A stretch of DNA of 56,703 bases, taken from contig DASVEG010000023.1 of NCBI GenBank assembly GCA_036380695.1, positions 1 to 56,703 of the forward strand. Direction: 5' to 3'. This document shows, piece by piece, positions 1 to 56,703 of the stretch. The notes beneath the pieces are model-generated. The model ran no database searches. It had not been told where the DNA came from and saw only the letters and a list, made by a program, of their open reading frames with translations. A program made the translations under genes and the position numbers. This stretch comes from Acidimicrobiales bacterium (GTDB lineage Bacteria; Actinomycetota; Acidimicrobiia; Acidimicrobiales; CADCTF01). Numbering within the stretch: the first letter of the stretch is position 1; the number at the start of each line of letters is the position of its first letter.

Positions 1-72
1 CTCAACGGTTCGTGTCTTCCGACACCGCTCTGCTTCACACGCGACTCCGAGGCCACGCGAACATGGACCGGT

Positions 73-984
73 GTGGTCGCATCCGACAGCGCGGCCTTCG
101 GGAAAGAGGATCAGCGGAATGGTGCACAGACGATGGATCCAAGGCTGAGGAGCCTTCACGCGCTGGGCACGTCGATCGCGAACTCGTATCGAGACACTGC
201 TGCCGCAGCCATACTGTGCGGCTCCGTTCGACGAGGCACGCCAGACGAGTATTCGGACGTGGACCTTACGATCCTCTACGAGACGGTCACCGGAGTCGCG
301 GCCGCACACACGCGACGACCCGCGAGTGCCGTACTGCTCCGGCAGCAGGAGTCGGACTCCTACGGAATCGTCGAGACATTTGTGGTCGAGCGCACGAGGG
401 TTGACGTCCACCATCTTCCTCTGGCCACGGCGCGACGCGATGTGCAAGCGGTCGTGGCCGCGGACACGGCTGCTGCGCTGAATGACCAACGGCAGGGACT
501 GTGCGCCGAGCTCGCCGAGGCTGACGCAATCTTCGGTGGCTCTGTCGTGGAGGAGCTCAGGCGGCCGCTCCGCCCTTATCCGGCAAGGCTCGGTGTCGCG
601 ATGATCAAGGCACATGCCGAGCTTCCCGGACGATGGATGCTTGTTCGCGATCTCCAGAGAGATGACCTCGCCGCTTTCTACCGGGGCGTGATCGAAATCG
701 AGCGCCGCCTTCTCGGGCTGCTCCTGGGGCTGAATCGCGTGTATCACCCGCCGAACCTGAAAGCGATCGCGCAAGTCTGTGTCGCGTTCCGGGCGGCGCC
801 GCTGGACCTGGCCAGTCGTTTGCAACGCGCACTATCCGACCCTCCACGCTTCGGCCTCGCGACCCTGGACTCGCTGGTTGCCGAGACAGCGAGCTTGGAG
901 GGCGCACCGACTGCGGAGTTCAAACGAACTGCCGCCACCTACTTCGCGATTCCGGACTGGGTCATGGGCTCGGATGCGCCGTAG
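73..984 (+). CDS. nucleotidyltransferase-domain protein (Pol-beta superfamily) with ~200-aa helical C-terminal region
   Basis: Long ORF with the NTase signature CGSVRRGTPDEYSDVDLTILYE (G-S...D-x-D). Start uncertain: GTG 73 or ATG 133. Confidence 0.7.
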   Translation: MVASDSAAFGKEDQRNGAQTMDPRLRSLHALGTSIANSYRDTAAAAILCGSVRRGTPDEYSDVDLTILYETVTGVAAAHTRRPASAVLLRQQESDSYGIVETFVVERTRVDVHHLPLATARRDVQAVVAADTAAALNDQRQGLCAELAEADAIFGGSVVEELRRPLRPYPARLGVAMIKAHAELPGRWMLVRDLQRDDLAAFYRGVIEIERRLLGLLLGLNRVYHPPNLKAIAQVCVAFRAAPLDLASRLQRALSDPPRFGLATLDSLVAETASLEGAPTAEFKRTAATYFAIPDWVMGSDAP

Positions 985-1078
985 GTCGTCGACGTCGGCA
1001 ATCGCCGTCGCGGCAATTCAGCCGCGGCAGCCGTACCGCCGATACCCCGGATCGCTTAGCGATTAGCTGGCAACACGC

Positions 1079-1241
1079 CTTCAGCTGGTCTCATTGGGTC
1101 CCGGCGGGGCGGCTCGTCTTCAGCTGGTCTCATTGGGTCCCGGCGGGGCGGCTCGTCTTCAGCTGGTCTCATTGGGTCGCGGCGGGGCGGCTCGTCTTCG
1201 GCTGGTCTCATTGGGTCCCGGCGGGGCGGCTCGTCTTCAGC
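1079..1241. repeat. 39-bp tandem repeat, 4 full units plus a 7-nt partial unit
   Basis: Unit cttcagctggtctcattgggtcccggcggggcggctcgt at 1079, 1118, 1157 (1 substitution) and 1196 (1 substitution), then partial cttcagc. Lies between two convergent genes. Confidence 0.95.
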
Positions 1242-1303
1242 GGGCGGCATGGGTCGACCTTACTTTCGAGCTCGTGTGCAGAACCGAGTCATCAGTTTGC
1301 GGA

Positions 1304-1945
1304 TCACATCGTGGCTAGGCCGACCGAGAGATGAAGCGACGGCACGTCCCCGCCGAACGTCCGATGCACAACGCCACGTGGCACGTAGAGCATGTCCCCC
1401 TCTCCGAGCAGCACGCGACCTCCCGAGGCGGCGTCACCGCCGAGCTCCCATGTCTTCCGCCCTGCGGCCTGCAGCGCGATTACATCGTGAGCATCGTCAT
1501 GCCAGGGGAAACCCTGGCATGGGCCAGCCGGCGACGGTGGCGTGAAGTACGCGTTGATGCCGACGCGAGCCCCGAGCTTCACCTCGAGCTCACGACGAAA
1601 GACGCCTACGGGCGGGACGAGGCTGTCGATCGCGACCACCAACATTGTGTACCCGTCCAGGAGCGCACCGCGTACGACACTCCGTCCATAGGTGCGGCCC
1701 CTCCTTGGGAGTGCGCGCACTCCTTGGTCTTCATCCTGCGTTTGAACGAACCACGCGTCCGAGGTGGCGAGGCCGTCATCGACCAGCCGCCAAATGTCCG
1801 TCTCGGACAACAGCGTGTTGAATAGGTGTCGACCGCCTCGCGCAACAGCCACTGGCGAACCGATCACCTGGTCACCGTCGGCGCGCGCAAACTCCGCCAC
1901 AACGTGCACCACATCGGCGAGTGCAACGGGACCCGTGCGATTCAT
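1304..1945 (-). CDS. cupin/JmjC-like (cupin-4) domain protein, short form
   Basis: ORF with barrel motifs FPWHDDAHDVIALQAAGRKTW, GDMLYVPRGVVH and SLHLSVG. The protein stops right after the barrel, so the usual C-terminal domain appears absent. Confidence 0.6.
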   Translation of the reverse strand: MNRTGPVALADVVHVVAEFARADGDQVIGSPVAVARGGRHLFNTLLSETDIWRLVDDGLATSDAWFVQTQDEDQGVRALPRRGRTYGRSVVRGALLDGYTMLVVAIDSLVPPVGVFRRELEVKLGARVGINAYFTPPSPAGPCQGFPWHDDAHDVIALQAAGRKTWELGGDAASGGRVLLGEGDMLYVPRGVVHRTFGGDVPSLHLSVGLATM

Positions 1946-1978
1946 TGAACCACCGACCGTAGGGTCGCGGCGTCATGA

Positions 1979-2455
1979 AGGGCTCCCGAGCGCAATCGGC
2001 ACGAGTTGCGTGAGCAGGACTTAACGATCGTGCCGGGGTTCCTCAACTCCGATGAGCTGCAGGCGCCCCGGGAGGCACTGTAGCTGCACGACCTCCGACC
2101 CGAGGAGTACTTCGCCGACCCGCTAGCCCATGAGCAGTACACCCGAAGCCAGTTCGGCGGGGTTCGCATGGTCCTGTGGCCGTCGTGGGACCTGAACCGG
2201 CTGGCGTTCCACCCCGACCCGGCGGACCCGGCCGAGCGCTTCCTCGGATCGGCCGACGTTCCTCTGGAACGCGGAGCCATGGGCGAAATATGCGGGCCAT
2301 CGACAACGAGCAGCTGCACCATCGCGACGACGTGAACCACACACTCGTGGTGCCACACGGAGCCGGGCCACGCCCGGCGAACCGAAAGTTCGGCTTCCCT
2401 GCAATCGCGGACCACTACTGGGACGGACAGACGCTCACCGACGTGCAGTGTCGCC
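1979..2455 (+). pseudogene. phytanoyl-CoA dioxygenase (PhyH)-like gene remnant
   Basis: Reads IVPGFLNSDELQAPREAL-TAG(2081)-LHDLRPEEYFADP...LAFHPD...FLGSADVP, then LWNAEPWAKYA in a second frame and AIDNEQLHHRDDVNHTLVVP in a third. That is one in-frame stop and two frame switches. The 3' end abuts repeat copy A. Confidence 0.5.
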
Positions 2456-2488
2456 CCCTCCCCCCCCGGCTCGGATGGACATGTCGCC

Positions 2489-2550
2489 CTACTCGACCAA
2501 CGGCAGCGTGACGTCCATGTAGGTAAGCGGCGAGTCGCCCCTCCGACACG
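2489..2550 (-). repeat. recombinase-3'-end repeat, copy A (full site, inverted orientation)
   Basis: The reverse complement reads cgtgtcggaggggcgactcgccgcttacctacatggacgtcacgctgccgttggtcgagtag. The first 50 nt are identical to copy B. Confidence 0.9.
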
Positions 2551-3310
2551 ACGTTTGCTACATGGGATTCCGCCCGTCACCCGGACGGATCGGCTGGTCG
2601 GATCGAACGTCATCTGGATACCCAGCTGTTCCAGCAGCCGGTTCCGTCCTGTCGCATCGGCGCCGCGTAGAGCGGCCGCGGCGGCGCTCAGGTCAGCCAG
2701 GAGCACCGCTGCTTCGTCCGCGGCAGACGGCGCTGTAGCGCCGGTCTGACCAACTGCACCGGCGAGGACCTGCTGCGCGATGGCTCGCTCCGCCGCCGTT
2801 TCCGAGATCCACTTGCCGATGACCGATGCGTCATCCGCCGTCATCGAGGGCGCGCCTGTAGTTGGCCAGCCGAACGTCGCACTGAGCGATTGTCTCCCGC
2901 GCCTGTCCCGCCCTGTCGGTCGAGTTCACGTCCGACGCCAACACTTCAAGCCCCGCGATGACTGCGGCCCTCGTGTCCTCGATGTGGTCGTCGTCGAACG
3001 CCCTCTCGAGCCGTGGCTCGACAACCTTCAGGATGAGGGACTCGCGGACGTAAACCGTCTTCGGATGGCAGCCGTTCGTCGTGGCGTACTCGATCGGGTA
3101 ACGACAGCGGTAGTAGGCCGCGCCGTTGTTCCACGTGCCTTCCATCCGTCTCTCGCACAGGCCGCACCTCATGACCCGCCGGAGCACGTATGGACGTGGT
3201 GTCGCGCGCGCCTTGCGAACCGTTGCGACGGGTGGCGCGACCGTGATCCTCGACTGCACGGCCTCCCACTCCTCGACCGTGATGATCGGTTCGTGGCTCA
3301 TCGACCTCGC
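2489..3310 (-). pseudogene. large serine recombinase, 5'-truncated and frameshifted
   Basis: Minus-strand ORFs 2831-3376 and 1942-2844 together read HEPIITVEEWEAVQ, CGLCERRMEG...YYRC (Zn ribbon), a coiled coil, then ...VGGATRRL. No resolvase catalytic domain lies upstream. Frame switch near 2840. Confidence 0.75.
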
Positions 3311-3467
3311 GGACGCACCCGTCGAGCTAGCGCCGTCGTTGCGGCGAGCCGTGGGTTGGGCGGCCGCCCGCCTCATTGCGCAAGAGCGTGATGGTGCTGA
3401 CCTCCGTCCCGATCGGGACAGCGTTACCCGCTGGCGCTACCCGGCCGAAGGGGTTGGAGCGACCGAC

Positions 3468-4187
3468 ATGCCGCAGGTCGCGCGCCTGTGCCGGTGGGTG
3501 GCCGTGGAGCCGACATCGGCGCGACTGTCTGTAGCTCGCAAGGTCGCCGCCGCTCGGCTAACCGATCCCCTTGTGGCCGGTGAAGCCGTGATCGAAGCGG
3601 CGGAGATCGCTTACCGCCAGACAGTTGACTCGACCGTCCAGCAGGCCCTGGCACGTCAGGCCGAACTTGAGCAGACGTTTCGAGGAATCGATAGTGATCT
3701 CAGTTCCGCCCGGTCGGACCTCGCGAAATCTCTCGATCAGACCGTCCTCCGTGCCGCCGCGGGACTGGTAGCGATCGCAGCGGCCTCGGCGGCTGCCGAA
3801 GAAGGCTCTCCGGGATTCATACGCTTTGGAAGCCTCCTCGTGGCCGGCTACGTGCTCTTCAGTGCCACCGTGGAGTTGGAGGTCGCCCGGCGAGATATCG
3901 ACGGCCGGATCGTCGCGTTCACGGGCGTCCTGGACACGAGAGGGCAGGACCTCGCTCATAGCGCCACCAACAGCCTCAAGGCCTGGCGCGCTCAGCTCAA
4001 GCGACCTGCTCGACTCATCCGCGTGAGCCTCGTTGGGGCCGCTTGTGTCATCGCAGTCGGAGGATTGGTCGCTGCCGAGAATGTCTCGACGGCGTCGACG
4101 GCTCGAACAGGGCGAACAACAACCACGAGCGCGCCCGCGTCGACCTCACCACCAGGGTCAGCAACCACGGCGTCATCCACCCCGTAG
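3468..4187 (+). CDS. hypothetical coiled-coil/membrane protein (about 3 TM segments, Ser/Thr-rich tail)
   Basis: ORF 3126-4187. ATG 3468 is preceded by GGAG 8 nt upstream. GC3 is about 70-75%, lower than in core genes. Earlier start codons overlap the recombinase remnant. Confidence 0.4.
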   Translation: MPQVARLCRWVAVEPTSARLSVARKVAAARLTDPLVAGEAVIEAAEIAYRQTVDSTVQQALARQAELEQTFRGIDSDLSSARSDLAKSLDQTVLRAAAGLVAIAAASAAAEEGSPGFIRFGSLLVAGYVLFSATVELEVARRDIDGRIVAFTGVLDTRGQDLAHSATNSLKAWRAQLKRPARLIRVSLVGAACVIAVGGLVAAENVSTASTARTGRTTTTSAPASTSPPGSATTASSTP

Positions 4188-4266
4188 CCGAGCGCGTCGG
4201 CGAAGGTCACTTCCTCGACGTCGACCCGAGCAACGCCGAACCGTGGGCCCGCGAACGACGCGCGCG

Positions 4267-5361
4267 TCATCGCCAGATCGGGTACCAGGCGTTGAGACGC
4301 TCGCCCCGTCTTACATTGAGATCCATAGCCCTCCTGATCGCGCCTTCCCAATACCCCGGCCCTTGCCAGTGGCAGTAGTCGGCGCCGCCGAGCTTGCCTT
4401 GGGCGGCGCTGGTCGCCCACTCCGCGACGTCTCTAGTCGTGGAGACGGGCGTGAACGACGCGCCGGTCCTGTCTGTGATCTCGCCGGCGACGGCGAGGTT
4501 CCCCGTCGGGACGCCATGCCAATACCTGTAGCCCGCGCCAATGTCTTGCTCCACTTGAGCCAGCGATTCAGAAAAGCCGAGATACGCGACCCCGTCTCGG
4601 AACGTCAGACCGCAGAGATACTCGTCGGTCGAGGTCGTCACTTTCGCGGCGATCCAGCGGAAGTCTCCGCCGGGAGGACGTGCATCGAGCCACCGGCGTA
4701 GCGCATCCTCACTCCCGACTCGGTCGGCGAAGGTGTGGATGGGCTCATCCGGGTGGATCCGGTCCATCGTCCCCCACTGGACGCGAAGCGGAAAGCCCGT
4801 CCACTCGCCAGTTTCATCTCGGTGTACCAGTTCTGGGCAGATCTCCGCGAAGAATTGACACGCGTCGAGAAGCGGCTCGAGCGTTGGTCTGCATGCGACG
4901 AGCTGGTCGTAGTGGGGCTTGAGAGCTCGGGTGGGCTCGTGAAGGAGAACGTGGACATCGGGCGGTACGCCTCTCCAATGCGACGAGGTGCGGAAACCCA
5001 GCCCGAGGTTGTTGCCGAAAACCGCATCTGGCTCCGGCACCACTGGGTGAAGAAGGTGTTGGCCGACGTTGCGTACGTACCGGAACGCTTCGATCGTTCG
5101 GGCGCCGTGATCGCCACGCGCGAGGCGCGCCTCGAAGAGGATGCGGTAGTCGGGGGTCGCGAGCTCAGTTCGCATCACGTCATTGAGCTTCTGTATGAAT
5201 GCCACAGCAGAGCGAACTGGAGTCGTGTAGTCGTCGGGATCCGCGATGAAGCCCGCCGTTCGACGGTGGTAGTCAGCGATCGACACCTGCACGTCGCGCA
5301 TCGCGGACCGCATCGGCTCAATCTCATCGGGCTGCAGCTGGACGACGGTCGGACCTGTCAT
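4267..5361 (-). CDS. hypothetical protein, 364 aa, no recognisable domain
   Basis: Long clean ORF with non-repetitive, protein-like composition. Convergent with 3468-4187. Confidence 0.65.
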   Translation of the reverse strand: MTGPTVVQLQPDEIEPMRSAMRDVQVSIADYHRRTAGFIADPDDYTTPVRSAVAFIQKLNDVMRTELATPDYRILFEARLARGDHGARTIEAFRYVRNVGQHLLHPVVPEPDAVFGNNLGLGFRTSSHWRGVPPDVHVLLHEPTRALKPHYDQLVACRPTLEPLLDACQFFAEICPELVHRDETGEWTGFPLRVQWGTMDRIHPDEPIHTFADRVGSEDALRRWLDARPPGGDFRWIAAKVTTSTDEYLCGLTFRDGVAYLGFSESLAQVEQDIGAGYRYWHGVPTGNLAVAGEITDRTGASFTPVSTTRDVAEWATSAAQGKLGGADYCHWQGPGYWEGAIRRAMDLNVRRGERLNAWYPIWR

Positions 5362-5459
5362 CTAGTCAGCTTCACGTCGGGGCCGGGTTGTTCATCATCA
5401 CCCCAAGCCTCGTCGATCGCCGTGACCTCTGTGGCCGAAAGCCATCGATCGGCCGCTGA

Positions 5460-6026
5460 CCAAAGTCTGGGCGCGCCAGGCACGCGCCCCAAGCGATCGA
5501 CGCATCACCGGATGTCCGCGCGCTACTACCACCGGCAAAGGGCGGCCTGCTCAATCGCACCGTGGCGTGGCGAGCCTTCGGCGTGCTGGGGCCGACCGTA
5601 ACCGTGATGTCTATGGCCGCCTTTCTGGCGACGTTCGTTGCTGCCGGCTGGCGCCCCGGTGACCCGTTCCCGGGCGGCGACGTTGCCGCGGCGGCATCCG
5701 GCGCCGCCTTCATGACCGTGGTGATCGCGCAGAGCGCGAACGCGTTCGCCTGTCGCGGCTCCTCGCGGTGGGCGGGCGCGCTCGGGTGGACGACGAACCA
5801 CTTGCTCCCGCCCGCCGCGGCGATCGAGCTGGTGTTCGCGTTGTCGGTCATCGCCGTGCCCGCGCTCGCGACGCAGCTCGACCACCGGCTGCCGACCCCC
5901 GTCGGGTGGAGTGTCGCGCTCGCGTCGGGCGTCGTCGTGCTGGTAGCCGATGCCGCCGACAAGCGCCGCCGCGGTCGGTCGCGGCTCCGGTCCGCGCGAC
6001 GAGATGCCGCGCCGCCCCGTCCGTAG
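5460..6026 (+). pseudogene. P-type ATPase C-terminal fragment (5'-truncated paralogue)
   Basis: Frame opens after TGA 5457. Reads ...LLNRTVAWRAFGVLGP...FMTVVIAQSANAFACRGS...WSVALASGVVVLVADAADKRRR, typical of the last TM helices of cation ATPases. It is not the same gene as 13305-15776. Confidence 0.65.
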
Positions 6027-6428
6027 GCATCGGACGCCTCCGATCCCGCGGCCGAAGCCGCTCGTCAGACGATCGTGGAGGCTCGACGGAAGATCGAGCG
6101 GCACATGGCGGCGTTGGAGGCGGGCGTCGATCCCGCGCTCGTCGCCGAGCGGACGCGGAAGGCACAGTCGGAGATCGTCGCCGCTGAGGCGATCCTCAAT
6201 TCGACCCCCGACGCGCCCGCGCCGCTCACGGTCGACGAGGTGGTGGCAACGCTCGAAGCGCTCCGCAACGTCCCGCGGTTGCTCGAGGTCAGCGGACCCC
6301 GCGATCCGGGCCGAGGTCTACGCATCGCTCGGTATCACGCTGACCTACCGCCGGGAGGGTGATGCCGAGTACATCCAGGTCAGCGCACAGATCGGGGGCG
6401 TCGACCTGGAGCGTGTCGGAGGGGCGAC
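5902..6428 (+). repeat. left copy of a ~510-530-bp inverted duplication (ATPase tail plus recombinase 3' remnant)
   Basis: Matches the reverse complement of 54661-55170. Shared translations are PxGWSVALASGVVVLVADAADKRRR and MEARRKIERH.AALEAGVD.ALVAERTR.AQSE. About 90% similar, with indels. Confidence 0.85.
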
Positions 6429-6473
6429 TCGCCGCTTACCTACATGGACGTCACGCTGCCGGTGGCTGAGTAG
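6040..6473 (+). pseudogene. large serine recombinase 3' remnant (coiled-coil and C-terminus only), frameshifted
   Basis: Reads EARRKIERHMAALEAGVDPALVAERTRKAQSEIVAAEAIL...VATLEALRNVPRLLE, then in a second frame ADPAIRAEVYASLGITLTYRREGDAEYIQVSAQIGGVDLERVGGATRRL. Confidence 0.75.
6412..6473 (+). repeat. recombinase-3'-end repeat, copy B (full site)
   Basis: cgtgtcggaggggcgactcgccgcttacctacatggacgtcacgctgccggtggctgagtag. 50/50 nt identical to copy A, although the upstream coding DNA differs. Confidence 0.9.
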
Positions 6474-6493
6474 TAGCGACCCGTGACGATCTC

Positions 6494-6518
6494 CAACTGC
6501 TGTCTAGGACAGCAGTTG
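6494..6518. terminator. perfect 11-bp stem / 3-nt loop hairpin at the 3' end of the NACHT gene
   Basis: caactgctgtc-tag-gacagcagttg. The NACHT stop codon (6504-6506) spans the last stem base and two loop bases. TTT follows on the plus strand. Confidence 0.5.
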
Positions 6519-9500
6519 TTTCGACACCGGACTCGCGGGGTCGATCATCCACGCAACAACTTGCTCCCACTCCGCTGCAGGGAACGTCTGACCGGCGTCG
6601 GCCAGAAGTCGTCGCGCGTTCCAGCGCTCAGATCCACCGATCAATCCGATCAGGGCATGAGCGAGGCCGGTCTTGATGTACGCGTCCATGACATCGCCAG
6701 CCGACGGGATGTCAGTCGATGTCATGTGTCTTCGCAGCTCCAAAGATGCGGCGTGTGCGCGTGACGGGTCAATCGCGGCGAGAGCGCGGGCGATGTCCGC
6801 TGCGGCCCACGCATCGGTTGCACTTCGCAAGGCATCTTCGAGCCTGCGAGACACGACCTTCGCGAGTGCGGGCGCGAGTGTCACTACGAGCCGAGCCGGC
6901 TCGGAGATAGACCAGGAGTCAGAGTCGGCGATCGCAGCCGTCAGTTCGTTCACCACCTCGCCGTGCAAGGTCGGATCGAGTCGAACGGCTAGTTCCGCAT
7001 AGCCAGCGATTGCGCGTCGATCGATGGCGTGGAGCGAGTCAACTAGCTGCCGGGCTATTGCCGGGCTTGCGACGTCAAGCCTGGCGGCAGCGCGACCGGC
7101 TCGGAACGCGTACTCGGCGGGCATCGCCGCCGCGACCTGCTCGAGACGCGTCGCGACATCGCGGGTACCGCGAGCTTCGAGCTCGGCCTCGAGCTCCAAC
7201 AGCCGGATTAGGTCGCCGCCCACCGCGGCGGCGCTCCGCCCCTGAACCGCCTGAACGAGCCTCTCGTTGTACGAGGGGTCGAGCTCTCTTATCGCACGGC
7301 TGATCTCCGAGAACTGTTTGAGCGGCCGCGCCTCCATGTGTTGCCACACGACATCGATCGCCTCCCGTAGCCGGCGAGGGGACGAGCGCGCGATGCAGCC
7401 GAGCAGCGACGGGACGTCGACGACGTCCGGGGTCCCGAGACGGGAGATGACGAGATCCACAAGCGGCTCGAAGACTTCGTCAAGCGATTCGTCGATGAGC
7501 GCGGCCATCCCGGCGAAGTCGGACGGCCTCGCGCGACTCATCGCAGACAGGAGCGCCCGCACGGCGTGTTCGGGCATCGGGTCGACTACCGACACGAGCG
7601 CGGTGGCCGTAGTGACGATCCACGTCGTCCCAGCATCGAGCATGCGAACGAGGGTGTCGACGACGTCAGGGAGGCGTCTCGGGTCGAGCTCGACTGCGGT
7701 TATGGCGAGGTCGATGGTCGATGAGTACAAGTCCCTCGACTCGAGGCGGGCGAGAACGGCGCGAACCGACGCCTCGCGGGCGTCCTCACCCAGATCCGCT
7801 ACGACGCGAGCGAGGCTTGTTAGGTAACGCCGCTCGCATTTCGACAGGAGGCCGACGAGTTCCGCCGAGTGTTCGCGAACGAGGGTTTGATCGATCGCCG
7901 CGAGAGCCGCAACGACTTCGGTGATATCGCTGGTCGACGCCGTCGGCTGGGAGCTCAACATGTCGCCTAGCCGCGCGCGAAGAGCAGGAACCGCGGGGTG
8001 GGGCGACCACTGTCGAGTCCGTGCTGCCTCGGCGGCAGTGGCGCTGGCCATCAGTGCTCGTAGTAGTGCCACGCTGTCTTGTCGCCACTCCTCGGGATGC
8101 GACGCAGCCGCAGTCGTGATGAGGAGCTGGCGTACTTCCCCCGCGACTTCGAGTGGACGGTTATCCGCGTCCCCTGGGATCAGGGCCTTGAGAAACGCGT
8201 CCCGGTCAGTTGACTGTGCGACGGCCGAAGGCAGGAGGACAGCCCACGGCTCCCAGAAGAACAGGTGTCGGCGCGCGAGCTCCGCGCGATCCGCCGCCGG
8301 CATCGCGGCCAGGTGCTTCGCCGCGAGGTGTTCTTGAAGGGTGCGATGCAGAAACGCGACCTCTCGATCACCGAGCGGGTCGAGCAACGTCATTGCGATG
8401 CTGCGCTCGTGCTGGGGAAGCGCGTCGAGCGGGGTGATCGCCGGCGAGAGAAGTGACACAGCCTCCTGGAGCGTTGTCCTTCGCGTCGGTTCAGTGGGCG
8501 CCAAAGTCGACCAGGCCACGTCGCTCAGGACGCGCACCCATGACGGCACGCGTCTCGACGCGTCGAGATCGCTCATGCGGGGCGATGCCCGCTCGGTCGC
8601 CTCGCGGAAGAGCATGGCCTCTATCGCGACGTCATACAGCTGCGGAACCGTTGTTGGGACACTCGCGCCTCGACGCAGTGAGTACGCGCACGCTTGCACC
8701 GCGAGGACTGCGAGCAAGGGGACCCGAAGCCCGTCGCCGGCGAGGCGAACTGGCGAGTCCGGAGCGAGGACCACACGCGCGACGTGCGGTACGCCAAGCG
8801 CCCGCGACACTCGGCGAACCAGATTCGCCGCGTGGCTCTCCGACATGTGCTCCAGGCGGCCGACGCTTCGCCCGATTCGCGGTTGCCCGTGCGGCGCAAA
8901 CACTCCTCGTGGTCTCTCAGCGTGGCTCGTTCGACATGTGAGAAGCAGCGACACACGCTCGGAGGACAGCAGCAGCTGAAGGTGCTCCATCAGCAGCTCC
9001 GTACGGGCGGCTTCGTCCCACCCGTCCAATACGACCGTGAGCGGCTGGTCGGCGCGCGCGACGAGTCGTTCGGCACGATCGCGATCCAACCAGGACGATC
9101 TCGAGGGTGACACGAGCGCCCCCCAGAGGTTCGCGGACTCCTCCAACTCCGCGCATCGAGCGAGGAGGGGAATTGACACCGCTTCTACGGGGGCGCCTCG
9201 TTGTAGATCTGCGAGCGCGCGCCGCGCGGTTTCCAAGGCGTGTCTGTGTGCGAGCCACGACTTTCCGCTGCCCGGCGCGGCCTCGATCATCAGCCTTCGG
9301 TGCCTTCGGACGGCATGATCGAATTCGATCGTCTGATCCGAGACCCGCAAGGTTGCTGGTCGGTGGAGCTCATCTAGCGTCGCGTCGAATCCCTGCCTGT
9401 CCGGTAGTGCGCGGAGAAGCCACTCGACTAGCGCGATGAGGTACGAGCGAACCTCGGAAGCGCTGGCGGGAGTTCGCGCAAGCCCTTCGAGCTCACGCGC

Positions 9501-10040
9501 GACGAGCTCCGTGACGCGACGTGCGGACCGCGCACGGATCTCAGCGTGTCGGAGCTGCGGGGCGAACAAGCCGACGTCCAACGCCGCTCCGAACAGAACC
9601 AAGAGGTCGAAGGCGAACTGAAGGCGCTCCGCCTGCTGGAACTCGTGGGACACGGAGGCATTCAGGTCCAGAGCGCCGGCGATCGCGTGGACGAGATTCG
9701 CCATCACGGCCTCATCGATTAGACCTGGAGCGGTCTCGACCCAGACGTCCGCCAGATCCTCCACGGCTGTCTCGCTCTGCAGTACTTGCTCGAGCCTCTG
9801 ACGTTCCTCGGGCGCTAGCGAGGTTCGCGTTGTCCGGCCGATCGCTGGCCGCTCATCGCCGTTCGTTTGCAGCCAGTCGGCAGCTGTGTCGAGTGCGGCG
9901 CTGATCCTGTCAAGTCGGGTTGCCTCACGCCTCTTCTGCGAGAACCCGGCGCGCATTTGCTCAAGCGACAGCTCCAGTAGCGCTCCGCCTATCGCCCAAC
10001 CGAGTTCCGCCGACATCGCGAGCCAGGGTAGATGGCGCAC
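6504..10040 (-). CDS. NACHT/STAND P-loop NTPase with C-terminal HEAT/ARM-like helical repeats and an uncharacterised N-terminal ~250 aa
   Basis: 1178-aa ORF. Walker A is IEAAPGSGKS (about 9258-9290). Walker B is LTVVLDGWDEA. The C-terminal half has repeated helical units with recurring xLDP motifs. GTG start at 10040 (ATG alternative at 10016). Confidence 0.85.
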   Translation of the reverse strand: MRHLPWLAMSAELGWAIGGALLELSLEQMRAGFSQKRREATRLDRISAALDTAADWLQTNGDERPAIGRTTRTSLAPEERQRLEQVLQSETAVEDLADVWVETAPGLIDEAVMANLVHAIAGALDLNASVSHEFQQAERLQFAFDLLVLFGAALDVGLFAPQLRHAEIRARSARRVTELVARELEGLARTPASASEVRSYLIALVEWLLRALPDRQGFDATLDELHRPATLRVSDQTIEFDHAVRRHRRLMIEAAPGSGKSWLAHRHALETARRALADLQRGAPVEAVSIPLLARCAELEESANLWGALVSPSRSSWLDRDRAERLVARADQPLTVVLDGWDEAARTELLMEHLQLLLSSERVSLLLTCRTSHAERPRGVFAPHGQPRIGRSVGRLEHMSESHAANLVRRVSRALGVPHVARVVLAPDSPVRLAGDGLRVPLLAVLAVQACAYSLRRGASVPTTVPQLYDVAIEAMLFREATERASPRMSDLDASRRVPSWVRVLSDVAWSTLAPTEPTRRTTLQEAVSLLSPAITPLDALPQHERSIAMTLLDPLGDREVAFLHRTLQEHLAAKHLAAMPAADRAELARRHLFFWEPWAVLLPSAVAQSTDRDAFLKALIPGDADNRPLEVAGEVRQLLITTAAASHPEEWRQDSVALLRALMASATAAEAARTRQWSPHPAVPALRARLGDMLSSQPTASTSDITEVVAALAAIDQTLVREHSAELVGLLSKCERRYLTSLARVVADLGEDAREASVRAVLARLESRDLYSSTIDLAITAVELDPRRLPDVVDTLVRMLDAGTTWIVTTATALVSVVDPMPEHAVRALLSAMSRARPSDFAGMAALIDESLDEVFEPLVDLVISRLGTPDVVDVPSLLGCIARSSPRRLREAIDVVWQHMEARPLKQFSEISRAIRELDPSYNERLVQAVQGRSAAAVGGDLIRLLELEAELEARGTRDVATRLEQVAAAMPAEYAFRAGRAAARLDVASPAIARQLVDSLHAIDRRAIAGYAELAVRLDPTLHGEVVNELTAAIADSDSWSISEPARLVVTLAPALAKVVSRRLEDALRSATDAWAAADIARALAAIDPSRAHAASLELRRHMTSTDIPSAGDVMDAYIKTGLAHALIGLIGGSERWNARRLLADAGQTFPAAEWEQVVAWMIDPASPVSKQLLS

Positions 10041-10136
10041 TTGGCCGATTTGTTCGGCCGTTAGGCCCTCTGTCCTCGGCCTGTTGGTTATGCGTCCGCG
10101 CCCAGGCGACGGTCGCCGCGGGGAGGTCCAGACTTC

Positions 10137-10189
10137 GGGGCGACTCGCCGATTACCTACATGGACCTCAAGCTGCCCCTGGTCGAGTAG
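10137..10189 (+). repeat. recombinase-3'-end repeat, copy C (core plus right arm, 5 mismatches)
   Basis: ggggcgactcgccgattacctacatggacctcaagctgcccctggtcgagtag. The upstream flank is unrelated to copies A and B. Confidence 0.8.
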
Positions 10190-10203
10190 CTCCGACGATG
10201 CCG

Positions 10204-10647
10204 CTACACGAACTCGATGCTGGCCGCTTCGTACTTGGCCGGACCCGTCAGACCCGCCCTCTCGAACGACTGAAGCCGATAGTTCTCAGCCGCCGTCACG
10301 AGCGCGACCTCGTCGAGGCGCGGAAGCTCGGCCAGCCACGCCTCGGCCGTCTGGAGACGTAGCAAATCCTCGGCGGCTAACGACCAAACATGATCGCAGT
10401 GCGGAGCATCGGGCGAGTCGTTCCTTGGGACAGGCCGCTCTTCGGCAGCGCAACGGTCGTAGACCGCTTGCACAGCCTTCGAGCGGCGCTCGACACTGTC
10501 CCGCCTGTTCGTGTTCCGCTTGCGAAGTTGGTCCTTGACTACTCGGATCGCCACGAGCGCCTCGAGCTCTCCCGACGTCACGGCTCGGGCGAGAGCTGCG
10601 CCAAGTGCTGCGAATCGGGAGTCACGAAGCGGGGGCTCAGGTGTCAT
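10204..10647 (-). CDS. hypothetical 147-aa protein co-transcribed with the HNH protein (possible immunity or partner protein)
   Basis: ATG 10647 (or GTG 10662) lies 18 nt (or 3 nt) after the upstream stop at 10665. Contains PHCDHVWS...VALVTAAENYRL, faintly reminiscent of His-Me/DUF1524-type motifs. Confidence 0.6.
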   Translation of the reverse strand: MTPEPPLRDSRFAALGAALARAVTSGELEALVAIRVVKDQLRKRNTNRRDSVERRSKAVQAVYDRCAAEERPVPRNDSPDAPHCDHVWSLAAEDLLRLQTAEAWLAELPRLDEVALVTAAENYRLQSFERAGLTGPAKYEAASIEFV

Positions 10648-10664
10648 CTGCTCGTCACTCACGC

Positions 10665-11942
10665 TCAAGCCCCCACACCCCGCGTGTGCGCGACCGCCGG
10701 CCACACCCGCAGGACGTGAGCGGACGGACGGTCGGGATCGATGGCGTCGAGACGAGCCTCGTAGCTCTCGTAGTCGGGAATGAACCGCACCGACGCCCAT
10801 CGACGACGGTCGCTGCGAATCTTGCGGCGTTTGGGAGTCAGCTCATAGACGCCCCTGACGCCGCTGCGCCCGAGTTCGTACGCGGCGATCGCCGGGGATG
10901 CAGCACCCTTGCCGACCGCGGTGAGGTCGAAGCCATTGCCGTGTCCAGCACGCCATGACTGGCGGACGAGCTCTCCTACGGAGCCAGCGACCACGCCCCC
11001 GACGATCATGCCGCCGATCATCGGGATCGCGACCGGCGTGGCTCCAGCAGCGCCGAGGCCGACGAACGCGACAGGGGTGGCGGCGTTGGCGATAGCAAGG
11101 CCAGCCCCCCAGCCCGCCAGAGCGCCGACTCCTCCGATGCCGCCCGCGGCGGCAATGGGCACCGCGTCGAAGCCCTCGCGCCGACCCTCGTGGAGGTCCC
11201 ACGCCTGGATGCCCGTCTCCACAGCCGCCCCAACGACAATGCCGATGACGGTCGCGCCAACGGCGCCGCCGATGCTGAAGCGGCGGATGTTGTAGAACTC
11301 GCCATTGCGCTCGATCAGCCGCATGCCGTTGTCGGGAACGAGCCGACCGTCGGGCCCGATGCGGACACCTTCGTGCCGCTCGACGAAGACCTCGATGGCA
11401 TTGCGGCGCGCGATGTTCGCAGCCGGGTCGGCGGCCCGAAGGTTGGACAGGTCGATAGATGAGCCGCCGTGAGAGTGCGGAACTGCATGGTCGATGTGGA
11501 AGTTGTCGAACGCGATGGGCCTGCCGGTCAGCCAGCACTTGCCACCCGCCGCCTCGTAAACCGCGCGGCGGATCGCCTCGTTCCAGCCACCGCGAATCGG
11601 GTCGACGCCGACGCCTTGAAGGACTTCGACGACCAGCCCGTCGACGGGGATGCCCCATCTGCCGAACTCAGCTGCGTAAATCACATTGGCCTCGGCAAGC
11701 AGGGCGCCGTAGCCCCCGCCTCCCGCTGCAGCTGCGCTCGGGACAAGCGCGGGATCGATGCCCAACCGAGTTGCAGAGCGCCTCGCTTCGATCTCAGCCG
11801 GGTCGGGCGGTGAGATGCGGATGAAGAGATCCGCGGCGACGGATCCTACGGTCGTGGTTGATGGTTGGACGTCGATCATGGGAGGCGAGCTCTTCGAGCT
11901 TGATCGGTAGGCCTCCCGCGTACCGTGAGGCCTAACCAGCAT
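10665..11942 (-). CDS. HNH endonuclease fused to a glycine-zipper-rich membrane region
   Basis: ATG 11942 is preceded by CGGAGGATTA. HNH core is CWLTGRPIAFDNFHIDHAVPHSHGGSSIDLSNLRAADPAANIARRN (about 11400-11510), followed by about 110 aa of GxxxG/A hydrophobic repeats. The track ORF start at 12242 runs through repeat D and is rejected. Confidence 0.75.
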   Translation of the reverse strand: MLVRPHGTREAYRSSSKSSPPMIDVQPSTTTVGSVAADLFIRISPPDPAEIEARRSATRLGIDPALVPSAAAAGGGGYGALLAEANVIYAAEFGRWGIPVDGLVVEVLQGVGVDPIRGGWNEAIRRAVYEAAGGKCWLTGRPIAFDNFHIDHAVPHSHGGSSIDLSNLRAADPAANIARRNAIEVFVERHEGVRIGPDGRLVPDNGMRLIERNGEFYNIRRFSIGGAVGATVIGIVVGAAVETGIQAWDLHEGRREGFDAVPIAAAGGIGGVGALAGWGAGLAIANAATPVAFVGLGAAGATPVAIPMIGGMIVGGVVAGSVGELVRQSWRAGHGNGFDLTAVGKGAASPAIAAYELGRSGVRGVYELTPKRRKIRSDRRRWASVRFIPDYESYEARLDAIDPDRPSAHVLRVWPAVAHTRGVGA

Positions 11943-12003
11943 TAATCCTCCGTACCGTGGGCCGCGGCGGGTGGGGTCGAGCCCCACGGGAGACCGAGAC
12001 CTC

Positions 12004-12050
12004 GGGGGGACTCGCCGCTTACCTACATGGACGTCACGCTGCCGTTGATC
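12004..12050 (+). repeat. recombinase-3'-end repeat, copy D (core plus right arm)
   Basis: ggggggactcgccgcttacctacatggacgtcacgctgccgttgatc. 38 consecutive nt are identical to copy A. The terminal stop codon is lost. Confidence 0.85.
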
Positions 12051-12157
12051 GTCCGTCGAGCACATGGGGGCGCCGCGGGCTCGGCGCCAAGGGCGACGGC
12101 GTGTCGGTACCGAGGTCGAGCGCACACACCGTGCCGGACAGGTGGTCGTCACGACTA

Positions 12158-12171
12158 GGGACCTTTGGCCC
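12158..12171 (+). promoter_or_regulatory. DosR-box-like motif
   Basis: GGGACCTTTGGCCC, 61 nt before ATG 12233. Confidence 0.6.
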
Positions 12172-12232
12172 TCGTTGACGGTCCTCGCCGTCCGTACCGT
12201 CGGACGAAACGACGATCGACGGAGGCACAGCC

Positions 12233-13279
12233 ATGAAGGCACTCGTGTACAAGGGCCCCGGCCGCAAGGCGTGGGAGGACGTACCGGATCCCGTGATCGA
12301 GGCCGACACGGATGCCATCGTCCGCGTCGACGCCGTCACGATCTGCGGCACCGACCTGCACATCCTCAAGGGCGACGTACCCACGGTGACCGAGGGGCGG
12401 GTCCTCGGCCACGAGGCCGTTGGCACGGTCGAGCAGGTCGGCTCGAGTGTGAAGAACGTGCGGGTCGGCGACCGCGTGCTGGTGTCGTGCATCACCGCCT
12501 GCGGGTCGTGTCGCTTCTGCCGTGAGGGTCGCTACGGCCAGTGCCTCGGTGGCGGTGGCTGGATCCTCGGCCATCTGGTCGACGGCACGCAGGCCGAGCG
12601 GGTCCGCGTGCCATTCGTCGACACGTCGACGCATCCGGCGCCGGACGGTGTGTCCGACGAGGAGCTCCTGATGCTCGCGGACATCCTCCCGACCGGCTAC
12701 GAGGTCGGCGTGCTCAACGGCGGCATCAAGCCTGGTGACGTCGTCGCCGTCGTTGGCGCGGGCCCGATCGGCCTGTCGGCCATCGCGGCGTCGAGGCTGT
12801 ACAGCCCGAGCCATGTCGTCGCGATCGACAAGGCCGACAGCAGGCTCGAAGCGGCGAAACAGTTCGGCGCGGACGTCGTCGTGAACAACGACCGCGAGGA
12901 CCCCCTCGCCATCGTGCGCGACCTCACCGACGGTCTGGGTGCGGACGTCGCCATCGAAGCCGTCGGCGTGCCTGCGACCTTCGAGTTGTGCGCCGCGCTC
13001 ATCCGGCCCGGGGGCAGGGTTGCGAACATCGGCGTGCACGGCGAGCCGGCGACGCTCCACCTCGAGGAGCTCTGGATCCGCGACGTCACCATCACCACCG
13101 GTCTCGTCGACACGTACTCGACGCCGACGCTGCTCAAGCTGCTCGTCAGCCACCAGGTGGAGGCGAAGCGGTTCGTGACCCACCACTTCGACCTCGACGA
13201 CTTCGAGGAGGCCTACGACACCTTCGCCCGGGCGGGAGACACGGGCGCGTTGAAGGTCGTCCTGACCAGAAGCGCCTGA
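12233..13279 (+). CDS. zinc-dependent alcohol dehydrogenase (MDR family)
   Basis: MKALVYKGPG...CGTDLHILKGD...GHEAVGTV...GAGPIGL Rossmann motif. 348 aa. Confidence 0.9.
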   Translation: MKALVYKGPGRKAWEDVPDPVIEADTDAIVRVDAVTICGTDLHILKGDVPTVTEGRVLGHEAVGTVEQVGSSVKNVRVGDRVLVSCITACGSCRFCREGRYGQCLGGGGWILGHLVDGTQAERVRVPFVDTSTHPAPDGVSDEELLMLADILPTGYEVGVLNGGIKPGDVVAVVGAGPIGLSAIAASRLYSPSHVVAIDKADSRLEAAKQFGADVVVNNDREDPLAIVRDLTDGLGADVAIEAVGVPATFELCAALIRPGGRVANIGVHGEPATLHLEELWIRDVTITTGLVDTYSTPTLLKLLVSHQVEAKRFVTHHFDLDDFEEAYDTFARAGDTGALKVVLTRSA

Positions 13280-13304
13280 GCGGACTGTCGCCGGAGGCGG
13301 AGCC

Positions 13305-15776
13305 ATGGCCCACGTCGTCGATGTGGCGGACGCGACCGACTCCGGCGGCAGCGACGGGCTCTCCGGTGCCGAGGCGCAGCGACGCCTCGCCGCCGATGGT
13401 CGGAACGAGCTGCCGGAGGCGCGACGGCCGGGCTGGCTGTCGCGCCTCGCGGCGCAACTCCGAGAGCCGCTTTCGCTGCTGCTCGTCGCGGCCGCGGCCC
13501 TGAGCCTTCTCGTCCTCCGGGAGATGACGGAGGGGCTCGCGATCCTCGTCATCGTCGTCCTCGACGCGGTCGTTGGTGCGGTGCAGGCGCACCGCGCGGA
13601 CGACGCGATGGCCGCGCTCCGGGAGCTGACCGCGCCGCTCGCGTCGGTGGTGCGCGATGGCCGCCCGCAGACGATCGCCGCCGCGGACGTCGTCGTGGGG
13701 GATCACGCGCTCGTGGCCGCGGGCGACCGCGTCCCTGCGGACGTTCGCGTCACCGATGCCGCCTCACTGGCATCGGACGAGGCGATCCTGACGGGCGAGT
13801 CGATCCCCGTCGACAAGTCAGTGGGCGACGTGCTGCTCGCGGGCACCCTCGTCGTCCGAGGTCACGGCGGCGGCCACGTCGTCGCGACGGGTGCGCGCAC
13901 GCAACTCGGTGCGATCGCGACGTTCCTGACGGAGGCACCGGAGCCCCCGTTGGCACGGGAGTTGCGCCGCATCGGTTCCTGGATGGCGACCGGCGCGGTC
14001 GCGCTCGGCGTCGTGGTCGTCGCGGTTGCGGTGGTGCGTGGCGACGGGGGCCGCGACTCCCTCCTCGACGGCCTGCTCGGTGGCGTGGCGCTCGCCGTCG
14101 CCGCGATACCGGAAGGCTTGCCCGCCGCGATGACGGCCTCGCTCGCGCTCGGCGCGCAACGCATGGCGCGGCACGGGGCCATCGTGCGAACGCTGACCGC
14201 CATCGAAGCGCTCGGCTCGACCACGGTCCTCTGCGTCGACAAGACCGGCACGCTGACCACCGGGCAACTCGAGGTCGACGACGCGATCCCGGCAGAGCGA
14301 ACGAGTGCCGCCGAAGCAGAGCTCTGGCTCGCGATCCTGCGGTGCAACGACGCGACCGACGGTGGTGTCGACCCCATCGACGTGGCCCTGTTGCGCGCCG
14401 CTGAGGCGCGCGGTCACACACCGATGCTCGGGCGGAGAGTCAGCGAGGAGCCCTTCGAAGCGACGACCCGCCTGATGGCGACGGTGCACGAGTTCGCGGA
14501 CGCGAGGGTGCTGTCGGTGAAGGGCGCACCGGAGGCCGTGTGGGCCAGGTGCGCGGACGGCCCGCAGCTCCGTCGCCTCGACGGGCTCGCCCGTGGCCTC
14601 GCGCAGGCGGGGCGCCGGGTGCTCGCCGTTGCATCCGCAGCGACGGACGACCTGTCGGCACGCGAACTGCAACCGTTGGGGCTCGTCGCGTTCCTCGATC
14701 CGTTGCGGCCGTCCGCGCGCGCGGCGGTGGACGCGTGCAGGCGTGCGGGTATCCGCATTGTCGTCGCGACCGGCGATCACCCCGAGACAGCGGCCGCCAT
14801 CGCGCGTGACGCCGGCCTCGATCCCGACCCCACCGTCATCGGCTCGGAGTTGCGTGATCTCGACCCAGACGAACGCCAGGCGCTTCTCGCTGAGGCCGCA
14901 GTGATCGCCAGGGTCGAGCCGGCCGACAAGGTCGCGCTCGTCGTGGCGCATCGCGCCGCCGGCCATGTCGTCGCGATGACTGGCGATGGCGTGAACGACG
15001 CGCCCGCGCTCCGCCACGCGGACGTCGGCATCGCCGTCGCCGGGGCGGCCGGGACGGACGTCGCCAGGGAGGCCGCCGACATCGTCGTCACGACCGGCGA
15101 CCTCGGCGTGCTCGTCGAGGCCGTGCGCGAGGGCAGGCGGATCTACCGCAACGTGGTCAGCCTCGTGTCGTACCTCCTTGCGGGGAACCTCAGCGAGATC
15201 ATGGTCGTGCTCGGTGGGGTGCTCTTGCTGCAAGACCTGCCCGTGCCGCTCCGGCCGGTGCATCTCCTGTGGATCAACCTGATCACCGACGGGCTGCCCG
15301 CCCTTGCGCTCGGGGTCGACTGGTCGCGCCGAGACGGCCTCGAGTTGCCGCGCCGGGAGCCCGGCACCCACCTGCTCGACCTGGCCCGCCTCCGCCTCCT
15401 CGCCGGCCGCGCGCTCGCCGTCGCTGCCGCAGCGTTGGGTGCGGGCGCATTGGCCGCGCAGATGGGGTGGTCGCCGGGCCGAGTCCAGTCGCAGCTCGTC
15501 GTGACGCTCGTACTCACCCACCTCGTGCTCGCGTACGTGTCTCGCTCGGAGCGGTTCGCGTTCGAGCGCGACTGGTGGAGGAACCGCGCGCTCGCGGCCT
15601 CGGTGTTCGGGTCGGCCGCGATGCAGGTCGTGGTGATGACGGTGCCCGCGCTCGGCGGTTGGCTCGACCTTGCCGCGTTGCCTGTCGCCGGGTGGGCGAT
15701 GGCGGTCGGAGCGTCTGTGCTCGTCGTCTGCGTGATCGATGCCGTCAGGGCGGTTCGGCGGCGCAGGGTGCGCTGA
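13305..15776 (+). CDS. cation-transporting P-type ATPase (HAD-IC, type II-like)
   Basis: CVDKTGTLT phosphorylation motif, [12 protein letters not shown] hinge motif, and multiple TM helices. 823 aa. Confidence 0.9.
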
Positions 15777-15834
15777 TCGACATTGTGTGCGAACGACGCA
15801 GGACGGGTCTCGCCGTAGATGCGCACCGGTAAAG

Positions 15835-15843
15835 TGATACAAT
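15835..15843 (+). promoter_or_regulatory. extended -10 promoter element (TGaTACAAT), predicting a leaderless transcript
   Basis: TACAAT at 15838-15843 ends 6 nt before GTG 15850, in a locally AT-rich stretch. Confidence 0.5.
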
Positions 15844-15849
15844 CTCAAC

Positions 15850-16578
15850 GTGCCTCAGCGTGTGAGCGACAGGGAGAAATCGCAGAGCCTCCTGCTCGCG
15901 TCTGCGTTTGGGGCGGGAGTCTCACGCGACGCACGGCGCCTGACGCCGGACGATCTGGACGCCGCTACAGCGAGCGCCATCGCCGCTGTACTAAAGCTGG
16001 GCAGGGTGCAACGGGCTTTCGTCGAGCTCGCCGAGAGCGCGACTCGCTCGGCCCGCGACAAGACGTACGTGATCGTTCTCCTCGAGGAGATGGCGAGACA
16101 CGCCCGGACCCGCACCGTCGCGAGCGTGATGCCCGACGAAGAACGTGCGATGTGGGAGCGGGCCGGCGCCGACTTCAGCAACGGTGAGCAGGCGCTCGCC
16201 CGCAGTGCGGCGGCGACCGCCTCGGCGTTCGCAGACCTCCTGGAGCGCAGTGTTGCCGGTGATGAGGCAGCCGCGAAGCTGCTCGACGTCGATCGCAGCC
16301 GCATCTCGCAACGACTCGCCGAACGCAGCCTCTACGCCGTGAACTACGGCGACGAGCGCTACTTCCCCCGGTGGCAGTTCGCCCGTGACAAGGTTCTCCG
16401 GGGACTCAAGACGGTCCTCACGGCCCTCGATCCGAAGCTCCACCCACTCACCGTCGACCACTTCTTCACCACCCCGAGTCTCGAGCTCCTCGGATCGGAC
16501 GAGCCGCTGAGCCCAGCGGCGTGGCTCGCGACCGGAGGCGACATCGGAGCAGTCGCGGAACTCGCCGCGGACCTGTGA
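15850..16578 (+). CDS. Xre/MbcA/ParS-type antitoxin (HTH plus DUF2384-like toxin-binding domain)
   Basis: LLDVDRSRISQRLAERSLY HTH-like segment. The C-terminal region sits upstream of, and overlaps (GTGA), a RES-domain gene. Confidence 0.75.
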   Translation: MPQRVSDREKSQSLLLASAFGAGVSRDARRLTPDDLDAATASAIAAVLKLGRVQRAFVELAESATRSARDKTYVIVLLEEMARHARTRTVASVMPDEERAMWERAGADFSNGEQALARSAAATASAFADLLERSVAGDEAAAKLLDVDRSRISQRLAERSLYAVNYGDERYFPRWQFARDKVLRGLKTVLTALDPKLHPLTVDHFFTTPSLELLGSDEPLSPAAWLATGGDIGAVAELAADL

Positions 16579-17231
16579 CGGAGCGGCTTCCGCAGCCGGT
16601 AGCCGCCAACGTCAAGGGCACCGCTCTCGAAGACGACGACATCCTCGAGCTGCCGGCAGGCACCGAGCTCACTCGCATCCACCCTCTCGGCGGTGACCAT
16701 CCCGTGGTGTGGAATGCGTTCCGAGGCTGGGGGCCCACACAAAGCCGGTTCGACCACCAGCCGCCGCCGCGGGGTGTCCACAAGACCCGCCGGATCGCCT
16801 ACGCGACCTTCGGGCCGACAGCGTTCCCGGCCGCCCTCGCCGAGTATTTTCAAGACGATGGTGGCGGCGTGCGCCCCATTGACACGACGCGAGATCGACC
16901 CGCGGTCACACGCCTCGAGATCGTGCGGCCCCTCGTCCTCCTGAATCTCGACCGTGGGTGGGTGACCCGGGCAAAGGGGAACCAGGCCATTCGGACTGGG
17001 CACCGATCGATGAGCCGCGAGTGGGCCCGAGCGATCTACCGCCATCACCCCACCCTCGACGGCCTCGCCTACAGCTCATCCGTCTGGGGTCCCGGCACGT
17101 GCGTCGCCCTCTGGGAACGAGCCGAGGACGCCTTCCCCGCGACGCCCGCAGCGCACCGAACCCTCGACGATCCCGTGCTCGCTGTACCGATCGCCAACGC
17201 TGCCCGCAGCCTCCGGACGATCATCGTCTGA
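16575..17231 (+). CDS. RES-domain toxin (NAD+ phosphorylase family)
   Basis: GTG 16575 overlaps the antitoxin stop. R...E...S pattern: WGPTQSRFDH, AALAEYF, LDGLAYSSSV. Confidence 0.8.
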   Translation: MTERLPQPVAANVKGTALEDDDILELPAGTELTRIHPLGGDHPVVWNAFRGWGPTQSRFDHQPPPRGVHKTRRIAYATFGPTAFPAALAEYFQDDGGGVRPIDTTRDRPAVTRLEIVRPLVLLNLDRGWVTRAKGNQAIRTGHRSMSREWARAIYRHHPTLDGLAYSSSVWGPGTCVALWERAEDAFPATPAAHRTLDDPVLAVPIANAARSLRTIIV

Positions 17232-17407
17232 GCGATGATCAGGTGGCTTGGCGGGCGGCACGCGGATCTCGCCGGCCAGGAGAGGAAGCCCGGCGTTCGG
17301 GGTGAAGCGCATCGGAACGTTTCGCGCTGAGCACGGCCCGGTTGCCATCGGCTCGGAACACGATGTGACTTGTACGCCACGACTTCACTACGTGCGCCTC
17401 TGTGCAT

Positions 17408-18328
17408 CTAGTGGCGTCGCTGCTGCCGGCTGACGTCGGGAGGTGTCGTCTCGAGCTCAAGCGCGATGTTGCTCGTCGCGTTGCCGTCGTCGTCGGTCTG
17501 TACGACAAGGTGCGTCTTGCGGCCGTTCATCTGGAACGAGCCGTACGCGAACATGACATCGCTGAAGCGAGCGACGTCGAGTTTCACCGGCGTCTGGCTC
17601 CAATCGAGCGGGCCCAGCACGACCAGCTCCTCGATCGCGTGTAGTTCGCCCGTTGGCTCGTCGCGTAGGTAAAGGGGTTGCCCGCTCCCCAGACCGAACC
17701 CTGCCTCGAAGCCCCTCAGCCCCTGGCGGTCGTCGCGGTTGTGTGCCTCGGTCAGGATTTGGCGGCCGAACGCTTCGTTCTCGAGGAACTTCACGGCCAC
17801 GTCGAGAAGCGTGCCGACCTCGTCGCCCTCTGCGTTGTACACCGCATTGTCCGGGAACAGGCGGTGTCTTGGTGTTGTCCCGTCCGGGAGTCGCATGGTT
17901 GCCTTCACCATCTGGACGGTCATCGACACCCGGTCGGCGTAGAGCGCGAGGGTGCGTGGGTCGCCCTTCGTCCTGGTCACAGGCTCCATCAACGTGACGC
18001 TGGCGTGCGACGCAGCCTTTGTGCGTGCGGCACCGGTGAACCCGCTCCACGACACCAGCACCAGTCGATTGGTCTCGAGGTGTTCGTGCTTCGTGATCAT
18101 CTGTTCGACCCACGGCAGTTCCGCCTTCCGCACGCGGTCGATGACCTCGAACGACACGACGATGTCGATCTCGTTCAGGCGTGATCGCGCGACGACATCG
18201 ACCTCTCGCAGGACGTTGACGACAGGGTCGTGAAGTTCTTCACTTTCCGTGACGACCCACCCCTCTGGCGCGAGCGCAGTGCGGAGGAGGTACAGCGCCT
18301 TCTGTCGGTCCGTTGTCCGTCGCGGCAC
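17408..18328 (-). CDS. Mrr-like restriction-endonuclease-fold N-terminal domain fused to an unknown ~180-aa C-terminal domain
   Basis: EVDVVARS...IDIVVSFEVIDRVRK...NRLVLVSWSGFTGAARTKA resembles a PD-(D/E)xK / Mrr_cat layout. The C-terminal half has no motif I recognise. Confidence 0.6.
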   Translation of the reverse strand: MPRRTTDRQKALYLLRTALAPEGWVVTESEELHDPVVNVLREVDVVARSRLNEIDIVVSFEVIDRVRKAELPWVEQMITKHEHLETNRLVLVSWSGFTGAARTKAASHASVTLMEPVTRTKGDPRTLALYADRVSMTVQMVKATMRLPDGTTPRHRLFPDNAVYNAEGDEVGTLLDVAVKFLENEAFGRQILTEAHNRDDRQGLRGFEAGFGLGSGQPLYLRDEPTGELHAIEELVVLGPLDWSQTPVKLDVARFSDVMFAYGSFQMNGRKTHLVVQTDDDGNATSNIALELETTPPDVSRQQRRH

Positions 18329-18388
18329 GTGACAAGGCTAGGACTGGCCGCGGGGCTGAGCTCATCGTCCGCCGCGAAGACGATCTGG

Positions 18389-18556
18389 TCAGATGCCGAG
18401 TATGGGAACCGGTTGCCAGCTGCGCTCTCGCACGTCCTTCAGGCCCTGGAACACGCCGCAGTCGACGAGCACGCGCGCCGGCCGGCATGCTCGGCGAGGA
18501 ACCGGGAGCCGGTGACGGTGCCGGCCGCGCCGTGGAACGTGACGGTGAGCGCGTCG
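18389..18556 (-). pseudogene. MBL-fold (beta-CASP-type) hydrolase N-terminal remnant
   Basis: Reads [25 protein letters not shown], then after a frame switch [27 protein letters not shown]-stop. Only about 55 codons remain. Confidence 0.5.
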
Positions 18557-18562
18557 CTGCGG

Positions 18563-18835
18563 TCACCGCCGTACGGGGCGCTCGACGGCTTCGTGGAGCT
18601 TGCGGTCACGTTCGTCTCCGTTCTCCATCGCCGCGTCGACGACGCATGGTGCAGGTGCTCGTCGACCAGCCCGAGCGCAACGGCGTCGAGGGCGGCGTTG
18701 ACCGAGCTGATCTGGAGTGAGCACCTCGATGCAGTACCGGTCGTCGTCGATCATTCGTTGGAGCCCGCGGACCTGACCCTCGATGCGGCGCAACCTGTTG
18801 GCGTACGAGTCCTTGTTGATCGTGTAGCCGCGCAT
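18563..18835 (-). CDS. csoR: CsoR/RcnR-family metal-sensing repressor with an internal out-of-frame window (possible pseudogene or assembly indels)
   Basis: [39 protein letters not shown]...[12 protein letters not shown]. The expected [26 protein letters not shown] is readable only in the +1 frame, between about 18650 and 18715. Confidence 0.7.
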
Positions 18836-18836
18836 C

Positions 18837-19283
18837 TCACTGGTCCCCGAGGTCCCACGTGACTCGGACAAGCTCGGGCAGGCCGGCGATGGTCAGCTCG
18901 GCGGTGCCGGTGCTGTCGCCGGTCGCGGTGAACCGGAGTGTTCCTTCGCGGTGGTGGCCGCTGGGTCCCGTGCCGTCCCAGACCGGAGCGGTCCACGGCG
19001 TGCCGTCGACGACGAGCCGTGCACTCGCGGCGACGTCGAGGTCGAGCTCGACGGAGTGGGTGTCGAACACGACGTCGAACTTCGCGCCGTCGGCGCCGAT
19101 CCGTTACGGTGTGACTTCGACCGTGACCTCACCTGCCTCCACGGTGCGCGATGCGAGTTCACGGCTTCCGCTGGTGTTGCTCGCGGGCCTTGCGGTGTCG
19201 TCGCCGTCGCCGGTGCACGCGCCGAGGAGCGCGGCACCGGTCACGAATGCGGCGACGAGGAACAGCCGGCTTACGCGGCGCAT
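18837..19283 (-). pseudogene. lipoprotein interrupted by an in-frame TAA
   Basis: MRRVSRLFLVAAFVTGAALLGAC lipobox, then ...EVTVEVTP-TAA(19104-19106)-RIGADGAKFDVVFDTHSVELDL...GPSGHHREGTLRF continues in the same frame. Confidence 0.6.
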
Positions 19284-19729
19284 GCGGTCATCTCCCCTTG
19301 GCGGTCGTGGGTGTTCAACTGGTGGAGCCGGCGAGCGGCGATGGAGATCGCGACCGCGTTGATCGCGATGCCGGCGAGCATGAACGGCACGCGCCAATCG
19401 AACAGGAATGCGGCGAGGCCGGTGGCACCGAGCAGTGGCACGAGCTCGGCGACGTGGTGAGCGCAGCAGGCGACCATGCCGACCGCCGACGCGCTCGTCC
19501 CAGTGCCCGTCGTCGCGCCGAGGTGGTGTGCCCGGTGCCTGCGGCGCAGCTCGACCATGAGCGCGACCTGCGTGCCGAACCCCGCCACGATCGGTACGAG
19601 CAGCCACCAGTCCTGCCGGGTCTGATCGCGCAGGTGCTGCCAGTCGGCCGACAGGGTGAGCACGCCGACGTAGAAGGCCGCGATACCCGCGCCGGCCACG
19701 AGGCCCCAGCGCAGGGAACGCCCGGTCAT
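19271..19729 (-). CDS. membrane protein with CCAHH motif (putative metal-binding or transport)
   Basis: 4-5 TM helices and GMVACCAHHVAEL. ATGA overlap with the upstream DUF2933-like gene. Confidence 0.7.
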   Translation of the reverse strand: MTGRSLRWGLVAGAGIAAFYVGVLTLSADWQHLRDQTRQDWWLLVPIVAGFGTQVALMVELRRRHRAHHLGATTGTGTSASAVGMVACCAHHVAELVPLLGATGLAAFLFDWRVPFMLAGIAINAVAISIAARRLHQLNTHDRQGEMTACAA

Positions 19730-19971
19730 CGCGCCCGCTCCGCAGGCCCGGTTGCTTCCCTGCCGTTCGCGCTCTGGTCGGGATGGTCGCGACCGGCTCG
19801 GCCCTGGCCGTGGCCGCTCATCATCCCGCGCATCATGAGCACCATCATCAGCGGGCAGGCGAGCACGACGGCGAGGTAGCCGAGCGCGCCGGCCTCGACG
19901 CCGAAGGCGACGAGCAATGCGGCCGCCGCGACGACGCCGACCAGGCAGTGCGTGAGGTGGTTGCGCACCAT
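19726..19971 (-). CDS. DUF2933-like small membrane protein
   Basis: HLTHCLVG...LACPLMMVLMMRGMM Cys/Met/His-rich motif. First gene of the operon that ends in csoR. Confidence 0.75.
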   Translation of the reverse strand: MVRNHLTHCLVGVVAAAALLVAFGVEAGALGYLAVVLACPLMMVLMMRGMMSGHGQGRAGRDHPDQSANGREATGPAERAR

Positions 19972-20024
19972 GGGCCTCTCCTTGGTCCTGGCCGCATCGT
20001 GTGCTCGGACGCGCAGGTGCGGTA

Positions 20025-20038
20025 GGGCCGTTGGTCCC
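20025..20038 (-). promoter_or_regulatory. DosR-box-like motif
   Basis: GGGCCGTTGGTCCC (reverse complement GGGACCAACGGCCC), 53 nt upstream of start 19971. Same 14-mer as at 22770. Confidence 0.6.
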
Positions 20039-20040
20039 TG

Positions 20041-20054
20041 CCCCTAGGGGGTAT
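20041..20054. promoter_or_regulatory. CsoR-type operator-like palindrome
   Basis: CCCCTAGGGGGTAT, similar to TACCCCAGGGGGTA at 31724. Upstream of the operon that ends in csoR. Confidence 0.45.
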
Positions 20055-20122
20055 TTCGCGGCGCACGGTGCCGGTATGACCAGGGCGCGAGCCGTGCCCG
20101 GCTCATCGCAGCCGGGCGACCG

Positions 20123-21577
20123 TCAGCCCCCAGTCGCCTCTGGGGCCGCCACTTCGAGCGCGGCCTTCACCACGTCGTCGATCGACATCGTCGAGTCGAG
20201 TGCGACCGACGAGGGCCACGGGTGGGCGTCGGCCGCCATCGCTGCCGCGATCGCCGGTGTCGCGTCGGACGGGTCGACGCCCGCGCGCCGGCGCGACTGG
20301 ATCCTCTGCGCGGCGACGCGAGCAGGAGCGACGCAGCGGAGCTCCACGAGGTCGGCGAACGCCTCGTTCGCTATCTCGTGGGCAGCGGCGCGATGGCGTT
20401 CGGCGGTCCAGCTCGCGTCGAGCACGACGCTCTCGCCCAGGCCCGCCAGCGTCTGAGCGGTGGCGAGCACGTCGGCATAGGTGCCCTCGGTCTGCGCGGG
20501 CCCGTAGGGGCCCTGCCGATATCCCGTGGGCGCCCGCGAAGCGGAGCCGTACCGCTCCTTCCGCACGATGTCAGACCGGATGAGCGTCCAACCCGTGCGG
20601 CTGGCGAGCTCGGCGGCGAGGGTGGACTTACCGGTACCCGGCAACCCACCGACGAGGACGATGCGCACCGCTCCGCGGCGCAGGCGGTCGAGAGCCAAGT
20701 CGAGGAGTGAACGCGCGTCCTGCGCGGTGTCGCCGCCTTGGTCGCTTCGCAGGCAGGCGACCTTGGCGCGCACCTGCGCTCGATACGCCACGTAGTGATG
20801 GGCCAGCGAAGACGGCCACGCGTCGCCGCGCGCGTCGGCGTAGCAGCACAGGAACAACTCGGCGAGATCTGGTCGCCCAAGTCGCTCGAGGTCCATGGCG
20901 AGGAACGCGGCGTCTGCGAGCCCGTCGCCCCAGCGGAGCCGGTCGTCGAACTCCAAGCAATCGAGGATGCGCGGCCCGTCGTCGAGGCAGAAGATGTCGT
21001 CGGCGAGCATGTCGCCGTGCCCGTCGACGGCCCGCGCTCCGGCGACGCGTGACGTGAAGAGTGGTCCCCGTCCGGCGACGTACCGCGCCGCCAGGGCATC
21101 GACCTCGTTGATCAATGCGCCGTCGACGAGGTGGCCCGCGAACGGTCGGAGTTGCGACGTGTTGGCGACCCACCTCGCGGCTGTCGCTTGCTGCGACGCC
21201 TCCTCGTCGATGGCCGCGCCGGGAGCGGACGACGCGTGCAAGGCCGCTATCCGCCGGGCGACCGCGACGAGTTGTCGCCGCAGTTCGGCGTCGGTCGCGC
21301 TGCCCGCGACCAGCGACGCCAAGCGCCGATCGTCGGGCATCCGCCGCATCACCACCAGGTGGTCGCACACCTTCCCGTCCGGCCCGGTGATCGTGGCGAC
21401 GCCCTCGTAGACGTCTGCGGCGAGTCGGCGGTTCAGCTCCACCTCGCGGCGGCAGTCCGCCGCTCGCGCGTCGACGGTCGAGAAGTCGAGGAACGCCGTG
21501 CGGACCGGCTTCTTGAGCTTGTACGCATGGTCTCCGACGAGGAACACCCACGAGATGTGCGTCTCGGCGACATGCAC
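20123..21577 (-). CDS. bifunctional aminoglycoside-phosphotransferase-like / P-loop kinase protein (Rv2004c-like)
   Basis: N-terminal ETHISWVFLVGDHAYKLKKPV and DCLEFDDRLRWGD kinase-like motifs. C-terminal Walker A VGGLPGTGKSTLA. Confidence 0.85.
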   Translation of the reverse strand: MHVAETHISWVFLVGDHAYKLKKPVRTAFLDFSTVDARAADCRREVELNRRLAADVYEGVATITGPDGKVCDHLVVMRRMPDDRRLASLVAGSATDAELRRQLVAVARRIAALHASSAPGAAIDEEASQQATAARWVANTSQLRPFAGHLVDGALINEVDALAARYVAGRGPLFTSRVAGARAVDGHGDMLADDIFCLDDGPRILDCLEFDDRLRWGDGLADAAFLAMDLERLGRPDLAELFLCCYADARGDAWPSSLAHHYVAYRAQVRAKVACLRSDQGGDTAQDARSLLDLALDRLRRGAVRIVLVGGLPGTGKSTLAAELASRTGWTLIRSDIVRKERYGSASRAPTGYRQGPYGPAQTEGTYADVLATAQTLAGLGESVVLDASWTAERHRAAAHEIANEAFADLVELRCVAPARVAAQRIQSRRRAGVDPSDATPAIAAAMAADAHPWPSSVALDSTMSIDDVVKAALEVAAPEATGG

Positions 21578-21589
21578 GTGGCAAGTACC

Positions 21590-22039
21590 TCAGGAGCGGA
21601 GGCCGAGGATCGGCAGTCGCACGGCCACCTCGCCGTCGCTGAACGCCGCGGCGGGCGCCCCGTGATCTGCCACCAGTGTCAGGTCGACGACCGTGTCGAG
21701 CTGCGCCCAGTCCTGCAGGTCCTTGATCATCGACGACGTGTCGCAGGGGTCACTCGTCTTGAGGACGAGGGTCACGGGCGTGCCCGGCGACCCGAGGGCG
21801 GCTCCGCGGTCGACGATCGCGTCCACGACGACACCACCGTCCATCACGGCGACCATCACCAATCGCAGCGCGGAGCCTGGTCGTGCAACCGGCCGTGGTG
21901 GGGCAGGGGTTGGCTCGGGAGGCGACGCCCGGCGCGACGCCTCGGGCGTCACACCGGGCGCCGCGATTGCCTGCGCGGCGAGCAGCACGACGGCCGCCGC
22001 AGCGGCGGCAAGGAGCGGGAACGCGAGCCAGAGGCTCAC
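21590..22039 (-). CDS. membrane-anchored hypothetical protein with a small conserved C-terminal domain
   Basis: GTG 22039 is preceded by GGAAGGGA. TM segment is VSLWLAFPLLAAAAAAVVLLAA. The C-terminal domain is paralogous to 23722-24033. The alternative start at 22108 is less likely. Confidence 0.55.
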   Translation of the reverse strand: MSLWLAFPLLAAAAAAVVLLAAQAIAAPGVTPEASRRASPPEPTPAPPRPVARPGSALRLVMVAVMDGGVVVDAIVDRGAALGSPGTPVTLVLKTSDPCDTSSMIKDLQDWAQLDTVVDLTLVADHGAPAAAFSDGEVAVRLPILGLRS

Positions 22040-22233
22040 GGCCTGCGTCCCTTCCGGTACCGGCGGTGCCGGCGATCCCACCCGCGGGAGGACATGACCT
22101 CGTCCCACGTCAACGCGGTCTCGTCCTGGAGGTAGACGCGGGCCGTCGCGGCGATGTCGCTCCTCGAGGTGTGGGAACGACGATCGGCATCGTGGCCGCG
22201 ATGGAGGCTTTCAGTGCGCATGACCGTGCTCCT

Positions 22234-22734
22234 TCATGAAGCGCGACGCGGTGTGTGCATCGCGTGTTCGACTTCGGCGAACAGTTCGCGGGCCGACTCG
22301 TCCGACAGGTAGCCGTCGAGCAACGGCAGGTAGACCTCGTCTTCCTTGTCGAGGTGCAGGGACACCACCGCGTACAGCGAGTACAGGACGCGACGAAGGT
22401 CGCGGCGCACGCGCTTGGTGGCATTGGCCCGGAACCGCTGCGAGAGGTGCCGCAGCTGGCCGACCAAGCGGGCGATCTCGAGATGGTCCCGGCTCATCGT
22501 CGCGGTCGCCTGGCTCGCGCCCATCGCCAGGGCGACGGCCGGATAGAGAACGCCGTCCTCGGCGAGGGCGTGCGGCAGGAGCCCGTCCTCGAGGAACGCC
22601 AGCGCACTGCGGAGCTCGCGCGACGCCTCCGCGGCAGGCATCTCGTCGACGTTGTCGGCCAGAACCCGAAGGGTCGAGAGCCGTGCCCGAATCTGTCGAT
22701 GCTCCTGTCGAAGCGGATCAGTCGGGTTCGTCAT
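22234..22734 (-). CDS. hemerythrin-domain protein
   Basis: LRQEHRQIR...HALAEDGVLYP...SRDHLEI...HLDKEDEVYLPLLD His/Glu/Asp pattern. ATG 22734 lies 35 nt from a box. Confidence 0.8.
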   Translation of the reverse strand: MTNPTDPLRQEHRQIRARLSTLRVLADNVDEMPAAEASRELRSALAFLEDGLLPHALAEDGVLYPAVALAMGASQATATMSRDHLEIARLVGQLRHLSQRFRANATKRVRRDLRRVLYSLYAVVSLHLDKEDEVYLPLLDGYLSDESARELFAEVEHAMHTPRRAS

Positions 22735-22769
22735 GAGCCCACCGTGGTCTCGCGGATCGTGCCCCAGCA

Positions 22770-22783
22770 GGGCCGTTGGTCCC
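22770..22783 (-). promoter_or_regulatory. DosR-box-like motif in a divergent promoter region
   Basis: GGGCCGTTGGTCCC. 35 nt to ATG 22734 on the minus strand, 75 nt to ATG 22859 on the plus strand. Confidence 0.65.
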
Positions 22784-22858
22784 GACTTCGGGCGGAACAG
22801 GTCCCGGTCGGGACCATCGGCACTACCGCCGGAGTCGACGTCGGCCGACCATTCACTC

Positions 22859-23710
22859 ATGCACGCGTCGCTGAGTGCGGTGGCACCGTCGGGTCAGGGC
22901 GCGGTCGACTTCCAGGAGGCGCTGATGCGAGCGCCTGTCGCGATCCTCGCAACGGGCCCGGACGGTCGCGTCGCGTTCGTGAACGACGAGTTGGTGCGAC
23001 TTACCGGTTGGGCGCGGGAAGCGATCATTGGGCGGCGCGCCGAAGACGTGGTGCCAGGGCCGACGGCTTGGCGGCGCGCCGACGGGGCGGTCTTTCCGGC
23101 CACCATCCGTAGATCAGCCGTCCTCCTCGATGCGGGCGGGTGGACCGTGTGGTCGATCGTGGACGACACCGAACGGGAGCGGACCGAAGCAGATCTGTTC
23201 TTCCGTGCGACGCACGACCCGCTGACGGGACTCGCCAACCGGTCGTTGCTGATGGATCGCGTCCGGCAAGCGATCGGCCGGCTCGAGCGCCAGGGCCCAC
23301 CTCTTGCCGTGCTGTTCGTCGACCTCGACCGTTTCAAGGAGGTCAACGACACGCGCGGGCACCATGCCGGCGACGGCATGCTGCGGGCCGTCGCATCCGC
23401 CATCGCGGAAGCGGTCCGGCCGTCCGACACCGTCGCTCGCGTCGGCGGCGACGAGTTCGTCGTCGTGTGTGAAGGCGTCTCGGGATCTGCGGCCGCGCTC
23501 GAGCTCGCCGAGCGCGTGCGGGAGTCCGTGAACGATGCAACAGCAGACGCGTTGGGAAGCGGCGCAGGGTTGTCCGTGACGGCGAGCGTCGGCGTCGCTC
23601 TCGCCGCTGGCGAGGCGCCGCCTGGGTGGCTCGTGGACGTGGCCGACCACGCCATGTACGACGCGAAGCGCGCCGGCGGCGACCGCGTCGTGGTTACGAC
23701 GTGGCCGTAG
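22859..23710 (+). CDS. PAS-GGDEF diguanylate cyclase
   Basis: PAS-like APVAILATGPDGRVAFVNDELVRLTGW. Also DPLTGLANR, RVGGDEFVV and an intact GGDEF. Confidence 0.85.
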   Translation: MHASLSAVAPSGQGAVDFQEALMRAPVAILATGPDGRVAFVNDELVRLTGWAREAIIGRRAEDVVPGPTAWRRADGAVFPATIRRSAVLLDAGGWTVWSIVDDTERERTEADLFFRATHDPLTGLANRSLLMDRVRQAIGRLERQGPPLAVLFVDLDRFKEVNDTRGHHAGDGMLRAVASAIAEAVRPSDTVARVGGDEFVVVCEGVSGSAAALELAERVRESVNDATADALGSGAGLSVTASVGVALAAGEAPPGWLVDVADHAMYDAKRAGGDRVVVTTWP

Positions 23711-23721
23711 TTGCCGAGACG

Positions 23722-24033
23722 TCAGTCGACCCGCACGAGATGGGAAGACACCGAGACGCCCGCCGAGTCCAACCGCACGACGGCATGTGACGGCCAGCGC
23801 ACGACGCGCACCGTCACGAAGGGGTCCTCGCGTGCCCAGTCCTCGAGCAACTGCTCGATCGCGGCCCGGGACCAACCGGTCTCGGTTCTCTCGACCTCGA
23901 TGCTCACGGGCACGCCGACCTCGGCCAGCCCGCGGTCGCCGTGCACGATGGCGTCGAGCGTCCACGTCGAGTCCGTCGCGGCGAAGCAGACGAGCCGAAC
24001 GCTGCCCACGAGCGTCGTACGAGCCGCTCCCAT
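23722..24033 (-). CDS. hypothetical small protein (paralogue of the 21590-22039 C-terminal domain)
   Basis: VRLVCFAATDSTWTLDAIVHGD...IEQLLEDWA aligns with LRLVMVAVMDGGVVVDAIVDRG...IKDLQDWA. Confidence 0.55.
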   Translation of the reverse strand: MGAARTTLVGSVRLVCFAATDSTWTLDAIVHGDRGLAEVGVPVSIEVERTETGWSRAAIEQLLEDWAREDPFVTVRVVRWPSHAVVRLDSAGVSVSSHLVRVD

Positions 24034-24114
24034 GTGTCGAGCGTGCCGGTGGCTGCGGTGATGGGCGCAGGGTCGGACGACCCTTCCGGCGACGGGCGGC
24101 GACGTCCCATGCGC

Positions 24115-24161
24115 TTCTGGGTGCAGAAACCTGCGCTATCCGCAAGTTTCTGCACCCAGAA
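24115..24161. repeat. perfect 16-bp inverted repeat with a 15-nt spacer
   Basis: ttctgggtgcagaaac-N15-gtttctgcacccagaa, in the divergent intergenic region between 24033 (minus) and 24257 (plus). Locally AT-richer. Confidence 0.8.
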
Positions 24162-24207
24162 CGACGACACGGACGACGCGAACGACGCGACGCACGCCCG
24201 CAAGGGA

Positions 24208-24221
24208 AGGACATTCGACCC
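24208..24221 (+). promoter_or_regulatory. degenerate DosR-box-like motif
   Basis: AGGACATTCGACCC, exactly 35 nt before GTG 24257. Confidence 0.45.
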
Positions 24222-24256
24222 TGTTAGGCGAGCCACCCCGTCCACACCATCAGGTC

Positions 24257-26340
<2,084 letters not shown>

Positions 26341-26379
26341 TCACGCAGGTTCGGCGACTCGGTGGGGCACACTCTGTCC

Positions 26380-27027
26380 ATGACGACGCGGGTGTTCCTG
26401 CTCGACGACCACGAGGTCGTGCGGCGCGGCCTGAGGGAGCTCCTCGAGGGTGACAGCGACATCGAGGTCGTCGGCGAGGCGGGCACCGCCGAGGAGGCGT
26501 TGACCCGCATCCCGCCGACCCGCCCCGACGTTGCCGTGCTCGATGTCCAGCTCCCGGACGGCAATGGGGTCGAGGTGTGCCGCGAGATCCGGTCGAGGCA
26601 CCCGGAGATCTCCTGTCTCATGCTCACGTCGTTCTCCGACGACGAGGCGCTGTTCAGCGCCATCATCGCCGGCGCCTCCGCGTACGTCCTCAAGCAGATT
26701 CGAGGCGACGAGCTGGTCAACGCGATCCGCAGGGTTGCCGCCGGGGATTCGCTGCTCGACCCGGGCGTAACGGCCAAAGTGCTCGATCGGCTCCGCGCCA
26801 AGCCCGCCGACGACGAGCTCGCGGCACTGACGGAGCAAGAGCGGCGCATCCTCGACTACATCTCGGAAGGCCTCACGAACCGGCAGATCGGGGAGGAGAT
26901 GTACCTCGCCGAGAAGACGGTGAAGAACTACGTGTCGAACATCCTGGGCAAGTTGGGCATGAGCCGCCGGACCGAGGCGGCCGCGTACGCGGCCCGGCTC
27001 GAGGAACGCCGCCAGCACAACCCGTAG
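26380..27027 (+). CDS. DevR/DosR-like LuxR/NarL-family response regulator
   Basis: MTTRVFLLDDHEVVRRG...VAVLDVQLPDGNG receiver domain. C-terminal LTEQERRILDYISEGLTNRQIGEEMYLAEKTVKNYVSNIL HTH. Confidence 0.9.
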   Translation: MTTRVFLLDDHEVVRRGLRELLEGDSDIEVVGEAGTAEEALTRIPPTRPDVAVLDVQLPDGNGVEVCREIRSRHPEISCLMLTSFSDDEALFSAIIAGASAYVLKQIRGDELVNAIRRVAAGDSLLDPGVTAKVLDRLRAKPADDELAALTEQERRILDYISEGLTNRQIGEEMYLAEKTVKNYVSNILGKLGMSRRTEAAAYAARLEERRQHNP

Positions 27028-27034
27028 TGCTGCT

Positions 27035-27048
27035 GTGACCTTCGGCCG
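27035..27048 (+). promoter_or_regulatory. degenerate DosR-box-like motif
   Basis: GTGACCTTCGGCCG, exactly 35 nt before GTG 27084. Confidence 0.4.
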
Positions 27049-27083
27049 TAGCCGGCGGCGGCACGGTCGCTCACGCTCGGCGC

Positions 27084-27992
27084 GTGAGACGGTGGTCGAC
27101 GATCGTGCTCTGGGCCGTGATCGTCGCGCTGCTCGTTGCGGGCGCGACGAGCGCCACCTACCCGCGGCAGGTTCGGGCGTACCTGACCCACTGGAAGGGG
27201 AGCCCGGGGTCGACGACTGCCTACATCCCCGCAGCCATCGAGCCGGGCCTGGTTCGCATAGCGGTCGCCGGTGACGTCGGCGACAGCGGAACGCGGCTGG
27301 CGCGTACTGCCGCTGCGATCAGCCGCGCCGCAGGGCCCTACGGCTACGACGGCCTGCTCCTCCTCGGCGACAACGTGTACCCGAGCGGAGATCCGCAACT
27401 CCTCCGCGAGACGGTGCTCGACCCATTCGCCGCGCTCCTCGCGAGTGGCACGGAGCTGATGGCGATCGTCGGCAACCACGACGTCAGGCGTGGCAATGGT
27501 CCTCGACAGATGGCGGCCCTGGGGATGGACGGCCTGTGGTGGTCGACCGAGATCGGCGACGTGCTCTTCGTCGGTCTCGACTCGAACCAGCCCGACAACG
27601 CCGAGCAGCGCCGCTGGTTGCAGCGCACGCTCGACGACACGACCGCGAGGTGGAAGATCGTGAGCCTCCACCACCCTCCCTACTCGGCGGGCTACCAGGG
27701 GTCGAGCGTCGACGTCCGTGACGCGTTCGCCACTACCTTCGAGCGGTTCGGGGTGCAGCTCGTCCTGTCCGGACACGACCACGACTACCAGCGGAGTGTC
27801 CCGATCCGTGGGACCACCTACGTCGTGAGCGGTGCGGCGGCGGGGTCGCGGCGGACGAGCGAGCGCGACTTCACCGCGGCGTCGTTCTCGTGGCACCACT
27901 TCCTCGAGCTCGACATCTACGCGGATCGACTGATCGGGCGGGCGGTGAACCAGTCGGGCCGCGTTGCCGACGTTTGGACGTTGAGCCACTGA
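27084..27992 (+). CDS. membrane-anchored metallophosphoesterase
   Basis: N-terminal TM segment, then GDVGDSG, LLLGDNVY, GNHD, HHPPYS and GHDHDYQR motifs. Confidence 0.85.
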   Translation: MRRWSTIVLWAVIVALLVAGATSATYPRQVRAYLTHWKGSPGSTTAYIPAAIEPGLVRIAVAGDVGDSGTRLARTAAAISRAAGPYGYDGLLLLGDNVYPSGDPQLLRETVLDPFAALLASGTELMAIVGNHDVRRGNGPRQMAALGMDGLWWSTEIGDVLFVGLDSNQPDNAEQRRWLQRTLDDTTARWKIVSLHHPPYSAGYQGSSVDVRDAFATTFERFGVQLVLSGHDHDYQRSVPIRGTTYVVSGAAAGSRRTSERDFTAASFSWHHFLELDIYADRLIGRAVNQSGRVADVWTLSH

Positions 27993-28035
27993 TGGCGCCG
28001 CCGGGTGCCGCGTACGGATCGGGATGGAGTGCGTG

Positions 28036-29229
28036 ATGAGACGCTCGTTGATTCGGCGCTGTTGGATCGCCATCGTGGTCCTGGCTGTCGCGGTCGGGCT
28101 GGCCGCGTGCGGCGATGACGACGGCGGCGACGGCGGCGCGCCGACCCCGGGTCCGTCCACGACGACGACGACCGCCCCCGCGCCTGTGGACGCGTCTGTG
28201 ATGTGGCCCTTCCCGGGTGCCGGCGCCCGCTACGGCGCGCCCACGGAGGCGGCCCGCTCGTTCGCCACCGAGTTCCTGCGCTTCGACGATCCGGTCGTCG
28301 AGGAGTTCCGGCAGGGCGACGCTCGCTCCGGCGAGGTACCGATCCGCCCGCGTGGCGATGGACCGGTCACCACGATCCTCGTGCGACAAGTTGGCGCCGC
28401 CGACGACTGGTCCGTGCTCGGCGCGGTCACCGAGACAATCGACGTGACCACCCCGACGGCGGGCGAGGAGATCGGCTCGCCAGTTCGCGTCGCCGGGCGC
28501 GCCGTTGCGTTCGAGGGGACGGTGCAGGTCGAGGTGCGAGCCGACGGGGGTGCCGGCCCCATCGGGGCGGGCTTCGTAACCGGCGGCGGTGACGAGATGC
28601 GGCCCTTCGAGGGTGCGATCTCGTTCGAGACCTCGGGCGCGCGGTACGGGGCCATCGTCTTCTTCACCGAGTCGGCGGAAGACGGCAAGGTGTGGCAGGC
28701 CACTGCGGTGCGGGTCGCTCTGCGGTCGACCGACATCGACGTAGCCGCGTGCGGCTCGTATCGACCGCCCCGTCCTCGCCTGGGCGCCGGGCAGATGGAG
28801 GTGAAGGCGTACTTCACGTGCGACGCGTCCGAGAGCGGCAACCCGCTGCGGGCGGTCTACCGCGCTCAGCCCGAACGGGCCGACGTCCTCCGGGCCGCGC
28901 TCGAGGTCTTGCTCGCGGGCCCGACGGCCGAGGAGCGCGCGGCCAAGCTCGACTCGTGGTTCTCCGATGCCACTCGCGACATGCTCCGCTCCGTCGCCAT
29001 CACGGACGGAAACGTGATCGTCGACTTCGACGATTTCCGGCCGGTCATTCCGAACGCCAGTGCGAGCGCCGGGTCCGACCTGCTGCTCTCGCAGCTCGAC
29101 GCAACGGTGTTCCAGTTCCGGTCGGTGGCGTCCGTCGAGTACCGGATCGAGGGCAGCTGCGCCGACTTCCCGGAGTGGCTCCAGTACGGCGGGTGCGATC
29201 CCAGGACCCGTCCGCCGTCCCCGGACTGA
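28036..29229 (+). CDS. lipoprotein with Gmad2-like and GerMN-like domains
   Basis: Lipobox VGLAAC. GSPVRVAGRAVAFEGTVQVEVRADG (Gmad2-like). LRAALEVLLAGPTAEERAAKLDSWF (GerMN-like). GGAG lies 6 nt before ATG 28036. Confidence 0.75.
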   Translation: MRRSLIRRCWIAIVVLAVAVGLAACGDDDGGDGGAPTPGPSTTTTTAPAPVDASVMWPFPGAGARYGAPTEAARSFATEFLRFDDPVVEEFRQGDARSGEVPIRPRGDGPVTTILVRQVGAADDWSVLGAVTETIDVTTPTAGEEIGSPVRVAGRAVAFEGTVQVEVRADGGAGPIGAGFVTGGGDEMRPFEGAISFETSGARYGAIVFFTESAEDGKVWQATAVRVALRSTDIDVAACGSYRPPRPRLGAGQMEVKAYFTCDASESGNPLRAVYRAQPERADVLRAALEVLLAGPTAEERAAKLDSWFSDATRDMLRSVAITDGNVIVDFDDFRPVIPNASASAGSDLLLSQLDATVFQFRSVASVEYRIEGSCADFPEWLQYGGCDPRTRPPSPD

Positions 29230-29232
29230 CCG

Positions 29233-30051
29233 TCACCAGATCGCGACGGCTGCGTGGGTGCCGGTGTACAGCGCCACGGCCACCAGCAGCCCAGCGAACC
29301 CCCGTTGCATCGACGCCGGATCGAGACGGCCCGTGAGGCGTGCGCCTGCCCCGACCCCAACCGTCGCGGCCGCGGCGAAGACGACGGTGGTCGTCCAGTC
29401 GATCGGTTGGCCCAGCCGGGCGCCGAACGCGGTGGCCGCGTTGACGGCAACCACGAGCAGGGACGTGCCGATCGCTTCTGGCATCGAGTACTGCAGCACG
29501 AGTGCGAGGGCGGGGACGACGACGAAGCCACCGCCGATGCCGAACAGGCCGGTCAGGAATCCGACCGCCGTTGCCGCGCCGGCGATCTCCGCCAGCCGTG
29601 TCGCCGTTGCCGGCAGGCTCGTCACCATCACGCGGGCCTGGCCCGGGTCGCCCGCGAGTTGCAGAGCGCGGCGCTCGCCTACACGGGTGCAACTGGGGCA
29701 CCCGGCGACGATCCGCCAGGCCGCGACGAGCATCAAGCCCGCGAAGCCCAGCAGGAGCACGTCGCCGTCGAGCCGGCGGTTGACCATCGACCCGGCGAGC
29801 GATCCGGCGACACCTACGAGCCCGAAGACGATGGCAGCGGCAGTGCGCACGCGACCCTGGCGCCAGTGCGCCACCGCGCCGGTCGCCGAGGCGATGCCGA
29901 CGACGACGAGTGACGTCGTGGTTGCCTGGTTCGGGGACTGGCCGACCGCGAACACGAGCACGGGCACGATGAGGATCGACCCGCCCCCGCCAAGTGCACC
30001 GAGCGAGACGCCGATGAGAAGCGCGAGCGGCGACGCGAGGAGTGCGTCCAC
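29233..30051 (-). CDS. TauE/SafE-family sulfite/anion exporter
   Basis: Duplicated GALGGGGSILIVP and GLFGIGGGFVVVP motifs and about 8 TM helices. GTG start directly follows the upstream stop. Confidence 0.85.
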   Translation of the reverse strand: MDALLASPLALLIGVSLGALGGGGSILIVPVLVFAVGQSPNQATTTSLVVVGIASATGAVAHWRQGRVRTAAAIVFGLVGVAGSLAGSMVNRRLDGDVLLLGFAGLMLVAAWRIVAGCPSCTRVGERRALQLAGDPGQARVMVTSLPATATRLAEIAGAATAVGFLTGLFGIGGGFVVVPALALVLQYSMPEAIGTSLLVVAVNAATAFGARLGQPIDWTTTVVFAAAATVGVGAGARLTGRLDPASMQRGFAGLLVAVALYTGTHAAVAIW

Positions 30052-31422
30052 TCAGGCGGTCCTCGCGGCGACCGCGAGATCGTGTGTCGACGCGCGGTCC
30101 CACTCGTCGTGGACGGCAACGACATCACGCCCCGATCGGTCGACGAGCGAGGCTGCGATGGAAGCGCGGAAGCCGGACGCGCAGTGCACCCACACCGGCC
30201 CCTCTGTCGGCACCTCGTGGATACGGTCCTCCAGTTGGTCGAGCGGGATGTGGAGCGCTCCATCGATGTGGCCCGCTTCCCACTCGTCCTGCCTGCGCAC
30301 GTCGAGCACGACGGCGTCGCCCTGTTGTCGTTCGGCGGCCAGTTCGGCGAAGGTGGCGCTCCGGTAGGAACGGCGCGCGCACCCGGCTCCCCACGCATCG
30401 ATACCGCCGCCCGCCGCGCCCGCGGGCCGGTCCATGCCGATGCGCACCAGCTGGCGTTGCGCCTCGGCGACCTGCTCGATCGAGTCGCCGACGAGCGTCA
30501 CCGGCGTGCCCCAACGGATGGTCCAGCCGAGGTACGTGACGAAGCTGTCGCCGATCTCGACGTTGATCGTGCCGGCGACGTGGTCGCTTGCGAACGCCCG
30601 CCGGTCGCGGAGGTCGACGACCCACTCGCCGGCCGCGATGCGACGGCGGATCTCGGAACCGTCGACCCCTCCAGGAGGCGACAGGTCGACCGGGTCCGGG
30701 CCCTGGCGGTTCCGGGGCGCCATGTGCGCGTAGTAGCGGGGATACGCGGTGAGCCCGGAGAGGAGCTCGCTCACGAACGCGTCCTCGTCTGACGTGCCGA
30801 AGGCGATGTTCGACCGTCGCTCCGCCGCGATCGTGCTCGAGTCCGAGCCGCTCGTCGACGACGACGAGCAGAAGCTCCCGAACCCGTGCGTCGGGTGAAT
30901 GGTCACGTGGTCGGGCAGCTCCCGGGCGAGCCGGTGGGCCGACCGGTACTGGGCGCGAGTGAGCTCCTCCGTCACGCCGGCACCGATCAGGTCGGTGCGG
31001 CCGACGGTGCCATACAGCAGCGAGCCTCCGGTGAGGACGGCAACCGGGCGATCGGCGTCCAGCACCACGTAGGACAGATGGTGCGGCGTGTGCCCTGGGG
31101 TGTGCATGGCCCTCAACACGGCGCGCTCGCCAACCCGGAACGAGTCGCCGTCGTTGGCGCGGACACGGTCGAACTCGACGTCGTCGCCCGCGGGCAGGAC
31201 GTACGCGGCGCCGGTGCGGGCGGCGAGCTCGAAGCCACCGGTCACGTAGTCGTTGTGGAGGTGGGTCTCGAGCACGAGTGCGAGCGTGAGGCCGCGCCGG
31301 TCGAGCTCGGCGAGGACGCGATCGACGTCGCGTTGCGGATCGATCGCGGCGGCGTTGTTCCCGTCGACGACGAGGTAGCTGCGGTCGCCGAGCGACGGCG
31401 TCTCGATGGTGACGACTTCCAT
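30052..31422 (-). CDS. MBL-fold hydrolase fused to two rhodanese domains (persulfide dioxygenase/sulfurtransferase-like)
   Basis: ETHLHNDYVTGG metallo-beta-lactamase motif. C-terminal rhodanese active-site loop VHCASGFRAS. Confidence 0.85.
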   Translation of the reverse strand: MEVVTIETPSLGDRSYLVVDGNNAAAIDPQRDVDRVLAELDRRGLTLALVLETHLHNDYVTGGFELAARTGAAYVLPAGDDVEFDRVRANDGDSFRVGERAVLRAMHTPGHTPHHLSYVVLDADRPVAVLTGGSLLYGTVGRTDLIGAGVTEELTRAQYRSAHRLARELPDHVTIHPTHGFGSFCSSSSTSGSDSSTIAAERRSNIAFGTSDEDAFVSELLSGLTAYPRYYAHMAPRNRQGPDPVDLSPPGGVDGSEIRRRIAAGEWVVDLRDRRAFASDHVAGTINVEIGDSFVTYLGWTIRWGTPVTLVGDSIEQVAEAQRQLVRIGMDRPAGAAGGGIDAWGAGCARRSYRSATFAELAAERQQGDAVVLDVRRQDEWEAGHIDGALHIPLDQLEDRIHEVPTEGPVWVHCASGFRASIAASLVDRSGRDVVAVHDEWDRASTHDLAVAARTA

Positions 31423-31437
31423 GTGGTCGGTCCTCTC

Positions 31438-31707
31438 TCAGGCGAGCTTCGTGAACATCCGCTGCACGTCCGCGAGCTCGTAGCCCTGTGCGGCAGAGCG
31501 CTCGGGATCCTCCAGGCACCAGGTGAGGCCGGCGGCCACGATGACGAACCCCGCCTGCTCCAACGCCTTGTTCGCCGCCGAGAGCTGGGTGACGACCTCT
31601 CGACAGTCGCGACGGTCGGCCAGCATCTGCTGCAGGCCGCGAACCTGTCCTTCGATCCGCCGCAAGCGGCGTACGACGTCGGCAACGGTCTCCTCGGGTA
31701 GCTGCAT
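31438..31707 (-). CDS. CsoR/CstR-family repressor (DUF156)
   Basis: [43 protein letters not shown]...WCL, 89 aa. Its genomic context with sulfur genes suggests a CstR-like persulfide sensor. Confidence 0.8.
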   Translation of the reverse strand: MQLPEETVADVVRRLRRIEGQVRGLQQMLADRRDCREVVTQLSAANKALEQAGFVIVAAGLTWCLEDPERSAAQGYELADVQRMFTKLA

Positions 31708-31717
31708 GAGCCCATTG

Positions 31718-31739
31718 TAGGGGTACCCCAGGGGGTATA
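31718..31739. promoter_or_regulatory. CsoR/CstR-type operator (GC-rich palindromes)
   Basis: TAGGGGTACCCCAGGGGGTATA, 11 nt upstream of ATG 31707. Contains GGGGTACCCC and TACCCC-A-GGGGGTA. Confidence 0.55.
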
Positions 31740-31880
31740 TGCGCAACCGCGCCGCTCCGCGAAAACCTGCGCGTCTGAGGGGCGGTACTCGCCGCTCCTG
31801 TCGCGCGGAATCGACCGCCCCCGCCGCCACACCGAAGAACGCACCGCCACCCGACGTCGGGACCGTCGGCAGCCGCAAGC

Positions 31881-31894
31881 GGGACCTTCGGCCC
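31881..31894 (+). promoter_or_regulatory. DosR-box-like motif
   Basis: GGGACCTTCGGCCC, 64 nt before ATG 31959. Confidence 0.65.
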
Positions 31895-31958
31895 TCACGG
31901 TCGAACGGCATGTCGGCGCACGCTGAGGACAGCAACAGCGAACCGACAAGGAGTCACC

Positions 31959-32612
31959 ATGCGACGCAGGACCCTCGACATTCTCTTCAGCGCAGGAGGC
32001 GCGGCCCTCGCCGCTCTGCTCCTCGTGCTCGGACTCGTCATGACCAGCAACGCCAACTTCTCCGAGAACTACGTCACCGACCAGCTCAGCCAGCAGAACA
32101 TCAGCTTCAAGCCCGCGGCCGAGCTCACCGACGAGGAGAAGGCCGCGCCGTGCATCGTCGAGAACGCCGGCAAGGCGCTCACGACCGGCAAGCAAGCCGA
32201 GTGCTACGCAAACGATTTCATCGGCCTGCACCTGAAGTCCACGGCCGACGGCATGACCTATGCCGACATCGGCGTGCCGCAGTCGGAACTGCGAACCAAG
32301 GTTGCCGCCGCCCAAAAGGCGGGGGACCCTGCGCTCGCCGACCTGCAGAAGCAGCTCGCCGACGTCACGACCAAGCGTGAGACGCTCTTCAAGGGCGAGA
32401 CGCTCCGTGGCCTGCTGCTCACCTCCTACGGGTTCAGCGAGCTCGGTGCGAAGGCAAACCAGGCGGCGACGGTCGCATACGCCGGCGCTGCACTGCTCGC
32501 ACTGCTCGCCGTGTTCGGCTTCGTCCACGCCTTCGTGACGCCTCGCAACAAGGGGTTCGCGGTGGCAGTGCCCGACACGGTCGAGGAGGTCCAAAGGCTG
32601 GCGAGGGTCTGA
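31959..32612 (+). CDS. hypothetical membrane protein (TM helix at each end, soluble middle)
   Basis: ORF with AAGGAG upstream. N-terminal and C-terminal hydrophobic helices. Confidence 0.7.
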   Translation: MRRRTLDILFSAGGAALAALLLVLGLVMTSNANFSENYVTDQLSQQNISFKPAAELTDEEKAAPCIVENAGKALTTGKQAECYANDFIGLHLKSTADGMTYADIGVPQSELRTKVAAAQKAGDPALADLQKQLADVTTKRETLFKGETLRGLLLTSYGFSELGAKANQAATVAYAGAALLALLAVFGFVHAFVTPRNKGFAVAVPDTVEEVQRLARV

Positions 32613-32645
32613 CTCCGCCCGCACCAACTGAAGCCCCCCCGGCAT

Positions 32646-32671
32646 CGAGGCCCCGCACCAGCGGGGCCTCG
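32646..32671 (+). terminator. 11-bp GC-rich stem-loop (factor-independent terminator candidate, no U-tract)
   Basis: cgaggccccgc-acca-gcggggcctcg, 34 nt after stop 32612. Confidence 0.55.
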
Positions 32672-32683
32672 GTCGCGCGCGGC

Positions 32684-32697
32684 GGGACCTTCGGCCC
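32684..32697 (+). promoter_or_regulatory. DosR-box-like motif
   Basis: GGGACCTTCGGCCC, 50 nt before ATG 32748. Confidence 0.65.
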
Positions 32698-32747
32698 TGA
32701 CGGATCGAGCCGCCGCGACGCACGCTCTTCTCGAAGGAGGTCTCCAG

Positions 32748-33221
32748 ATGATCAACCCAGAGGCTGTGCAGGAGTTCCTCGGTCAACACCGGATCGCGGT
32801 GATCGGTGCCTCCGACGACCCCAAGAGTTTCGGCAACACCATCTTCCAAGCGATGAAGGACCACGGCTACGACGCCGTTCCCGTGCATCCCACGGTGCCC
32901 GAGGTCGACGGTGTGACGTGCTACCCCGACCTCGCCTCCATCCCTGGCGACGTCGACGGCGCGATCGTCATGGTCAACCAGGCGGCTGCTCCCGGCATCG
33001 TCGACGAGTGCGCGGCGAAGGGCATCGATCGGGTGTGGCTGTTCAAGGGCCTCGGCTCGCCCGGTGCACTCTCCGCCGAAGCCGTCGAGCGTTGCGCGCA
33101 CCACGGCATCACCGTGGTGGAAGGCGCGTGCCCGCTCATGTTCCTCCAACCGGTCGGCGGGTTCCATCGGTTCCACCGCGCCCTCCGCCGCATGAACGGC
33201 TCGCTGGCGAAGGCGTCGTAG
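32748..33221 (+). CDS. CoA-binding domain protein
   Basis: HRIAVIGASDDPKSFGNTIFQAMKDHGYDAVPVHP...YPDLASIP. Confidence 0.85.
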   Translation: MINPEAVQEFLGQHRIAVIGASDDPKSFGNTIFQAMKDHGYDAVPVHPTVPEVDGVTCYPDLASIPGDVDGAIVMVNQAAAPGIVDECAAKGIDRVWLFKGLGSPGALSAEAVERCAHHGITVVEGACPLMFLQPVGGFHRFHRALRRMNGSLAKAS

Positions 33222-33223
33222 CA

Positions 33224-33763
33224 ATGCGAGCCGTCGTCGTATACGAGTCCATGTTCGGGAACACCGAGGAGATCGCCCGTGCCGTCGCCGCTGGCTTGTC
33301 GGAGACGGCGACCGTCGCGATCGCGGAGGTCGGCACGCACCCGAACGTCGACGGAGTCGACCTGCTCGTGGTCGGCGGGCCCACCCATGCGTTCGGCATG
33401 AGTCGTCCGTCCACGCGGAAGGACGCAGAGACCCGCACCGGTCGACGCGTCATCTCCGCGACGGGGCTACGCGAGTGGCTGGACGGCCTCCACGAGGTGC
33501 CTGCCACGACGAGAGTCGCGGCGTTCGACACGAGGATCCGGCGACCGCGGTTGCCCGGATCGGCGGCGAAGGCCGCGCTCAAGACCCTCCGCGGCAAGGG
33601 CGCGGTCGCGGTCGTGCCAGCGGAGACGTTCTGGGTGCACGGAACCACCGGTCCGCTGCTTGCCGACGAGGTGGCGCGAGCCCGCACCTGGGGCCGCGCC
33701 CTCGGCGAGAGGCTCGCTTCCAGCGGCACGCCGGGACCTTCGACCCTGACGCGCACCCCCTGA
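33224..33763 (+). CDS. flavodoxin-family protein
   Basis: MRAVVVYESMFGNTEEIARAVAAGL...DLLVVGGPTHAFG. Confidence 0.8.
   Translation: MRAVVVYESMFGNTEEIARAVAAGLSETATVAIAEVGTHPNVDGVDLLVVGGPTHAFGMSRPSTRKDAETRTGRRVISATGLREWLDGLHEVPATTRVAAFDTRIRRPRLPGSAAKAALKTLRGKGAVAVVPAETFWVHGTTGPLLADEVARARTWGRALGERLASSGTPGPSTLTRTP
33733..33746 (+). promoter_or_regulatory. DosR-box-like motif embedded in the flavodoxin 3' end
   Basis: GGGACCTTCGACCC, 63 nt before start 33810. Confidence 0.6.
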
Positions 33764-33809
33764 ACCGGCGGATCCTGAGCGCGGGGACGACACACGACAG
33801 GAGCGCTCG

Positions 33810-35117
33810 GTGGCGGTTGCACTCAGCAGGACGAAGACCTCGGGACGGACGTTCGAGCGCCGGGTCGAGGAGTACCGGCACCCGCGAATCGCGGTGCTCC
33901 TGGTGGCCGGAGCGGTGTCGTGGTTCTGGCTGGTGGTACGCGACGGCTCGCCGCCGTGGCAGCTGGTGCGTGGCGCGGTGGTGGTCGTCGCGACCGTGGG
34001 CGCGTTGGTCGGGTTCACCATGTGGCGGCAGCGCCAGGTGGGGGACACGGCTTCGACGCTCGGGATGACGGGCGTCGTGGTCGCCGTGGGTTTCGCACCC
34101 CATGTCGCGAAGACTGGGCTGTCCGCTGCGTCGGTGGCTGCAACCACGCTGCTTGTCGCGTCGTTGTTCATGGTGATCGGCGGCGTCGCACTCGCGGGGC
34201 GGGGGCGTTCGCGGCCGGCTCGTGTCGTGGCGGCGATCCTGACGGCGGCCACGACGGCCTTCACCGCGTGGATCGTGTCGCCTGCGATCGCCGCGACGAA
34301 CGTGCCCCGCCCGTCGATCGGTGCGACGCCCGCCTCGGCAGGGCTCGCCTACGAAGACGTCATGCTCCGAACGAGTGACGGGGTCGACCTCGCCGGCTGG
34401 TTCGTGCCGCCCGAGAACAGTGCGGCTGTCGTCCTGCTGCACGGCGCAGGCTCGACCCGATCGAGCGTGATCGAGCACGCGGCGGCGATCGCGCGGAACG
34501 GGTTCGGCGTGCTGCTCGTGGATGCCCGCGGGCACGGCGAGAGCGGCGGGCGGGCGATGGACTTCGGCTGGCACGGCGACCGCGACATCGAAGCGGCGAC
34601 ACGGTTCCTCGGAGGGCAATCGTCCGTGGATCCCCGCCGGATCGCGGTGGTCGGCATGTCGATGGGTGGCGAGGAAGCGGTCGGCGCCAGCGCGTCCAAC
34701 CCGATGATCTCCGCGGTCGTTGCGGAGGGCGCGACGGCGCGATCCGCGCACGATGAAGGTTGGCTCTCGGATGCCTACGGGTGGCGCGGCGCCATCCAGG
34801 AGCAGCTCGAGCGTGTACAAGACGTCGCGACCGACGTGCTCACGAGCGCCTCGCCGCCAATCGGCAACCGCGACGCGGTGCGTGCTTCAGGGGACATCCG
34901 CTACCTGCTGATCGCCGCAGGCGCGGTGCCCGAAGAACAGCACGCGGCCGCCTATGTCATTCCTGCCGCACCGCGCCGCGTGGAGACGTGGACCGTCGAC
35001 GGGGCGGGGCATACGGACGGGGTGCGCGTTGCAGCCGCGGTGTGGGAACGCCGCGTCGTCGACTTCCTCCGCGACGCGCTCGGCGTCGAAGCGGAGCCCA
35101 CCGAAGGGAGAGGTTGA
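33810..35117 (+). CDS. alpha/beta hydrolase with an N-terminal multi-TM region
   Basis: VVLLHGAGSTRSS...ARGHGESGG...VVGMSMGGEEA nucleophile elbow. Confidence 0.8.
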   Translation: MAVALSRTKTSGRTFERRVEEYRHPRIAVLLVAGAVSWFWLVVRDGSPPWQLVRGAVVVVATVGALVGFTMWRQRQVGDTASTLGMTGVVVAVGFAPHVAKTGLSAASVAATTLLVASLFMVIGGVALAGRGRSRPARVVAAILTAATTAFTAWIVSPAIAATNVPRPSIGATPASAGLAYEDVMLRTSDGVDLAGWFVPPENSAAVVLLHGAGSTRSSVIEHAAAIARNGFGVLLVDARGHGESGGRAMDFGWHGDRDIEAATRFLGGQSSVDPRRIAVVGMSMGGEEAVGASASNPMISAVVAEGATARSAHDEGWLSDAYGWRGAIQEQLERVQDVATDVLTSASPPIGNRDAVRASGDIRYLLIAAGAVPEEQHAAAYVIPAAPRRVETWTVDGAGHTDGVRVAAAVWERRVVDFLRDALGVEAEPTEGRG

Positions 35118-35707
35118 TGACCACGATCACGGCAGGCCCGCACGCGCGAACTGCGTCGGCGAGAGGTCGGTCTCCGGGCGCGTACTGGCTCGCGGCGGTG
35201 CTCGCCGTCGTCGGGGTCGTCGCAGGATCAACGCTCGCGTGGAACACGTTCCTCGCTGGTCAGCGTCGAGTCGACTCGTTCGATCGCGTCGCGATCCCGG
35301 GCACGATGACGGTCGAGGTCGACGAGCCCGAGGGGCTCGTCGTGTACTACGAGGGAGACGCGAACATCGGCTTCGACGACCTGACGTTGACCGTGACGGA
35401 CCCCGCGGGGCGGGCGCTCATCGCACGCCGATACTCCGGGGAGATGGTCTACGAGACGATCGACCTCACCAAGGGCACCGCGGTTGCGACGTTCGACGCG
35501 GATCTCGTCGGCACCTACGAGGTGACCGTCGACGGCGTCGCCTGGGGTGACCTCGTCGTCGGTGAGTCGTTCGCCCGACGGACGCTGCCCGGTGTGCTGG
35601 GTGGTCTGGCCATCGTCGCCGGCTCGTTGCTCGCTGCCTTCGTGTTAGTGACCGTGACCTTCGCGCGCCGGTCGATGTCTCGCCGAGACCAAGGAGGCCA
35701 ACGATGA
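35117..35707 (+). CDS. hypothetical protein with TM helices at both ends
   Basis: TGATG stop/start overlap with the hydrolase gene. Beta-rich middle region. Confidence 0.65.
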   Translation: MTTITAGPHARTASARGRSPGAYWLAAVLAVVGVVAGSTLAWNTFLAGQRRVDSFDRVAIPGTMTVEVDEPEGLVVYYEGDANIGFDDLTLTVTDPAGRALIARRYSGEMVYETIDLTKGTAVATFDADLVGTYEVTVDGVAWGDLVVGESFARRTLPGVLGGLAIVAGSLLAAFVLVTVTFARRSMSRRDQGGQR

Positions 35708-36432
35708 CCACCGCCGCGAGCGCCTACCCCGCACGGCTCGACGGCAGCCTCGAGCCGATCAGCCGCTGGCTCTGGTTGGTGAAGTGGGTGCTGGTGATCC
35801 CGCACGCCATCGTGCTGGCCTTCCTGTGGGTCGCGGTCATGGTGTCGACGATCGCGGCGGGGGTGTCGATCGTCGCCACCGGGCGCTATCCCCGGTCGAT
35901 CTTCGACTTCAACGTCGGCGTCATGCGGTGGACGTGGCGGGTGTCGTTCTACGCACTCTCCGCCTTCGGCACCGACAAGTACCCGCCCTTCAGCCTCGAC
36001 CACGACCCGGCGTATCCCGCCGACTTCGACGTCGACTATCCCGAACACCTGTCTCGCGGACTCGTGCTCGTGAAGTGGTGGTTGCTGGCCATCCCGCACT
36101 ACCTGATCGTCGGCGTGTTCGCCGGCGGCTGGGGAGCCGGCTGGGACGGCGCGCCCCGCCCCGCCGGCGGCAGCGGCCTCATCGCGATCGTCGCGATCGT
36201 CGCGGTCCTCATCACTGCGTTTCGCGGTGACTACCCACGCTCGCTGTTCGACTTCGTCATGGGCATGAACCGGTGGTGCTATCGCGTGCTCGCATACGCG
36301 GCGCTCATGCGCGACGAGTACCCGCCGTTCCGCTTCGACTCCGGCGGTGCCGACCCGGGTTCGGCTCCGACGCCCGCGCCCCTTGGGAGCCGCGACGCCG
36401 ACGTGCTCGTGGGCGCGTCGGCAGAGCGGTGA
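35704..36432 (+). CDS. DUF4389-like membrane protein (internally duplicated)
   Basis: ISRWLWLVKWVLVIPHAIVL...GRYPRSIFDF...KYPPFSLD, repeated as LVKWWLLAIPHYLIV...GDYPRSLFDF...EYPPFRFD. Confidence 0.8.
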   Translation: MTTAASAYPARLDGSLEPISRWLWLVKWVLVIPHAIVLAFLWVAVMVSTIAAGVSIVATGRYPRSIFDFNVGVMRWTWRVSFYALSAFGTDKYPPFSLDHDPAYPADFDVDYPEHLSRGLVLVKWWLLAIPHYLIVGVFAGGWGAGWDGAPRPAGGSGLIAIVAIVAVLITAFRGDYPRSLFDFVMGMNRWCYRVLAYAALMRDEYPPFRFDSGGADPGSAPTPAPLGSRDADVLVGASAER

Positions 36433-36436
36433 GCAG

Positions 36437-36450
36437 GGGACCTTCGGCCC
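36437..36450 (+). promoter_or_regulatory. DosR-box-like motif
   Basis: GGGACCTTCGGCCC, 35 nt before ATG 36486. Confidence 0.65.
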
Positions 36451-36485
36451 TGACACCGGTGTTGGCCCGATCGGACACTGGGACC

Positions 36486-36764
36486 ATGACACAAGCGATC
36501 AACCACGAATCGGAGGAGTGGCTTCGAGCGCGTGAACGCGTGACCGCGCGGCGCGAGTTCGGGACGCACGTCTTCGTCTACATCGTCGTCAACGCCGGGT
36601 TCATCGGGATCTGGGCGTTGACCGGCGCCGGTTACTTCTGGCCCGCGTGGGTGCTCGGCTGTTGGGCGATCGGGCTCGTCCTCCACGGGTGGGACGCGTT
36701 CGTGAAGCGCCCGGTCACCGAGGCCGACGTCGACGCCGAGCTGCACCGAGACCGCGCCGCCTGA
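36486..36764 (+). CDS. 2TM-domain small membrane protein
   Basis: RREFGTHVFVYIVVNAGFIGIWALTG..YFWPAWVLGCWAIGLVLHGW. Paralogue at 50316-50591. Confidence 0.75.
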   Translation: MTQAINHESEEWLRARERVTARREFGTHVFVYIVVNAGFIGIWALTGAGYFWPAWVLGCWAIGLVLHGWDAFVKRPVTEADVDAELHRDRAA

Positions 36765-36778
36765 ACCCGGGACACGTC

Positions 36779-36792
36779 GGGACCTTCGGCCC
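36779..36792 (+). promoter_or_regulatory. DosR-box-like motif
   Basis: GGGACCTTCGGCCC, 64 nt before ATG 36857. Confidence 0.6.
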
Positions 36793-36856
36793 TGGTCGCC
36801 CCGACCCGTCTCGTGCGACGTTCGTCGAGCCATCGAGAGGGGAGCGGGCGATAAGG

Positions 36857-37084
36857 ATGCGGACGTATTGCGAGAGTTCGAGGGCGAAGACCGAGCTGCA
36901 AACGGTCGTGGACGACCTGCGGCAGCGTTCGATCGCTGTTGCACGCGACCTCGATGACCACGCGCTTCAGGCCGGGACCGACGCGCTGAGCCTCATCGAC
37001 GCGAGTCGCGCGCTGCACCGAGCCGCGGCTGCGCTCGTCAACCTCGACCTCGGCGAGGTCGATCTGCGCGACTCGCCTGACTGA
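36857..37084 (+). CDS. small hypothetical helical protein (75 aa)
   Basis: ATG preceded by AAGGA. The main support is a box at the spacing typical of other genes in this window. Confidence 0.35.
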   Translation: MRTYCESSRAKTELQTVVDDLRQRSIAVARDLDDHALQAGTDALSLIDASRALHRAAAALVNLDLGEVDLRDSPD

Positions 37085-37130
37085 CCGTCTCGAGACGGAA
37101 TCGGTGGCGACAGGTACCTGACCGCACAGA

Positions 37131-37532
37131 TCAGATTGGCGGCGGCTCGATCCGCTCGATCGTGTCGACGCGGTCGATCGACTGATCGAAAGACACAACC
37201 CGACCGACGCCGGTGGTCTCCGCGCACGCAACGAGATACGCCTCGGCGAAGTCGATGCGGTCCGTCTCGTAGACCTCGATGGCCCGGAGGAGCAGAGCGG
37301 GGTCAACGCTCACGATCGACTCGAACGCGACCAGGGACCGCAGTGCCTGAGCGATTTGGTCACGCGGTGCCCTGTAGAACGACTCGAGGACATACACCGT
37401 CTCTGCCGCCACCAAGTCGGTGAGCAGCAGCTCGTGTTCCGAGCCGAGGAACGCGGTCGCCCGCTCGGCCAGGGCTGGCGGGTCACCCGTCAGATGCCGG
37501 ACGAGCACGTTGGTGTCGATGAAGGCGGTCAA
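37131..37532 (-). CDS. vapC: VapC PIN-domain toxin
   Basis: MTAFIDTNVLVRHL...DLVAAETVY...DFAEAY acidic PIN residues. ATGA overlap with the antitoxin gene. Confidence 0.85.
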   Translation of the reverse strand: MTAFIDTNVLVRHLTGDPPALAERATAFLGSEHELLLTDLVAAETVYVLESFYRAPRDQIAQALRSLVAFESIVSVDPALLLRAIEVYETDRIDFAEAYLVACAETTGVGRVVSFDQSIDRVDTIERIEPPPI

Positions 37533-37777
37533 CGACCCTTCGCGGCGCGATCAGCCCGTGTGCGCCGGATCACGTCGTCCCATGCCACGTTGCGTTTCGC
37601 GGCGGGCACTCGAACGGTCCGAGCCAAATCGAGGAAGTCGGGCGTGCGGGCGAGCACGGCGCGGCGGCCCTCGACGCGGAAGACGACCTCGTCGCCGGCC
37701 TTGATCCCGAGCGCGTCCCGCACAGCCTTGGGCACGGTCACCTGGCCCTTCGACGTCACCCTCGCAGCTGAGTCCAC
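37529..37777 (-). CDS. vapB: AbrB/SpoVT-family antitoxin VapB
   Basis: RVTSKGQVTVPKAVRDALGIKAGDEVVF swapped-hairpin motif. Confidence 0.85.
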   Translation of the reverse strand: MDSAARVTSKGQVTVPKAVRDALGIKAGDEVVFRVEGRRAVLARTPDFLDLARTVRVPAAKRNVAWDDVIRRTRADRAAKGR

Positions 37778-37828
37778 GGCCGCTCCTTACTCATTGCCAC
37801 CGGTAAGGATACCAATCCAACGGGGTGG

Positions 37829-39747
37829 TCACACGCAGCCGCCCGGGGGATCGTCGTAACGAGGGTCGGCTCGCCACGTCCCGCCGTCCCAGTCGCCGGG
37901 CGCGACGCGCAGGTGGTCGAGCACGAGCGTGGTGACCGCGGCAGCGCCCGCAGGGCAGAGGTGCCAGGCGTCGGGCTTGCGGAGAAGGCGATCGCCGACG
38001 CGGGCAGGCCAGTCGCCCTCGCACCACGCAGCGCCGCCTCGATGTCGAGGTACGCGACGGTCGGGTAGCGCCGCGGGAGCTCCTCGAAGAACCGGTCGAC
38101 GGGGCGGTCCGCGGTCAACCCTCCCGGAAGCATCGACAGCCACAGGACCCGCGTTCCGCTGGAAGTCAGCGCCACGACGGCCTCGTCGAGCTGTTGTCGG
38201 TACGCGTCATCGCCATGCGACCGCACCCAGTCGATGTCCCAACTGCCGAGCATCACGACGACGAGGTCGGCGTCGTTGTCGCGCACGGTACGACCCCACA
38301 TCGCGCGCAACCTCGCACCCGGCTTGGTGATGCCGATGCCGGGATACGACGCGTCGACCACACGCCACCCCGCGGCGTTGAACGCGGCGGCCAGGGCAGG
38401 CGTCGTGTCGTACATGCTCGAGTCGCCGACGAGGACGACGGTTCCCGGCGCCGGACCGGCCACCGCAGGCGGCGACGTCAGCGTGGTCGGCACTGACGGC
38501 GCTGGCGTGGTGACGACTGAAGGGGACGGCATGGCGTCGAGGTTGACGTTCGCATAGGGCACCACGCTGGACGCGCGCAGCGTCAGGAGCCCGACGCCGA
38601 CCACGAGTGCTCCCACACCGCACGCGGCCAGCACGCGACGTAGCGGGAGCCGAGCAGCAGGACGCTCGACCAGGAACCACGAGAGCGTGGTGCCCGCCGC
38701 GGTCAGCGCAACTCGGGCGCCGAGCAGTCCCGCACCGCTCCAACCGGTGCGCGCCGGCGTGAGCACGACGATCGCCGGCCAGTGCCACAGGTACACGGCA
38801 TACGACACACGCCCGAGGATCCGCAGCGGCGCAGCGTCGAGCAGCCATCGCACCGAGGGGAGCGCGGCGCGCCGACGACGAGGAGGGCGGTCGCAGCGGC
38901 GACGGCCAGGAACCCGCCGCGGTAGAGCACGTCCGGCGCGTCGGTCGCGAAGGCGGCGACGACCGCGAGGACGGCGGGCAGCGCGGCGAACCACAGCCTG
39001 ACGCGGGTATGAGGCGCGACCAACGCGGCGCCCGCGCCGACCAGGAATGCCTGCGAGCGTGTGTCGCTGCCGTAGTACAGCCGCAGCGGGTCCTCGCCGG
39101 GCACGCAGGAGAGCGCCATCAAGGCCGCGGAGGCGACGGCACCCGCGGCCGCGAGCACGAGCAGTGCCCGCACGCGGCCGTGCCGCCAGCGAAGGACGAC
39201 GACGACCGCCACCGCCCACGCCAGGTAGAACTGCGCCTCCACGGCGAGCGACCAGAGGTGGAGGAGCGGGGAGCGCGCCGCAGCCGCTCCTCCGTAGGTG
39301 ACGGCATCGACCACGAGTCGCCAGTTCAAGAAGTACGCGAGCCCGGACAGCCCGTGCGCGCGGATCGTCGGGACGAGCGCGCGCCCCGTCGAGGTGCGCC
39401 CAGGCGGTGACCGCGGCGACGACCAGGATCAGGGGCGGCGTCAGGCGCCGCAAGCGCCTGGCCCAGAAGCGCCGGAGCGCGATCGCGCCGGTGCGGTGGT
39501 GCTCGTCCACGAGGAGGCCGGTGATCAGGAAGCCCGAGAGGACCATGAACACGTCGACGCCGAGGAACCCGCCGCTCAGCCGCTGCGGCCACAGGTGGTA
39601 ACCGAGCACCGCCAGCACGGCGATGCCGCGCAACCCGTCGAGCGAGCCGACCCGTGGCGGCGACGCCGGGCCCGCCGCCGGACGGCGGCGGACCCGTTCC
39701 TCCAGTTCGTCCCGAGCTACGCCGACTCCGTCGACGACGATCGCCAT
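37829..39747 (-). pseudogene. acyltransferase-3 / SGNH-hydrolase (OafA-like) gene with three frame switches
   Basis: The N-terminus (39747 downward) and SGNH part (VVLVGDSSMYD...VVMLGSWD) are in one frame. The core PLLHLWSLAVEAQFYLAWAV...LYYGSDTRSQAFLVGAG is only in ORF 38703-39329. The C-terminal tail WCEGDWPARVGDRLLRKPDAWHLCPAG...GGCV is only in ORF 37829-38143. Confidence 0.65.
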
Positions 39748-39782
39748 GTCTCTACGTTCGGAGCCGGCCCGACGTGCGACCA

Positions 39783-39796
39783 GGGCCGAAGGTCAG
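39783..39796 (-). promoter_or_regulatory. degenerate DosR-box-like motif
   Basis: GGGCCGAAGGTCAG (reverse complement CTGACCTTCGGCCC), 35 nt upstream of ATG 39747. Confidence 0.45.
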
Positions 39797-39814
39797 GTCG
39801 CGCACGGTTCGCGC

Positions 39815-42769
39815 CTACTGGTACCGGAGCGCCTCGGCGGGATAGATGCGCGTCGCGCGCCGTGCCGACGCCAGCGTGGTGATCAGCGCGGCGGCGATCA
39901 CCAACGTAAAGGTGATCGCGAGGTTCAGCCACGGCACCGCGAAGTCCATCGAGGCGTAGCCCGGCTGGCTCTTGGAGTCGGCGATGACGTTGTAGGAGAG
40001 CACCAGGCCAAGGAGCCCACCGACGAGGATGGCGGTGAAGGCGATCATCGACGTCTCGGCGAGCAGGGTGCGGCGGATCATCTCCGGCTGGAAGCCGATG
40101 GCGCGCAGCATGCCGAGGTGTTGGCGGCGTTCGACGACGGCGCGGGCGCTGATGACGCCGAGGGCGGCGACACCGACGACGAGGCCGAGCGACATGAAGC
40201 CTTGGACGAGTCGCACGAAGAGCATGCTCCCGCCGACGGCTTCGTCGAGGATGTCGACGTAGGTCTCGGCCTCGACACCCTGCGAGAGCAGGGCGGCTTC
40301 GATCGCCGCCGCAACCGCGTCGAGGTCCGCCCCGTCGCGGACCGCGAGGTGGTGGATCGTGGGGTTGGCCCGCTCGCCGAACGGCGAGAGCGTGGCCTGC
40401 GAGACGGTGATGCCCGACATCGAGAACGGCGCGCTGTCGCTCAACACGCCGATGACCGTGACGGTGGTGTCGCTGTTGGTCAGCGGGTCGTGCACGGTCA
40501 CGGGCACGGGCTCGAAGGCGCCGTCCTCGATGTAGAAGCCGCTCAAGCGGAAGTCGGTGATCACGCCGAACCCCCACTGGTCGCGGCGCGGCGCAACGTA
40601 GGCGTCGACGACCGCGAGCCCGGGCGTGGTGCCGACCGCGGTCCACACGTCGCGTGCGGTCTCGTAGCCGCTTGCCATGGCCATGAGCTCGTAGCTCGTG
40701 TTGGCGAGGAACGCTTCGTCGACGCCGCGGATCGGGTAGCGCTCGAGCGGGCGGTCGGCGTCTGCCTGCCGCGCCTCAACCGGGAGGAACGAGTGCGCAG
40801 CGCTCACGGCGACGTCGTTCGCGACGGCAGGTGGAAGCTGTGCCTTGAGGTCGTCGACGGACGCCGAGGGCGCGGTGGTGACCTCGATGTCGAAGCCGCC
40901 GCCGAAGCGCTCGACGTCGTCGAACGAGCTGATGAACGCGGACGGGATCGTCGAGCCCGTCACCATGGTGAAGACGACGAGCATGAACATCGACATCGTG
41001 ACGCCGGTGCGGAACCGGCTGCGGAGCGGGTAGGCGACGGCCATCTTGGCGATCGGGCGGACCGATTTGAACGGCGACGCAAGCCGCGAGACGAGGCCGA
41101 GCAGAACGTCCGCGTTGTAGGTGATCAGCCATGTCGCAGCGACGACGATGATCAGGCCCGAGGCGATCCAGATCGAGAAGTCCTTCGACATGTGGCCGAA
41201 CAGCGAGTCGAACGTGCGCATCGGGAGCATCCACAGCACGATGAGCAGACCCCCAGCCGCGGTGTAGGCGAGGCGCTCGCTCCGTCCCAGCAGCTTGATG
41301 ATCGGGACGGCCGACAGGATGACGATCGAGATGCCGAGCATCCACGGCAGGTACACCTTGCCCGTCGCGCCGCTCGCGGCCATGCCCCCGCCCAGCAGGA
41401 TGCCGAGGCCGACGAACAGCCACCGCAGCCGGCGGTGACGCGACTCGGCTTCTTCGGGGATGTCCCTGATGGCGCTGACGATGTTGAGCCGGCTCACACG
41501 CCAGGCCGAGACCGTGACGACGATCAGCGTGAGCAACACGCCCATCGCGTACGCGATCAAGAGGCTTCGCCCCGAGAGGCTGTACGTCAGCTCGACGCCT
41601 TCATCGGTGAACGTGGTCGCCACCGCGCGCACCATCACGTAGGAGACACCGATGCCGAGCACCGCGCCCACCGCCGCGGCGGCAAGGTCGTACACCGCGC
41701 CTTCGTAGAGGAACGTCTGGACGAGATGCCGCCGCTGCGTTCCGACCGCGCGGGCCATGCCCATCTCCGGCCGCCGCTCCGCCGCGAGCATCACGAAGAT
41801 CAGGAAGATGAGCAGGATGCCCGCGGCCATCGAGAAGCTGCCGAAGGTCGTGAACAGCTGGACGAACGTGTTGCCGGTCGTGTCGGCTGCCTCCAGCCCG
41901 TCGGCTTTGGTTGGCAGTGCTTCGAGGCCGAGTGCGGCGACGGCCCGGTCGACGGCGGGCTCGACGTCCGCCGTCAGCGACTCGCCGGTGAGCTCGTCGC
42001 CGTCATTGGAGACGAGCACGTGGTTCGTCTGCCCTGGCCTGTCGAGCAGCGCCTGGGCGGTGGCGAGCGGCACGAGCGCCGCGGGTCCGTCGGTGCCGAC
42101 GCCGGCGTACTCGCCCACACCGGCGACGCGCAGCTGCGCGACGCGGCCACCAGCCAGCACCGCAACACGGCTCCCGGCTTCGGCGTCGAGCTCTTCGGCG
42201 GCCTCGTCGTTGAGCAGTACCTCGTCGCTCGCGAGATCGCGGATGGCGGTGAAACCGAACGCGTCCACGCGCTCGGCATCCGGCGCGAAGAGCGTGATGC
42301 GCGGCTCCGTCTTGCCAGCGTCGGCGTGCTGGGCCGCGACCGGCTCGATGATGGCCGCCATGACGCCGTCGACCGGCAGCGACTTCGCGGCGGAGTCGAT
42401 TGCCGCGATGGCTGGGGCCGCGTCGAAGTACGGCCTCGCGGCCTCGAGGCCCGAGTCGGCCACGTCGGCATTGGTGCCTGCGGTCACGGTCTCGTCGGTC
42501 TGGCCGAGTGACTCCACGACGGCCGACCGGATCGTGCGCGCCATCGTGTCGCCGGTGAGCAGTGCCGACGCGATGATCGTCGTGCCGAGCATCAGCCCCA
42601 GCACGATGAGCGCGCTGCGCCCTCGCCGGCGCGGGATGTTGCGCAGCCCGATCTTGAGGAAGACGAGGTTGCGGAGCGCCACCACGACGACGGCGCCGAC
42701 GGCGACGGCGAGGACGATGGCAAGGACGGTCGACAGGGGTCCTGCCGGGAAGCCGAAGACCCGTTTCAT
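39815..42769 (-). CDS. ABC transporter permease, double FtsX-domain (MacB/YbbP-like)
   Basis: 984 aa. LRNIPRRRGRSALIVLGLMLG N-terminal helix, two large extracytoplasmic loops, and two 4-TM FtsX blocks. Confidence 0.9.
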   Translation of the reverse strand: MKRVFGFPAGPLSTVLAIVLAVAVGAVVVVALRNLVFLKIGLRNIPRRRGRSALIVLGLMLGTTIIASALLTGDTMARTIRSAVVESLGQTDETVTAGTNADVADSGLEAARPYFDAAPAIAAIDSAAKSLPVDGVMAAIIEPVAAQHADAGKTEPRITLFAPDAERVDAFGFTAIRDLASDEVLLNDEAAEELDAEAGSRVAVLAGGRVAQLRVAGVGEYAGVGTDGPAALVPLATAQALLDRPGQTNHVLVSNDGDELTGESLTADVEPAVDRAVAALGLEALPTKADGLEAADTTGNTFVQLFTTFGSFSMAAGILLIFLIFVMLAAERRPEMGMARAVGTQRRHLVQTFLYEGAVYDLAAAAVGAVLGIGVSYVMVRAVATTFTDEGVELTYSLSGRSLLIAYAMGVLLTLIVVTVSAWRVSRLNIVSAIRDIPEEAESRHRRLRWLFVGLGILLGGGMAASGATGKVYLPWMLGISIVILSAVPIIKLLGRSERLAYTAAGGLLIVLWMLPMRTFDSLFGHMSKDFSIWIASGLIIVVAATWLITYNADVLLGLVSRLASPFKSVRPIAKMAVAYPLRSRFRTGVTMSMFMLVVFTMVTGSTIPSAFISSFDDVERFGGGFDIEVTTAPSASVDDLKAQLPPAVANDVAVSAAHSFLPVEARQADADRPLERYPIRGVDEAFLANTSYELMAMASGYETARDVWTAVGTTPGLAVVDAYVAPRRDQWGFGVITDFRLSGFYIEDGAFEPVPVTVHDPLTNSDTTVTVIGVLSDSAPFSMSGITVSQATLSPFGERANPTIHHLAVRDGADLDAVAAAIEAALLSQGVEAETYVDILDEAVGGSMLFVRLVQGFMSLGLVVGVAALGVISARAVVERRQHLGMLRAIGFQPEMIRRTLLAETSMIAFTAILVGGLLGLVLSYNVIADSKSQPGYASMDFAVPWLNLAITFTLVIAAALITTLASARRATRIYPAEALRYQ

Positions 42770-42777
42770 GTTGGCTC

Positions 42778-43104
42778 CTAGTAGCTGATCGATCCCGCCA
42801 TCGCCGGCGGCAACGCGAGGCGCACCTCGTAGTGCTCGCGGCCTGGCGGGGAGCGGAACATCGTCGTGAACTCGGCGAGCACGTCGGGGTACCAGCCCGC
42901 GTCACCGCTGGCGTCTGCCTGATCGGCGCGGTCCCAGAACGTGATCAACATGGCGCGGCCCTCTGGTGTGGTGAAGGCGTACAACCCGCGGAACCCCGAC
43001 TGCTGCTCGAGGCGAAAGATCACGCTGTCCTTGAACACCTCGAGCGCGTGCTCGACCGGCACGCGCATCGTGTCGATCTCAAGCAGCGTGGTGCGAGCGA
43101 ACAT
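42778..43104 (-). CDS. ABM/Dabb-like small protein
   Basis: 108-aa ORF between the ATPase and permease genes. Reads [27 protein letters not shown]. Confidence 0.6.
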
Positions 43105-43795
43105 GTGCCACCTCCGGGACGAGCTCGTCGACGACGCGGCCGTCGAGCATGCGAATGATGCGATCGGTGGCCCGCCCCACCGCGATGTCGTGGGTCACGA
43201 TCACGAACGTGAGGCCACGCTCCTCGTTGAGCGAGCGCATGAGCTGCACGACCTCGACGGCCTTCTCACTGTCGAGATCGCCGGTGGGCTCGTCTGCCCA
43301 CACGAGGGCGGGGTTGTTGACGAGCGACCGCGCGATCGTGACGCGTTGCCGCTCTCCGCCGGACAGCTCCTCGGGCAGATGCGCGGCGCGACCGTCGAGA
43401 CCGACCATGGCCAAGGCCTCGATGGCCCGATGCCGCGCCTCCTTCGTCGCGGCCCCCGAGACGAGGAGCGGAAGCTCGACGTTCTCGGCCGCCGTCAGCA
43501 CGGGGATGAGGTTGTAGAACTGGAACACGAACCCCATCCGTCGCGCGCGGTGATCCGTGCGCTGCCGATCGGACATGTCGGCCAGGGAGACGCCTTCGAT
43601 GAGCACGTCACCCCCGTCGAACCGGTCGAGGCCCGACAAGCAGTTGAGCAGCGTCGTCTTGCCGCAGCCCGACGGACCCATGATGGCGACCATCTCACCG
43701 GCCTCGATCACGAGGTCGACGCCCTTCAGCGCCGGGACCGCGACCTTTCCCTTGTAGGTCTTGCGGACGTCCCTCGCCTCAACGATTGCGGTCAT
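43079..43795 (-). CDS. ABC transporter ATP-binding protein (MacB/LolD type)
   Basis: Walker [10 protein letters not shown], signature LSGGERQRV, Walker [13 protein letters not shown]. Confidence 0.9.
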
Positions 43796-44774
43796 GGTCG
43801 CTTACCTCCACGTGAAGATCGTCTTGATCGTGCGCGCGTTCTCGCTCGGGCCACAGGGCCATTGGTCCCTCGATCGCGCCGGTGACGGAGGTGCCCGCCT
43901 CGCCGCGCAGGATGGCGGCCGCGTCGTCGAGCGCCCCGATGCCGGCGACGCCGCCACGTTGCTCGACGAAGCGGGCAGCAGCCTCGACCTTCGGCCCCAT
44001 CGATCCCGCAGCCGCTCCGAGAGAACGCAACTGTTCCGGCGTGGCTCGACGGATCGCGCTCGCCGCGGGCGTTCCCCAGCCCTCGTACACGGCGTCGACG
44101 TCGGTCAGCAGGAGCAACGCGTCCGCGCCGAGCTGCGCCGCGAGCAACGCGGCGACCAGGTCCTTGTCGACGACGGCCTCGACGCCGCGCAGGCCGTTGG
44201 CGTCCTCGACGACGGGTATGCCACCGCCGCCGGCGCAGATCACGAGGACACGGTGCTGGACGAGGAGCCGGATCGTCCGCAGCTCGACGATGCGGCCTGG
44301 CTCGGGTGACGGGACGACACGACGCCAGCGCGGCCCGTCAGGCGCGACGGTCCATCCCCGCTCGGCCGCGAGCCGCTTGGCCGACGCTTCGTCGTACACG
44401 GGACCGACGAACTTGGTGGGGTGGCCGAAGGCGGGATCGCTCGCGTTGACGACGACCTGGGTCAGGAGCACCGCGATCCGGTCCTGCACGACGTGGTCGG
44501 ACAGCTCCTGCTCGAGGAGGTAGCCGACCATGCCTTCCGTCTCCGCGCCGAGCACGTCCAACGGGTAGGGCGTCACGTCCGGGTACGCGGCGTTCTGGAG
44601 TGCCAAGAGACCCACCTGGGGTCCGTTGCCGTGGGTGAGGACGACGTCGTGGTCGCGCGCGACCTCGGCGACCGACTCGGCTGCCACCTTTGCGTTCACC
44701 CGTTGCGTAGCGGCGTCGAGGGGCTCGCCCCGCCGCAGGAGCGCATTGCCGCCCAACGCGATGACGACGAGCAT
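43779..44774 (-). CDS. arcC: carbamate kinase
   Basis: [13 protein letters not shown]...THGNGPQVG...[10 protein letters not shown]. Start overlaps the arcB stop (TGATG). The track's 483-aa N-terminal extension is rejected. Confidence 0.85.
43856..43869 (-). promoter_or_regulatory. DosR-box-like motif embedded in the arcC 3' end
   Basis: GGGCCATTGGTCCC, 60 nt upstream of ATG 43795. Confidence 0.6.
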
Positions 44775-45727
44775 CAGCCTGCACCGACGGTGACGGCGGC
44801 GCCGTGGAGCTCGCGGAGCACGAGCGCGACGAGCAGTGCCTGCGCGGTGTGCATGCGGTTCTCGGCCTGGTCGAACACCACCGACCGCGGCCCGTCGATC
44901 ACGTTCCACGTGACCTCCTCGCCGCGGTGGGCGGGAAGGCAGTGCATGAAGATCGCTCGCGACGAGGCACCCCCCATCACCGCCGCGTTCACTTGGTACG
45001 GCCGCAGCGCGGCTGTCCTCGCCGCGCGTTCGTCTTCGCTGTCGCCCATCGAGACCCAGACGTCGGTGTAGACGACGTCCGCACCCGCGGCCGCGGCGAG
45101 CGGGTCGTGCGTCGTTATGACGACCGCTCCCGACTCCGCGGCGACGCGTTCGGCGCCGGCGACGACGTCGGGGTTGGGCTCGTAGCCAGGCGGCGTCGCC
45201 ACGACGAGGTCGACTCCCGCGAGTGCGCACGCCTCCATCAAGCTGTGGGCGACGTTGTTGCCGTCACCGAGGTAGGCGACCCGAAGGCCCGTGAGCTCGC
45301 CGAAGCGTTGCTTCATCGTGAGCAGGTCGGCGAGCGCCTGGCACGGGTGGTGCAGGTCGGTGAGCGCGTTGACGACCGGGATGGTCGCTGTGGCGGCGAA
45401 CCGCGCGACGGCGGCGTCGGAGAACGTGCGGATCACGAATGCGCGGGCGTAGCGGCTGATCACCGCTGCGGTGTCCTCGATCGTCTCGCCGCGACCGAGC
45501 TGCAATTCGTTCGGCCCGACGACTTCGGGGACGCCGCCGAGCCGGGTGATCGCGGTGCCGAACGACAACCGGGTTCTGGTCGACGGCTTCGCGAAGTACG
45601 TGACGACCGTCTCTCCTTCGAGCAGGCGCGCGTACGCGTGGGGTTGCGCTCGCACCTGCTCGGACACCGCGAGCAGGTGCTCGAGGTCGCCCCTGCTGAG
45701 GTCGGCGACGCGGAGAAGATCTTTCAT
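44774..45727 (-). CDS. arcB: ornithine carbamoyltransferase
   Basis: FAKPSTRTRLSF, HPCQALADL and VYTDVWVSMG motifs. Confidence 0.9.
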   Translation of the reverse strand: MKDLLRVADLSRGDLEHLLAVSEQVRAQPHAYARLLEGETVVTYFAKPSTRTRLSFGTAITRLGGVPEVVGPNELQLGRGETIEDTAAVISRYARAFVIRTFSDAAVARFAATATIPVVNALTDLHHPCQALADLLTMKQRFGELTGLRVAYLGDGNNVAHSLMEACALAGVDLVVATPPGYEPNPDVVAGAERVAAESGAVVITTHDPLAAAAGADVVYTDVWVSMGDSEDERAARTAALRPYQVNAAVMGGASSRAIFMHCLPAHRGEEVTWNVIDGPRSVVFDQAENRMHTAQALLVALVLRELHGAAVTVGAG

Positions 45728-45743
45728 GGTCCGTCCCTTCCGT

Positions 45744-46964
45744 TCATGCGGGATCGCGGACGAGCGGGCAGCTCATGCAGCGCGGCCCGCCTCTCCCGCG
45801 GCCGAGCTCGCTACCGGCGATGGTGATGACCTCGATGCCGGCCTTGCGCAACTTGGTGTTCGTGTCGACGTTGCGCTCGTACGCGACGACGACACCGGGC
45901 GCGGCGGCCAGCACGTTGTTGCCGTCGTCCCACTGCTCTCGCTCGGCTTCGAACTCGTCGCCGCCCGTGGTGAGCACGCGCACGTCGTCGAGGCCGAGCG
46001 CGGCCTTGATCGGCGCGAACACGTCGGGATGTGCGGTGACGACGATGTCGTCCGCCGAGTCGCCCGGCACCAGCGTCCACGCCCTCATGAGCTCCGCGAC
46101 GCCGGGGTACGCGACGAAGGTGTCTGCACGCACCATGGTCATGACCGTGTCGAGGTGCATGAAGGCACGCCGCGGCGGGAGCGCTGCGGCGATGACGGTA
46201 CGCGCCGCGCCGGCTCGGAACAGGGAGCGGGCGACGGTCTCGACGGCTTGCGGTGTCGTGCGCTCGCCCATGCCGATGAGGACGGCGCCGTTGCCGATCA
46301 CGAGCACGTCGCCGCCCTCGATCGTGGCCGTGCCGTGGTCGGCGTCGACACCGCCGTACCACCAGGCGAAGTCGTGGCCGGCGAACCTCGGGTGGAATCG
46401 ATAGATCGCTTCGAGGTGGGCGGTCTCGCGGCGGCGAGCACTCATCGCCATCGGGTTCACCGAGACACCGCCGTAGATCCAGCATGAGGTGTCCCTCGTG
46501 AACAGGTGGTTCGGAAGCGGCGGTAGGACGAAGCCGTTTGACCCGGCGAGCTCGGTACGCAGACTCCGGGTGGCCGCGGGCAACTCCGCGACGGTGATGC
46601 CGCCGATGAGGTGGGCCGCGGCGGTGGTCGGGTCGGCCATGGCGATGAACTCGCGAACGCCCGCGACGAGGTCTCGCCCCAGGTCTTTCTCGGTGACCAC
46701 CCGATCGAGGAGCCACGCGCGGCCGGCGTCGTCCTTGAGCACGCCGGCCAGCAGGTCGCCGACGTCGAGCACCTCGATGCCGAGATCGCGCAACGTGTCC
46801 GCGAACGCGTCGTGCTCTTGCCGGGCTCGCTTCACCCAGAGCACGTCGTCGAACAGCAGCTCGCGGCAGTTCGACGGGGTCAGCCTTCGCAGCTCGAGAT
46901 CGGGTCGATGGAGGAGGACGGACCGCAGCGTGCCCACCTCGGAGTCGACGTGGAAGTCAGCCAT
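45744..46964 (-). CDS. arcA: arginine deiminase
   Basis: [21 protein letters not shown]...FTRDTS...[10 protein letters not shown] catalytic Cys. ATG 46964 lies 36 nt from a box. Confidence 0.9.
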
Positions 46965-47000
46965 GGCGCGGATGCTCCGTCGCTCGACAGCGGCGGCACA

Positions 47001-47014
47001 GGGCCATTGGTCCC
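47001..47014 (-). promoter_or_regulatory. DosR-box-like motif (arcA side)
   Basis: GGGCCATTGGTCCC, 36 nt upstream of ATG 46964. Confidence 0.65.
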
Positions 47015-47027
47015 TCATCCGCGGATG

Positions 47028-47041
47028 GGACCTTCGGCTCT
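47028..47041 (+). promoter_or_regulatory. DosR-box-like motif (permease side)
   Basis: GGGACCTTCGGCTC, 68-74 nt before ATG 47110/47116. Confidence 0.55.
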
Positions 47042-47115
47042 AGGTCGGCCACGCGGCGAGCCGGAGACTCACGCGCAGCGGGCTACACGTGCCCCGATCC
47101 CGAGGAGGGATGATC

Positions 47116-48561
47116 ATGACCACCACCGTCAAGCCGGCGGTCAGGACGTCGCCCGACGCCATCGTCGGCGACCCCATCGCGGGGGCAGCCCGGAAGCTCG
47201 GCCTGCCGTCCGCGACCGCGCTCGTCATCGGCAGCATCATCGGCACCGGCGTGTTCACCATGCCCGCGGTGATGGCGGGAGCGGGCACGAGCTCGATCAT
47301 CACGCTCGTCGCCATTTCCGTCGGCGCCGTGCTGCTCGCCTTGCTGTTCGGCCAGCTCACCAATCGCGTCCCGCACAACGAGGGAGGGTTGTACGCGTAC
47401 GCGCGTCACGAGTTCGGTGACTTCGCCGGCTACCTCACCGCGTGGTGCTACTGGATCACGTGCTGGGCCGGCAACGCGGCCATCGTCTCGTCGTGGGTGC
47501 TCTACGTCGAGGAGCTCTTCGGCATCGACAACCCGTCGGCGTGGGTCAACTTCGGCATCGCCATGACCGGGTTGTGGATCCCGGCGGCGATCAACCTCGT
47601 CGGTGTCCGCCAGATGGCGGTGTTCCAGAACATCACGGTCGTGCTGAAGTTCCTGCCCCTGCTGTTCGTCGGCACCGTTGGCTGGTTCTTCGTTACGACG
47701 AGCAACTTCGGTGCGTTCAACGCATCGGGCGGCAACCTGTACGACGCCATCAACCTGGCCGCAGGTGTCGCGCTCTTCTCCTTCATCGGTGTCGAGTGCG
47801 CGTCGATCGCGGCTGGTCGCGTCAAGAACCCGCGCCGCAACGTCGGGCGGGCGTCGGTGATCGGCACCGCAGCGAGCGCGCTGCTCTACGTCGCCGTGAC
47901 CGCCGCCGTCATGGGGCTGGTGCCCCACGAGAAGCTCGTCGACGACGGCGCCCCGTTCGTCGCCGCGTTCGACGCGATGTTCAGCGGGGGTTGGCTCGGC
48001 AAGCTCGTTGCGCTCACCGCGGTCATCTCCGGCATCGGTGCACTCAACGGGTGGACGATGGTCACCGCGGAGATGCCCTACGCAGCCGCGAAGGACGGTC
48101 TGTTCCTCGACGCCTTCGGCAAGACCAACCGCAAGGGCGTTCCCTGGTTCGGCGTCGTCGCCTCGACCGTCGTCGCGTCGCTCCTGATGGCGTGGAGCTA
48201 CAGCGGCGAGACCGGCCTCAAGGTGTTCACGTATCTCGTGTACCTGTCGGTCGTGACCGTTGCGATCCCGTACTTCATCTCGGCCTGCGCCCAGCTCGCG
48301 TTCCTCGTGTCGAGGCGTCGGCGGGTGCACGGATGGGCGCTGACGCGTGACCTGGCGATCTCGGTGGTGGGTGGTGCGTTCGCCCTGTGGGTGACGTTCG
48401 CCTCCGGCTACCAGTCGGTGTACCAGGCCATGTTGCTCCTGCTGCTCGGACTGCCGCTGTACGCGTTCCTCAAGGCCCGGCGCGAACGGCGTGGTGACGT
48501 CGACGAGCCCGTCGACATGCCCGCTGACATGCTCACCGACGACCTGGTGGACGTCCGGTAG
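47116..48561 (+). CDS. arcD: APC-family amino acid permease (arginine/ornithine antiporter candidate)
   Basis: LVIGSIIGTGVFTMP motif and 12 TM helices. GAGGAGGG lies 6 nt before ATG 47116 (alternative ATG 47110). Divergent from arcABC. Confidence 0.85.
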   Translation: MTTTVKPAVRTSPDAIVGDPIAGAARKLGLPSATALVIGSIIGTGVFTMPAVMAGAGTSSIITLVAISVGAVLLALLFGQLTNRVPHNEGGLYAYARHEFGDFAGYLTAWCYWITCWAGNAAIVSSWVLYVEELFGIDNPSAWVNFGIAMTGLWIPAAINLVGVRQMAVFQNITVVLKFLPLLFVGTVGWFFVTTSNFGAFNASGGNLYDAINLAAGVALFSFIGVECASIAAGRVKNPRRNVGRASVIGTAASALLYVAVTAAVMGLVPHEKLVDDGAPFVAAFDAMFSGGWLGKLVALTAVISGIGALNGWTMVTAEMPYAAAKDGLFLDAFGKTNRKGVPWFGVVASTVVASLLMAWSYSGETGLKVFTYLVYLSVVTVAIPYFISACAQLAFLVSRRRRVHGWALTRDLAISVVGGAFALWVTFASGYQSVYQAMLLLLLGLPLYAFLKARRERRGDVDEPVDMPADMLTDDLVDVR

Positions 48562-49352
48562 TGGCACCGCGACGCGCACTGGTCCGCCGGCCAGGCCCAC
48601 GGCTCGACGAGGGCATCGTCACCAACATCGCCCGCGTACCCGTCGATGACCGGCTGGCGGTCGAGCAGTGGGATCGGTACCTCGCGGCGTTCGCCTCGAG
48701 CGGGTGGGACCTCTTGGAGGTCCCACCCGCCGACGACTGCCCGGACGCCGTCTTCGTCGAAGACGCGATGGTCGTCTTCCGCAACGTGGCGGTCATCACG
48801 CGACCGGGTGCGGAGTCTCGGCGGCCGGAGACCGTGGAGATCGACAAGGTCGCCGAGTCGCTCGGGCTCTCCCTCAACCGCATCGTGGCTCCGGGGACGC
48901 TCGACGGCGGTGACGTGCTCAAGGTGGGCAACACGATCTACGTCGGCCGCGGGGGCCGCACGAACGCCGAGGGCGTGAAGCAGCTCCGAGCCATCCTCAC
49001 CCCGCTCGGGGCGACGGTTGTCGCGGTGCCGGTCCGCAAGGTGCTCCACCTGAAGTCGGCGGTCACCGCCCTGCCGGACGGATCTGTTGTCGGCTTCCCG
49101 CCTCTCGTCGACGACCCTGCGTTCTTCCCTCACTTCGTGCCCGTGCCGGAGGAGTCGGGTGCGCACGTCGTCGATCTCGGAGGCGGGCGCGTGCTGATGG
49201 CGGCGGACTGTCCCGAGAGCGCACGGCTCGTCGGGTCGCTGGGCTACGACGTGGTGGCTGTCGACATCAGCGAGTACCAGAAGCTCGAGGGATGCGTGAC
49301 GTGCCTGTCGGTCCGCATCCGCGCGATGCACGGCAGCGGGGGGTTTCGGTGA
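48561..49352 (+). CDS. amidinotransferase / dimethylarginine dimethylaminohydrolase (DDAH)-family protein
   Basis: PDAVFVEDAMVV...LDGGDVLKVG...LHLKSAVTAL...LEGCVTCLS catalytic Cys. GTG start overlaps the arcD stop. Confidence 0.8.
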   Translation: MAPRRALVRRPGPRLDEGIVTNIARVPVDDRLAVEQWDRYLAAFASSGWDLLEVPPADDCPDAVFVEDAMVVFRNVAVITRPGAESRRPETVEIDKVAESLGLSLNRIVAPGTLDGGDVLKVGNTIYVGRGGRTNAEGVKQLRAILTPLGATVVAVPVRKVLHLKSAVTALPDGSVVGFPPLVDDPAFFPHFVPVPEESGAHVVDLGGGRVLMAADCPESARLVGSLGYDVVAVDISEYQKLEGCVTCLSVRIRAMHGSGGFR

Positions 49353-50206
49353 AGCGGATCGTCGTCGGCGTCGACTCCTCACCTGAGGCTGCCGCCGCCC
49401 TGCGGTGGGCTTGTCGCGAGGGGAGGCTGCGCGACGTCGAGGTCGTGGCCGTGATGGCGTGGGGATACCTCGACCAGTACCGCGGGCTGTCGCAGTTCGA
49501 GCCATATGCCGATCAGACCAGCGCCTCGGCAGCGCTCGAACGGTTCACCCGCGACACCGTCGGGCCGGACGACGCCGCGCGGCTCCAGCTGCACGCCGTC
49601 GACGGGTTCGCGTCAGGAGCTCTGCTCGAGGCTGCCGAGGACGCGGCGCTGCTCGTGGTCGGTGCTCGCGGCGCGGGAGGCTTCGCGGCGCTGCGGCTCG
49701 GCTCGGTGAGCAGGCAATGCCTCCACCATTCGCCGTGCCCGGTGACGATCGTCCGGGCGGGTCAACCTCCGGGTACGACCGGCGTCGAGCACATCGTCGT
49801 CGGCTTCGACGGATCCGAGTCGTCGCACGAGGCTCTCGCGTGGGCGCTCGACGAAGCGCGCCTGCGATCAGCACGAGTCACGGTCGTCCACGCCTGGACT
49901 CCGGCGATCGTCGGGAGTCACCCGTATGGCGTGGCCGCACTGGATCCCCTCCCCATCGAGTCGGCCGCCCGTCGGGCCCTCGACGCCGCAATCTCGAACG
50001 CCGACACGAGCGACATCCCTGGCATCCGGGCCGTCACGCCGTGCGGCCCACCGGCGCGCGCACTGGTCGAGTATGCGGACGGTGCCGACCTGCTCGTCGT
50101 CGGATCGCGCGGCGCCGGCCCGCTCGCGAGGCTGGTGCTGGGATCCGTCGCCGATCACGTTGCGCACCACGCGCCATGTCCCGTCGTCGTGTACCGGCGC
50201 CAGTGA
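49349..50206 (+). CDS. tandem universal stress protein
   Basis: Two Usp units: IVVGVDSSPEA...LLVVGARGAGGF...GSVSRQCLHHSPCPV and IVVGFDGSESS...LLVVGSRGAGPL...GSVADHVAHHAPCPV. Confidence 0.85.
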   Translation: MKRIVVGVDSSPEAAAALRWACREGRLRDVEVVAVMAWGYLDQYRGLSQFEPYADQTSASAALERFTRDTVGPDDAARLQLHAVDGFASGALLEAAEDAALLVVGARGAGGFAALRLGSVSRQCLHHSPCPVTIVRAGQPPGTTGVEHIVVGFDGSESSHEALAWALDEARLRSARVTVVHAWTPAIVGSHPYGVAALDPLPIESAARRALDAAISNADTSDIPGIRAVTPCGPPARALVEYADGADLLVVGSRGAGPLARLVLGSVADHVAHHAPCPVVVYRRQ

Positions 50207-50244
50207 CGATGGACGCGGACCCCGCCTTCGCTACGCCGACGACA

Positions 50245-50258
50245 AGGCCGATCGGCCC
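50245..50258 (+). promoter_or_regulatory. weak DosR-box-like motif
   Basis: AGGCCGATCGGCCC, 57 nt before ATG 50316. Weakest match listed. Confidence 0.3.
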
Positions 50259-50315
50259 TACTCGTGCGGAGCGACCCGGGTCACGGTGACAAGGGGGGAG
50301 AAAGGAGACACGAAG

Positions 50316-50591
50316 ATGCCGACCCCGACACTCGAGGCCTACAAGAGGGCGGAGGTCACCGCGGCCAAGGAGGAGAGCCGCCGCGGCTTCACCGTCCACC
50401 TCGTGATCACCCTCATCGTGTGGGCGATCCTGATCGCGGTCAACGTGTTCGTCGCCTCGGAGTTCCCGTGGTCGATCTTTCCGGTCGTCGGTATGACGAT
50501 CGGGCTGCTCGCCCACTGGTACTTCGGCGTGGTGCACGTCGACGCGAGCGTGCAGAAGCACCAGCGCGACATCGAGCGGCGCGCTGCGTAG
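50316..50591 (+). CDS. 2TM-domain small membrane protein
   Basis: AAAGGAGA lies 7 nt upstream of the ATG. RRGFTVHLVITLIVWAILIAVNVF...PWSIFPVVGMTIGLLAHWY. Confidence 0.75.
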   Translation: MPTPTLEAYKRAEVTAAKEESRRGFTVHLVITLIVWAILIAVNVFVASEFPWSIFPVVGMTIGLLAHWYFGVVHVDASVQKHQRDIERRAA

Positions 50592-50600
50592 CGACGTGAG

Positions 50601-50640
50601 CGGCGACGCCGTCGGCCCGGTTGCCGGGTCACGGCGTCGC
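50601..50640 (+). terminator. long GC-rich hairpin after the 2TM gene
   Basis: ggcgacgccgt...cccgg-ttg-ccggg...acggcgtcgcc, 10 nt after stop 50591. Confidence 0.5.
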
Positions 50641-50750
50641 CGTTCCGCGCTGCGACCGCGACGAGGTAGCCGGGACGTTTGGCACTGTGTCGTCGATCGT
50701 CCGGACCGCACCGTCGAACCTGTACTCGCTCTCATGTGGAGGTGGTTGGG

Positions 50751-51473
50751 ATGCCGGTTCCTACTTCAGGTGTCGCATGGTGGGGCTCGCTCCTGTGGCT
50801 CGCGGCGGTCACGGTTGCGGCGTTCGGCGTCGCGTGGGTCACGGGGACTCGCCTCCACGTTCGCCGTGCCGCGTACATCCCGATCCTGCTGATCGTCACC
50901 GCTGCGCTCTGGATCGGCTACGTCGACTGGCTCGGCCTGGACGTAGGCGATGCCGCGACCAACCGTTGGGACTGGGGCGTTGCCGGCGGGCTAGTCGCAG
51001 GTTTTGCCCTCGCTGCCGCGGTCAGGACCCAACCCGTCGACCGGCACGTCGCACGGCGCGAGCTTCCGCTGACCCTTGCGTGGGAGGGCGTGGTCTACGG
51101 CATCGGAGAGGGGATGTTGCTCGCGGGCCTGCCCGCGTTCGTCGCGTGGCAGATGGTGCACTCGCTCGGGTGGGGCGGGTTCCCCGGCGCTCTGGCTCGC
51201 TGGACGCTCCCGGTGGTGGCCGCCGCGGTCGTCATCGTCACGCACCACCTCGGCTACTGGCACTGCAGGGGCCGCATCCTGCTCCCGATCACGCTCGCCT
51301 GCAGCGTGCTCACGATCGCCTACCTGCTGACGGGGAGCTTCGTGGCGCCGGTGGTCGGCCACGTCGTCATGCACTTCGGTGCGGTGCTCCACGGCGTGGA
51401 GATGCCGCCCGTCGATCGTCCCGCGCGAGGCACCGGCGCTCGCGGGCGACGTCCGGCCAGGTTGGCCGCGTGA
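50751..51473 (+). CDS. hypothetical polytopic membrane protein
   Basis: GGAGGTGG lies 4 nt before ATG 50751. About 6 TM helices. Conserved-looking EG...HH.GYWH residues. Confidence 0.65.
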   Translation: MPVPTSGVAWWGSLLWLAAVTVAAFGVAWVTGTRLHVRRAAYIPILLIVTAALWIGYVDWLGLDVGDAATNRWDWGVAGGLVAGFALAAAVRTQPVDRHVARRELPLTLAWEGVVYGIGEGMLLAGLPAFVAWQMVHSLGWGGFPGALARWTLPVVAAAVVIVTHHLGYWHCRGRILLPITLACSVLTIAYLLTGSFVAPVVGHVVMHFGAVLHGVEMPPVDRPARGTGARGRRPARLAA

Positions 51474-51494
51474 CCGGCGCGGCTCCGGAAGGTC

Positions 51495-51508
51495 GGGACC
51501 AATGGCCC
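51495..51508 (+). promoter_or_regulatory. DosR-box-like motif
   Basis: GGGACCAATGGCCC, 50 nt before ATG 51559. Confidence 0.6.
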
Positions 51509-51558
51509 TGCCGGGCGAGCCGACGCGACCGGACGCTCGATCCAAGGAGGGAGGGGCG

Positions 51559-51948
51559 ATGCATCGGAGCATGCTGGTAACGGGGCAACTGGACTTGTCG
51601 CTCGAAGAGGTGCTGGGGACCTTGGCTGCGCCGTCCGCGGCCGAGCTGCTGCGCAGCTCGCTGGCGGATGCGGTGGGTGTTGGGGGACCAGCGGTGGTGT
51701 TCTCGGTATCCGAACCCGAACGGATCGCGGCCAATTCCGGCCGAGTCAAGGTGCGGTGGCGCTCCGACGACCGTCAGTCGGCGCCGCCCGACGGTGAGGT
51801 GTCGGTGTACGTGTTCGCCCTCCGGTCGGGGAGTGAGCCGCTCACCGAGCTCGCCGTGACCATGAACGTCGACGACGTGCGCGCGACTCGGGCTGCCGCC
51901 ACCATGCACCGCGTCTTGGACGCGGTGGCTGAACGGCTCGAGCGGTGA
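51559..51948 (+). CDS. hypothetical 129-aa protein
   Basis: AAGGAGGGAGG lies upstream of the ATG. The ORF is in a high-GC3 frame. Confidence 0.6.
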   Translation: MHRSMLVTGQLDLSLEEVLGTLAAPSAAELLRSSLADAVGVGGPAVVFSVSEPERIAANSGRVKVRWRSDDRQSAPPDGEVSVYVFALRSGSEPLTELAVTMNVDDVRATRAAATMHRVLDAVAERLER

Positions 51949-51949
51949 G

Positions 51950-51963
51950 AGGACCTCCGGCCC
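51950..51963 (+). promoter_or_regulatory. degenerate DosR-box-like motif
   Basis: AGGACCTCCGGCCC, 108 nt before 52072. Confidence 0.4.
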
Positions 51964-52071
51964 TGAGCCGATCGAGGGTGCCTTCCGACCGTTCGTTGCA
52001 TGACGGCATCCCCATCGTCCATCGGCGGCGCACGGCAGAGGGCTGACTAGCTCGCCATCTGCGGCTCTGCG

Positions 52072-52590
52072 ATGGCACTCAGGCTGTGGAGCTTCGTCGC
52101 GCCCGGCCGTGTCGGGAGCGAGGATCGACTTCGCGGCCGAGCCCCCGCGGAGTTCGCCCCCTACGACTCGGCGCTGCGCGCCGCGCTTGGCAGCCGCGAG
52201 CACGTGATGACGTTGCGCGCGACGGAGAAGGTCATCGAGGTCGCGCATGGTGTCACGCAGGAGCTGTGGACGTTCGACGACCAGGTTCTGGGGCCGACGC
52301 TCCGTGGCAAGGTAGGCGACAATCTTCACCTGACGAACGAGGGCAAGATCGGGCACTCGATCGACTTCCACACCAGCAATGTGGTGTGGAACGACGAGAT
52401 GCACCATCGCTCCGGGGAAGTCGCTCGTCACCAGTACGAGGCAAAGTACGCCGGCATCTTCATGTACCACTGCGGGACCGCGCCGTCGCTGCTCTACCCG
52501 ATCGTCACGCAGAAGGTCGCGAACGTCGGGAAGGGCGCGCTGGGGGTCTTCCAGGCCGGGGACGTCCAGTCGACGGGCGCCAGGTACTGA
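52072..52590 (+). pseudogene. copper nitrite reductase / multicopper-oxidase-like cupredoxin fragment
   Basis: LWTFDDQVLGPTLRGKVGDNLHLTNEGKIGHSIDFH...GIFMYHCGTAP matches domain 1 of NirK-type proteins. The ORF ends about 25 aa later, with no second domain. Confidence 0.45.
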
Positions 52591-52623
52591 GCCGTGCTGC
52601 CCGTCGCCGTGTTCGGCGCGGCG

Positions 52624-53091
52624 TCAGGATCTGCGGCGCTGGATGCCATGTTCGTCTGCGTCCAGCTCGGCTGACAGCCCTAGCCGGTCGTGCACGATCC
52701 GCCGTCCGGAGATGTGGCCGGGCTCGATGCGCACGAGGGCGTTGCGCGTGCCGTCGACGTAGGGGGTGAGCCGCCGGGCCAACTCGGTGAAGGCGGCGTC
52801 GGGCAGCTGCACGACCGTCGCCCGCCCCACCAACAGAACGCTCCATCCGGACCGGTCGCGCCCGTCGAAGTCGTCGACCTCGAACGCAACGACGTTGTTG
52901 GCGACCGCCGCGGACAGCTTCGAGCCAGGCGACGTACGGAACAGGATCGTGTCGTCCAGCCACAGGTAGTTCACGGGGAAGATCGCGGGCATCGCACCCA
53001 TCGTGATGCCGAGGCGCCCGACGGTTTGGCGCGCGAGTAGTGCTCTCGCGTCTTCCTCGCGCAAGATCTCGAGTCCTTCGTCGACCAGCAT
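52624..53091 (-). CDS. pyridoxamine 5'-phosphate oxidase (PNPOx)-family protein
   Basis: LREEDARALLARQTVGRLGIT...IFPVNYLWLDDTILFRT...GWSVLLVG. Paralogue of 24257-24715. Confidence 0.8.
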   Translation of the reverse strand: MLVDEGLEILREEDARALLARQTVGRLGITMGAMPAIFPVNYLWLDDTILFRTSPGSKLSAAVANNVVAFEVDDFDGRDRSGWSVLLVGRATVVQLPDAAFTELARRLTPYVDGTRNALVRIEPGHISGRRIVHDRLGLSAELDADEHGIQRRRS

Positions 53092-53126
53092 CTGCTCAAC
53101 ATGCGGACGTGACGACGACGCGGCCA

Positions 53127-53140
53127 GGGCCGAAGGTCAC
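53127..53140 (-). promoter_or_regulatory. degenerate DosR-box-like motif
   Basis: GGGCCGAAGGTCAC (reverse complement GTGACCTTCGGCCC), 35 nt upstream of ATG 53091. Confidence 0.5.
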
Positions 53141-53760
53141 AACCGGTTCTGACGGCGCGGGCAAGTGACGCGCGCTGCGGTTGCTGCCGCGATTCCTGCG
53201 TCCCACCCCGGCGCCCGCGCCCGCGGCGGGAGGCTGATCGCGCCCGCGTCGACGCCGGCAGTGACGAGCGCCCACGAGATGATGGAGTTGCAGCTCCACA
53301 TGTCGCCTACGGAGAGCTCGTCTCTGCCCCAGACGAGGGTAGGGACGTGGGGGAGCGCGTCGAAGACTCGGTGCGCGACGCTCAGGTCGCGCGCGACCCG
53401 TATGGGGCTGGCGACGGCATAAGCGAGGTCGGGCACGACGCCGTCGCGCCAGCGCCGGACCTCATAGGCGAACAGCCGGAGGCGACCGAGCATCGTCGAC
53501 CCGACCGCCCCTCGCGCGACGACGCCGCGGCGCTCGCCGTCTCGGTCGGGAACCGGTGTCATCTCGACCCAGTAGTGGCCGGACGGCAAGTGGAGCTCGA
53601 GTACCGAGTGGTAGAGATCGCAGCGCGTCCGCCGCTGGATGGTTGCGACCACGGTTTCGTAGACGATGCCGTTGAGGCGCACCGAGTGCTGGCCGGCACC
53701 GAGCGGGATCCAGTAGAGGTCGACGGCAGCGCGTCCCGGGTCAGGTGCGGACGAAATCAT
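53137..53760 (-). CDS. hypothetical conserved protein (207 aa)
   Basis: ORF reading VDLYWIPLGAGQHSVRLNGIVYE...LYHSVLELHLP. No domain recognised. Confidence 0.65.
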   Translation of the reverse strand: MISSAPDPGRAAVDLYWIPLGAGQHSVRLNGIVYETVVATIQRRTRCDLYHSVLELHLPSGHYWVEMTPVPDRDGERRGVVARGAVGSTMLGRLRLFAYEVRRWRDGVVPDLAYAVASPIRVARDLSVAHRVFDALPHVPTLVWGRDELSVGDMWSCNSIISWALVTAGVDAGAISLPPRARAPGWDAGIAAATAARVTCPRRQNRL

Positions 53761-54250
53761 GCGTCCTCGGCTGCCGCACCTGCGGAGCGGCGGCGCCGAC
53801 TCCAAATGTGGCGCGCCGTTCCGCGCGGAGCAGCGTGGTGAGCGCGGCGATCATCGGGATCGACCACAGGTAGAAACCCCAGCCGAAGCTGAGGAGCGCG
53901 ACGTGGAACGCGATTGCGGCCGCGTACGCCACCTGGGTTCGCCGCCCGCCGCTAATGGCGAGAAGGCCAACCGAGCCTTCGAGCGCGATCAACAGGGAAA
54001 TCCACACGTCGTGGTTCGGCACCACGAGTGACTGCCACGTGTCGCGCACGAAGGGGATGTAGGAGCCGTCGGCGAAGTCGGCATAGTCATCGCCGCGCGC
54101 CAGGAAGAAGCCGTTCACTGCGGCCCCTGCACCGATGTAGAGGGCGGCGACACCTACGCGGCCCACGCGAACGGCGGCTGCGTCTCGGCGTGACCAGATC
54201 GCGGCAGCAACGATGATGCCGGCGCATCCGACCCACAGGAACCGAAGCAT
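53741..54250 (-). CDS. hypothetical membrane protein (about 5 TM helices)
   Basis: ATG 54250 is preceded by TGGGAGGTGGTC. Confidence 0.6.
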   Translation of the reverse strand: MLRFLWVGCAGIIVAAAIWSRRDAAAVRVGRVGVAALYIGAGAAVNGFFLARGDDYADFADGSYIPFVRDTWQSLVVPNHDVWISLLIALEGSVGLLAISGGRRTQVAYAAAIAFHVALLSFGWGFYLWSIPMIAALTTLLRAERRATFGVGAAAPQVRQPRTHDFVRT

Positions 54251-54660
54251 GACCACCTCCCACCGAAGGGTTCGCCAACCGGCGAGCACGCTTCGGCAGC
54301 TCCACGGTGCGACGGCTCGGCGAGCCGTCGTAAGGGGCGAACGACCCTACGGAGGCGCTGCTCACCACTCGTGTGACGACGCCCATCGCTCGGCGCGCGA
54401 TAGACGCCATCCTTGCGTTGTCAGCCGGGCGCGAACGAGTTCCACGACGGGAGGCAGGTCGCTCATGCAAGCCCACGAATCGGCCGGGTCGGTGAACGAC
54501 GAGGATCGGCTTCGTGCCGCCGCTCAAGACGAGGGCGATGCGTCGGCGTCTGACGGGTGACTTGGGTCCGCGGGTGACAGAGGCCTATGCCGCTCTCGGC
54601 AGCAACAAGTCCGCGGAAGCCAGGTCAAGTGGCCGATTGGGGCGTGGACTTCGTGCGCGT

Positions 54661-55170
54661 GTCGCCCCTCCGACACGCTCCAGGTCCACGCCCCCGACCT
54701 GTGCGCTGACCTGGATGTACTCGGCGTCACCCTCCCGGCGGTAGGTCAGCGTGATCCCGAGGGACGCGTAGACCTCGGCCCTGATCGTGGGGTCCGCGGA
54801 CTCCAGCAGGCGCGGCACGTTTCGGAGCGCTTCGAGCGTTGCCACCACCTCGTCGCCCGCAGAGGCGCGGGCGCGTCCGGGGGCTTGAGGATCGCCTCAG
54901 CAGCGACCATCTCTGACTGCGCCCTCCGCGTCCGCTCGGCGACGAGCGCGGCGTCGACGCCCGCCTCCAACGCCGCCGTGTGCCGCTCGATCTTCCGTCG
55001 AGCCTCCACGATCGTCTGACGAGCGGGATCGGAGGCGTCCGATGCCTACGGACGGGGTGCCGCGGCATCTCGTCGCGCGGACCGGAGCCGCGACCGACCG
55101 CGGCGGCGCTTGTCGGCGGCATCGGCTACCAGCACGACGACGCCCGACGCGAGCGCGACACTCCACCCGA
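54661..55170 (-). repeat. right copy of the inverted duplication (ATPase tail plus frameshifted recombinase 3' remnant), ending in a left-half copy (E) of the 50-bp site
   Basis: The minus strand reads PIGWSVALASGVVVLVADAADKRRR, MEARRKIERHTAALEAGVDAALVAERTRRAQSE and ADPTIRAEVYASLGITLTYRREGDAEYIQVSAQVGGVDLERVGG. Homology to copy B stops right after ggaggggcgac, at 54661. Confidence 0.8.
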
Positions 55171-56055
55171 TGGCGGTGAACGAACTCGTCGACGGTGGCC
55201 TGTAGGGGCACCGACTTCGACCTCAGGCCGCCGGCCACGGCGTCACGTGTCTCTTGCGGGCCGGGGTCGTCGTTGGTGATGACGTAGTCGAAGATCCCGC
55301 GCCTCCACTTCCCGTCCGCGCCGCACTGAACCTCCGTCGAAGGGCGGGCGCTCGCGGGCCGCGTCGTGGGCGTCGGCCGCCGGGGTCTTCGTCGTCGAGC
55401 CGCCGATGGTGGACAACGCGAACAGCCCTCCGGGCGCCGCCAGCGCGGCGGGGAACACCCACCACTGCCGCCGCCACCCGCTCTGGGTCACCGGTTCCTC
55501 GTCCGTCCCGATCGGCATCATCCGCGGCCTCTGTTCACTTCCTGCTCGATCGATGCACTACTACGCACGGAACTTCGAAAGGAGTCGGTGTATTGCGCCG
55601 GATACCTAGCTGGCTGGTCGTAGCGCTAAACCCAAAGGGCTGCCGCCAGCCGGACCGCTCCCTTCCTACTCGGGGACGCCACGGATCCGATTCTCACCGA
55701 CTCGGGCAGGACACCCGGAGCACGGGCCCGAGCGGCAACCCAAACGAACTCCTCCGCGGCGAGTTCGTCGCGTGCAGCACCCCCATCGGCACAGGTAAGG
55801 CCAGACGCCGGAGGAGGCGGAATGGTCGCCATATCTCGGACGATCGGTACGCCTTTCTGCCAGGAAACAGTGTTGTAGCGCGACCTATTGGCAAAAAGCG
55901 CGTGTCTGGCGGGCGTGTCCGGCGGGCTGGGCCGTCGATGCGGGCAGTTCGGCAGCGTGGGCCGCGACCGACGTCCCGGCTCGTTTCGTTTCGCGCCGCT
56001 CCGTCATGTAGCGGATGGACACGACGTTCGTGCCCTTCATTCCGGGAGGAGCTTC

Positions 56056-56703
56056 ATGCGCAACACCAACCGACGTCGCGTGGCGGCGGCGTTCTTCACA
56101 GTCATCGGGCTCGGCATCCTCATCGCGACGCCCGCCGGAGCCGTCAGCCAGGAATGGTCAGGCACCCTTACGACGAACTGCCACAAGAAGTTCGACGCTC
56201 ACGCCAAGGGCGGCATCAACGCCGGCAAGCAGTCAGGCATGAACAAGGGTGGCTGGGTGAGCTGGGGCGGCGTCACCGAGGCGTCCAACACGAGGTACTG
56301 GAGCGGTGGCGACGGCCCCGACCGCTCTTGCATCTACGGGGACTACTTCGTCGGCCTCGAGTACACCGTGAGCAACGACAGCGGCGTGTACAAGTCGGGC
56401 GCGGACTGGGGCACGTACAGCGCGAGCGTGTCCGGCTACATGGGTTCGCCCGGGCCAGGAACGCTCTGGATCTGGGACGGCACCCACAGCTGGGGCATCA
56501 ACGAGACGTACTACTGCGACTACGGCTGGATCCTCCGCACCCACGCCGAGGTAAACGTGCCGAGGTACAACGGCATGCCGACGGACGGCTTCGATGGCGG
56601 CAGCACCGGAGGCTCGGCCGACAACCTCGTCATCGACGCCCAGAACACGACGATCACCCTCGACTCGACGGCAGTCGACCCGTGGGTCAACACGCCAGAG
56701 GGC
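56056..56703 (+). CDS. secreted hypothetical protein, partial (runs off the window end)
   Basis: GGGAGGAG lies 4 nt before ATG 56056. Signal peptide is MRNTNRRRVAAAFFTVIGLGILIATPAGA. The frame stays open with high GC3 to 56703. It is absent from the ORF track because there is no stop codon. Confidence 0.7.
   Translation, partial: MRNTNRRRVAAAFFTVIGLGILIATPAGAVSQEWSGTLTTNCHKKFDAHAKGGINAGKQSGMNKGGWVSWGGVTEASNTRYWSGGDGPDRSCIYGDYFVGLEYTVSNDSGVYKSGADWGTYSASVSGYMGSPGPGTLWIWDGTHSWGINETYYCDYGWILRTHAEVNVPRYNGMPTDGFDGGSTGGSADNLVIDAQNTTITLDSTAVDPWVNTPEG

What the first reader, a model, noticed from the sequence alone, without database searches (positions are those of the whole stretch)
2489..12050. Five copies of a ~50-bp serine-recombinase 3'-end sequence divide the left 12 kb into cassettes (full, right-half and left-half att-like sites)
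The 50-mer cgtgtcggaggggcgactcgccgcttacctacatggacgtcacgctgccg is identical at 2501-2550 (minus strand) and 6412-6461 (plus strand). At both places it forms the last codons of a serine-recombinase remnant, yet the upstream coding DNA of the two remnants is unrelated. So this DNA is conserved far beyond the surrounding protein sequence. Copies at 10137-10189 and 12004-12050 keep only the core plus right arm. The copy ending at 54661 keeps only the left arm plus core. All five share just GGGG(C/G)GAC. That pattern is what site-specific recombination at a short core would produce. Between successive direct copies sit discrete minus-strand gene sets: the NACHT gene, then the HNH pair. Each set has its stop codon 15-31 nt from the left repeat and a 60-100 nt promoter gap before the right repeat. 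Small palindromes (10105-10117 and 11971-11987) lie about 16-19 nt before copies C and D. I read this as a hotspot where defence-like cassettes accumulated in tandem. No intact recombinase is present in the window.
Basis: partly seen in the sequence, partly recalled or inferred. Interest (0 to 1): 0.8.

Follow-up and report, generated by a model that had tools for sequence, protein, structure and literature searches.

The report
Recombinase att-site scars bounding gene cassettes
The repeated 50-mer is a real recombination site at the 3' end of large serine recombinase genes (half copied from a tRNA-Leu gene, half encoding the recombinase's own tail), and its whole and half copies mark where mobile gene cassettes piled up in a now-decayed integration hotspot.

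Summary
The 50-mer is exact at 2501-2550(-) and 6412-6461(+). C and D keep core plus right arm. E keeps left arm plus core.

New findings:
- The left arm plus core (CGTGTCGGAGGGGCGAC) is the antisense of the 3' end of tRNA-Leu(GAG). It also encodes the near-invariant C-terminus (..RVGGGT*) of a large Acidimicrobiia LSR family. In six related loci the LSR stop codon overlaps an intact tRNA-Leu by 20 nt.
- The right arm R encodes, in frame, the last 15 codons of a second LSR family (..SCRRGD|SPLTYMDVTLPLVE*).
- Site A is a 51-bp dyad, as expected of an LSR attP.
- Across 15 or more loci, at least 3 left arms and at least 6 right arms are joined exactly at GG(G/A)G(C/G)GAC.
- Two other metagenome contigs carry the same arrays with different cargo. 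One of them ends at an intact tRNA-Leu.

I read this as scars of successive LSR integrations (tandem accretion), plus recombinase-less cassettes bounded by R and a conserved X arm.

All three LSR genes in the window are dead, and the window holds no tRNA. "Defence-like" is only weakly supported. The origin of X and the way the LSR-less cassettes move remain unresolved. I rate it a new variant of a known kind.

The parts
2489..2565 (-). Site A, a complete attP-type site (L-core-R) at the 3' end of the A-family LSR remnant. The core is 2541->2534 and R is 2533->2489, ending in TAG. The dyad arms are 2558-2565 and 2515-2522.
   Evidence: The 50-mer is exact here. The inverted repeat CCATGTAG/CTACATGG matches 8/8 and spans 51 bp, centred in the core. 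R reads ..CRRGDSPLTYMDVTLPLVE*, matching the C-terminus of P0157.
2489..3436 (-). A-family large serine recombinase pseudogene. It has no catalytic domain, frameshifts near 2835 and 2555, and an in-frame TAG at 2560-2558.
   Evidence: Pfam Zn_ribbon_recom 1.3e-8. Frame translations. It is 54% identical to P0157. blastn aligns L022 10417-11208 to window 3296-2502.
5480..6026 (+). C-terminal fragment of a P-type cation ATPase gene. Its last ~45 codons lie inside the B/E duplication.
   Evidence: Pfam Cation_ATPase_C 4.6e-16. It is only 26% identical to the intact ATPase at 13305-15776.
6040..6428 (+). B-family LSR remnant: the C-terminal ~130 codons, frameshifted near 6300.
   Evidence: It is 80% identical to P0001 and 71% to P0002. 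Frames are shown.
6412..6473 (+). Site B, a hybrid junction. The B-family LSR tail and tRNA-Leu 3' end (L, 6412-6420) are joined to the core (6421-6428) and to R (6429-6473, ending TAG TAG).
   Evidence: The left arm lacks the CCATGTAG dyad partner found at A.
6504..10040 (-). Cassette 1 cargo, a 1178-aa NACHT-domain NTPase.
   Evidence: Pfam NACHT 8.4e-7. GC3 is 0.74 against ~0.88 in chromosomal genes. No PADLOC hit.
10105..10189 (+). Site C: palindrome 10105-10117, X arm 10121-10136, core 10137-10144, and R 10145-10189 ending in TAG.
   Evidence: An 8/8 dyad GAGGTCCA/TGGACCTC flanks the core.
10204..11879 (-). Cassette 2 cargo: a 404-aa HNH-motif protein (10665-11879) and a 147-aa ORF (10204-10647).
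   Evidence: Translation shows FHIDHAVPHSHGG...N. Pfam HNH 0.0021, below the curated cutoff. NCBIfam gives only a weak match to the Cas9d HNH region.
11971..12060 (+). Site D: palindrome 11971-11987, X arm 11988-12003, core 12004-12011 (GGGGGGAC), and R from 12012. It is the last copy, and its R side abuts chromosomal genes.
   Evidence: ADH at 12233-13279 and a P-type ATPase follow, with GC3 0.88-0.90.
54639..55177 (-). Site E and its LSR remnant. It is an inverted duplicate of 5895-6432. L plus core is 54677->54661, joined to a different right arm Y (54660->54639, ACGCGCACGAAGTCCACGCCCC).
   Evidence: Y-type arms also follow B-family LSR tails in L002 and L017.
1..2488 (.). DNA on the R side of site A: an NTP_transf_2/DUF4037 gene (73-984, +), a 5 x 39-bp tandem repeat (1030-1263), and a JmjC/cupin gene (1304-1945, -). 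It is probably cargo of another unit that runs off the contig.
   Evidence: Pfam. Repeat family D1. GC3 is about 0.71.

Best explanation
The left 12 kb is the decayed remains of an integration hotspot used by two families of large serine recombinase (LSR) elements of Acidimicrobiia. The repeated 50-mer is their recombination site. In these elements attP lies inside the last codons of the LSR gene. The 17 nt left of the breakpoint (CGTGTCGGA + GGGGCGAC) are an antisense copy of the 3' end of tRNA-Leu(GAG): the acceptor 3' strand, the T-stem 3' strand and the first T-loop bases. The ~45 nt to the right (R) are the P' arm and also encode the last 15 residues of the A-family LSR (SPLTYMDVTLPLVE*). 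Recombination within GGGG(C/G)GAC splits the gene. The LSR body plus L-core ends up next to the target's right half. At the natural target this restores the tRNA and gives the LSR a new tail. The orphan core-R piece is left at the other end of the insert, joined to whatever lay left of the target core. Each new insertion therefore deposits another core-R copy and pushes older units away. Later deletions and frameshifts killed the LSR genes. By this reading, site A is an intact attP-type site. B, C and D are attL-type hybrids: their left arms are a resident B-family LSR tail (B) or the X arm (C, D). E is a B-family LSR tail joined to a different right arm, Y. The NACHT unit and the HNH unit are cargo units bounded by R on one side and X-core on the other. 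They carry no recombinase and were most probably moved in trans by an A-family LSR. What is shown: the tRNA identity of L-core, the coding identity of R, the dyad of site A, combinatorial joining at one core in several genomes, and an equivalent array ending at an intact tRNA-Leu. What is inferred: the order of events, mobilisation of X-bounded units in trans, and the position of the crossover dinucleotide.
For: 1. tRNA origin. ARAGORN finds an intact tRNA-Leu(GAG) overlapping the LSR stop codon by 20 nt in L007, L008, L010, L011, L014 and L015 (for example LSR 6001-7746 +, tRNA 7727-7811 -) and in L022. The window's L-core matches the first 16 nt of the reverse-complemented tRNA with one mismatch.
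2. Breakpoint recurrence. After ..GG(G/A)G(C/G)GAC the sequence switches to the intact tRNA, to tRNA cut at nt 22 (L001, L006) or nt 56 (L009, L012, L013), or to Y (E, L002, L017), R, R', Z and others. Of 120 listed homologues, 79 end ..V(G/E)GGT* and 34 carry alternative tails that diverge right after it.
3. R is the LSR-A tail. P0157 ends SCRRDDTTVTYMDATLPLATA*. Copies A, B, C and L022-13911 keep the frame and the stop. L022-13911 differs from A by three substitutions, all synonymous.
4. Dyads typical of LSR sites. Site A is 51 bp with 8/8 arms. The L022 site has 22-nt arms (50-bp span) at 73% complementarity. The B-family site in L019 has 17-nt arms at 82% complementarity (37-bp span).
5. 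Independent arrays. L004 has two copies bracketing one low-GC3 gene. L022 reads X-core-Z ... LSR-A->L-core-R' | 92 aa, 127 aa, TIR | W-core-R' | 62 aa | X-core-R | LSR-A remnant -> tRNA-Leu.
6. Island signature. GC3 is about 0.72 in 1-12 kb against 0.85-0.92 beyond D.
7. Precedent. Successive integration at a tRNA gene that leaves partial tRNAs and integrase fragments is described for tycheposons (10.1101/2020.12.28.424599).
Against: - The window holds no tRNA gene, so this array is not visibly anchored at tRNA-Leu as the L022 array is.
- The R side of D, and of L4-2 in L004, faces ordinary chromosomal genes instead of an element body ending in an LSR. This needs an extra deletion or inversion, or R also belongs to the target.
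- Units that end in X-core or W-core have no LSR. X is conserved in three genomes (five copies) but is unlike the tRNA-derived arm. Its origin is unexplained, and canonical LSRs do not recombine attP with attL-type sites.
- The A-family tail assignment rests on one annotated homologue (P0157) plus the copies themselves.
- R was found in only three contigs. There were no hits in 185,579 species genomes, plasmids, phages or viral contigs.
- No activity, excision product or empty site was observed.
Confidence: 0.62

Rival explanations
1. This is an integron-like capture platform instead of accretion of whole elements. Small recombinase-less circles carrying a composite X-core-R site are inserted one after another at the L-core-R site at the end of a resident LSR gene. 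The LSR gene plays the role of intI/attI and X-core-R the role of attC.
For: Three units in the window and L004, plus two in L022, are bounded by R on the left and X-core (or W-core) on the right and hold 1-3 genes and no recombinase. X is conserved across three genomes. The two L022 copies share 48 nt at 94%. Arrays start at an LSR tail (B; L022 11159). The R side of the last copy faces the chromosome, as expected if core-R pre-existed in the target.
Against: No known LSR recombines two sites that share the same P' half. The X-core-R regions have no significant single-strand structure (z from -1.0 to +0.2), so they are unlike attC. Cassette genes have their own upstream gaps and mixed orientations. 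No circular form or intact resident LSR was seen. L and X are dissimilar, so one enzyme binding both is not obvious.
Confidence: 0.22
2. No site-specific recombination is involved. The copies arose by segmental duplication and RecA-dependent recombination between ~50-60-bp repeats, and the shared core is a coincidental end of homology.
For: A, B and D are almost identical over 41-50 nt, enough for rare homologous exchange. The 538-bp B/E duplication shows that duplication does occur here.
Against: Homology ends at the same 8-mer in at least 15 loci from different assemblies, joining at least 3 left and at least 6 right arm classes. The breakpoint lies inside dyad-symmetric sites at LSR 3' ends. 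The flanks are unrelated, so no duplicated segments surround the copies.
Confidence: 0.06
3. Part of the pattern is an assembly artefact. In particular, the inverted B/E pair and the juxtaposition of D with chromosomal genes would come from a metagenomic contig mis-joined at repeats.
For: The window is a whole 56.7-kb metagenome contig. The repeats sit at the transitions between low-GC3 and high-GC3 DNA.
Against: B and E are only 91% identical, and the other repeats are 50-60 nt, shorter than typical final k-mers. The same architecture recurs in two independent assemblies (L004, L022).
Confidence: 0.05

Closest known systems
tRNA-linked genomic islands built by successive integration (for example Prochlorococcus tycheposons; 10.1101/2020.12.28.424599)
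   Same: Elements integrate at a tRNA gene, and newcomers push older ones further into the island. The islands hold partial tRNA copies, integrase fragments and cargo, including defence genes. A minority of the elements described there use large serine recombinases.
   Different: Here the recombinase is an LSR whose own last codons are the antisense of the tRNA 3' end. The repeated unit also contains the LSR's C-terminal coding tail. The window itself has lost the tRNA.
SCCmec and composite SCC arrays at the 3' end of rlmH/orfX in staphylococci (CcrAB large serine recombinases; my own knowledge)
   Same: LSR-driven insertion occurs at one site. Tandem cassettes are separated by direct repeats of the integration-site sequence. 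Some cassettes lack ccr and depend on recombinases supplied in trans.
   Different: The target there is a protein-gene 3' end, not a tRNA or LSR 3' end. The ccr genes lie inside the cassette, away from the att site. The repeats are ~15-20 bp, against 8 bp plus 45-nt arms here.
SSV1-type archaeal integrases whose attP lies inside the int ORF (my own knowledge)
   Same: attP is a tRNA-derived sequence inside the integrase gene, so integration partitions the gene and leaves an orphan int fragment at the far end of the provirus.
   Different: Those are tyrosine recombinases in archaeal viruses, and the gene is split near its 5' part and inactivated. Here only the last ~15 codons of a serine recombinase are exchanged.
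Integration-dependent immunity of mycobacteriophages (attP inside the repressor gene; C-terminal ssrA-like tags; my own knowledge)
   Same: Integration changes the C-terminus of a phage protein because attP sits in its 3' end. Here 16 of 34 alternative LSR tails end in -AA.
   Different: In those phages the affected gene is the repressor and the integrase is a tyrosine recombinase. No evidence here shows that the tail controls stability.
Integrons
   Same: There is an array of short gene cassettes separated by recombination sites next to a recombinase gene.
   Different: There is no IntI tyrosine recombinase, no attC-like folded single strand, the cassettes have mixed orientation with their own upstream regions, and the sites are LSR-type dyads.

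Membership tests
Large serine recombinase (serine integrase) att system | The recombinase has a resolvase catalytic domain, a recombinase domain and a zinc-ribbon/coiled-coil domain. | tested here: inconclusive
   The window remnants keep only Zn_ribbon_recom or the coiled-coil tail, with no catalytic domain. Full-length relatives have Resolvase + Recombinase + Zn_ribbon_recom.
Large serine recombinase (serine integrase) att system | The att sites are ~40-50 bp with imperfect dyad symmetry around a central crossover. | tested here: met
   Site A has an 8/8 dyad spanning 51 bp, centred in the core. The L022 site has 22-nt arms at 73% (50-bp span). The L019 site has 17-nt arms at 82% (37-bp span).
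Large serine recombinase (serine integrase) att system | Hybrid attL/attR sites recombine half-sites at one fixed point. | tested here: met
   Left arms L, X and W and right arms R, R', T(tRNA), Y, Z and others are all joined at GG(G/A)G(C/G)GAC.
Large serine recombinase (serine integrase) att system | There is a 2-bp staggered crossover and demonstrable recombination activity. | not testable with these tools
   This needs in vitro or in vivo assays or junction reads.
tRNA-anchored genomic island formed by tandem accretion | An intact target tRNA gene lies at one end of the array. | tested here: not met
   The window has no tRNA. The feature is met in the related array L022 (tRNA-Leu 14215-14299) and in six B-family loci.
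tRNA-anchored genomic island formed by tandem accretion | Partial tRNA copies and integrase remnants lie inside the island. | tested here: met
   16-17-nt tRNA-Leu 3' fragments lie at A, B and E, each ending an LSR pseudogene.
tRNA-anchored genomic island formed by tandem accretion | Gene content at the site varies between genomes. | tested here: met
   Cargo between homologous sites differs in the window, L004 and L022. An identical LSR (P0045) occurs with SIR2 or PALP on the left and with tRNA-SBP or a HEPN/NTP_transf cassette on the right. No empty site was found for the window's own locus.
Integron | There is an IntI-type tyrosine recombinase and attC sites that fold as single-strand hairpins. 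| tested here: not met
   The window has no tyrosine recombinase. Folding z-scores of X-core-R regions run from -1.0 to +0.2.
Tn3-family transposon ends (38-48-bp IR starting GGGG) | Inverted terminal repeats bound a unit with a DDE transposase. | tested here: not met
   Copies B, C and D are direct. No transposase was found. The GGGG ends of A and B face each other instead of bounding a unit.
Known anti-phage defence systems (PADLOC) | The cassette proteins match defence-system models. | tested here: not met
   The NACHT, HNH and small ORFs have no PADLOC hit. Only a weak PDC-S09 hit appears for 73-984.

The most novel reading that the evidence does not exclude
A large, uncharacterised family of Acidimicrobiia serine recombinases carries attP inside its own last codons, antisense to tRNA-Leu. 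Every recombination event therefore rewrites the enzyme's C-terminus. Some tails are ssrA-like (-AA) and one form is the bare ..GGGT*, so the tail would act as a built-in sensor of integration state. The same core would also serve as an integron-like docking point where recombinase-less cassettes with a composite X-core-R site are captured and shuffled between elements.
Probability: 0.18. Interest if true: 0.8.

Novelty: new variant of a known kind. Interest (0 to 1): 0.55.

Why it matters
If the reading holds, it defines the att sites (attP, a tRNA-Leu attB, hybrid sites) and the crossover region of a family of more than 1,600 large serine recombinases from uncultured Acidimicrobiia. No attachment sites appear to have been described for this family. 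Such enzymes are sought as genome-engineering tools. It also shows a bacterial LSR whose ORF spans attP and overlaps a tRNA gene, so that integration swaps the enzyme's tail. Finally, it gives a concrete, testable example of how short cargo units such as NACHT, TIR, SIR2 and HNH genes are collected next to one site in a poorly studied phylum.

Tried and rejected
- Rfam and ARAGORN on the window found no RNA family and no tRNA. R is therefore not a tRNA body or a known RNA.
- Alignment of R and Y to the tRNA-Leu body showed no convincing homology for R. Y shares only CCACGCCC with an offset.
- blastn of the site against plasmids and phages gave no match.
- An exact-pattern scan of 185,579 species genomes gave no match. 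Four viral-contig scans for R, R/R', X-core and L-core-R also gave none.
- The protein-guided genome scan returned only 2 loci.
- The idea that core plus R is a Tn3-like terminal inverted repeat was rejected on orientation and the absence of a transposase.
- attC-like or structured-RNA folding was not significant.
- My guess that the 'GGPTWT' tails contain R was wrong. L017 shows a Y-type arm.
- No protein in two large searches carries an R-encoded tail in the ..ATRRLPTW frame.
- The look-up of the neighbouring ADH protein, meant to find empty sites in sister strains, was not on record.
- PADLOC and NCBIfam on the cassette proteins gave nothing useful.
- The 300-aa gene upstream of L4-1 is not an LSR remnant.
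- I considered an attB x attP inversion of 12,012-54,660 as the origin of the D(+)/E(-) arm combination. The arms fit, and the GC skew changes sign at both borders. However, the substrates would be non-canonical and nothing tests it, so it stays a conjecture.

Full report
**Observation**

The 50-mer CGTGTCGGAGGGGCGACTCGCCGCTTACCTACATGGACGTCACGCTGCCG occurs exactly twice, at 2501-2550(-) and 6412-6461(+). None of 100 shuffles gave a match. Repeat finding adds C (10121-10184) and D (11988-12051), which share the core and the right arm. It also shows that 5895-6432 is duplicated in inverted orientation at 54657-55177 (90.9% over 538 bp), with the homology stopping at the core. The only segment common to all five copies is GGGG(C/G)GAC.

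I name the arms by their position relative to the point just after ..GAC.
- L is CGTGTCGGA.
- R is TCGCCGCTTACCTACATGGACGTCACGCTGCCG..TAG.
- X is GGGAGGTC(C/G)AGAC(T/C)TC.
- Y is ACGCGCACGAAGTCCACGCCCC.

On this naming A and B are L-core-R, C and D are X-core-R, and E is L-core-Y.

**Surroundings**

- The window is a complete 56.7-kb metagenome contig, most likely from an Acidimicrobiia bacterium.
- Positions 1-12,000 have GC3 of about 0.72.
- From 12.2 to 54.6 kb lie ordinary chromosomal genes with GC3 0.85-0.92: ADH, a P-type ATPase, the arginine deiminase pathway, a permease and ABC exporters.
- Three LSR pseudogenes are present. Remnant A (3436->2489, -) has the zinc-ribbon domain. Remnants B (about 6040-6428, +) and E (about 55030-54661, -) are copies of the same 5'-truncated C-terminal piece. 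Each is preceded by the last ~45 codons of a P-type ATPase gene; at B the longer C-terminal fragment (about 5480-6026) survives.
- Remnants A and B belong to different LSR families, with about 29% identity in alignment A1.
- Between B and C lies a 1178-aa NACHT protein.
- Between C and D lie a 404-aa HNH-motif protein (10665-11879) and a 147-aa ORF.
- None of the cassette proteins matches PADLOC.

**What the left arm and core are**

Relatives of the B remnant end ...VDLxRVGGGT. In L001, L003 and L006 the DNA continues GGGGGGAC|TTGAAC... A search with the intact L006 enzyme found 1,689 homologues.

For one of them (P0045), and for P0098, the genomic places show the LSR stop codon overlapping an intact tRNA-Leu(GAG) gene on the opposite strand by 20 nt. 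This is seen in six loci, for example L007 with the LSR at 6001-7746 and the tRNA at 7727-7811. L plus core is therefore the antisense of the tRNA's acceptor 3' strand, T-stem 3' strand and first T-loop bases. That explains why this DNA is conserved far beyond the neighbouring protein sequence.

Of the 120 listed homologues, 79 end V(G/E)GGT*. Another 34 carry alternative tails that diverge immediately after GG(G/P)(T/S). At the DNA level the sequence after the core takes several forms:
- the whole tRNA;
- the tRNA cut at nt 22 (L001, L006);
- the tRNA cut at nt 56, in the anticodon loop (L009, L012, L013);
- a Y-type arm (E, L002, L017);
- other sequences (L019, L020).

The breakpoint is therefore recurrent and precise.

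**What the right arm is**

A search with the reconstructed A remnant found P0157 (54% identity). Its annotated ORF ends ...SCRRDDTTVTYMDATLPLATA*. In that frame the window copies read ...CRRGDSPLTYMDVTLPLVE*, with the stop conserved in A, B and C. In remnant A itself, this frame carries a TAG (2560-2558) eight codons upstream of GD. A copy in L022 differs from A by three substitutions, all synonymous. R is thus the genuine 3' end of A-family LSR genes. Remnant A has a 1-nt deletion just upstream, which is why it appeared to read ..ATRRLPTW...

Site A is flanked by a perfect 8-bp inverted repeat (CCATGTAG/CTACATGG) that spans 51 bp and is centred in the core. The L022 homologue has 22-nt arms at 73% complementarity (50-bp span). 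A B-family site with its own tail (L019..FPHTTRETIWDVAA*) has 17-nt arms at 82% complementarity (37-bp span), centred on AC|TT. These are the sizes and symmetry expected of serine-integrase att sites (PMC3783163 gives the general model).

**Independent arrays**

The only metagenome hit to R, L004, has two copies 0.8 kb apart. They bracket one 194-aa gene of lower GC3. The second copy is again X-core-R, preceded by a hairpin and facing a chromosomal gene.

L022, a third assembly, reads as follows:
- X-core-Z (396-419);
- SIR2, TraG and other genes;
- a truncated LSR-A running into L-core-R' (11159-11208);
- ORFs of 92 aa and 127 aa, then a TIR gene;
- W-core-R' (12947-13007);
- a 62-aa ORF;
- X-core-R (13887-13986);
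- an LSR-A tail remnant (14046-14231) running into an intact tRNA-Leu(GAG) (14215-14299);
- two-component-system and other chromosomal genes.

This is the same architecture with different cargo, and here it is anchored at the tRNA. The B-family LSR P0045 shows strain-level variation. The identical protein occurs with SIR2 or PALP-CBS on one side, and with tRNA-SBP-secG or a HEPN/nucleotidyltransferase cassette on the other.

**Mechanism proposed**

attP lies in the last codons of the LSR gene. Recombination in the core with the tRNA-Leu T-arm region puts the LSR body plus L-core next to the tRNA body, which restores the tRNA. It leaves core-R at the other end of the element, joined to whatever lay left of the target core. 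Repeated insertions give internal LSR-tail-core-R junctions (B; L022 11159) and further hybrid junctions. Decay then removes the LSR genes.

This is the tandem-accretion pattern described for tRNA-linked islands such as tycheposons, where partial tRNAs and integrase fragments are scattered through the island.

The steps shown are the identities of the arms, the dyads and the combinatorial joining. The order of events and the enzyme responsible for each junction are inferred.

**What does not fit**

1. The window has no tRNA, and the R side of D (and of L4-2) faces chromosomal genes. On a strict attL reading an element body should lie there.
2. Units ending in X-core or W-core lack an LSR. X is conserved in three genomes. 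It contains the palindrome GAGGTC-GA-GACCTC, and the two L022 copies share 48 nt at 94%, yet X does not resemble the tRNA-derived arm. X-type left arms carry GAC(C/T)TCG at -14..-8. The Y arms of E and L017 carry CGA(A/G)GTC at +8..+14, while L002 has GAGGTC at +11..+16. X-core-Y would therefore be a symmetric attB-like site, but I never saw it intact. A related GACCTCG(G/C)GGCAC motif also sits at the polymorphic left border of the P0045 LSR module.
3. The B/E duplication of an already truncated remnant is unexplained. D(+) and E(-) have the arm combination that an inversion between core sites would give, and the GC skew changes sign at both borders. This is conjecture.

Because of points 1 and 2, I keep an integron-like capture of LSR-less X-core-R cassettes as a serious rival.

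**Comparison and verdict**

The system works like a serine-integrase att system combined with tRNA-island accretion. It resembles composite SCC arrays, which are LSR-driven, separated by direct repeats, and include ccr-less cassettes. It also resembles SSV-type integrases, whose attP lies inside int. Both comparisons are from my own knowledge. It is not an integron: there is no IntI, and the sites show no attC-like folding. It is not a Tn3-like element.

I found no description of an LSR whose ORF ends antisense in tRNA-Leu. The literature search was limited.

I rate it a new variant of a known kind. The elements in this window are dead.

Noticed in passing
window 1030-1263: Five head-to-tail copies of a 39-bp unit (GGCGGCTCGTCTTCAGCTGGTCTCATTGGGTCCCGGCGG) lie between the nucleotidyltransferase gene and the JmjC/cupin gene (family D1).
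   Followed up: no
window 5895-6432 and 54657-55177: This 538-bp inverted duplication (91% identity) covers the last ~45 codons of a P-type ATPase gene fragment plus an already truncated LSR tail. The duplication therefore post-dates the truncation. Its inner ends are the core sites, 48 kb apart.
   Followed up: partly
proteins P0024-P0122 (relatives of the B-family LSR): 80 of 120 homologues carry an internal duplication of the C-terminal ..VDLERVG.. motif, separated by about 22 variable residues (for example ..AVDLERVGVRGPEENSLVPALRSVDLERVGGGT). It looks like a fixed duplication of the att-proximal end of the gene.
   Followed up: no
proteins P0005, P0017, P0021, P0025, P0109 and others: 16 of 34 alternative LSR tails end in -AA (..WDLAA..RAVAA..TIPAA..LCRAA), which recalls ssrA-like degradation tags. 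Two further tail classes recur across distant LSRs: FPHTTRETIWDLAA-like and ..SDWR.xPW...
   Followed up: no
L009 6670-6725, L012 5287-5342, L013 7727-7782: The same LSR (P0045) is followed by only the 3' 56 nt of tRNA-Leu, cut in the anticodon loop. A HEPN plus nucleotidyltransferase (MNT-like) pair comes next. This points to a second insertion point in the same tRNA, probably used by a different integrase.
   Followed up: partly
L001 4847-8041 and 10904-15272; L020 3163-11166: LSR remnants of this family sit next to a TrwC relaxase and next to Mrr, EcoRV-like, methylase and Vsr genes (L001). In L020 they sit next to RelA/SpoT, ParA-like, a second LSR, Vsr, methylase and PLD genes. At least some of these elements look like ICE- or IME-type carriers of restriction and defence genes.
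   Followed up: no
window 2450-2458 (-): A second core-like GGGGGCGAC followed by ACTGCACG lies 31 nt beyond the end of site A's R arm. It resembles the E-type junction GGGGCGAC|ACGCGCACG.
   Followed up: no
L011 2258 / L008 4714: The border between alternative left-hand cargo (PALP-CBS or a 1226-aa SIR2 protein) and the shared LSR module falls at TCGACCTCG(G/C)GGCAC. This is an X-core-like motif. An (AC)n run lies just inside in L011.
   Followed up: partly

Follow-up and report, generated by a model that had tools for sequence, protein, structure and literature searches.

A rare HNH protein with a Gly/Ala-rich hydrophobic region in an Acidimicrobiales genomic island: a candidate membrane-tethered defence nuclease

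SNIPE and Epona, the closest described counterparts of the protein examined here, are validated anti-phage systems in which a nuclease is fused to transmembrane (TM) segments (bioRxiv 10.1101/2025.11.03.685801; 10.1101/2024.07.02.601686). SNIPE, which combines a TM segment with DUF4041 and a GIY-YIG domain, is a membrane-bound nuclease that cleaves phage DNA during its injection; the anchoring both prevents the cleavage of self DNA and places the enzyme at the site of DNA entry (bioRxiv 10.1101/2025.11.03.685801). Epona, from the chromosomal integron of Vibrio cholerae, consists of an Mrr_cat nuclease with a holin domain of two TM segments (bioRxiv 10.1101/2024.07.02.601686). That nucleases can discriminate self from non-self by where in the cell they are placed, with neither sequence nor modification as the cue, has only just been recognised, through these two systems. 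Two other kinds of known element are relevant to the locus described below. Colicin E9-Im9 is a pair composed of an HNH bacteriocin and its immunity protein, and glycine-zipper membrane modules are represented in Pfam by Gly-zipper_Omp, Gly-zipper_YMGG and Rick_17kDa_Anti. Here, we analyse two adjacent genes in a stretch of 56,703 nucleotides (the window) from an Acidimicrobiales bacterium (contig DASVEG010000023.1) and suggest that the larger of them could encode an unrelated, HNH version of the strategy, with a different and larger membrane module; if this is true, the strategy arose repeatedly. The gene is a compact single-gene candidate from the Actinomycetota, a phylum whose defence repertoire has been poorly sampled.

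The large gene and the segments of its product are the following.

10665..11942, minus strand: large gene, 425 aa, an open reading frame with its ATG at 11942 behind GGAGGA (SD)
11400..11576, minus strand: HNH (beta-beta-alpha-Me) core, residues ~123-181, with D151, H152, N167 and N176
11277..11387, minus strand: family-specific linker VERHEGVRIGPDGRLVPDNGMRLIERNGEFYNIRRF, residues 186-222
10974..11276, minus strand: Gly/Ala-rich hydrophobic helical region, residues 223-323
10773..10835, minus strand: conserved basic motif PKRRKIRSDRRRWASVRFIPD, residues 370-390

An independent (Logan) assembly gave the same calls, 425 aa for the large and 147 aa for the small gene. An alternative start of the large gene is the ATG at 11879 (M22 of the window protein), which would give a product of 404 aa; it is common to the window and to locus L005, whose 80% identical homologue has a stop codon at the position of the window's ATG 11942. 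The homology with L005 sets in about 12 nt upstream of this ATG and reaches as far as the 3' end of the large gene. Purifying selection acts on the large gene (dN/dS of about 0.26-0.28 in comparison with L001 and L005). The original prediction had described an HNH core, a Gly/Ala-rich hydrophobic module, a basic tail, a tight spacing of the two genes and flanking repeats, and all of these are present.

The motif FHIDHAVPHSHGG...NLRAADPAANIARRN of the HNH core is found in the large protein with its D-H...N...N residues intact and aligned with those of the Cas9/IscB HNH domains, and D151, H152, N167 and N176 are kept in all the members of the family that contain the HNH domain. Many HNH families match residues 120-182; the PHROG HNH families do so with a best E of 1.5e-6 and NCBIfam Cas9d with an E of 1.2e-4, and the profile matches in the PDB are Cas9 8d2k, IscB-like 8w2z and 4h9d. 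The closest HNH cores are those of small free-standing phage or MGE (mobile genetic element) proteins. Cas9/IscB and free-standing phage HNH domains, which give the best matches for residues 120-185, share with the large protein the beta-beta-alpha-Me core, the D-H general base and the two Asn residues. The large protein differs from these domains, however, in the loss of the CxxC zinc-binding pairs, of which a single Cys (C136) is retained, and in a score under the Pfam gathering threshold (PF01844, E 0.0023, 18.5 bits, the cut-off being 21.4). In our reading the large protein is an active-looking, putative HNH DNase of the His-Asn-Asn type. An AF2 model of the whole large protein, built on a nine-sequence family alignment, was discarded as unusable (mean pLDDT 45).

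The linker that follows the core is preserved in every family member (G192, P203, D204, L209 and G214 are invariant), and the low-confidence AF2 model predicts four short beta strands for it. Beyond it, residues 223-323 contain 24% Gly and 20% Ala and include three small-xxx-small zipper runs (at residues 226, 273 and 311). A single conserved loop with acidic and basic residues, W248-D259 (WDLHEGRREGFD), breaks the hydrophobic region. Two 19-aa windows, 223-241 and 304-322, exceed 1.6 on the Kyte-Doolittle scale (peaks of 2.01 and 1.97), and residues 260-323 are a run of 64 aa without any D, E, K or R, of which 34% are V/I/L/M/F/W. AF2 places helices in this region, with a pLDDT of 61-79 for residues 224-275 in the model whose overall mean is 45. 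This hydropathy suggests a membrane insertion of the Gly/Ala region; on the Hessa biological scale all the candidate segments have positive values (+2.2 to +7), so that on that scale insertion is marginal. The flanking charges comprise four K/R before TM1, five D/E versus two K/R in the loop and nine K/R versus two D/E in the tail motif. Such a distribution fits the positive-inside rule for an N-in/C-in orientation in which the TM helices are even in number; we infer a topology of four (or two) TM helices with both termini inside, and an embedding of the large protein in the membrane is plausible.

The basic tail PKRRKIRSDRRRW (residues 370-382) is conserved family-wide, and the basic motif has the consensus P+RR+IR..Q+RW.S..F.PD in P0023-P0027. 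Charge-free hydrophobic stretches are found in P0023 and P0027 too (41-53 residues), and in P0027 the basic motif comes directly after the stretch. The branch formed by P0024, P0025 and P0115 has charges throughout the aligned region and charge-free segments of just 18-19 residues, which allows the possibility of an amphipathic helical bundle instead. Like the glycine-zipper modules, the large protein has repeated small-xxx-small motifs on predicted hydrophobic helices, but its segments are longer and form a series of helices that includes a conserved charged loop. The C-terminal half of the large protein gave no Pfam match even at E 10, and the C-terminal regions of four family members gave none to a glycine-zipper family at E<=10.

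Near homologues of the large protein (P0002 and P0003) are 76-80% identical to it, and the distant members of the family are P0023-P0027 and P0115. When 1.84 billion representative proteins were searched exhaustively, the full architecture came up in only about seven clusters, none of which Pfam or PADLOC recognises outside the HNH core, with just six proteins at E<1e-10. The same search gave 168 HNH-only matches, none of which extended into linker, hydrophobic region or basic motif, and the 51 of these whose sequences were inspected were likewise devoid of all three elements. A single HNH-only match, P0141, has a canonical HNH with an analogous Gly/Ala tail; it was considered as a phage-borne analogue and rejected, IMG/VR having given HNH-core matches only. 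A homologue search with the family profile, whose candidate list was crowded by Gly/Ala-rich words, added P0115 alone, and no relatives of the large protein were found in the GTDB species representatives, the JGI metagenome contigs or IMG/VR. With PADLOC v2 the large protein gave HNH-core noise only (PtuB and REase_II, E 0.02), and no member of either the large- or the small-protein family had a match. Owing to this extreme rarity, the family is missed by homology-based pipelines such as Pfam and PADLOC. The combination of HNH, Gly/Ala-rich hydrophobic region and basic motif defines a very rare family with an essentially undescribed architecture. The earlier claim of an undescribed architecture holds for this particular combination, which has neither a Pfam match in its C-terminal part nor a PADLOC family, but not for the union of a nuclease with a membrane module in general, where SNIPE and Epona precede it.

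The likeness to SNIPE is one of analogy only, in that a nuclease and a putative membrane anchor are combined in one polypeptide, encoded by a stand-alone gene. SNIPE has one N-terminal TM segment, DUF4041 and a C-terminal GIY-YIG domain, whereas the large protein has an internal HNH domain followed by a C-terminal multi-helix Gly/Ala region of ~100 aa and the basic motif; neither DUF4041 nor GIY-YIG was matched in it by Pfam or PADLOC, and it is not a SNIPE homologue. With Epona the locus shares the fusion of a nuclease to a short, here predicted, TM module and a small cassette flanked by recombination-site repeats. Epona, however, joins a PD-(D/E)xK-type nuclease to a holin-type TM domain and resides in an integron whose recombination sites are attC and whose integrase is of the tyrosine type, whereas the large protein has an HNH nuclease domain, an unclassified hydrophobic domain and repeats that come from the 3' end of a serine recombinase; the two are not homologous.

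Behind the large gene, on the same strand, lies the small gene.

10204..10662 (GTG start, 152 aa) or 10204..10647 (ATG start, 147 aa), minus strand: small gene, an open reading frame
10390..10401, minus strand: H88-C-D90-H91, closing a predicted beta strand, with H88, D90 and H91 invariant
10279..10287, minus strand: E126-N127-Y128, invariant, at the start of the helix after the second strand

Its start is 17 nt (ATG) or 2 nt (GTG) past the TGA of the large gene. Its product has the homologues P0005-P0022, which form a family of 18-19 members; the most conserved parts are PHCDHVW and AAENYRL, and H88, D90, H91, E126, N127 and Y128 are invariant in the 19-member alignment. The AF2 model of the small protein (pLDDT 92.8) has a strand-...-strand-helix succession at the positions expected of an HNH-like arrangement. 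Alignment by hhalign of the small family with a 51-sequence HNH core alignment gave a probability of 81% (E 1.2e-5) over only 29 columns, those of the helix-...-H-x-D-H half of the HNH motif, and there is a weak match of the small protein to the HNH family phrog_338 (E 0.0044). The profiles of the small and large families, compared with each other, gave a probability of only 5.7%. A fold search with the small-protein model produced no match in the PDB and uncharacterised phage proteins only in BFVD; the family profile gave nothing but noise against the PDB sequences (guanylate kinase, E 0.17), and the small protein had no match among the known immunity families. It looks like a divergent HNH-like protein of mobile elements. 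Of the three identities originally offered for it (an immunity protein, a partner protein or a second degenerate nuclease), the last is the best fitting in view of the hhalign result.

The two genes are set among copies of a repeat of 55-64 nt, of which the window contains exactly four (0 expected by chance).

2489..2550, minus strand: repeat copy A, inverted, forming the 3' terminus of a large serine recombinase that is truncated
6405..6473, plus strand: repeat copy B, forming the 3' terminus of a large serine recombinase remnant (C-terminal fragment, frameshifted)
10121..10189, plus strand: repeat copy C, 15 nt past the small gene's stop codon
11988..12051, plus strand: repeat copy D, 46 nt upstream of ATG 11942

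These coordinates agree with the earlier statement that the pair is bounded by copies C and D, and both genes are contained in the one 1.8-kb segment between them. Serine-recombinase ORFs are the source of the repeats, which correspond to their 3' ends, and the piece adjoining copy A (2831-3376) matches Zn_ribbon_recom. An RNA element or terminator was rejected as the identity of the repeats (no Rfam match, no terminator or promoter consensus, fold z of -0.95 to +1.0, none significant), and so was an integron attC, there being no significant fold (z of 0.3 to 1.0) and the sequence being the tail of serine-recombinase ORFs. The repeat core is absent from the GTDB genomes and from all the other loci retrieved; in the JGI contigs it is present once, as a half-site (L012). 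A tblastn search of plasmids with the recombinase fragment gave a single, uninformative match, in Streptomyces. Copy D falls where the island meets the core genome, GC3 being 0.72-0.78 to its left and 0.88-0.91 to its right.

We propose, tentatively and at somewhat short of an even chance, that the large protein works in defence as an HNH DNase that stands alone and is tethered to the membrane. The distant members of its family have no conserved neighbour at all, and this, together with the limits of homology at the gene ends, argues for a single-gene module, which would have been gained horizontally. The C-terminal Gly/Ala-rich helical hairpins would retain the HNH enzyme in the cytoplasmic membrane or at its surface. 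The nuclease at the N-terminal end and the Arg/Lys-rich motif at the C-terminal end would both lie on the cytoplasmic side, with the conserved acidic loop facing outward. Tethering of this kind would keep the nuclease off the chromosome and station it at the entry point of foreign DNA, whether this arrives by phage injection or by conjugation, and would result in defence or exclusion. A bolder form of the proposal, in our view rather doubtful, is that the protein represents a new single-gene immunity class, in which an HNH DNase with a novel multi-helix Gly/Ala zipper membrane domain would cut phage or plasmid DNA at its entry. It would then be an independently evolved HNH counterpart of SNIPE in high-GC Gram-positive bacteria, and the outward loop WD.H.GRR..D and the inward basic motif might couple entry sensing to nuclease licensing.

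The large protein might instead be a soluble cytoplasmic nuclease of mobile elements (homing-like, restriction-like or a recombination accessory), whose Gly/Ala region would be a soluble or oligomerising bundle or a low-complexity linker. The uniformly positive Hessa-scale energies, the many charges in the aligned region of P0024, P0025 and P0115, the derivation of the nearest HNH cores from small free-standing phage/MGE proteins and the lack of a glycine-zipper Pfam match all favour this reading. We nonetheless consider it unlikely, because 64 charge-free residues with 34% V/I/L/M/F/W would be very unusual in a soluble domain, two segments pass the Kyte-Doolittle TM threshold and the flanking charges obey the positive-inside rule. 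Somewhat less probable again is a dual-effector abortive-infection protein, in which the zipper helices, once triggered, would form a pore or disrupt the membrane while the HNH domain sensed or co-degraded DNA. The zipper motifs occur on three helices, the conserved loop WD.H.GRR..D suggests a functional site inside the hydrophobic region, and TM effectors are common in defence systems, Epona being itself a nuclease with a holin-like domain; yet the large protein has no similarity to pore-forming, holin or glycine-zipper families and no evident sensor domain, and the full conservation of its HNH catalytic residues argues for catalysis rather than sensing.

The spacing of the two genes (2-17 nt, on the same strand) and the one repeat-bounded segment common to both are what could be expected of a toxin-immunity or toxin-antitoxin pair, the large protein being a nuclease toxin and the small one its neutraliser or partner, as the original prediction had proposed. 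A survey of homologues, named in the original prediction as a refuting test, found the pairing not to be conserved: downstream of the large-gene homologues in L001 (76% identity) and L005/L006 (80%) there is no homologue of the small gene, and the small-family homologues, usually near recombinases, sit behind seven mutually unrelated upstream genes (an integrase, a SLFN_AlbA_2 protein and five others). Since the large gene thus occurs without the small one, and the small family behind unrelated genes, the toxin-immunity hypothesis is not supported. The small protein, moreover, matches no immunity family and is itself HNH-like in appearance, and the HNH domain of the large protein is internal, unlike the toxin domain of polymorphic toxins, which is normally C-terminal. 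In the colicin E9-Im9 system an HNH DNase gene is likewise followed at once by a small gene, but here the co-occurrence is not conserved, the small protein is unrelated to the immunity families and the HNH domain is not C-terminal. A neutraliser role is improbable, and the annotation, however tempting, is most likely wrong: the small gene belongs to a separate, seemingly HNH-like family adjoining recombinases and is probably an unrelated passenger, not a dedicated partner or antidote. As a passenger of mobile elements, it would have landed tightly spaced behind many different genes. A secreted or contact-dependent antibacterial toxin of the bacteriocin kind, in which the nuclease would cross the membrane of the target cell by means of the hydrophobic region, is the least credible of these readings and very improbable. 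Glycine-zipper segments do occur in membrane-inserting antibacterial toxins and HNH is a common bacteriocin warhead, but the large-protein sequence has no visible signal peptide, WXG/LXG or other secretion-associated N-terminus, no conserved secretion genes or cognate immunity gene are nearby, and colicin-like toxins have their domains in a different order.

The defence component of the membrane-tethered reading can be set beside the genomic surroundings of the family, which in the informative cases are defence or mobile islands. This association comes from three informative contexts only, those of L011 and L018-20 being uninformative. The neighbours of P0023 include a NERD+UvrD helicase (PADLOC C3a187, E 2.9e-75), a McrC-like protein with DUF2357+PDDEXK_7 and an SBD/EVE protein (PDC-M26A, E 1e-38), and P0003 adjoins the PADLOC candidate PDC-M09A (E 4e-23). 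A link between the large protein and the PDC-M09A-like neighbour in L001 was considered and rejected, as the two have no sequence similarity and the neighbour has no homologue in the window. The low-GC3 island of the window also carries a NACHT NTPase beside the large gene.

The large gene and the small gene directly downstream of it lie in a high-GC window (64-73%), and the sequence features that had originally been predicted there were confirmed; the interpretation placed on them is supported in part.

The two genes and the parts of the large protein
ATG 11942 to TGA 10665-10667, reverse strand: large gene ORF, 425 aa, with GGAGGA ahead of the ATG
GTG 10662 (152 aa) or ATG 10647 (147 aa) to 10204, reverse strand: small gene ORF, 2 or 17 nt from the large gene
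Large-protein residues about 120-185, reverse strand: HNH core, by Pfam, PHROG, NCBIfam and PDB profile matches
Large-protein residues 186-222, reverse strand: family-specific linker, VERHEGVRIGPDGRLVPDNGMRLIERNGEFYNIRRF
Large-protein residues 223-323, reverse strand: hydrophobic region, by composition and Kyte-Doolittle hydropathy
Large-protein residues 370-390, reverse strand: basic motif, PKRRKIRSDRRRWASVRFIPD

An independent assembly of this sequence, from Logan, likewise calls products of 425 and 147 aa for the two genes. In the large-gene homologue of locus L005 (80% identity) a stop codon occupies the position equivalent to ATG 11942, and the ATG common to both sequences is window M22 (nt 11879), which gives a 404-aa form; our further results on the large protein are independent of the choice between these starts. 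The large gene is under purifying selection, since its dN/dS is ~0.26-0.28 against the homologues in L001 and L005 (~0.35 between those two).

The Pfam HNH match to the large protein (E 0.0023, 18.5 bits) falls below the gathering score of 21.4 bits. Eight PHROG HNH or endonuclease VII families also match (E <= 0.005, best 1.5e-6), as does NCBIfam Cas9d across its HNH segment, and the family profile finds in the PDB the Cas9 HNH 8d2k (E 0.0019), IscB-like HNH proteins (8w2z) and 4h9d. In these PDB matches D151-H152, N167 and N176 align with the catalytic D-H...N...N residues, and the usual CxxC pairs of the core are reduced to a single cysteine, C136. Most of the family's invariant residues sit in the linker.

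This architecture is both very rare and unannotated, and the experimental path to it is clear. A word-indexed search returned only two non-self homologues, P0002 (80% identity) and P0003 (76%), and no relative was found in GTDB species representatives, JGI contigs or IMG/VR. When 1.84 billion representative proteins were searched exhaustively with HMMER, 174 matched, and only six of these (P0003 and P0023-P0027) reached E<1e-10; those six and P0115 span the linker, hydrophobic region and basic motif, and the remainder are restricted to the HNH core. The same search also returned P0141, a 215-aa protein from a low-GC organism in which a canonical CxxC HNH (Pfam E 1e-13) precedes a Gly/Ala-rich tail of 48 uncharged residues; this unrelated protein shows the HNH-plus-hydrophobic-tail layout independently.

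Upstream of ATG 11942 the homology between the window and L005 reaches no further than about 12 nt, and downstream it stops at the 3' end of the gene; nor is any neighbour conserved across the loci of the family (L001, L017, L011 and L018-20). The large gene thus behaves like a unit of its own. The surroundings of P0023 (L017) are a defence island: its neighbours are a NERD+UvrD helicase (PADLOC C3a187, E 2.9e-75), an McrC-like protein with DUF2357 and PDDEXK_7, and an SBD/EVE protein (PDC-M26A, E 1e-38). In L001 the P0003 gene is divergent from that of a 410-aa protein (418-1650, reverse strand) with an XRE/CapH-like HTH, a coiled coil and its own Gly/Ala-rich TM region, which matches the PADLOC candidate PDC-M09A (E 4e-23) and capH; it has no counterpart in the window. 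As putative Gly/Ala-zipper membrane proteins encoded side by side, the two could interact. The contexts of P0115 (L011) and P0024 (L018-20) are uninformative. For the family as a whole the defence contexts are suggestive.

The original prediction had also suggested that the placement of the two genes would fit a toxin-immunity or abortive-infection module. Their close spacing is of the kind such a pair would have, and yet homologues of the large gene are not paired with the small one in L001, L005 or L006, since tblastn with the small protein finds no match downstream in L001, where the following 480 nt are non-coding, or in L005 and L006, where 210 nt of sequence could be compared. In every locus examined the small gene comes second in a pair on one strand, with anything from an 11-nt overlap to an 87-nt gap between the two, and the genes ahead of it have no relationship to each other or to the large protein.

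Genes upstream of small-gene homologues
L013: tyrosine integrase (Pfam E 6e-13)
L014: SLFN_AlbA_2 protein
Other loci: unknown proteins of 138, 171, 264, 300 and 449 aa

L007 (with two serine recombinases), L010, L013 and L016 also have recombinases close to it. Such a pattern is that of a selfish or hitch-hiking gene of mobile elements, such as a free-standing endonuclease gene, and not that of a cognate immunity factor. We therefore consider a toxin-immunity pair quite improbable; the HNH assignment and the unannotated architecture stand, and the framing as a two-gene system does not.

The small protein has 18 homologues (47-77% identity) and no Pfam, NCBIfam or PADLOC match. Evidence that its fold is HNH-like is moderate. 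The family's invariant residues include N81, S83, H88, D90, H91, W109, T123, A124, E126, N127 and Y128, and the AF2 model, which is confident (pLDDT 92.8), opens with three N-terminal helices and a strand that has HCDH at its end; two inserted helices come next, then another strand and finally a helix beginning at ENY. Against a 51-sequence HNH core alignment the family scores 81% probability (E 1.2e-5) over the helix-G.P....D..H.DH half of the motif, with which a weak PHROG HNH match agrees; comparison with the shallow large-family profile is insignificant. A fold search with the model matched no solved structure, only uncharacterised phage proteins.

As to the large protein itself, the best-supported reading, which we hold tentatively, is a membrane-tethered HNH DNase acting alone in defence or exclusion. 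Membrane localisation would restrain the nuclease from attacking the chromosome, and the conserved loop and basic motif would perhaps do so too; we infer these membrane and defence roles from hydropathy and a handful of loci. Residues 223-323 are rich in Gly (24%), Ala (20%) and Val (13%), with Kyte-Doolittle peaks of 2.01 (223-241) and 1.97 (304-322), a shoulder of 1.46-1.52 (258-298) and zero charged residues across 260-323. The sole charged stretch is loop 242-259, whose core WD.H.GRR..D is kept as far as a homologue with 38% identity. A less hydrophobic helical stretch leads to the basic motif, kept in all distant members as P+RR+IR..Q+RW.S..F.PD. The charges (4 K/R ahead of the first hydrophobic helix, 5 D/E to 2 K/R in the loop, 9 K/R in the tail motif) fit a putative N-in/C-in topology with an even number of spans.

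Four results count against certainty in this topology. Simple Hessa-scale sums are all positive, charges are more numerous in the aligned region of the P0024/P0025/P0115 branch, the AF2 model (pLDDT 45) is unusable, and no Pfam family, those of glycine zippers among them, matches the C-terminal half even at E 10. Among the alternatives a soluble helical domain is unlikely, a pore-forming dual effector, which the region's three small-xxx-small runs would suit, has a rather small chance, and a secreted toxin appears highly improbable. Two anti-phage systems share the fusion of nuclease and TM segment, putative in the large protein: SNIPE (N-terminal TM, DUF4041 and GIY-YIG domain), which is toxic in a nuclease-dependent manner without its TM (bioRxiv 10.1101/2025.11.03.685801), and Epona (Mrr_cat and a 2-TM holin domain), from an integron cassette (bioRxiv 10.1101/2024.07.02.601686). 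The large protein is homologous to neither and differs from both in nuclease class, domain order and membrane module.

The two genes are flanked by copies of a repeat whose 55-64 nt core, GACTCGCCGCTTACCTACATGGACGTCACGCTGCC, occurs exactly four times in the window (0 expected by chance).

Repeat copies
2489-2550, reverse strand (inverted): copy A, 3' end of a large serine recombinase ORF
6405-6473, forward strand: copy B, 3' end of a large serine recombinase ORF
10121-10189, forward strand: copy C, isolated tail
11988-12051, forward strand: copy D, isolated tail

The recombinase ORFs ending in A and B are truncated or frameshifted, and the piece adjoining A (2831-3376) matches Zn_ribbon_recom. 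The repeat has no significant RNA fold, Rfam match, or terminator or promoter consensus. Segment C-D contains only the large and small genes, and B-C only a 1178-aa NACHT protein. The gene of the latter (6504-10040, reverse strand) encodes a STAND NTPase (Pfam E 8e-7) whose C-terminus is long and built of helical repeats; nothing in PADLOC matches it, and the gene is a candidate for an Avs-like role in defence. The layout resembles integron defence cassettes, but the repeats have no attC structure and there is no intact recombinase; tandem accretion of decayed elements and integration into a recombinase gene 3' end are candidate origins of the repeats. At copy D an acquired island meets the core genome, since GC3 is 0.72-0.78 for every ORF to its left (1-12051) versus 0.88-0.91 for the alcohol dehydrogenase and P-type ATPase genes to its right (12233 onward); the left 12 kb are an acquired island running off the contig end.

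Directly upstream of recombinase fragment B, 5562-6026 (forward strand) encodes a 154-aa C-terminal fragment of a P-type cation ATPase with core-like GC3 (0.88); with the intact ATPase at 13305-15776 it shares just 26% identity, and so it is what remains of another, disrupted gene. Between a nucleotidyltransferase gene (73-984) and a JmjC/cupin gene (1304-1945) lies a tandem array (1030-1263) of a 39-nt unit, CTTCAGCTGGTCTCATTGGGTCCCGGCGGGGCGGCTCGT, in 4.2 near-perfect copies with degenerate flanks. The repeat core is absent from GTDB genome representatives, and its sole other occurrence in JGI metagenome contigs, an intergenic half-site on an unrelated contig (L012, 2559-2582, reverse strand), may be an empty or scarred attachment site.

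What the first reader, a model, noticed from the sequence alone, without database searches (positions are those of the whole stretch)
12158..53140. At least 18 oriented copies of a DosR-box-like motif GGGAC-N4-GGCCC define a dormancy-type regulon next to a DevS/DevR-like pair
The 14-mers GGGACCTTCGGCCC (4 exact copies), GGGACCAATGGCCC / GGGCCATTGGTCCC (3 copies), GGGCCGTTGGTCCC (2 copies) and one- to three-mismatch variants recur upstream of start codons. Almost all lie in intergenic DNA. Their positions are 12158, 20025, 22770, 24208, 27035, 31881, 32684, 33733, 36437, 36779, 39783, 43856, 47001, 47028, 50245, 51495, 51950 and 53127. The motif has the 5-4-5 architecture of the mycobacterial DosR box core (GGGAC-N4-GTCCC). 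Here it is consistently asymmetric (GGGAC versus GGCCC). The GGGAC half always points the same way relative to the downstream gene. The downstream genes match the classic DosR regulon: Usp, hemerythrin, PNPOx-family proteins, an Rv2004c-like kinase and a diguanylate cyclase. They also include adh plus a P-type ATPase, the ADI pathway, 2TM/DUF4389 membrane proteins and an ABC/FtsX exporter. I found no box in the devS-devR intergenic region itself.
Basis: partly seen in the sequence, partly recalled or inferred. Interest (0 to 1): 0.75.

Follow-up and report, generated by a model that had tools for sequence, protein, structure and literature searches.

The report
DevR/DosR hypoxia-regulon promoter island
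A 42-kb stretch of an actinobacterial genome carries about 20 binding sites for the oxygen/NO-responsive regulator DevR (DosR), each placed where it can switch on the neighbouring gene; this is a clean new example of a regulon already known from Mycobacterium tuberculosis and Streptomyces, not a new kind of system.

Summary
GGGAC-N4-GGCCC occurs 10 times exactly, against 0.46 expected. With the degenerate copies there are 20 sites, plus one weak one, all between 12.1 and 53.2 kb. Eighteen of the 20 lie outside coding sequence. All point the GGGAC half away from the downstream gene.

The box is half of a composite promoter: box, an invariant T, then a -10-like xANNNT 24 nt after the box (17/20 exact, p=6e-26). 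Eight genes start 35-36 nt after the box with no Shine-Dalgarno sequence, so they are probably leaderless. This puts the box at -49..-36. That is the geometry mapped for M. tuberculosis Dev boxes (33-34 nt from the start site, centre -43.5), where one DosR dimer contacts sigma-A region 4 and alpha-CTD.

The adjacent regulator is 58% identical to M. tuberculosis DevR and has an identical DNA-reading helix. The kinase has a DevS/DosT-type haem GAF domain. The commonest 14-mer is identical to predicted OsdR sites in Streptomyces coelicolor.

Verdict: a new member of a known kind, probably from an Acidimicrobiia-like actinobacterium. Modest new points are one recognisable box per promoter, a strictly directional half-site asymmetry that also holds in related genomes (30:1), and no box at devS/devR.

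The parts
24688..26319 (-). DevS/DosT-like haem-GAF sensor histidine kinase (543 aa)
   Evidence: Pfam GAF x2, HisKA_3, HATPase_c. GAF-A is 60% identical to DevS/DosT GAF-A structures, E about 1e-52, with [10 protein letters not shown] and LYLTDK conserved.
26380..27027 (+). DevR/DosR-like response regulator (215 aa), divergent from the kinase. No box upstream. It looks leaderless, with CACACT as its -10.
   Evidence: Pfam Response_reg + GerE. Best PDB match is Mtb DevR 3c3w, 255 bits, 58% identity, helix AEKTVKNY identical. No box in the spacer.
12158..12171 (+). Box GGGACCTTTGGCCC; -10 TACCGT; ATG at +61 with an SD sequence. Drives Zn-alcohol dehydrogenase (12233-13279) and a P-type ATPase (13305-15776).
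20025..20038 (-). Box GGGACCAACGGCCC; -10 CACGAT; ATG at +53 with an SD sequence. Drives a DUF2933 protein (19726-19971) and ORF 19271-19729.
22770..22783 (-). Box GGGACCAACGGCCC; -10 CACGGT; leaderless ATG at +35. Drives hemerythrin (22234-22734), probably followed by ORF 21590-22108 and the AAA_33 P-loop protein 20123-21577.
22810..22823 (+). Drives a PAS-GGDEF diguanylate cyclase (22859-23710).
24070..24083 (-). Possible weak box GGGTCGTCCGACCC (9.5 bits), followed by T and a -10 CACGCT. An ATG lies 36 nt after the box and opens the 103-aa ORF 23722-24033.
   Evidence: distance worked out from the coordinates
24208..24221 (+). Box AGGACATTCGACCC; -10 CACCAT; leaderless GTG at +35. Drives a Pyridox_ox_2 (PNPOx-family) protein (24257-24715).
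   Evidence: PNPOx relatives in at least 12 related loci carry a box 35-36 nt before the start codon.
27035..27048 (+). Weak box GTGACCTTCGGCCG, 8 nt after the devR stop; -10 CACGCT; leaderless GTG at +35. Drives a Metallophos phosphoesterase (27084-27992) and a Gmad2/Germane protein (28024-29229).
31881..31894 (+). Box GGGACCTTCGGCCC; -10 CACGCT (spacing +1); ATG at +64 with an SD sequence. Drives a 217-aa protein with no family match (31959-32612); a relative sits next to adh in L011.
32684..32697 (+). Box GGGACCTTCGGCCC; then TGACGG; -10 CACGCT; ATG at +50 with an SD sequence. Drives a CoA_binding_2 protein (32748-33221).
33733..33746 (+). Box GGGACCTTCGACCC; -10 GATCCT (spacing +1); GTG at +63 with an SD sequence. 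Drives an alpha/beta hydrolase (33810-35117) and probably reads on to DUF4389 (35704-36432).
36437..36450 (+). Box GGGACCTTCGGCCC; -10 GACACT; leaderless ATG at +35. Drives a 2TM-domain protein (36486-36764).
36779..36792 (+). Box GGGACCTTCGGCCC; -10 GACGTT (spacing +1); ATG at +64. Drives a 75-aa ORF (36857-37084).
39783..39796 (-). Box CTGACCTTCGGCCC; -10 GAACGT; leaderless ATG at +35. Drives an AT3-SGNH acyltransferase (37756-39747).
43856..43869 (-). Box GGGACCAATGGCCC, lying in the 3' end of arcC; -10 CACGAT; ATG at +60 with an SD sequence. Drives an ABC ATPase (43079-43795), a 108-aa ORF and an FtsX/MacB permease (39815-42769).
47001..47014 (-). Box GGGACCAATGGCCC; -10 GAGCAT; leaderless ATG at +36. 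Drives arcA arginine deiminase (45744-46964), arcB ornithine carbamoyltransferase (44774-45727) and arcC carbamate kinase (43779 to about 44760).
47027..47040 (+). Drives an amino-acid permease (to 48561), an ADI-family protein (48561-49352) and a tandem Usp (to 50206).
50245..50258 (+). Box AGGCCGATCGGCCC, the symmetric OsdR-like variant; T and -10 CACGGT are present on the + side only. ATG at +57 with an SD sequence. Drives a 2TM protein (50316-50591).
50672..50685 (+). Drives a 240-aa protein with no family match (50751-51473).
51495..51508 (+). Box GGGACCAATGGCCC; -10 GACGCT; ATG at +50 with an SD sequence. Drives a 129-aa ORF (51559-51948).
51950..51963 (+). Box AGGACCTCCGGCCC; -10 GACCGT; ATG at +108. 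Drives a cupredoxin-like protein (52072-52590).
53127..53140 (-). Box GTGACCTTCGGCCC; -10 CATGTT; leaderless ATG at +35. Drives a second Pyridox_ox_2 protein (52624-53091).

Best explanation
The window holds a DevS/DevR (DosS/DosR, OsdK/OsdR)-type two-component system together with a large part of its regulon.

Inferred signal path. The haem-GAF kinase senses loss of O2, or NO/CO, and phosphorylates the regulator. A dimer of the phosphorylated regulator binds the 14-bp box GGGACC-WW-YGGCCC.

Shown by sequence. Each box is followed by an invariant T, usually then G, which is a remnant of a -35 TTG. A -10-like xANNNT follows 24 nt after the box. At eight genes the start codon lies 35-36 nt after the box.

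Inferred promoter geometry. The box therefore occupies about -49 to -36, centred near -42.5. This is the class-II activator position. By analogy with the Mtb DosR-RNAP structure, the upstream protomer would touch alpha-CTD and the downstream protomer sigma-A region 4, recruiting RNA polymerase to promoters that lack a good -35.

Output. About 20 such promoters drive roughly 35 genes. They encode fermentative and anaerobic energy functions (Zn-ADH, the arcABC arginine deiminase pathway with a permease), a P-type ATPase, hemerythrin, two PNPOx-family proteins, Usp, a PAS-GGDEF cyclase, an ABC/FtsX exporter, an acyltransferase and small membrane proteins.

Orientation. The fixed orientation and the different half-sites (distal GGGACC, proximal GGGCCR read on the other strand, then T) reflect the asymmetric contacts and the overlap with the -35 region.
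For: Enrichment and placement. There are 10 exact boxes against 0.46 expected. Eighteen of 20 are non-coding where at most 9.9% of the DNA is (p=1e-16).

Composite promoter. T follows the box in 20/20 sites. A at +25 and T at +29 occur in 17/20 (background 2.2%, p=6e-26), and in 20/20 if the spacing may shift by one. Eight start codons lie at +35/36 without an SD sequence and open ORFs with Pfam domains (p=8e-6). The other genes have an SD sequence and start 50-108 nt after the box.

Match to Mtb. In every mapped Mtb promoter the proximal 18-20-bp Dev box ends 33-34 nt from the start site (PMC3177182 Table 1). That equals 35-36 nt from the 14-bp core. The cryo-EM DosR activation complex has one dimer centred at -43.5, contacting alpha-CTD and sigma-A region 4 beside a suboptimal -35 (PMC13486717).

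Regulator and kinase. The regulator matches Mtb DevR at 255 bits and 58% identity, with K179/T180/K182/N183/Y184, Q153, N167 and R196/R197 conserved and K168 changed to R. The kinase has a DevS/DosT-like GAF-A.

Streptomyces. The same 14-mer is a predicted OsdR site, and adh, hemerythrin, PNPOx and USP are shared target families.

Comparative evidence. PNPOx relatives next to devR homologues in at least 12 other actinobacterial loci carry a box 35-36 nt before the start codon. An orientation-blind scan of 80 loci, oriented only by the -10 rule, gives distal GGGAC / proximal GGGCC 30 times and the reverse once (p=1.5e-8).

Not a repeat or an RNA. Only the box and the -10 columns are conserved among the 20 promoters, and RNA folding is no better than shuffles.
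Against: There is no experimental data: no mapped start sites, no binding assay, no expression data.

Only 56.7 kb of the genome is available, so genome-wide specificity is untested.

In Mtb every DevR promoter needs at least two tandem boxes. Here a second box is recognisable only at the two divergent pairs and weakly at about three others.

No box precedes devR or devS, whereas Mtb Rv3134c-devRS and S. coelicolor osdR are autoregulated.

Position -12 of the putative -10 is C or G rather than T.

Two DosR residues at the RNAP interfaces differ (F175 to Y, A190 to G).

Paralogous DevR-like regulators elsewhere in the genome could share the site, as SCO3818 does with OsdK in Streptomyces.
Confidence: 0.85

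Rival explanations
1. The boxes are real activator sites, but another DevR-like or LuxR-family regulator encoded outside the window is the main binder. An orphan paralogue of the Streptomyces SCO3818 type is one candidate. The local DevS/DevR pair would then be only a neighbour or a co-user of the sites.
For: The closest Streptomyces and Kitasatospora relatives of the window's regulator (70-74% identity) lie mid-chromosome without an adjacent devS, like the orphan SCO3818 that shares the kinase OsdK with OsdR. No box lies in front of devR or devS here.
Against: The local regulator has the DevR recognition helix unchanged and is the only regulator of this family seen in the window. The boxes cluster tightly around it: 20 in 42 kb and none in the flanking 15 kb. 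Relatives of the same gene families lie next to devR homologues in many genomes, and box-preceded PNPOx relatives were shown in at least 12 of them.
Confidence: 0.08
2. The conserved sequence is the -35/-10 signature of an alternative (ECF-type) sigma factor, not an activator site.
For: The element is strictly oriented and is paired with a second conserved element at fixed spacing. GGGAC resembles the GGAAC-type -35 elements of ECF promoters (my recollection).
Against: From the GGGAC pentamer to the -10 hexamer is about 32 nt, and from GGCCCT about 22 nt. Both are far beyond the 16-19 nt spacer a sigma factor can bridge (worked out). The core is a dyad (GGGNC-N4-GNCCC), typical of a dimeric HTH protein. 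It is identical to OsdR/DevR sites. No sigma-factor gene was found in the window.
Confidence: 0.02
3. The motif is a dispersed repeat or an RNA hairpin (a REP-like element or terminator), or a chance product of high G+C content.
For: The sequence is a G+C-rich imperfect palindrome. Some copies lie just after stop codons (27035, 36437, 51950, 53127).
Against: Shuffles give 0.46 copies, not 10. Similarity does not extend beyond the 16 nt and the -10 columns. Folding z-scores are -0.6 to +0.9. There is no T-run. The sites sit at a fixed distance upstream of start codons, in one orientation. There are no Rfam hits.
Confidence: 0.01

Closest known systems
Mycobacterium tuberculosis DevR/DosR-DevS/DosT dormancy regulon and its Dev boxes
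   Same: The regulator is 58% identical, with an identical DNA-reading helix. The kinase has the same haem-GAF architecture. The box has the same GGGAC-N4-GNCCC dyad core. The proximal box sits at the same distance from the (inferred) start site: 33-34 nt from an 18-20-bp box, centre about -43. The -35 is suboptimal. Target families overlap: USP, a P-type ATPase (ctpF in Mtb), and PNPOx-like proteins from my recollection of the Mtb regulon.
   Different: The Mtb consensus is the symmetric GGGACT-WW-AGTCCC, and every Mtb promoter has 2-4 tandem boxes, often with the weak one nearest the promoter. Here there is one strong, promoter-proximal, directional GGGACC/GGGCCR box. The devSR genes carry no box. 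The regulon includes arcABC, an ABC/FtsX exporter, an AT3 acyltransferase and a GGDEF cyclase. The window has no hspX, nitroreductase or nar genes.
Streptomyces coelicolor OsdK/OsdR (SCO0203/SCO0204) regulon, PMC5069765
   Same: The 14-mer GGGACCTTCGGCCC is identical to predicted OsdR sites at SCO0216 (narG2), SCO0167 and SCO5979. The boxes cluster in an island around the two-component genes. adh, hemerythrin, PNPOx and USP targets are shared. Identity to Mtb DevR is similar (OsdR 61%, this regulator 58%).
   Different: The OsdR consensus is the symmetric AGGGCCGATCGGCCCT, and only site 50245 looks like that here. osdR-osdK form an operon with a box at -81. Here the two genes are divergent and carry no box.
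Class-II transcription activation by NarL/LuxR-family and other dimeric activators (site centred near -41.5 to -43.5, overlapping the -35)
   Same: A dimer site abuts or overlaps the -35 position. The -35 hexamer is weak. The site has a fixed register with the -10.
   Different: Nothing differs in principle. This is the general mechanism class to which the DevR promoters belong.

Membership tests
DevR/DosR-type response regulator (NarL/LuxR family) | Receiver domain plus C-terminal GerE/LuxR helix-turn-helix | tested here: met
   Pfam Response_reg (E 6e-27) and GerE (E 2e-17)
DevR/DosR-type response regulator (NarL/LuxR family) | Closer to DevR than to other NarL-family regulators | tested here: met
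   Best PDB match is 3c3w DevR at 255 bits and 58% identity over 209 positions. The next is VraR at 150 bits, then NarL at 110 bits.
DevR/DosR-type response regulator (NarL/LuxR family) | DNA-reading residues K179, K182, N183 and the backbone contacts Q153, N167, K168, T180, Y184, R196, R197 | tested here: met
   The alignment shows AEKTVKNY identical and Q, N and RR conserved; only K168 changes, to R. The residue list comes from PMC13486717.
DevR/DosR-type response regulator (NarL/LuxR family) | Phospho-acceptor Asp54 in PDVAVLDV(R/Q)LPDGNG | tested here: met
   The motif is conserved in the alignment. The numbering is from established knowledge of DevR; the D54E mimic is mentioned.
DevR/DosR-type response regulator (NarL/LuxR family) | Binds Dev boxes and activates transcription under hypoxia or NO | not testable with these tools
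   Needs EMSA, ChIP or RNA-seq
DevS/DosT haem-GAF sensor kinase | GAF-A, GAF-B, HisKA_3 and HATPase_c architecture, with no membrane domain | tested here: met
   Pfam hits in that order. The absence of a membrane domain was not separately tested.
DevS/DosT haem-GAF sensor kinase | GAF-A homologous to the haem-binding domain, with the proximal His and distal Tyr | tested here: met
   60% identity to 2y8h/2vzw (E about 1e-52). [10 protein letters not shown] and LYLTDK align with DevS GFPPYHPPMR and LYLTDK. The assignment of His149 and Tyr171 is my recollection of the DevS structures.
DevS/DosT haem-GAF sensor kinase | Binds haem and responds to O2, NO or CO | not testable with these tools
   Needs biochemistry
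DevR-dependent (Dev box) promoter | Dyad core GGGNC-N4-GNCCC upstream of the regulated gene | tested here: met
   10 exact and 10 degenerate copies; 18 of 20 non-coding
DevR-dependent (Dev box) promoter | Promoter-proximal box 33-34 nt from the start site (18-20-bp box), centred about -43.5, next to a weak -35 | tested here: met
   Met by sequence inference only. The -10-like ANNNT lies 24 nt after the core in 17/20 sites (p=6e-26), and eight leaderless starts lie at +35/36. This compares with Mtb Table 1 and the cryo-EM scaffold. Start sites are not mapped experimentally.
DevR-dependent (Dev box) promoter | Two to four tandem boxes, primary plus secondary; an Mtb hallmark | tested here: not met
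   No conserved column lies upstream of the box. A second box scores above background only at the two divergent pairs and weakly at 31881, 43856 and 50245. Mtb secondary sites are poorly conserved, so cryptic ones cannot be excluded.
Streptomyces OsdR box/regulon | Match to the OsdR sites (consensus AGGGCCGATCGGCCCT) and shared target families | tested here: met
   GGGACCTTCGGCCC is identical to three listed OsdR sites. adh, hemerythrin, PNPOx and USP are shared. The symmetric consensus itself appears only at 50245.

The most novel reading that the evidence does not exclude
DevR-type promoters in this lineage, and apparently across Acidimicrobiia and several other actinomycete groups, follow a directional grammar that has not been spelled out in the papers I could read. 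One dimer site with non-equivalent half-sites (distal GGGACC, proximal GGGCCR followed by T) would be enough for activation, without the tandem cooperative boxes that are obligatory in M. tuberculosis. The half-site asymmetry would encode which protomer faces sigma-A region 4. The two-component genes themselves would be outside the regulon, with no positive autoregulation.
Probability: 0.35. Interest if true: 0.45.

Novelty: new member of a known kind. Interest (0 to 1): 0.35.

Why it matters
It extends the DevR/DosR hypoxia/NO regulon, best known as the M. tuberculosis dormancy switch, to what appears to be an Acidimicrobiia-like actinobacterium. I found no paper that mentions both Acidimicrobiia and DosR.

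It gives an unusually clean set of about 20 promoters in which box, -35 remnant, -10 and start site can all be read from the sequence.

It predicts what this organism does when oxygen runs out: arginine fermentation, alcohol dehydrogenase, ion pumping, c-di-GMP signalling and envelope modification.

It also offers a natural test set for how half-site asymmetry and box number affect DosR-RNA polymerase activation. It does not reveal a new mechanism.

Tried and rejected
- Exact-protein look-ups of the regulator and the ADH in public assemblies found nothing on record, so the source genome could not be identified.
The best relative is only 77% identical (an Acidimicrobiaceae MAG), so the taxonomic assignment is tentative and a closer genome may have been missed.
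- The metagenome scan with the kinase gave one useful 2-kb contig (L081, 82% identity). It has the same divergent devS/devR arrangement and no box, and is too short for footprinting.
- The plasmid collection gave no significant match.
- There are no tRNA genes and no Rfam families in the window.
- NCBIfam added no names for the ORFs without a family; the only new hit was a below-cutoff similarity of the cupredoxin-like protein to copper nitrite reductase.
- A search for conserved secondary boxes upstream was negative.
- RNA-hairpin and repeat readings were rejected. An ECF-sigma reading was rejected on spacing.
- I could not obtain Mtb Dev-box sequences to test the directional asymmetry in Mtb. 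The supplement of PMC3177182 and the papers PMC2446764 and PMC3133309 are not held.

Full report
**Observation.** The window is 68.9% G+C. GGGACNNNNGGCCC occurs 10 times exactly on both strands, against 0.46 expected from dinucleotide-preserving shuffles, and none of 100 shuffles reached 10. Allowing one mismatch gives 21 hits against 13.7 expected, which is not significant on its own. The degenerate sites therefore had to be judged on other features. A PWM built from the 10 exact sites recovers 19 sites above 10 bits, all between 12.1 and 53.2 kb. A later PWM built from all 20 sites splits cleanly: 19-20 sites score 14 bits or more and only a handful score 8-12, although that PWM was trained on these same sites. 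The only correction is that 47028 is 47027. A weak extra site lies at 24070(-). Relaxing the pattern to the symmetric GGGMC-N4-GKCCC returns the same 10 sites, every one of the mixed A/G type and none symmetric. The asymmetry is therefore real.

**What the box belongs to.** I aligned the 20 oriented sites with their flanks. Only three things are conserved: the 14-mer, an invariant T immediately after it (20/20, followed by G in 13/20), and two columns, A at +25 and T at +29 after the box. The A/T pair is present at the exact spacing in 17 of 20 sites (background 2.2%, p=6e-26), and in 20 of 20 if the spacing may shift by one. It reads [C/G]ANNNT, the A(-11)/T(-7) core of an actinobacterial -10 element. 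Eight genes have an ATG or GTG exactly 35-36 nt after the box with no Shine-Dalgarno sequence (p=8e-6). These are hemerythrin, PAS-GGDEF, two PNPOx-family proteins, Metallophos, a 2TM protein, the AT3 acyltransferase and arcA. Their start codons sit where a start site is expected 7 nt after the -10, so I infer that they are leaderless mRNAs. The remaining genes start 50-108 nt after the box, and most have an obvious GGAGG-type ribosome-binding site. The box therefore spans about -49 to -36, and T/G at -35/-34 look like the TG of a weak -35. Eighteen of 20 boxes lie outside predicted coding sequence, although at most 9.9% of the 12-54 kb region is non-coding (p=1e-16). One box lies in the 3' end of arcC and one overlaps a stop codon. 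Two pairs are back to back and serve divergent genes: 22770/22810 and 47001/47027.

**The regulator and the kinase.** ORF 26380-27027(+) has a receiver domain and a GerE HTH. Its best solved relative is M. tuberculosis DevR (3c3w, 255 bits, E 4e-75, 58% identity), far above VraR (150 bits) and NarL (110 bits). The helix AEKTVKNY is identical. It carries K179, K182 and N183, which read the GGGAC half-sites in the DosR-DNA and DosR-RNAP structures. The other DNA contacts are conserved too, apart from K168, which becomes R. ORF 24688-26319(-), divergent from the regulator, is GAF-GAF-HisKA_3-HATPase. Its GAF-A is 60% identical to the haem domains of DevS and DosT (E about 1e-52). It keeps [10 protein letters not shown] and LYLTDK, which by my recollection of those structures carry the proximal His and the distal Tyr. 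The 60-nt spacer between the two genes has no box, even at 2 bits. devR itself looks leaderless behind a CACACT -10.

**Comparison with what is known.** The S. coelicolor OsdR consensus is AGGGCCGATCGGCCCT. The predicted OsdR sites for SCO0216 (narG2), SCO0167 and SCO5979 contain exactly GGGACCTTCGGCCC, the commonest 14-mer here. Zn-ADH, hemerythrin, PNPOx and USP genes are OsdR targets (PMC5069765). In M. tuberculosis, the promoter-proximal 18-20-bp Dev box ends 33-34 nt from the start site at every promoter where it was mapped. The fdxA box is 35 nt from the ATG and 34 nt from the start site, so that gene is leaderless (PMC3177182). Thirty-three nt from an 18-bp box is 35 nt from the 14-bp core, which is the spacing seen here. 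The 2026 cryo-EM structure of the DosR activation complex has one dimer on a box centred at -43.5 beside a suboptimal -35. The upstream protomer touches alpha-CTD and the downstream protomer touches sigma-A region 4 (PMC13486717). The window's promoters fit that class-II recruitment mechanism. The intrinsic asymmetry of the complex gives a plausible reason for oriented, non-equivalent half-sites; this last point is inference.

**Related genomes.** The best match is 77% identical, in an Acidimicrobiaceae MAG. Next come other Acidimicrobiia MAGs, and then mid-chromosome orphan regulators of Streptomyces and Kitasatospora. Homologues of the window's ADH (77-78%) and of the 217-aa ORF (68%) also lie in Acidimicrobiia MAGs. 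The source is therefore probably, but not certainly, an Acidimicrobiia-like actinobacterium. Relatives of the PNPOx, AAA_33, Usp, ADH, arc and P-type ATPase genes lie near devR homologues in many of these loci. PNPOx relatives in at least 12 loci from several orders carry a box ending 35-36 nt before the estimated start codon. I then scanned with an orientation-blind pattern and oriented the hits only by the -10 rule. Mixed half-sites have GGGAC distal and GGGCC proximal 19:0 in the Acidimicrobiia loci and 11:1 in the other actinomycete loci (p=1.5e-8 overall), again with T after the box. The directional grammar is thus a property of the system, not of this window. No related locus shows as dense an island, though L003, L012 and L023 have 7-8 PWM hits per 16-21 kb.

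**Differences from the models.**
- One strong box is recognisable per promoter. Upstream second boxes are detectable only at the two divergent pairs and weakly at three others. Mtb requires two to four tandem boxes, but its secondary sites are too degenerate for sequence to exclude them here.
- The strong box is always the promoter-proximal one.
- devS and devR have no box. A metagenomic relative (L081) with the same divergent arrangement also has none. Several other relatives do have a box 40-100 nt upstream of devR.
- The regulon here includes the arginine deiminase pathway with a divergent permease operon, an ABC/FtsX exporter, an AT3-SGNH acyltransferase and a PAS-GGDEF cyclase.

**Rivals.** A paralogous regulator might use the sites, because Streptomyces has the orphan SCO3818 that shares the kinase. 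However, the local regulator has the right recognition helix and sits in the middle of the cluster. An ECF-sigma promoter is excluded by spacing: 22-32 nt from the box elements to the -10. A repeat or RNA element is excluded by the lack of extended similarity, by unremarkable folding and by the absence of Rfam hits.

**Verdict.** This is a new member of the known DevR/DosR/OsdR kind, described here at the level of complete promoters. Interest is moderate to low (0.35). The most novel defensible reading is a single-box, directionally coded variant of DevR activation without autoregulation.

Noticed in passing
window 29233-31935 (-): An operon encodes a CsoR/CstR-like repressor (Trns_repr_metal), an MBL-fold plus rhodanese fusion and a TauE/SafE exporter. 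It looks like a sulfide/persulfide detoxification module. It sits inside the island with no DevR box of its own. The 165-aa repressor ORF is probably over-extended at its 5' end: the Pfam match covers only residues 86-156, and box 31881 lies in the extended part.
   Followed up: partly
window 37131-37777 (-): A PIN-domain toxin and a MazE/AbrB-type antitoxin lie between two box-driven units.
   Followed up: no
window 1-12000: The left 12 kb has lower G+C (about 66% against about 70%), a poor third-position coding signal and no boxes. It holds an 1178-aa ORF with a NACHT NTPase domain (6504-10040, -) and a 525-aa ORF with no family match (10665-12242, -).
   Followed up: no
L022, L025, L029, L038, L039, L041, L058 (about 15-155 nt after the regulator's stop codon): In Streptomyces loci holding the mid-chromosome orphan regulator (probably SCO3818-like), a mostly symmetric Dev-type box (GGGACCAACGTCCC, GGGACCAAAGTCCC or GGGACCTACGTCCC; in L029 GGGACCAAAGACCC) lies just downstream of the regulator gene. 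In at least L025, L038 and L039 it is followed by a PNPOx-family gene. This suggests a conserved regulator-box-PNPOx module.
   Followed up: partly
L006 9891, L014 9895, L056 9864, L061 9821, L076 3263, L080 9946: Several relatives have a box 40-165 nt upstream of their devR homologue, which implies autoregulation. The window and L081 do not.
   Followed up: partly
window 24070-24083 (-): A weak box GGGTCGTCCGACCC, followed by T, has a -10-like CACGCT and an ATG 36 nt downstream that opens the 103-aa ORF 23722-24033. It is a possible 21st promoter.
   Followed up: partly
window 17408-18328 (-): A 306-aa ORF has a marginal Mrr_cat restriction-endonuclease match (E 6e-4, below the cutoff). The stretch 15.8-19.1 kb holds several ORFs with no family match and no boxes.
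   Followed up: no
-10 regions of box-driven promoters in the window and in L001-L080: In the related loci the -10-like element is very often followed by GG (xANNNTGG, for example CCAAGATGG, CGAGCATGG, CCATCCTGG), which resembles a G-rich discriminator. In the window this is less marked.
   Followed up: no
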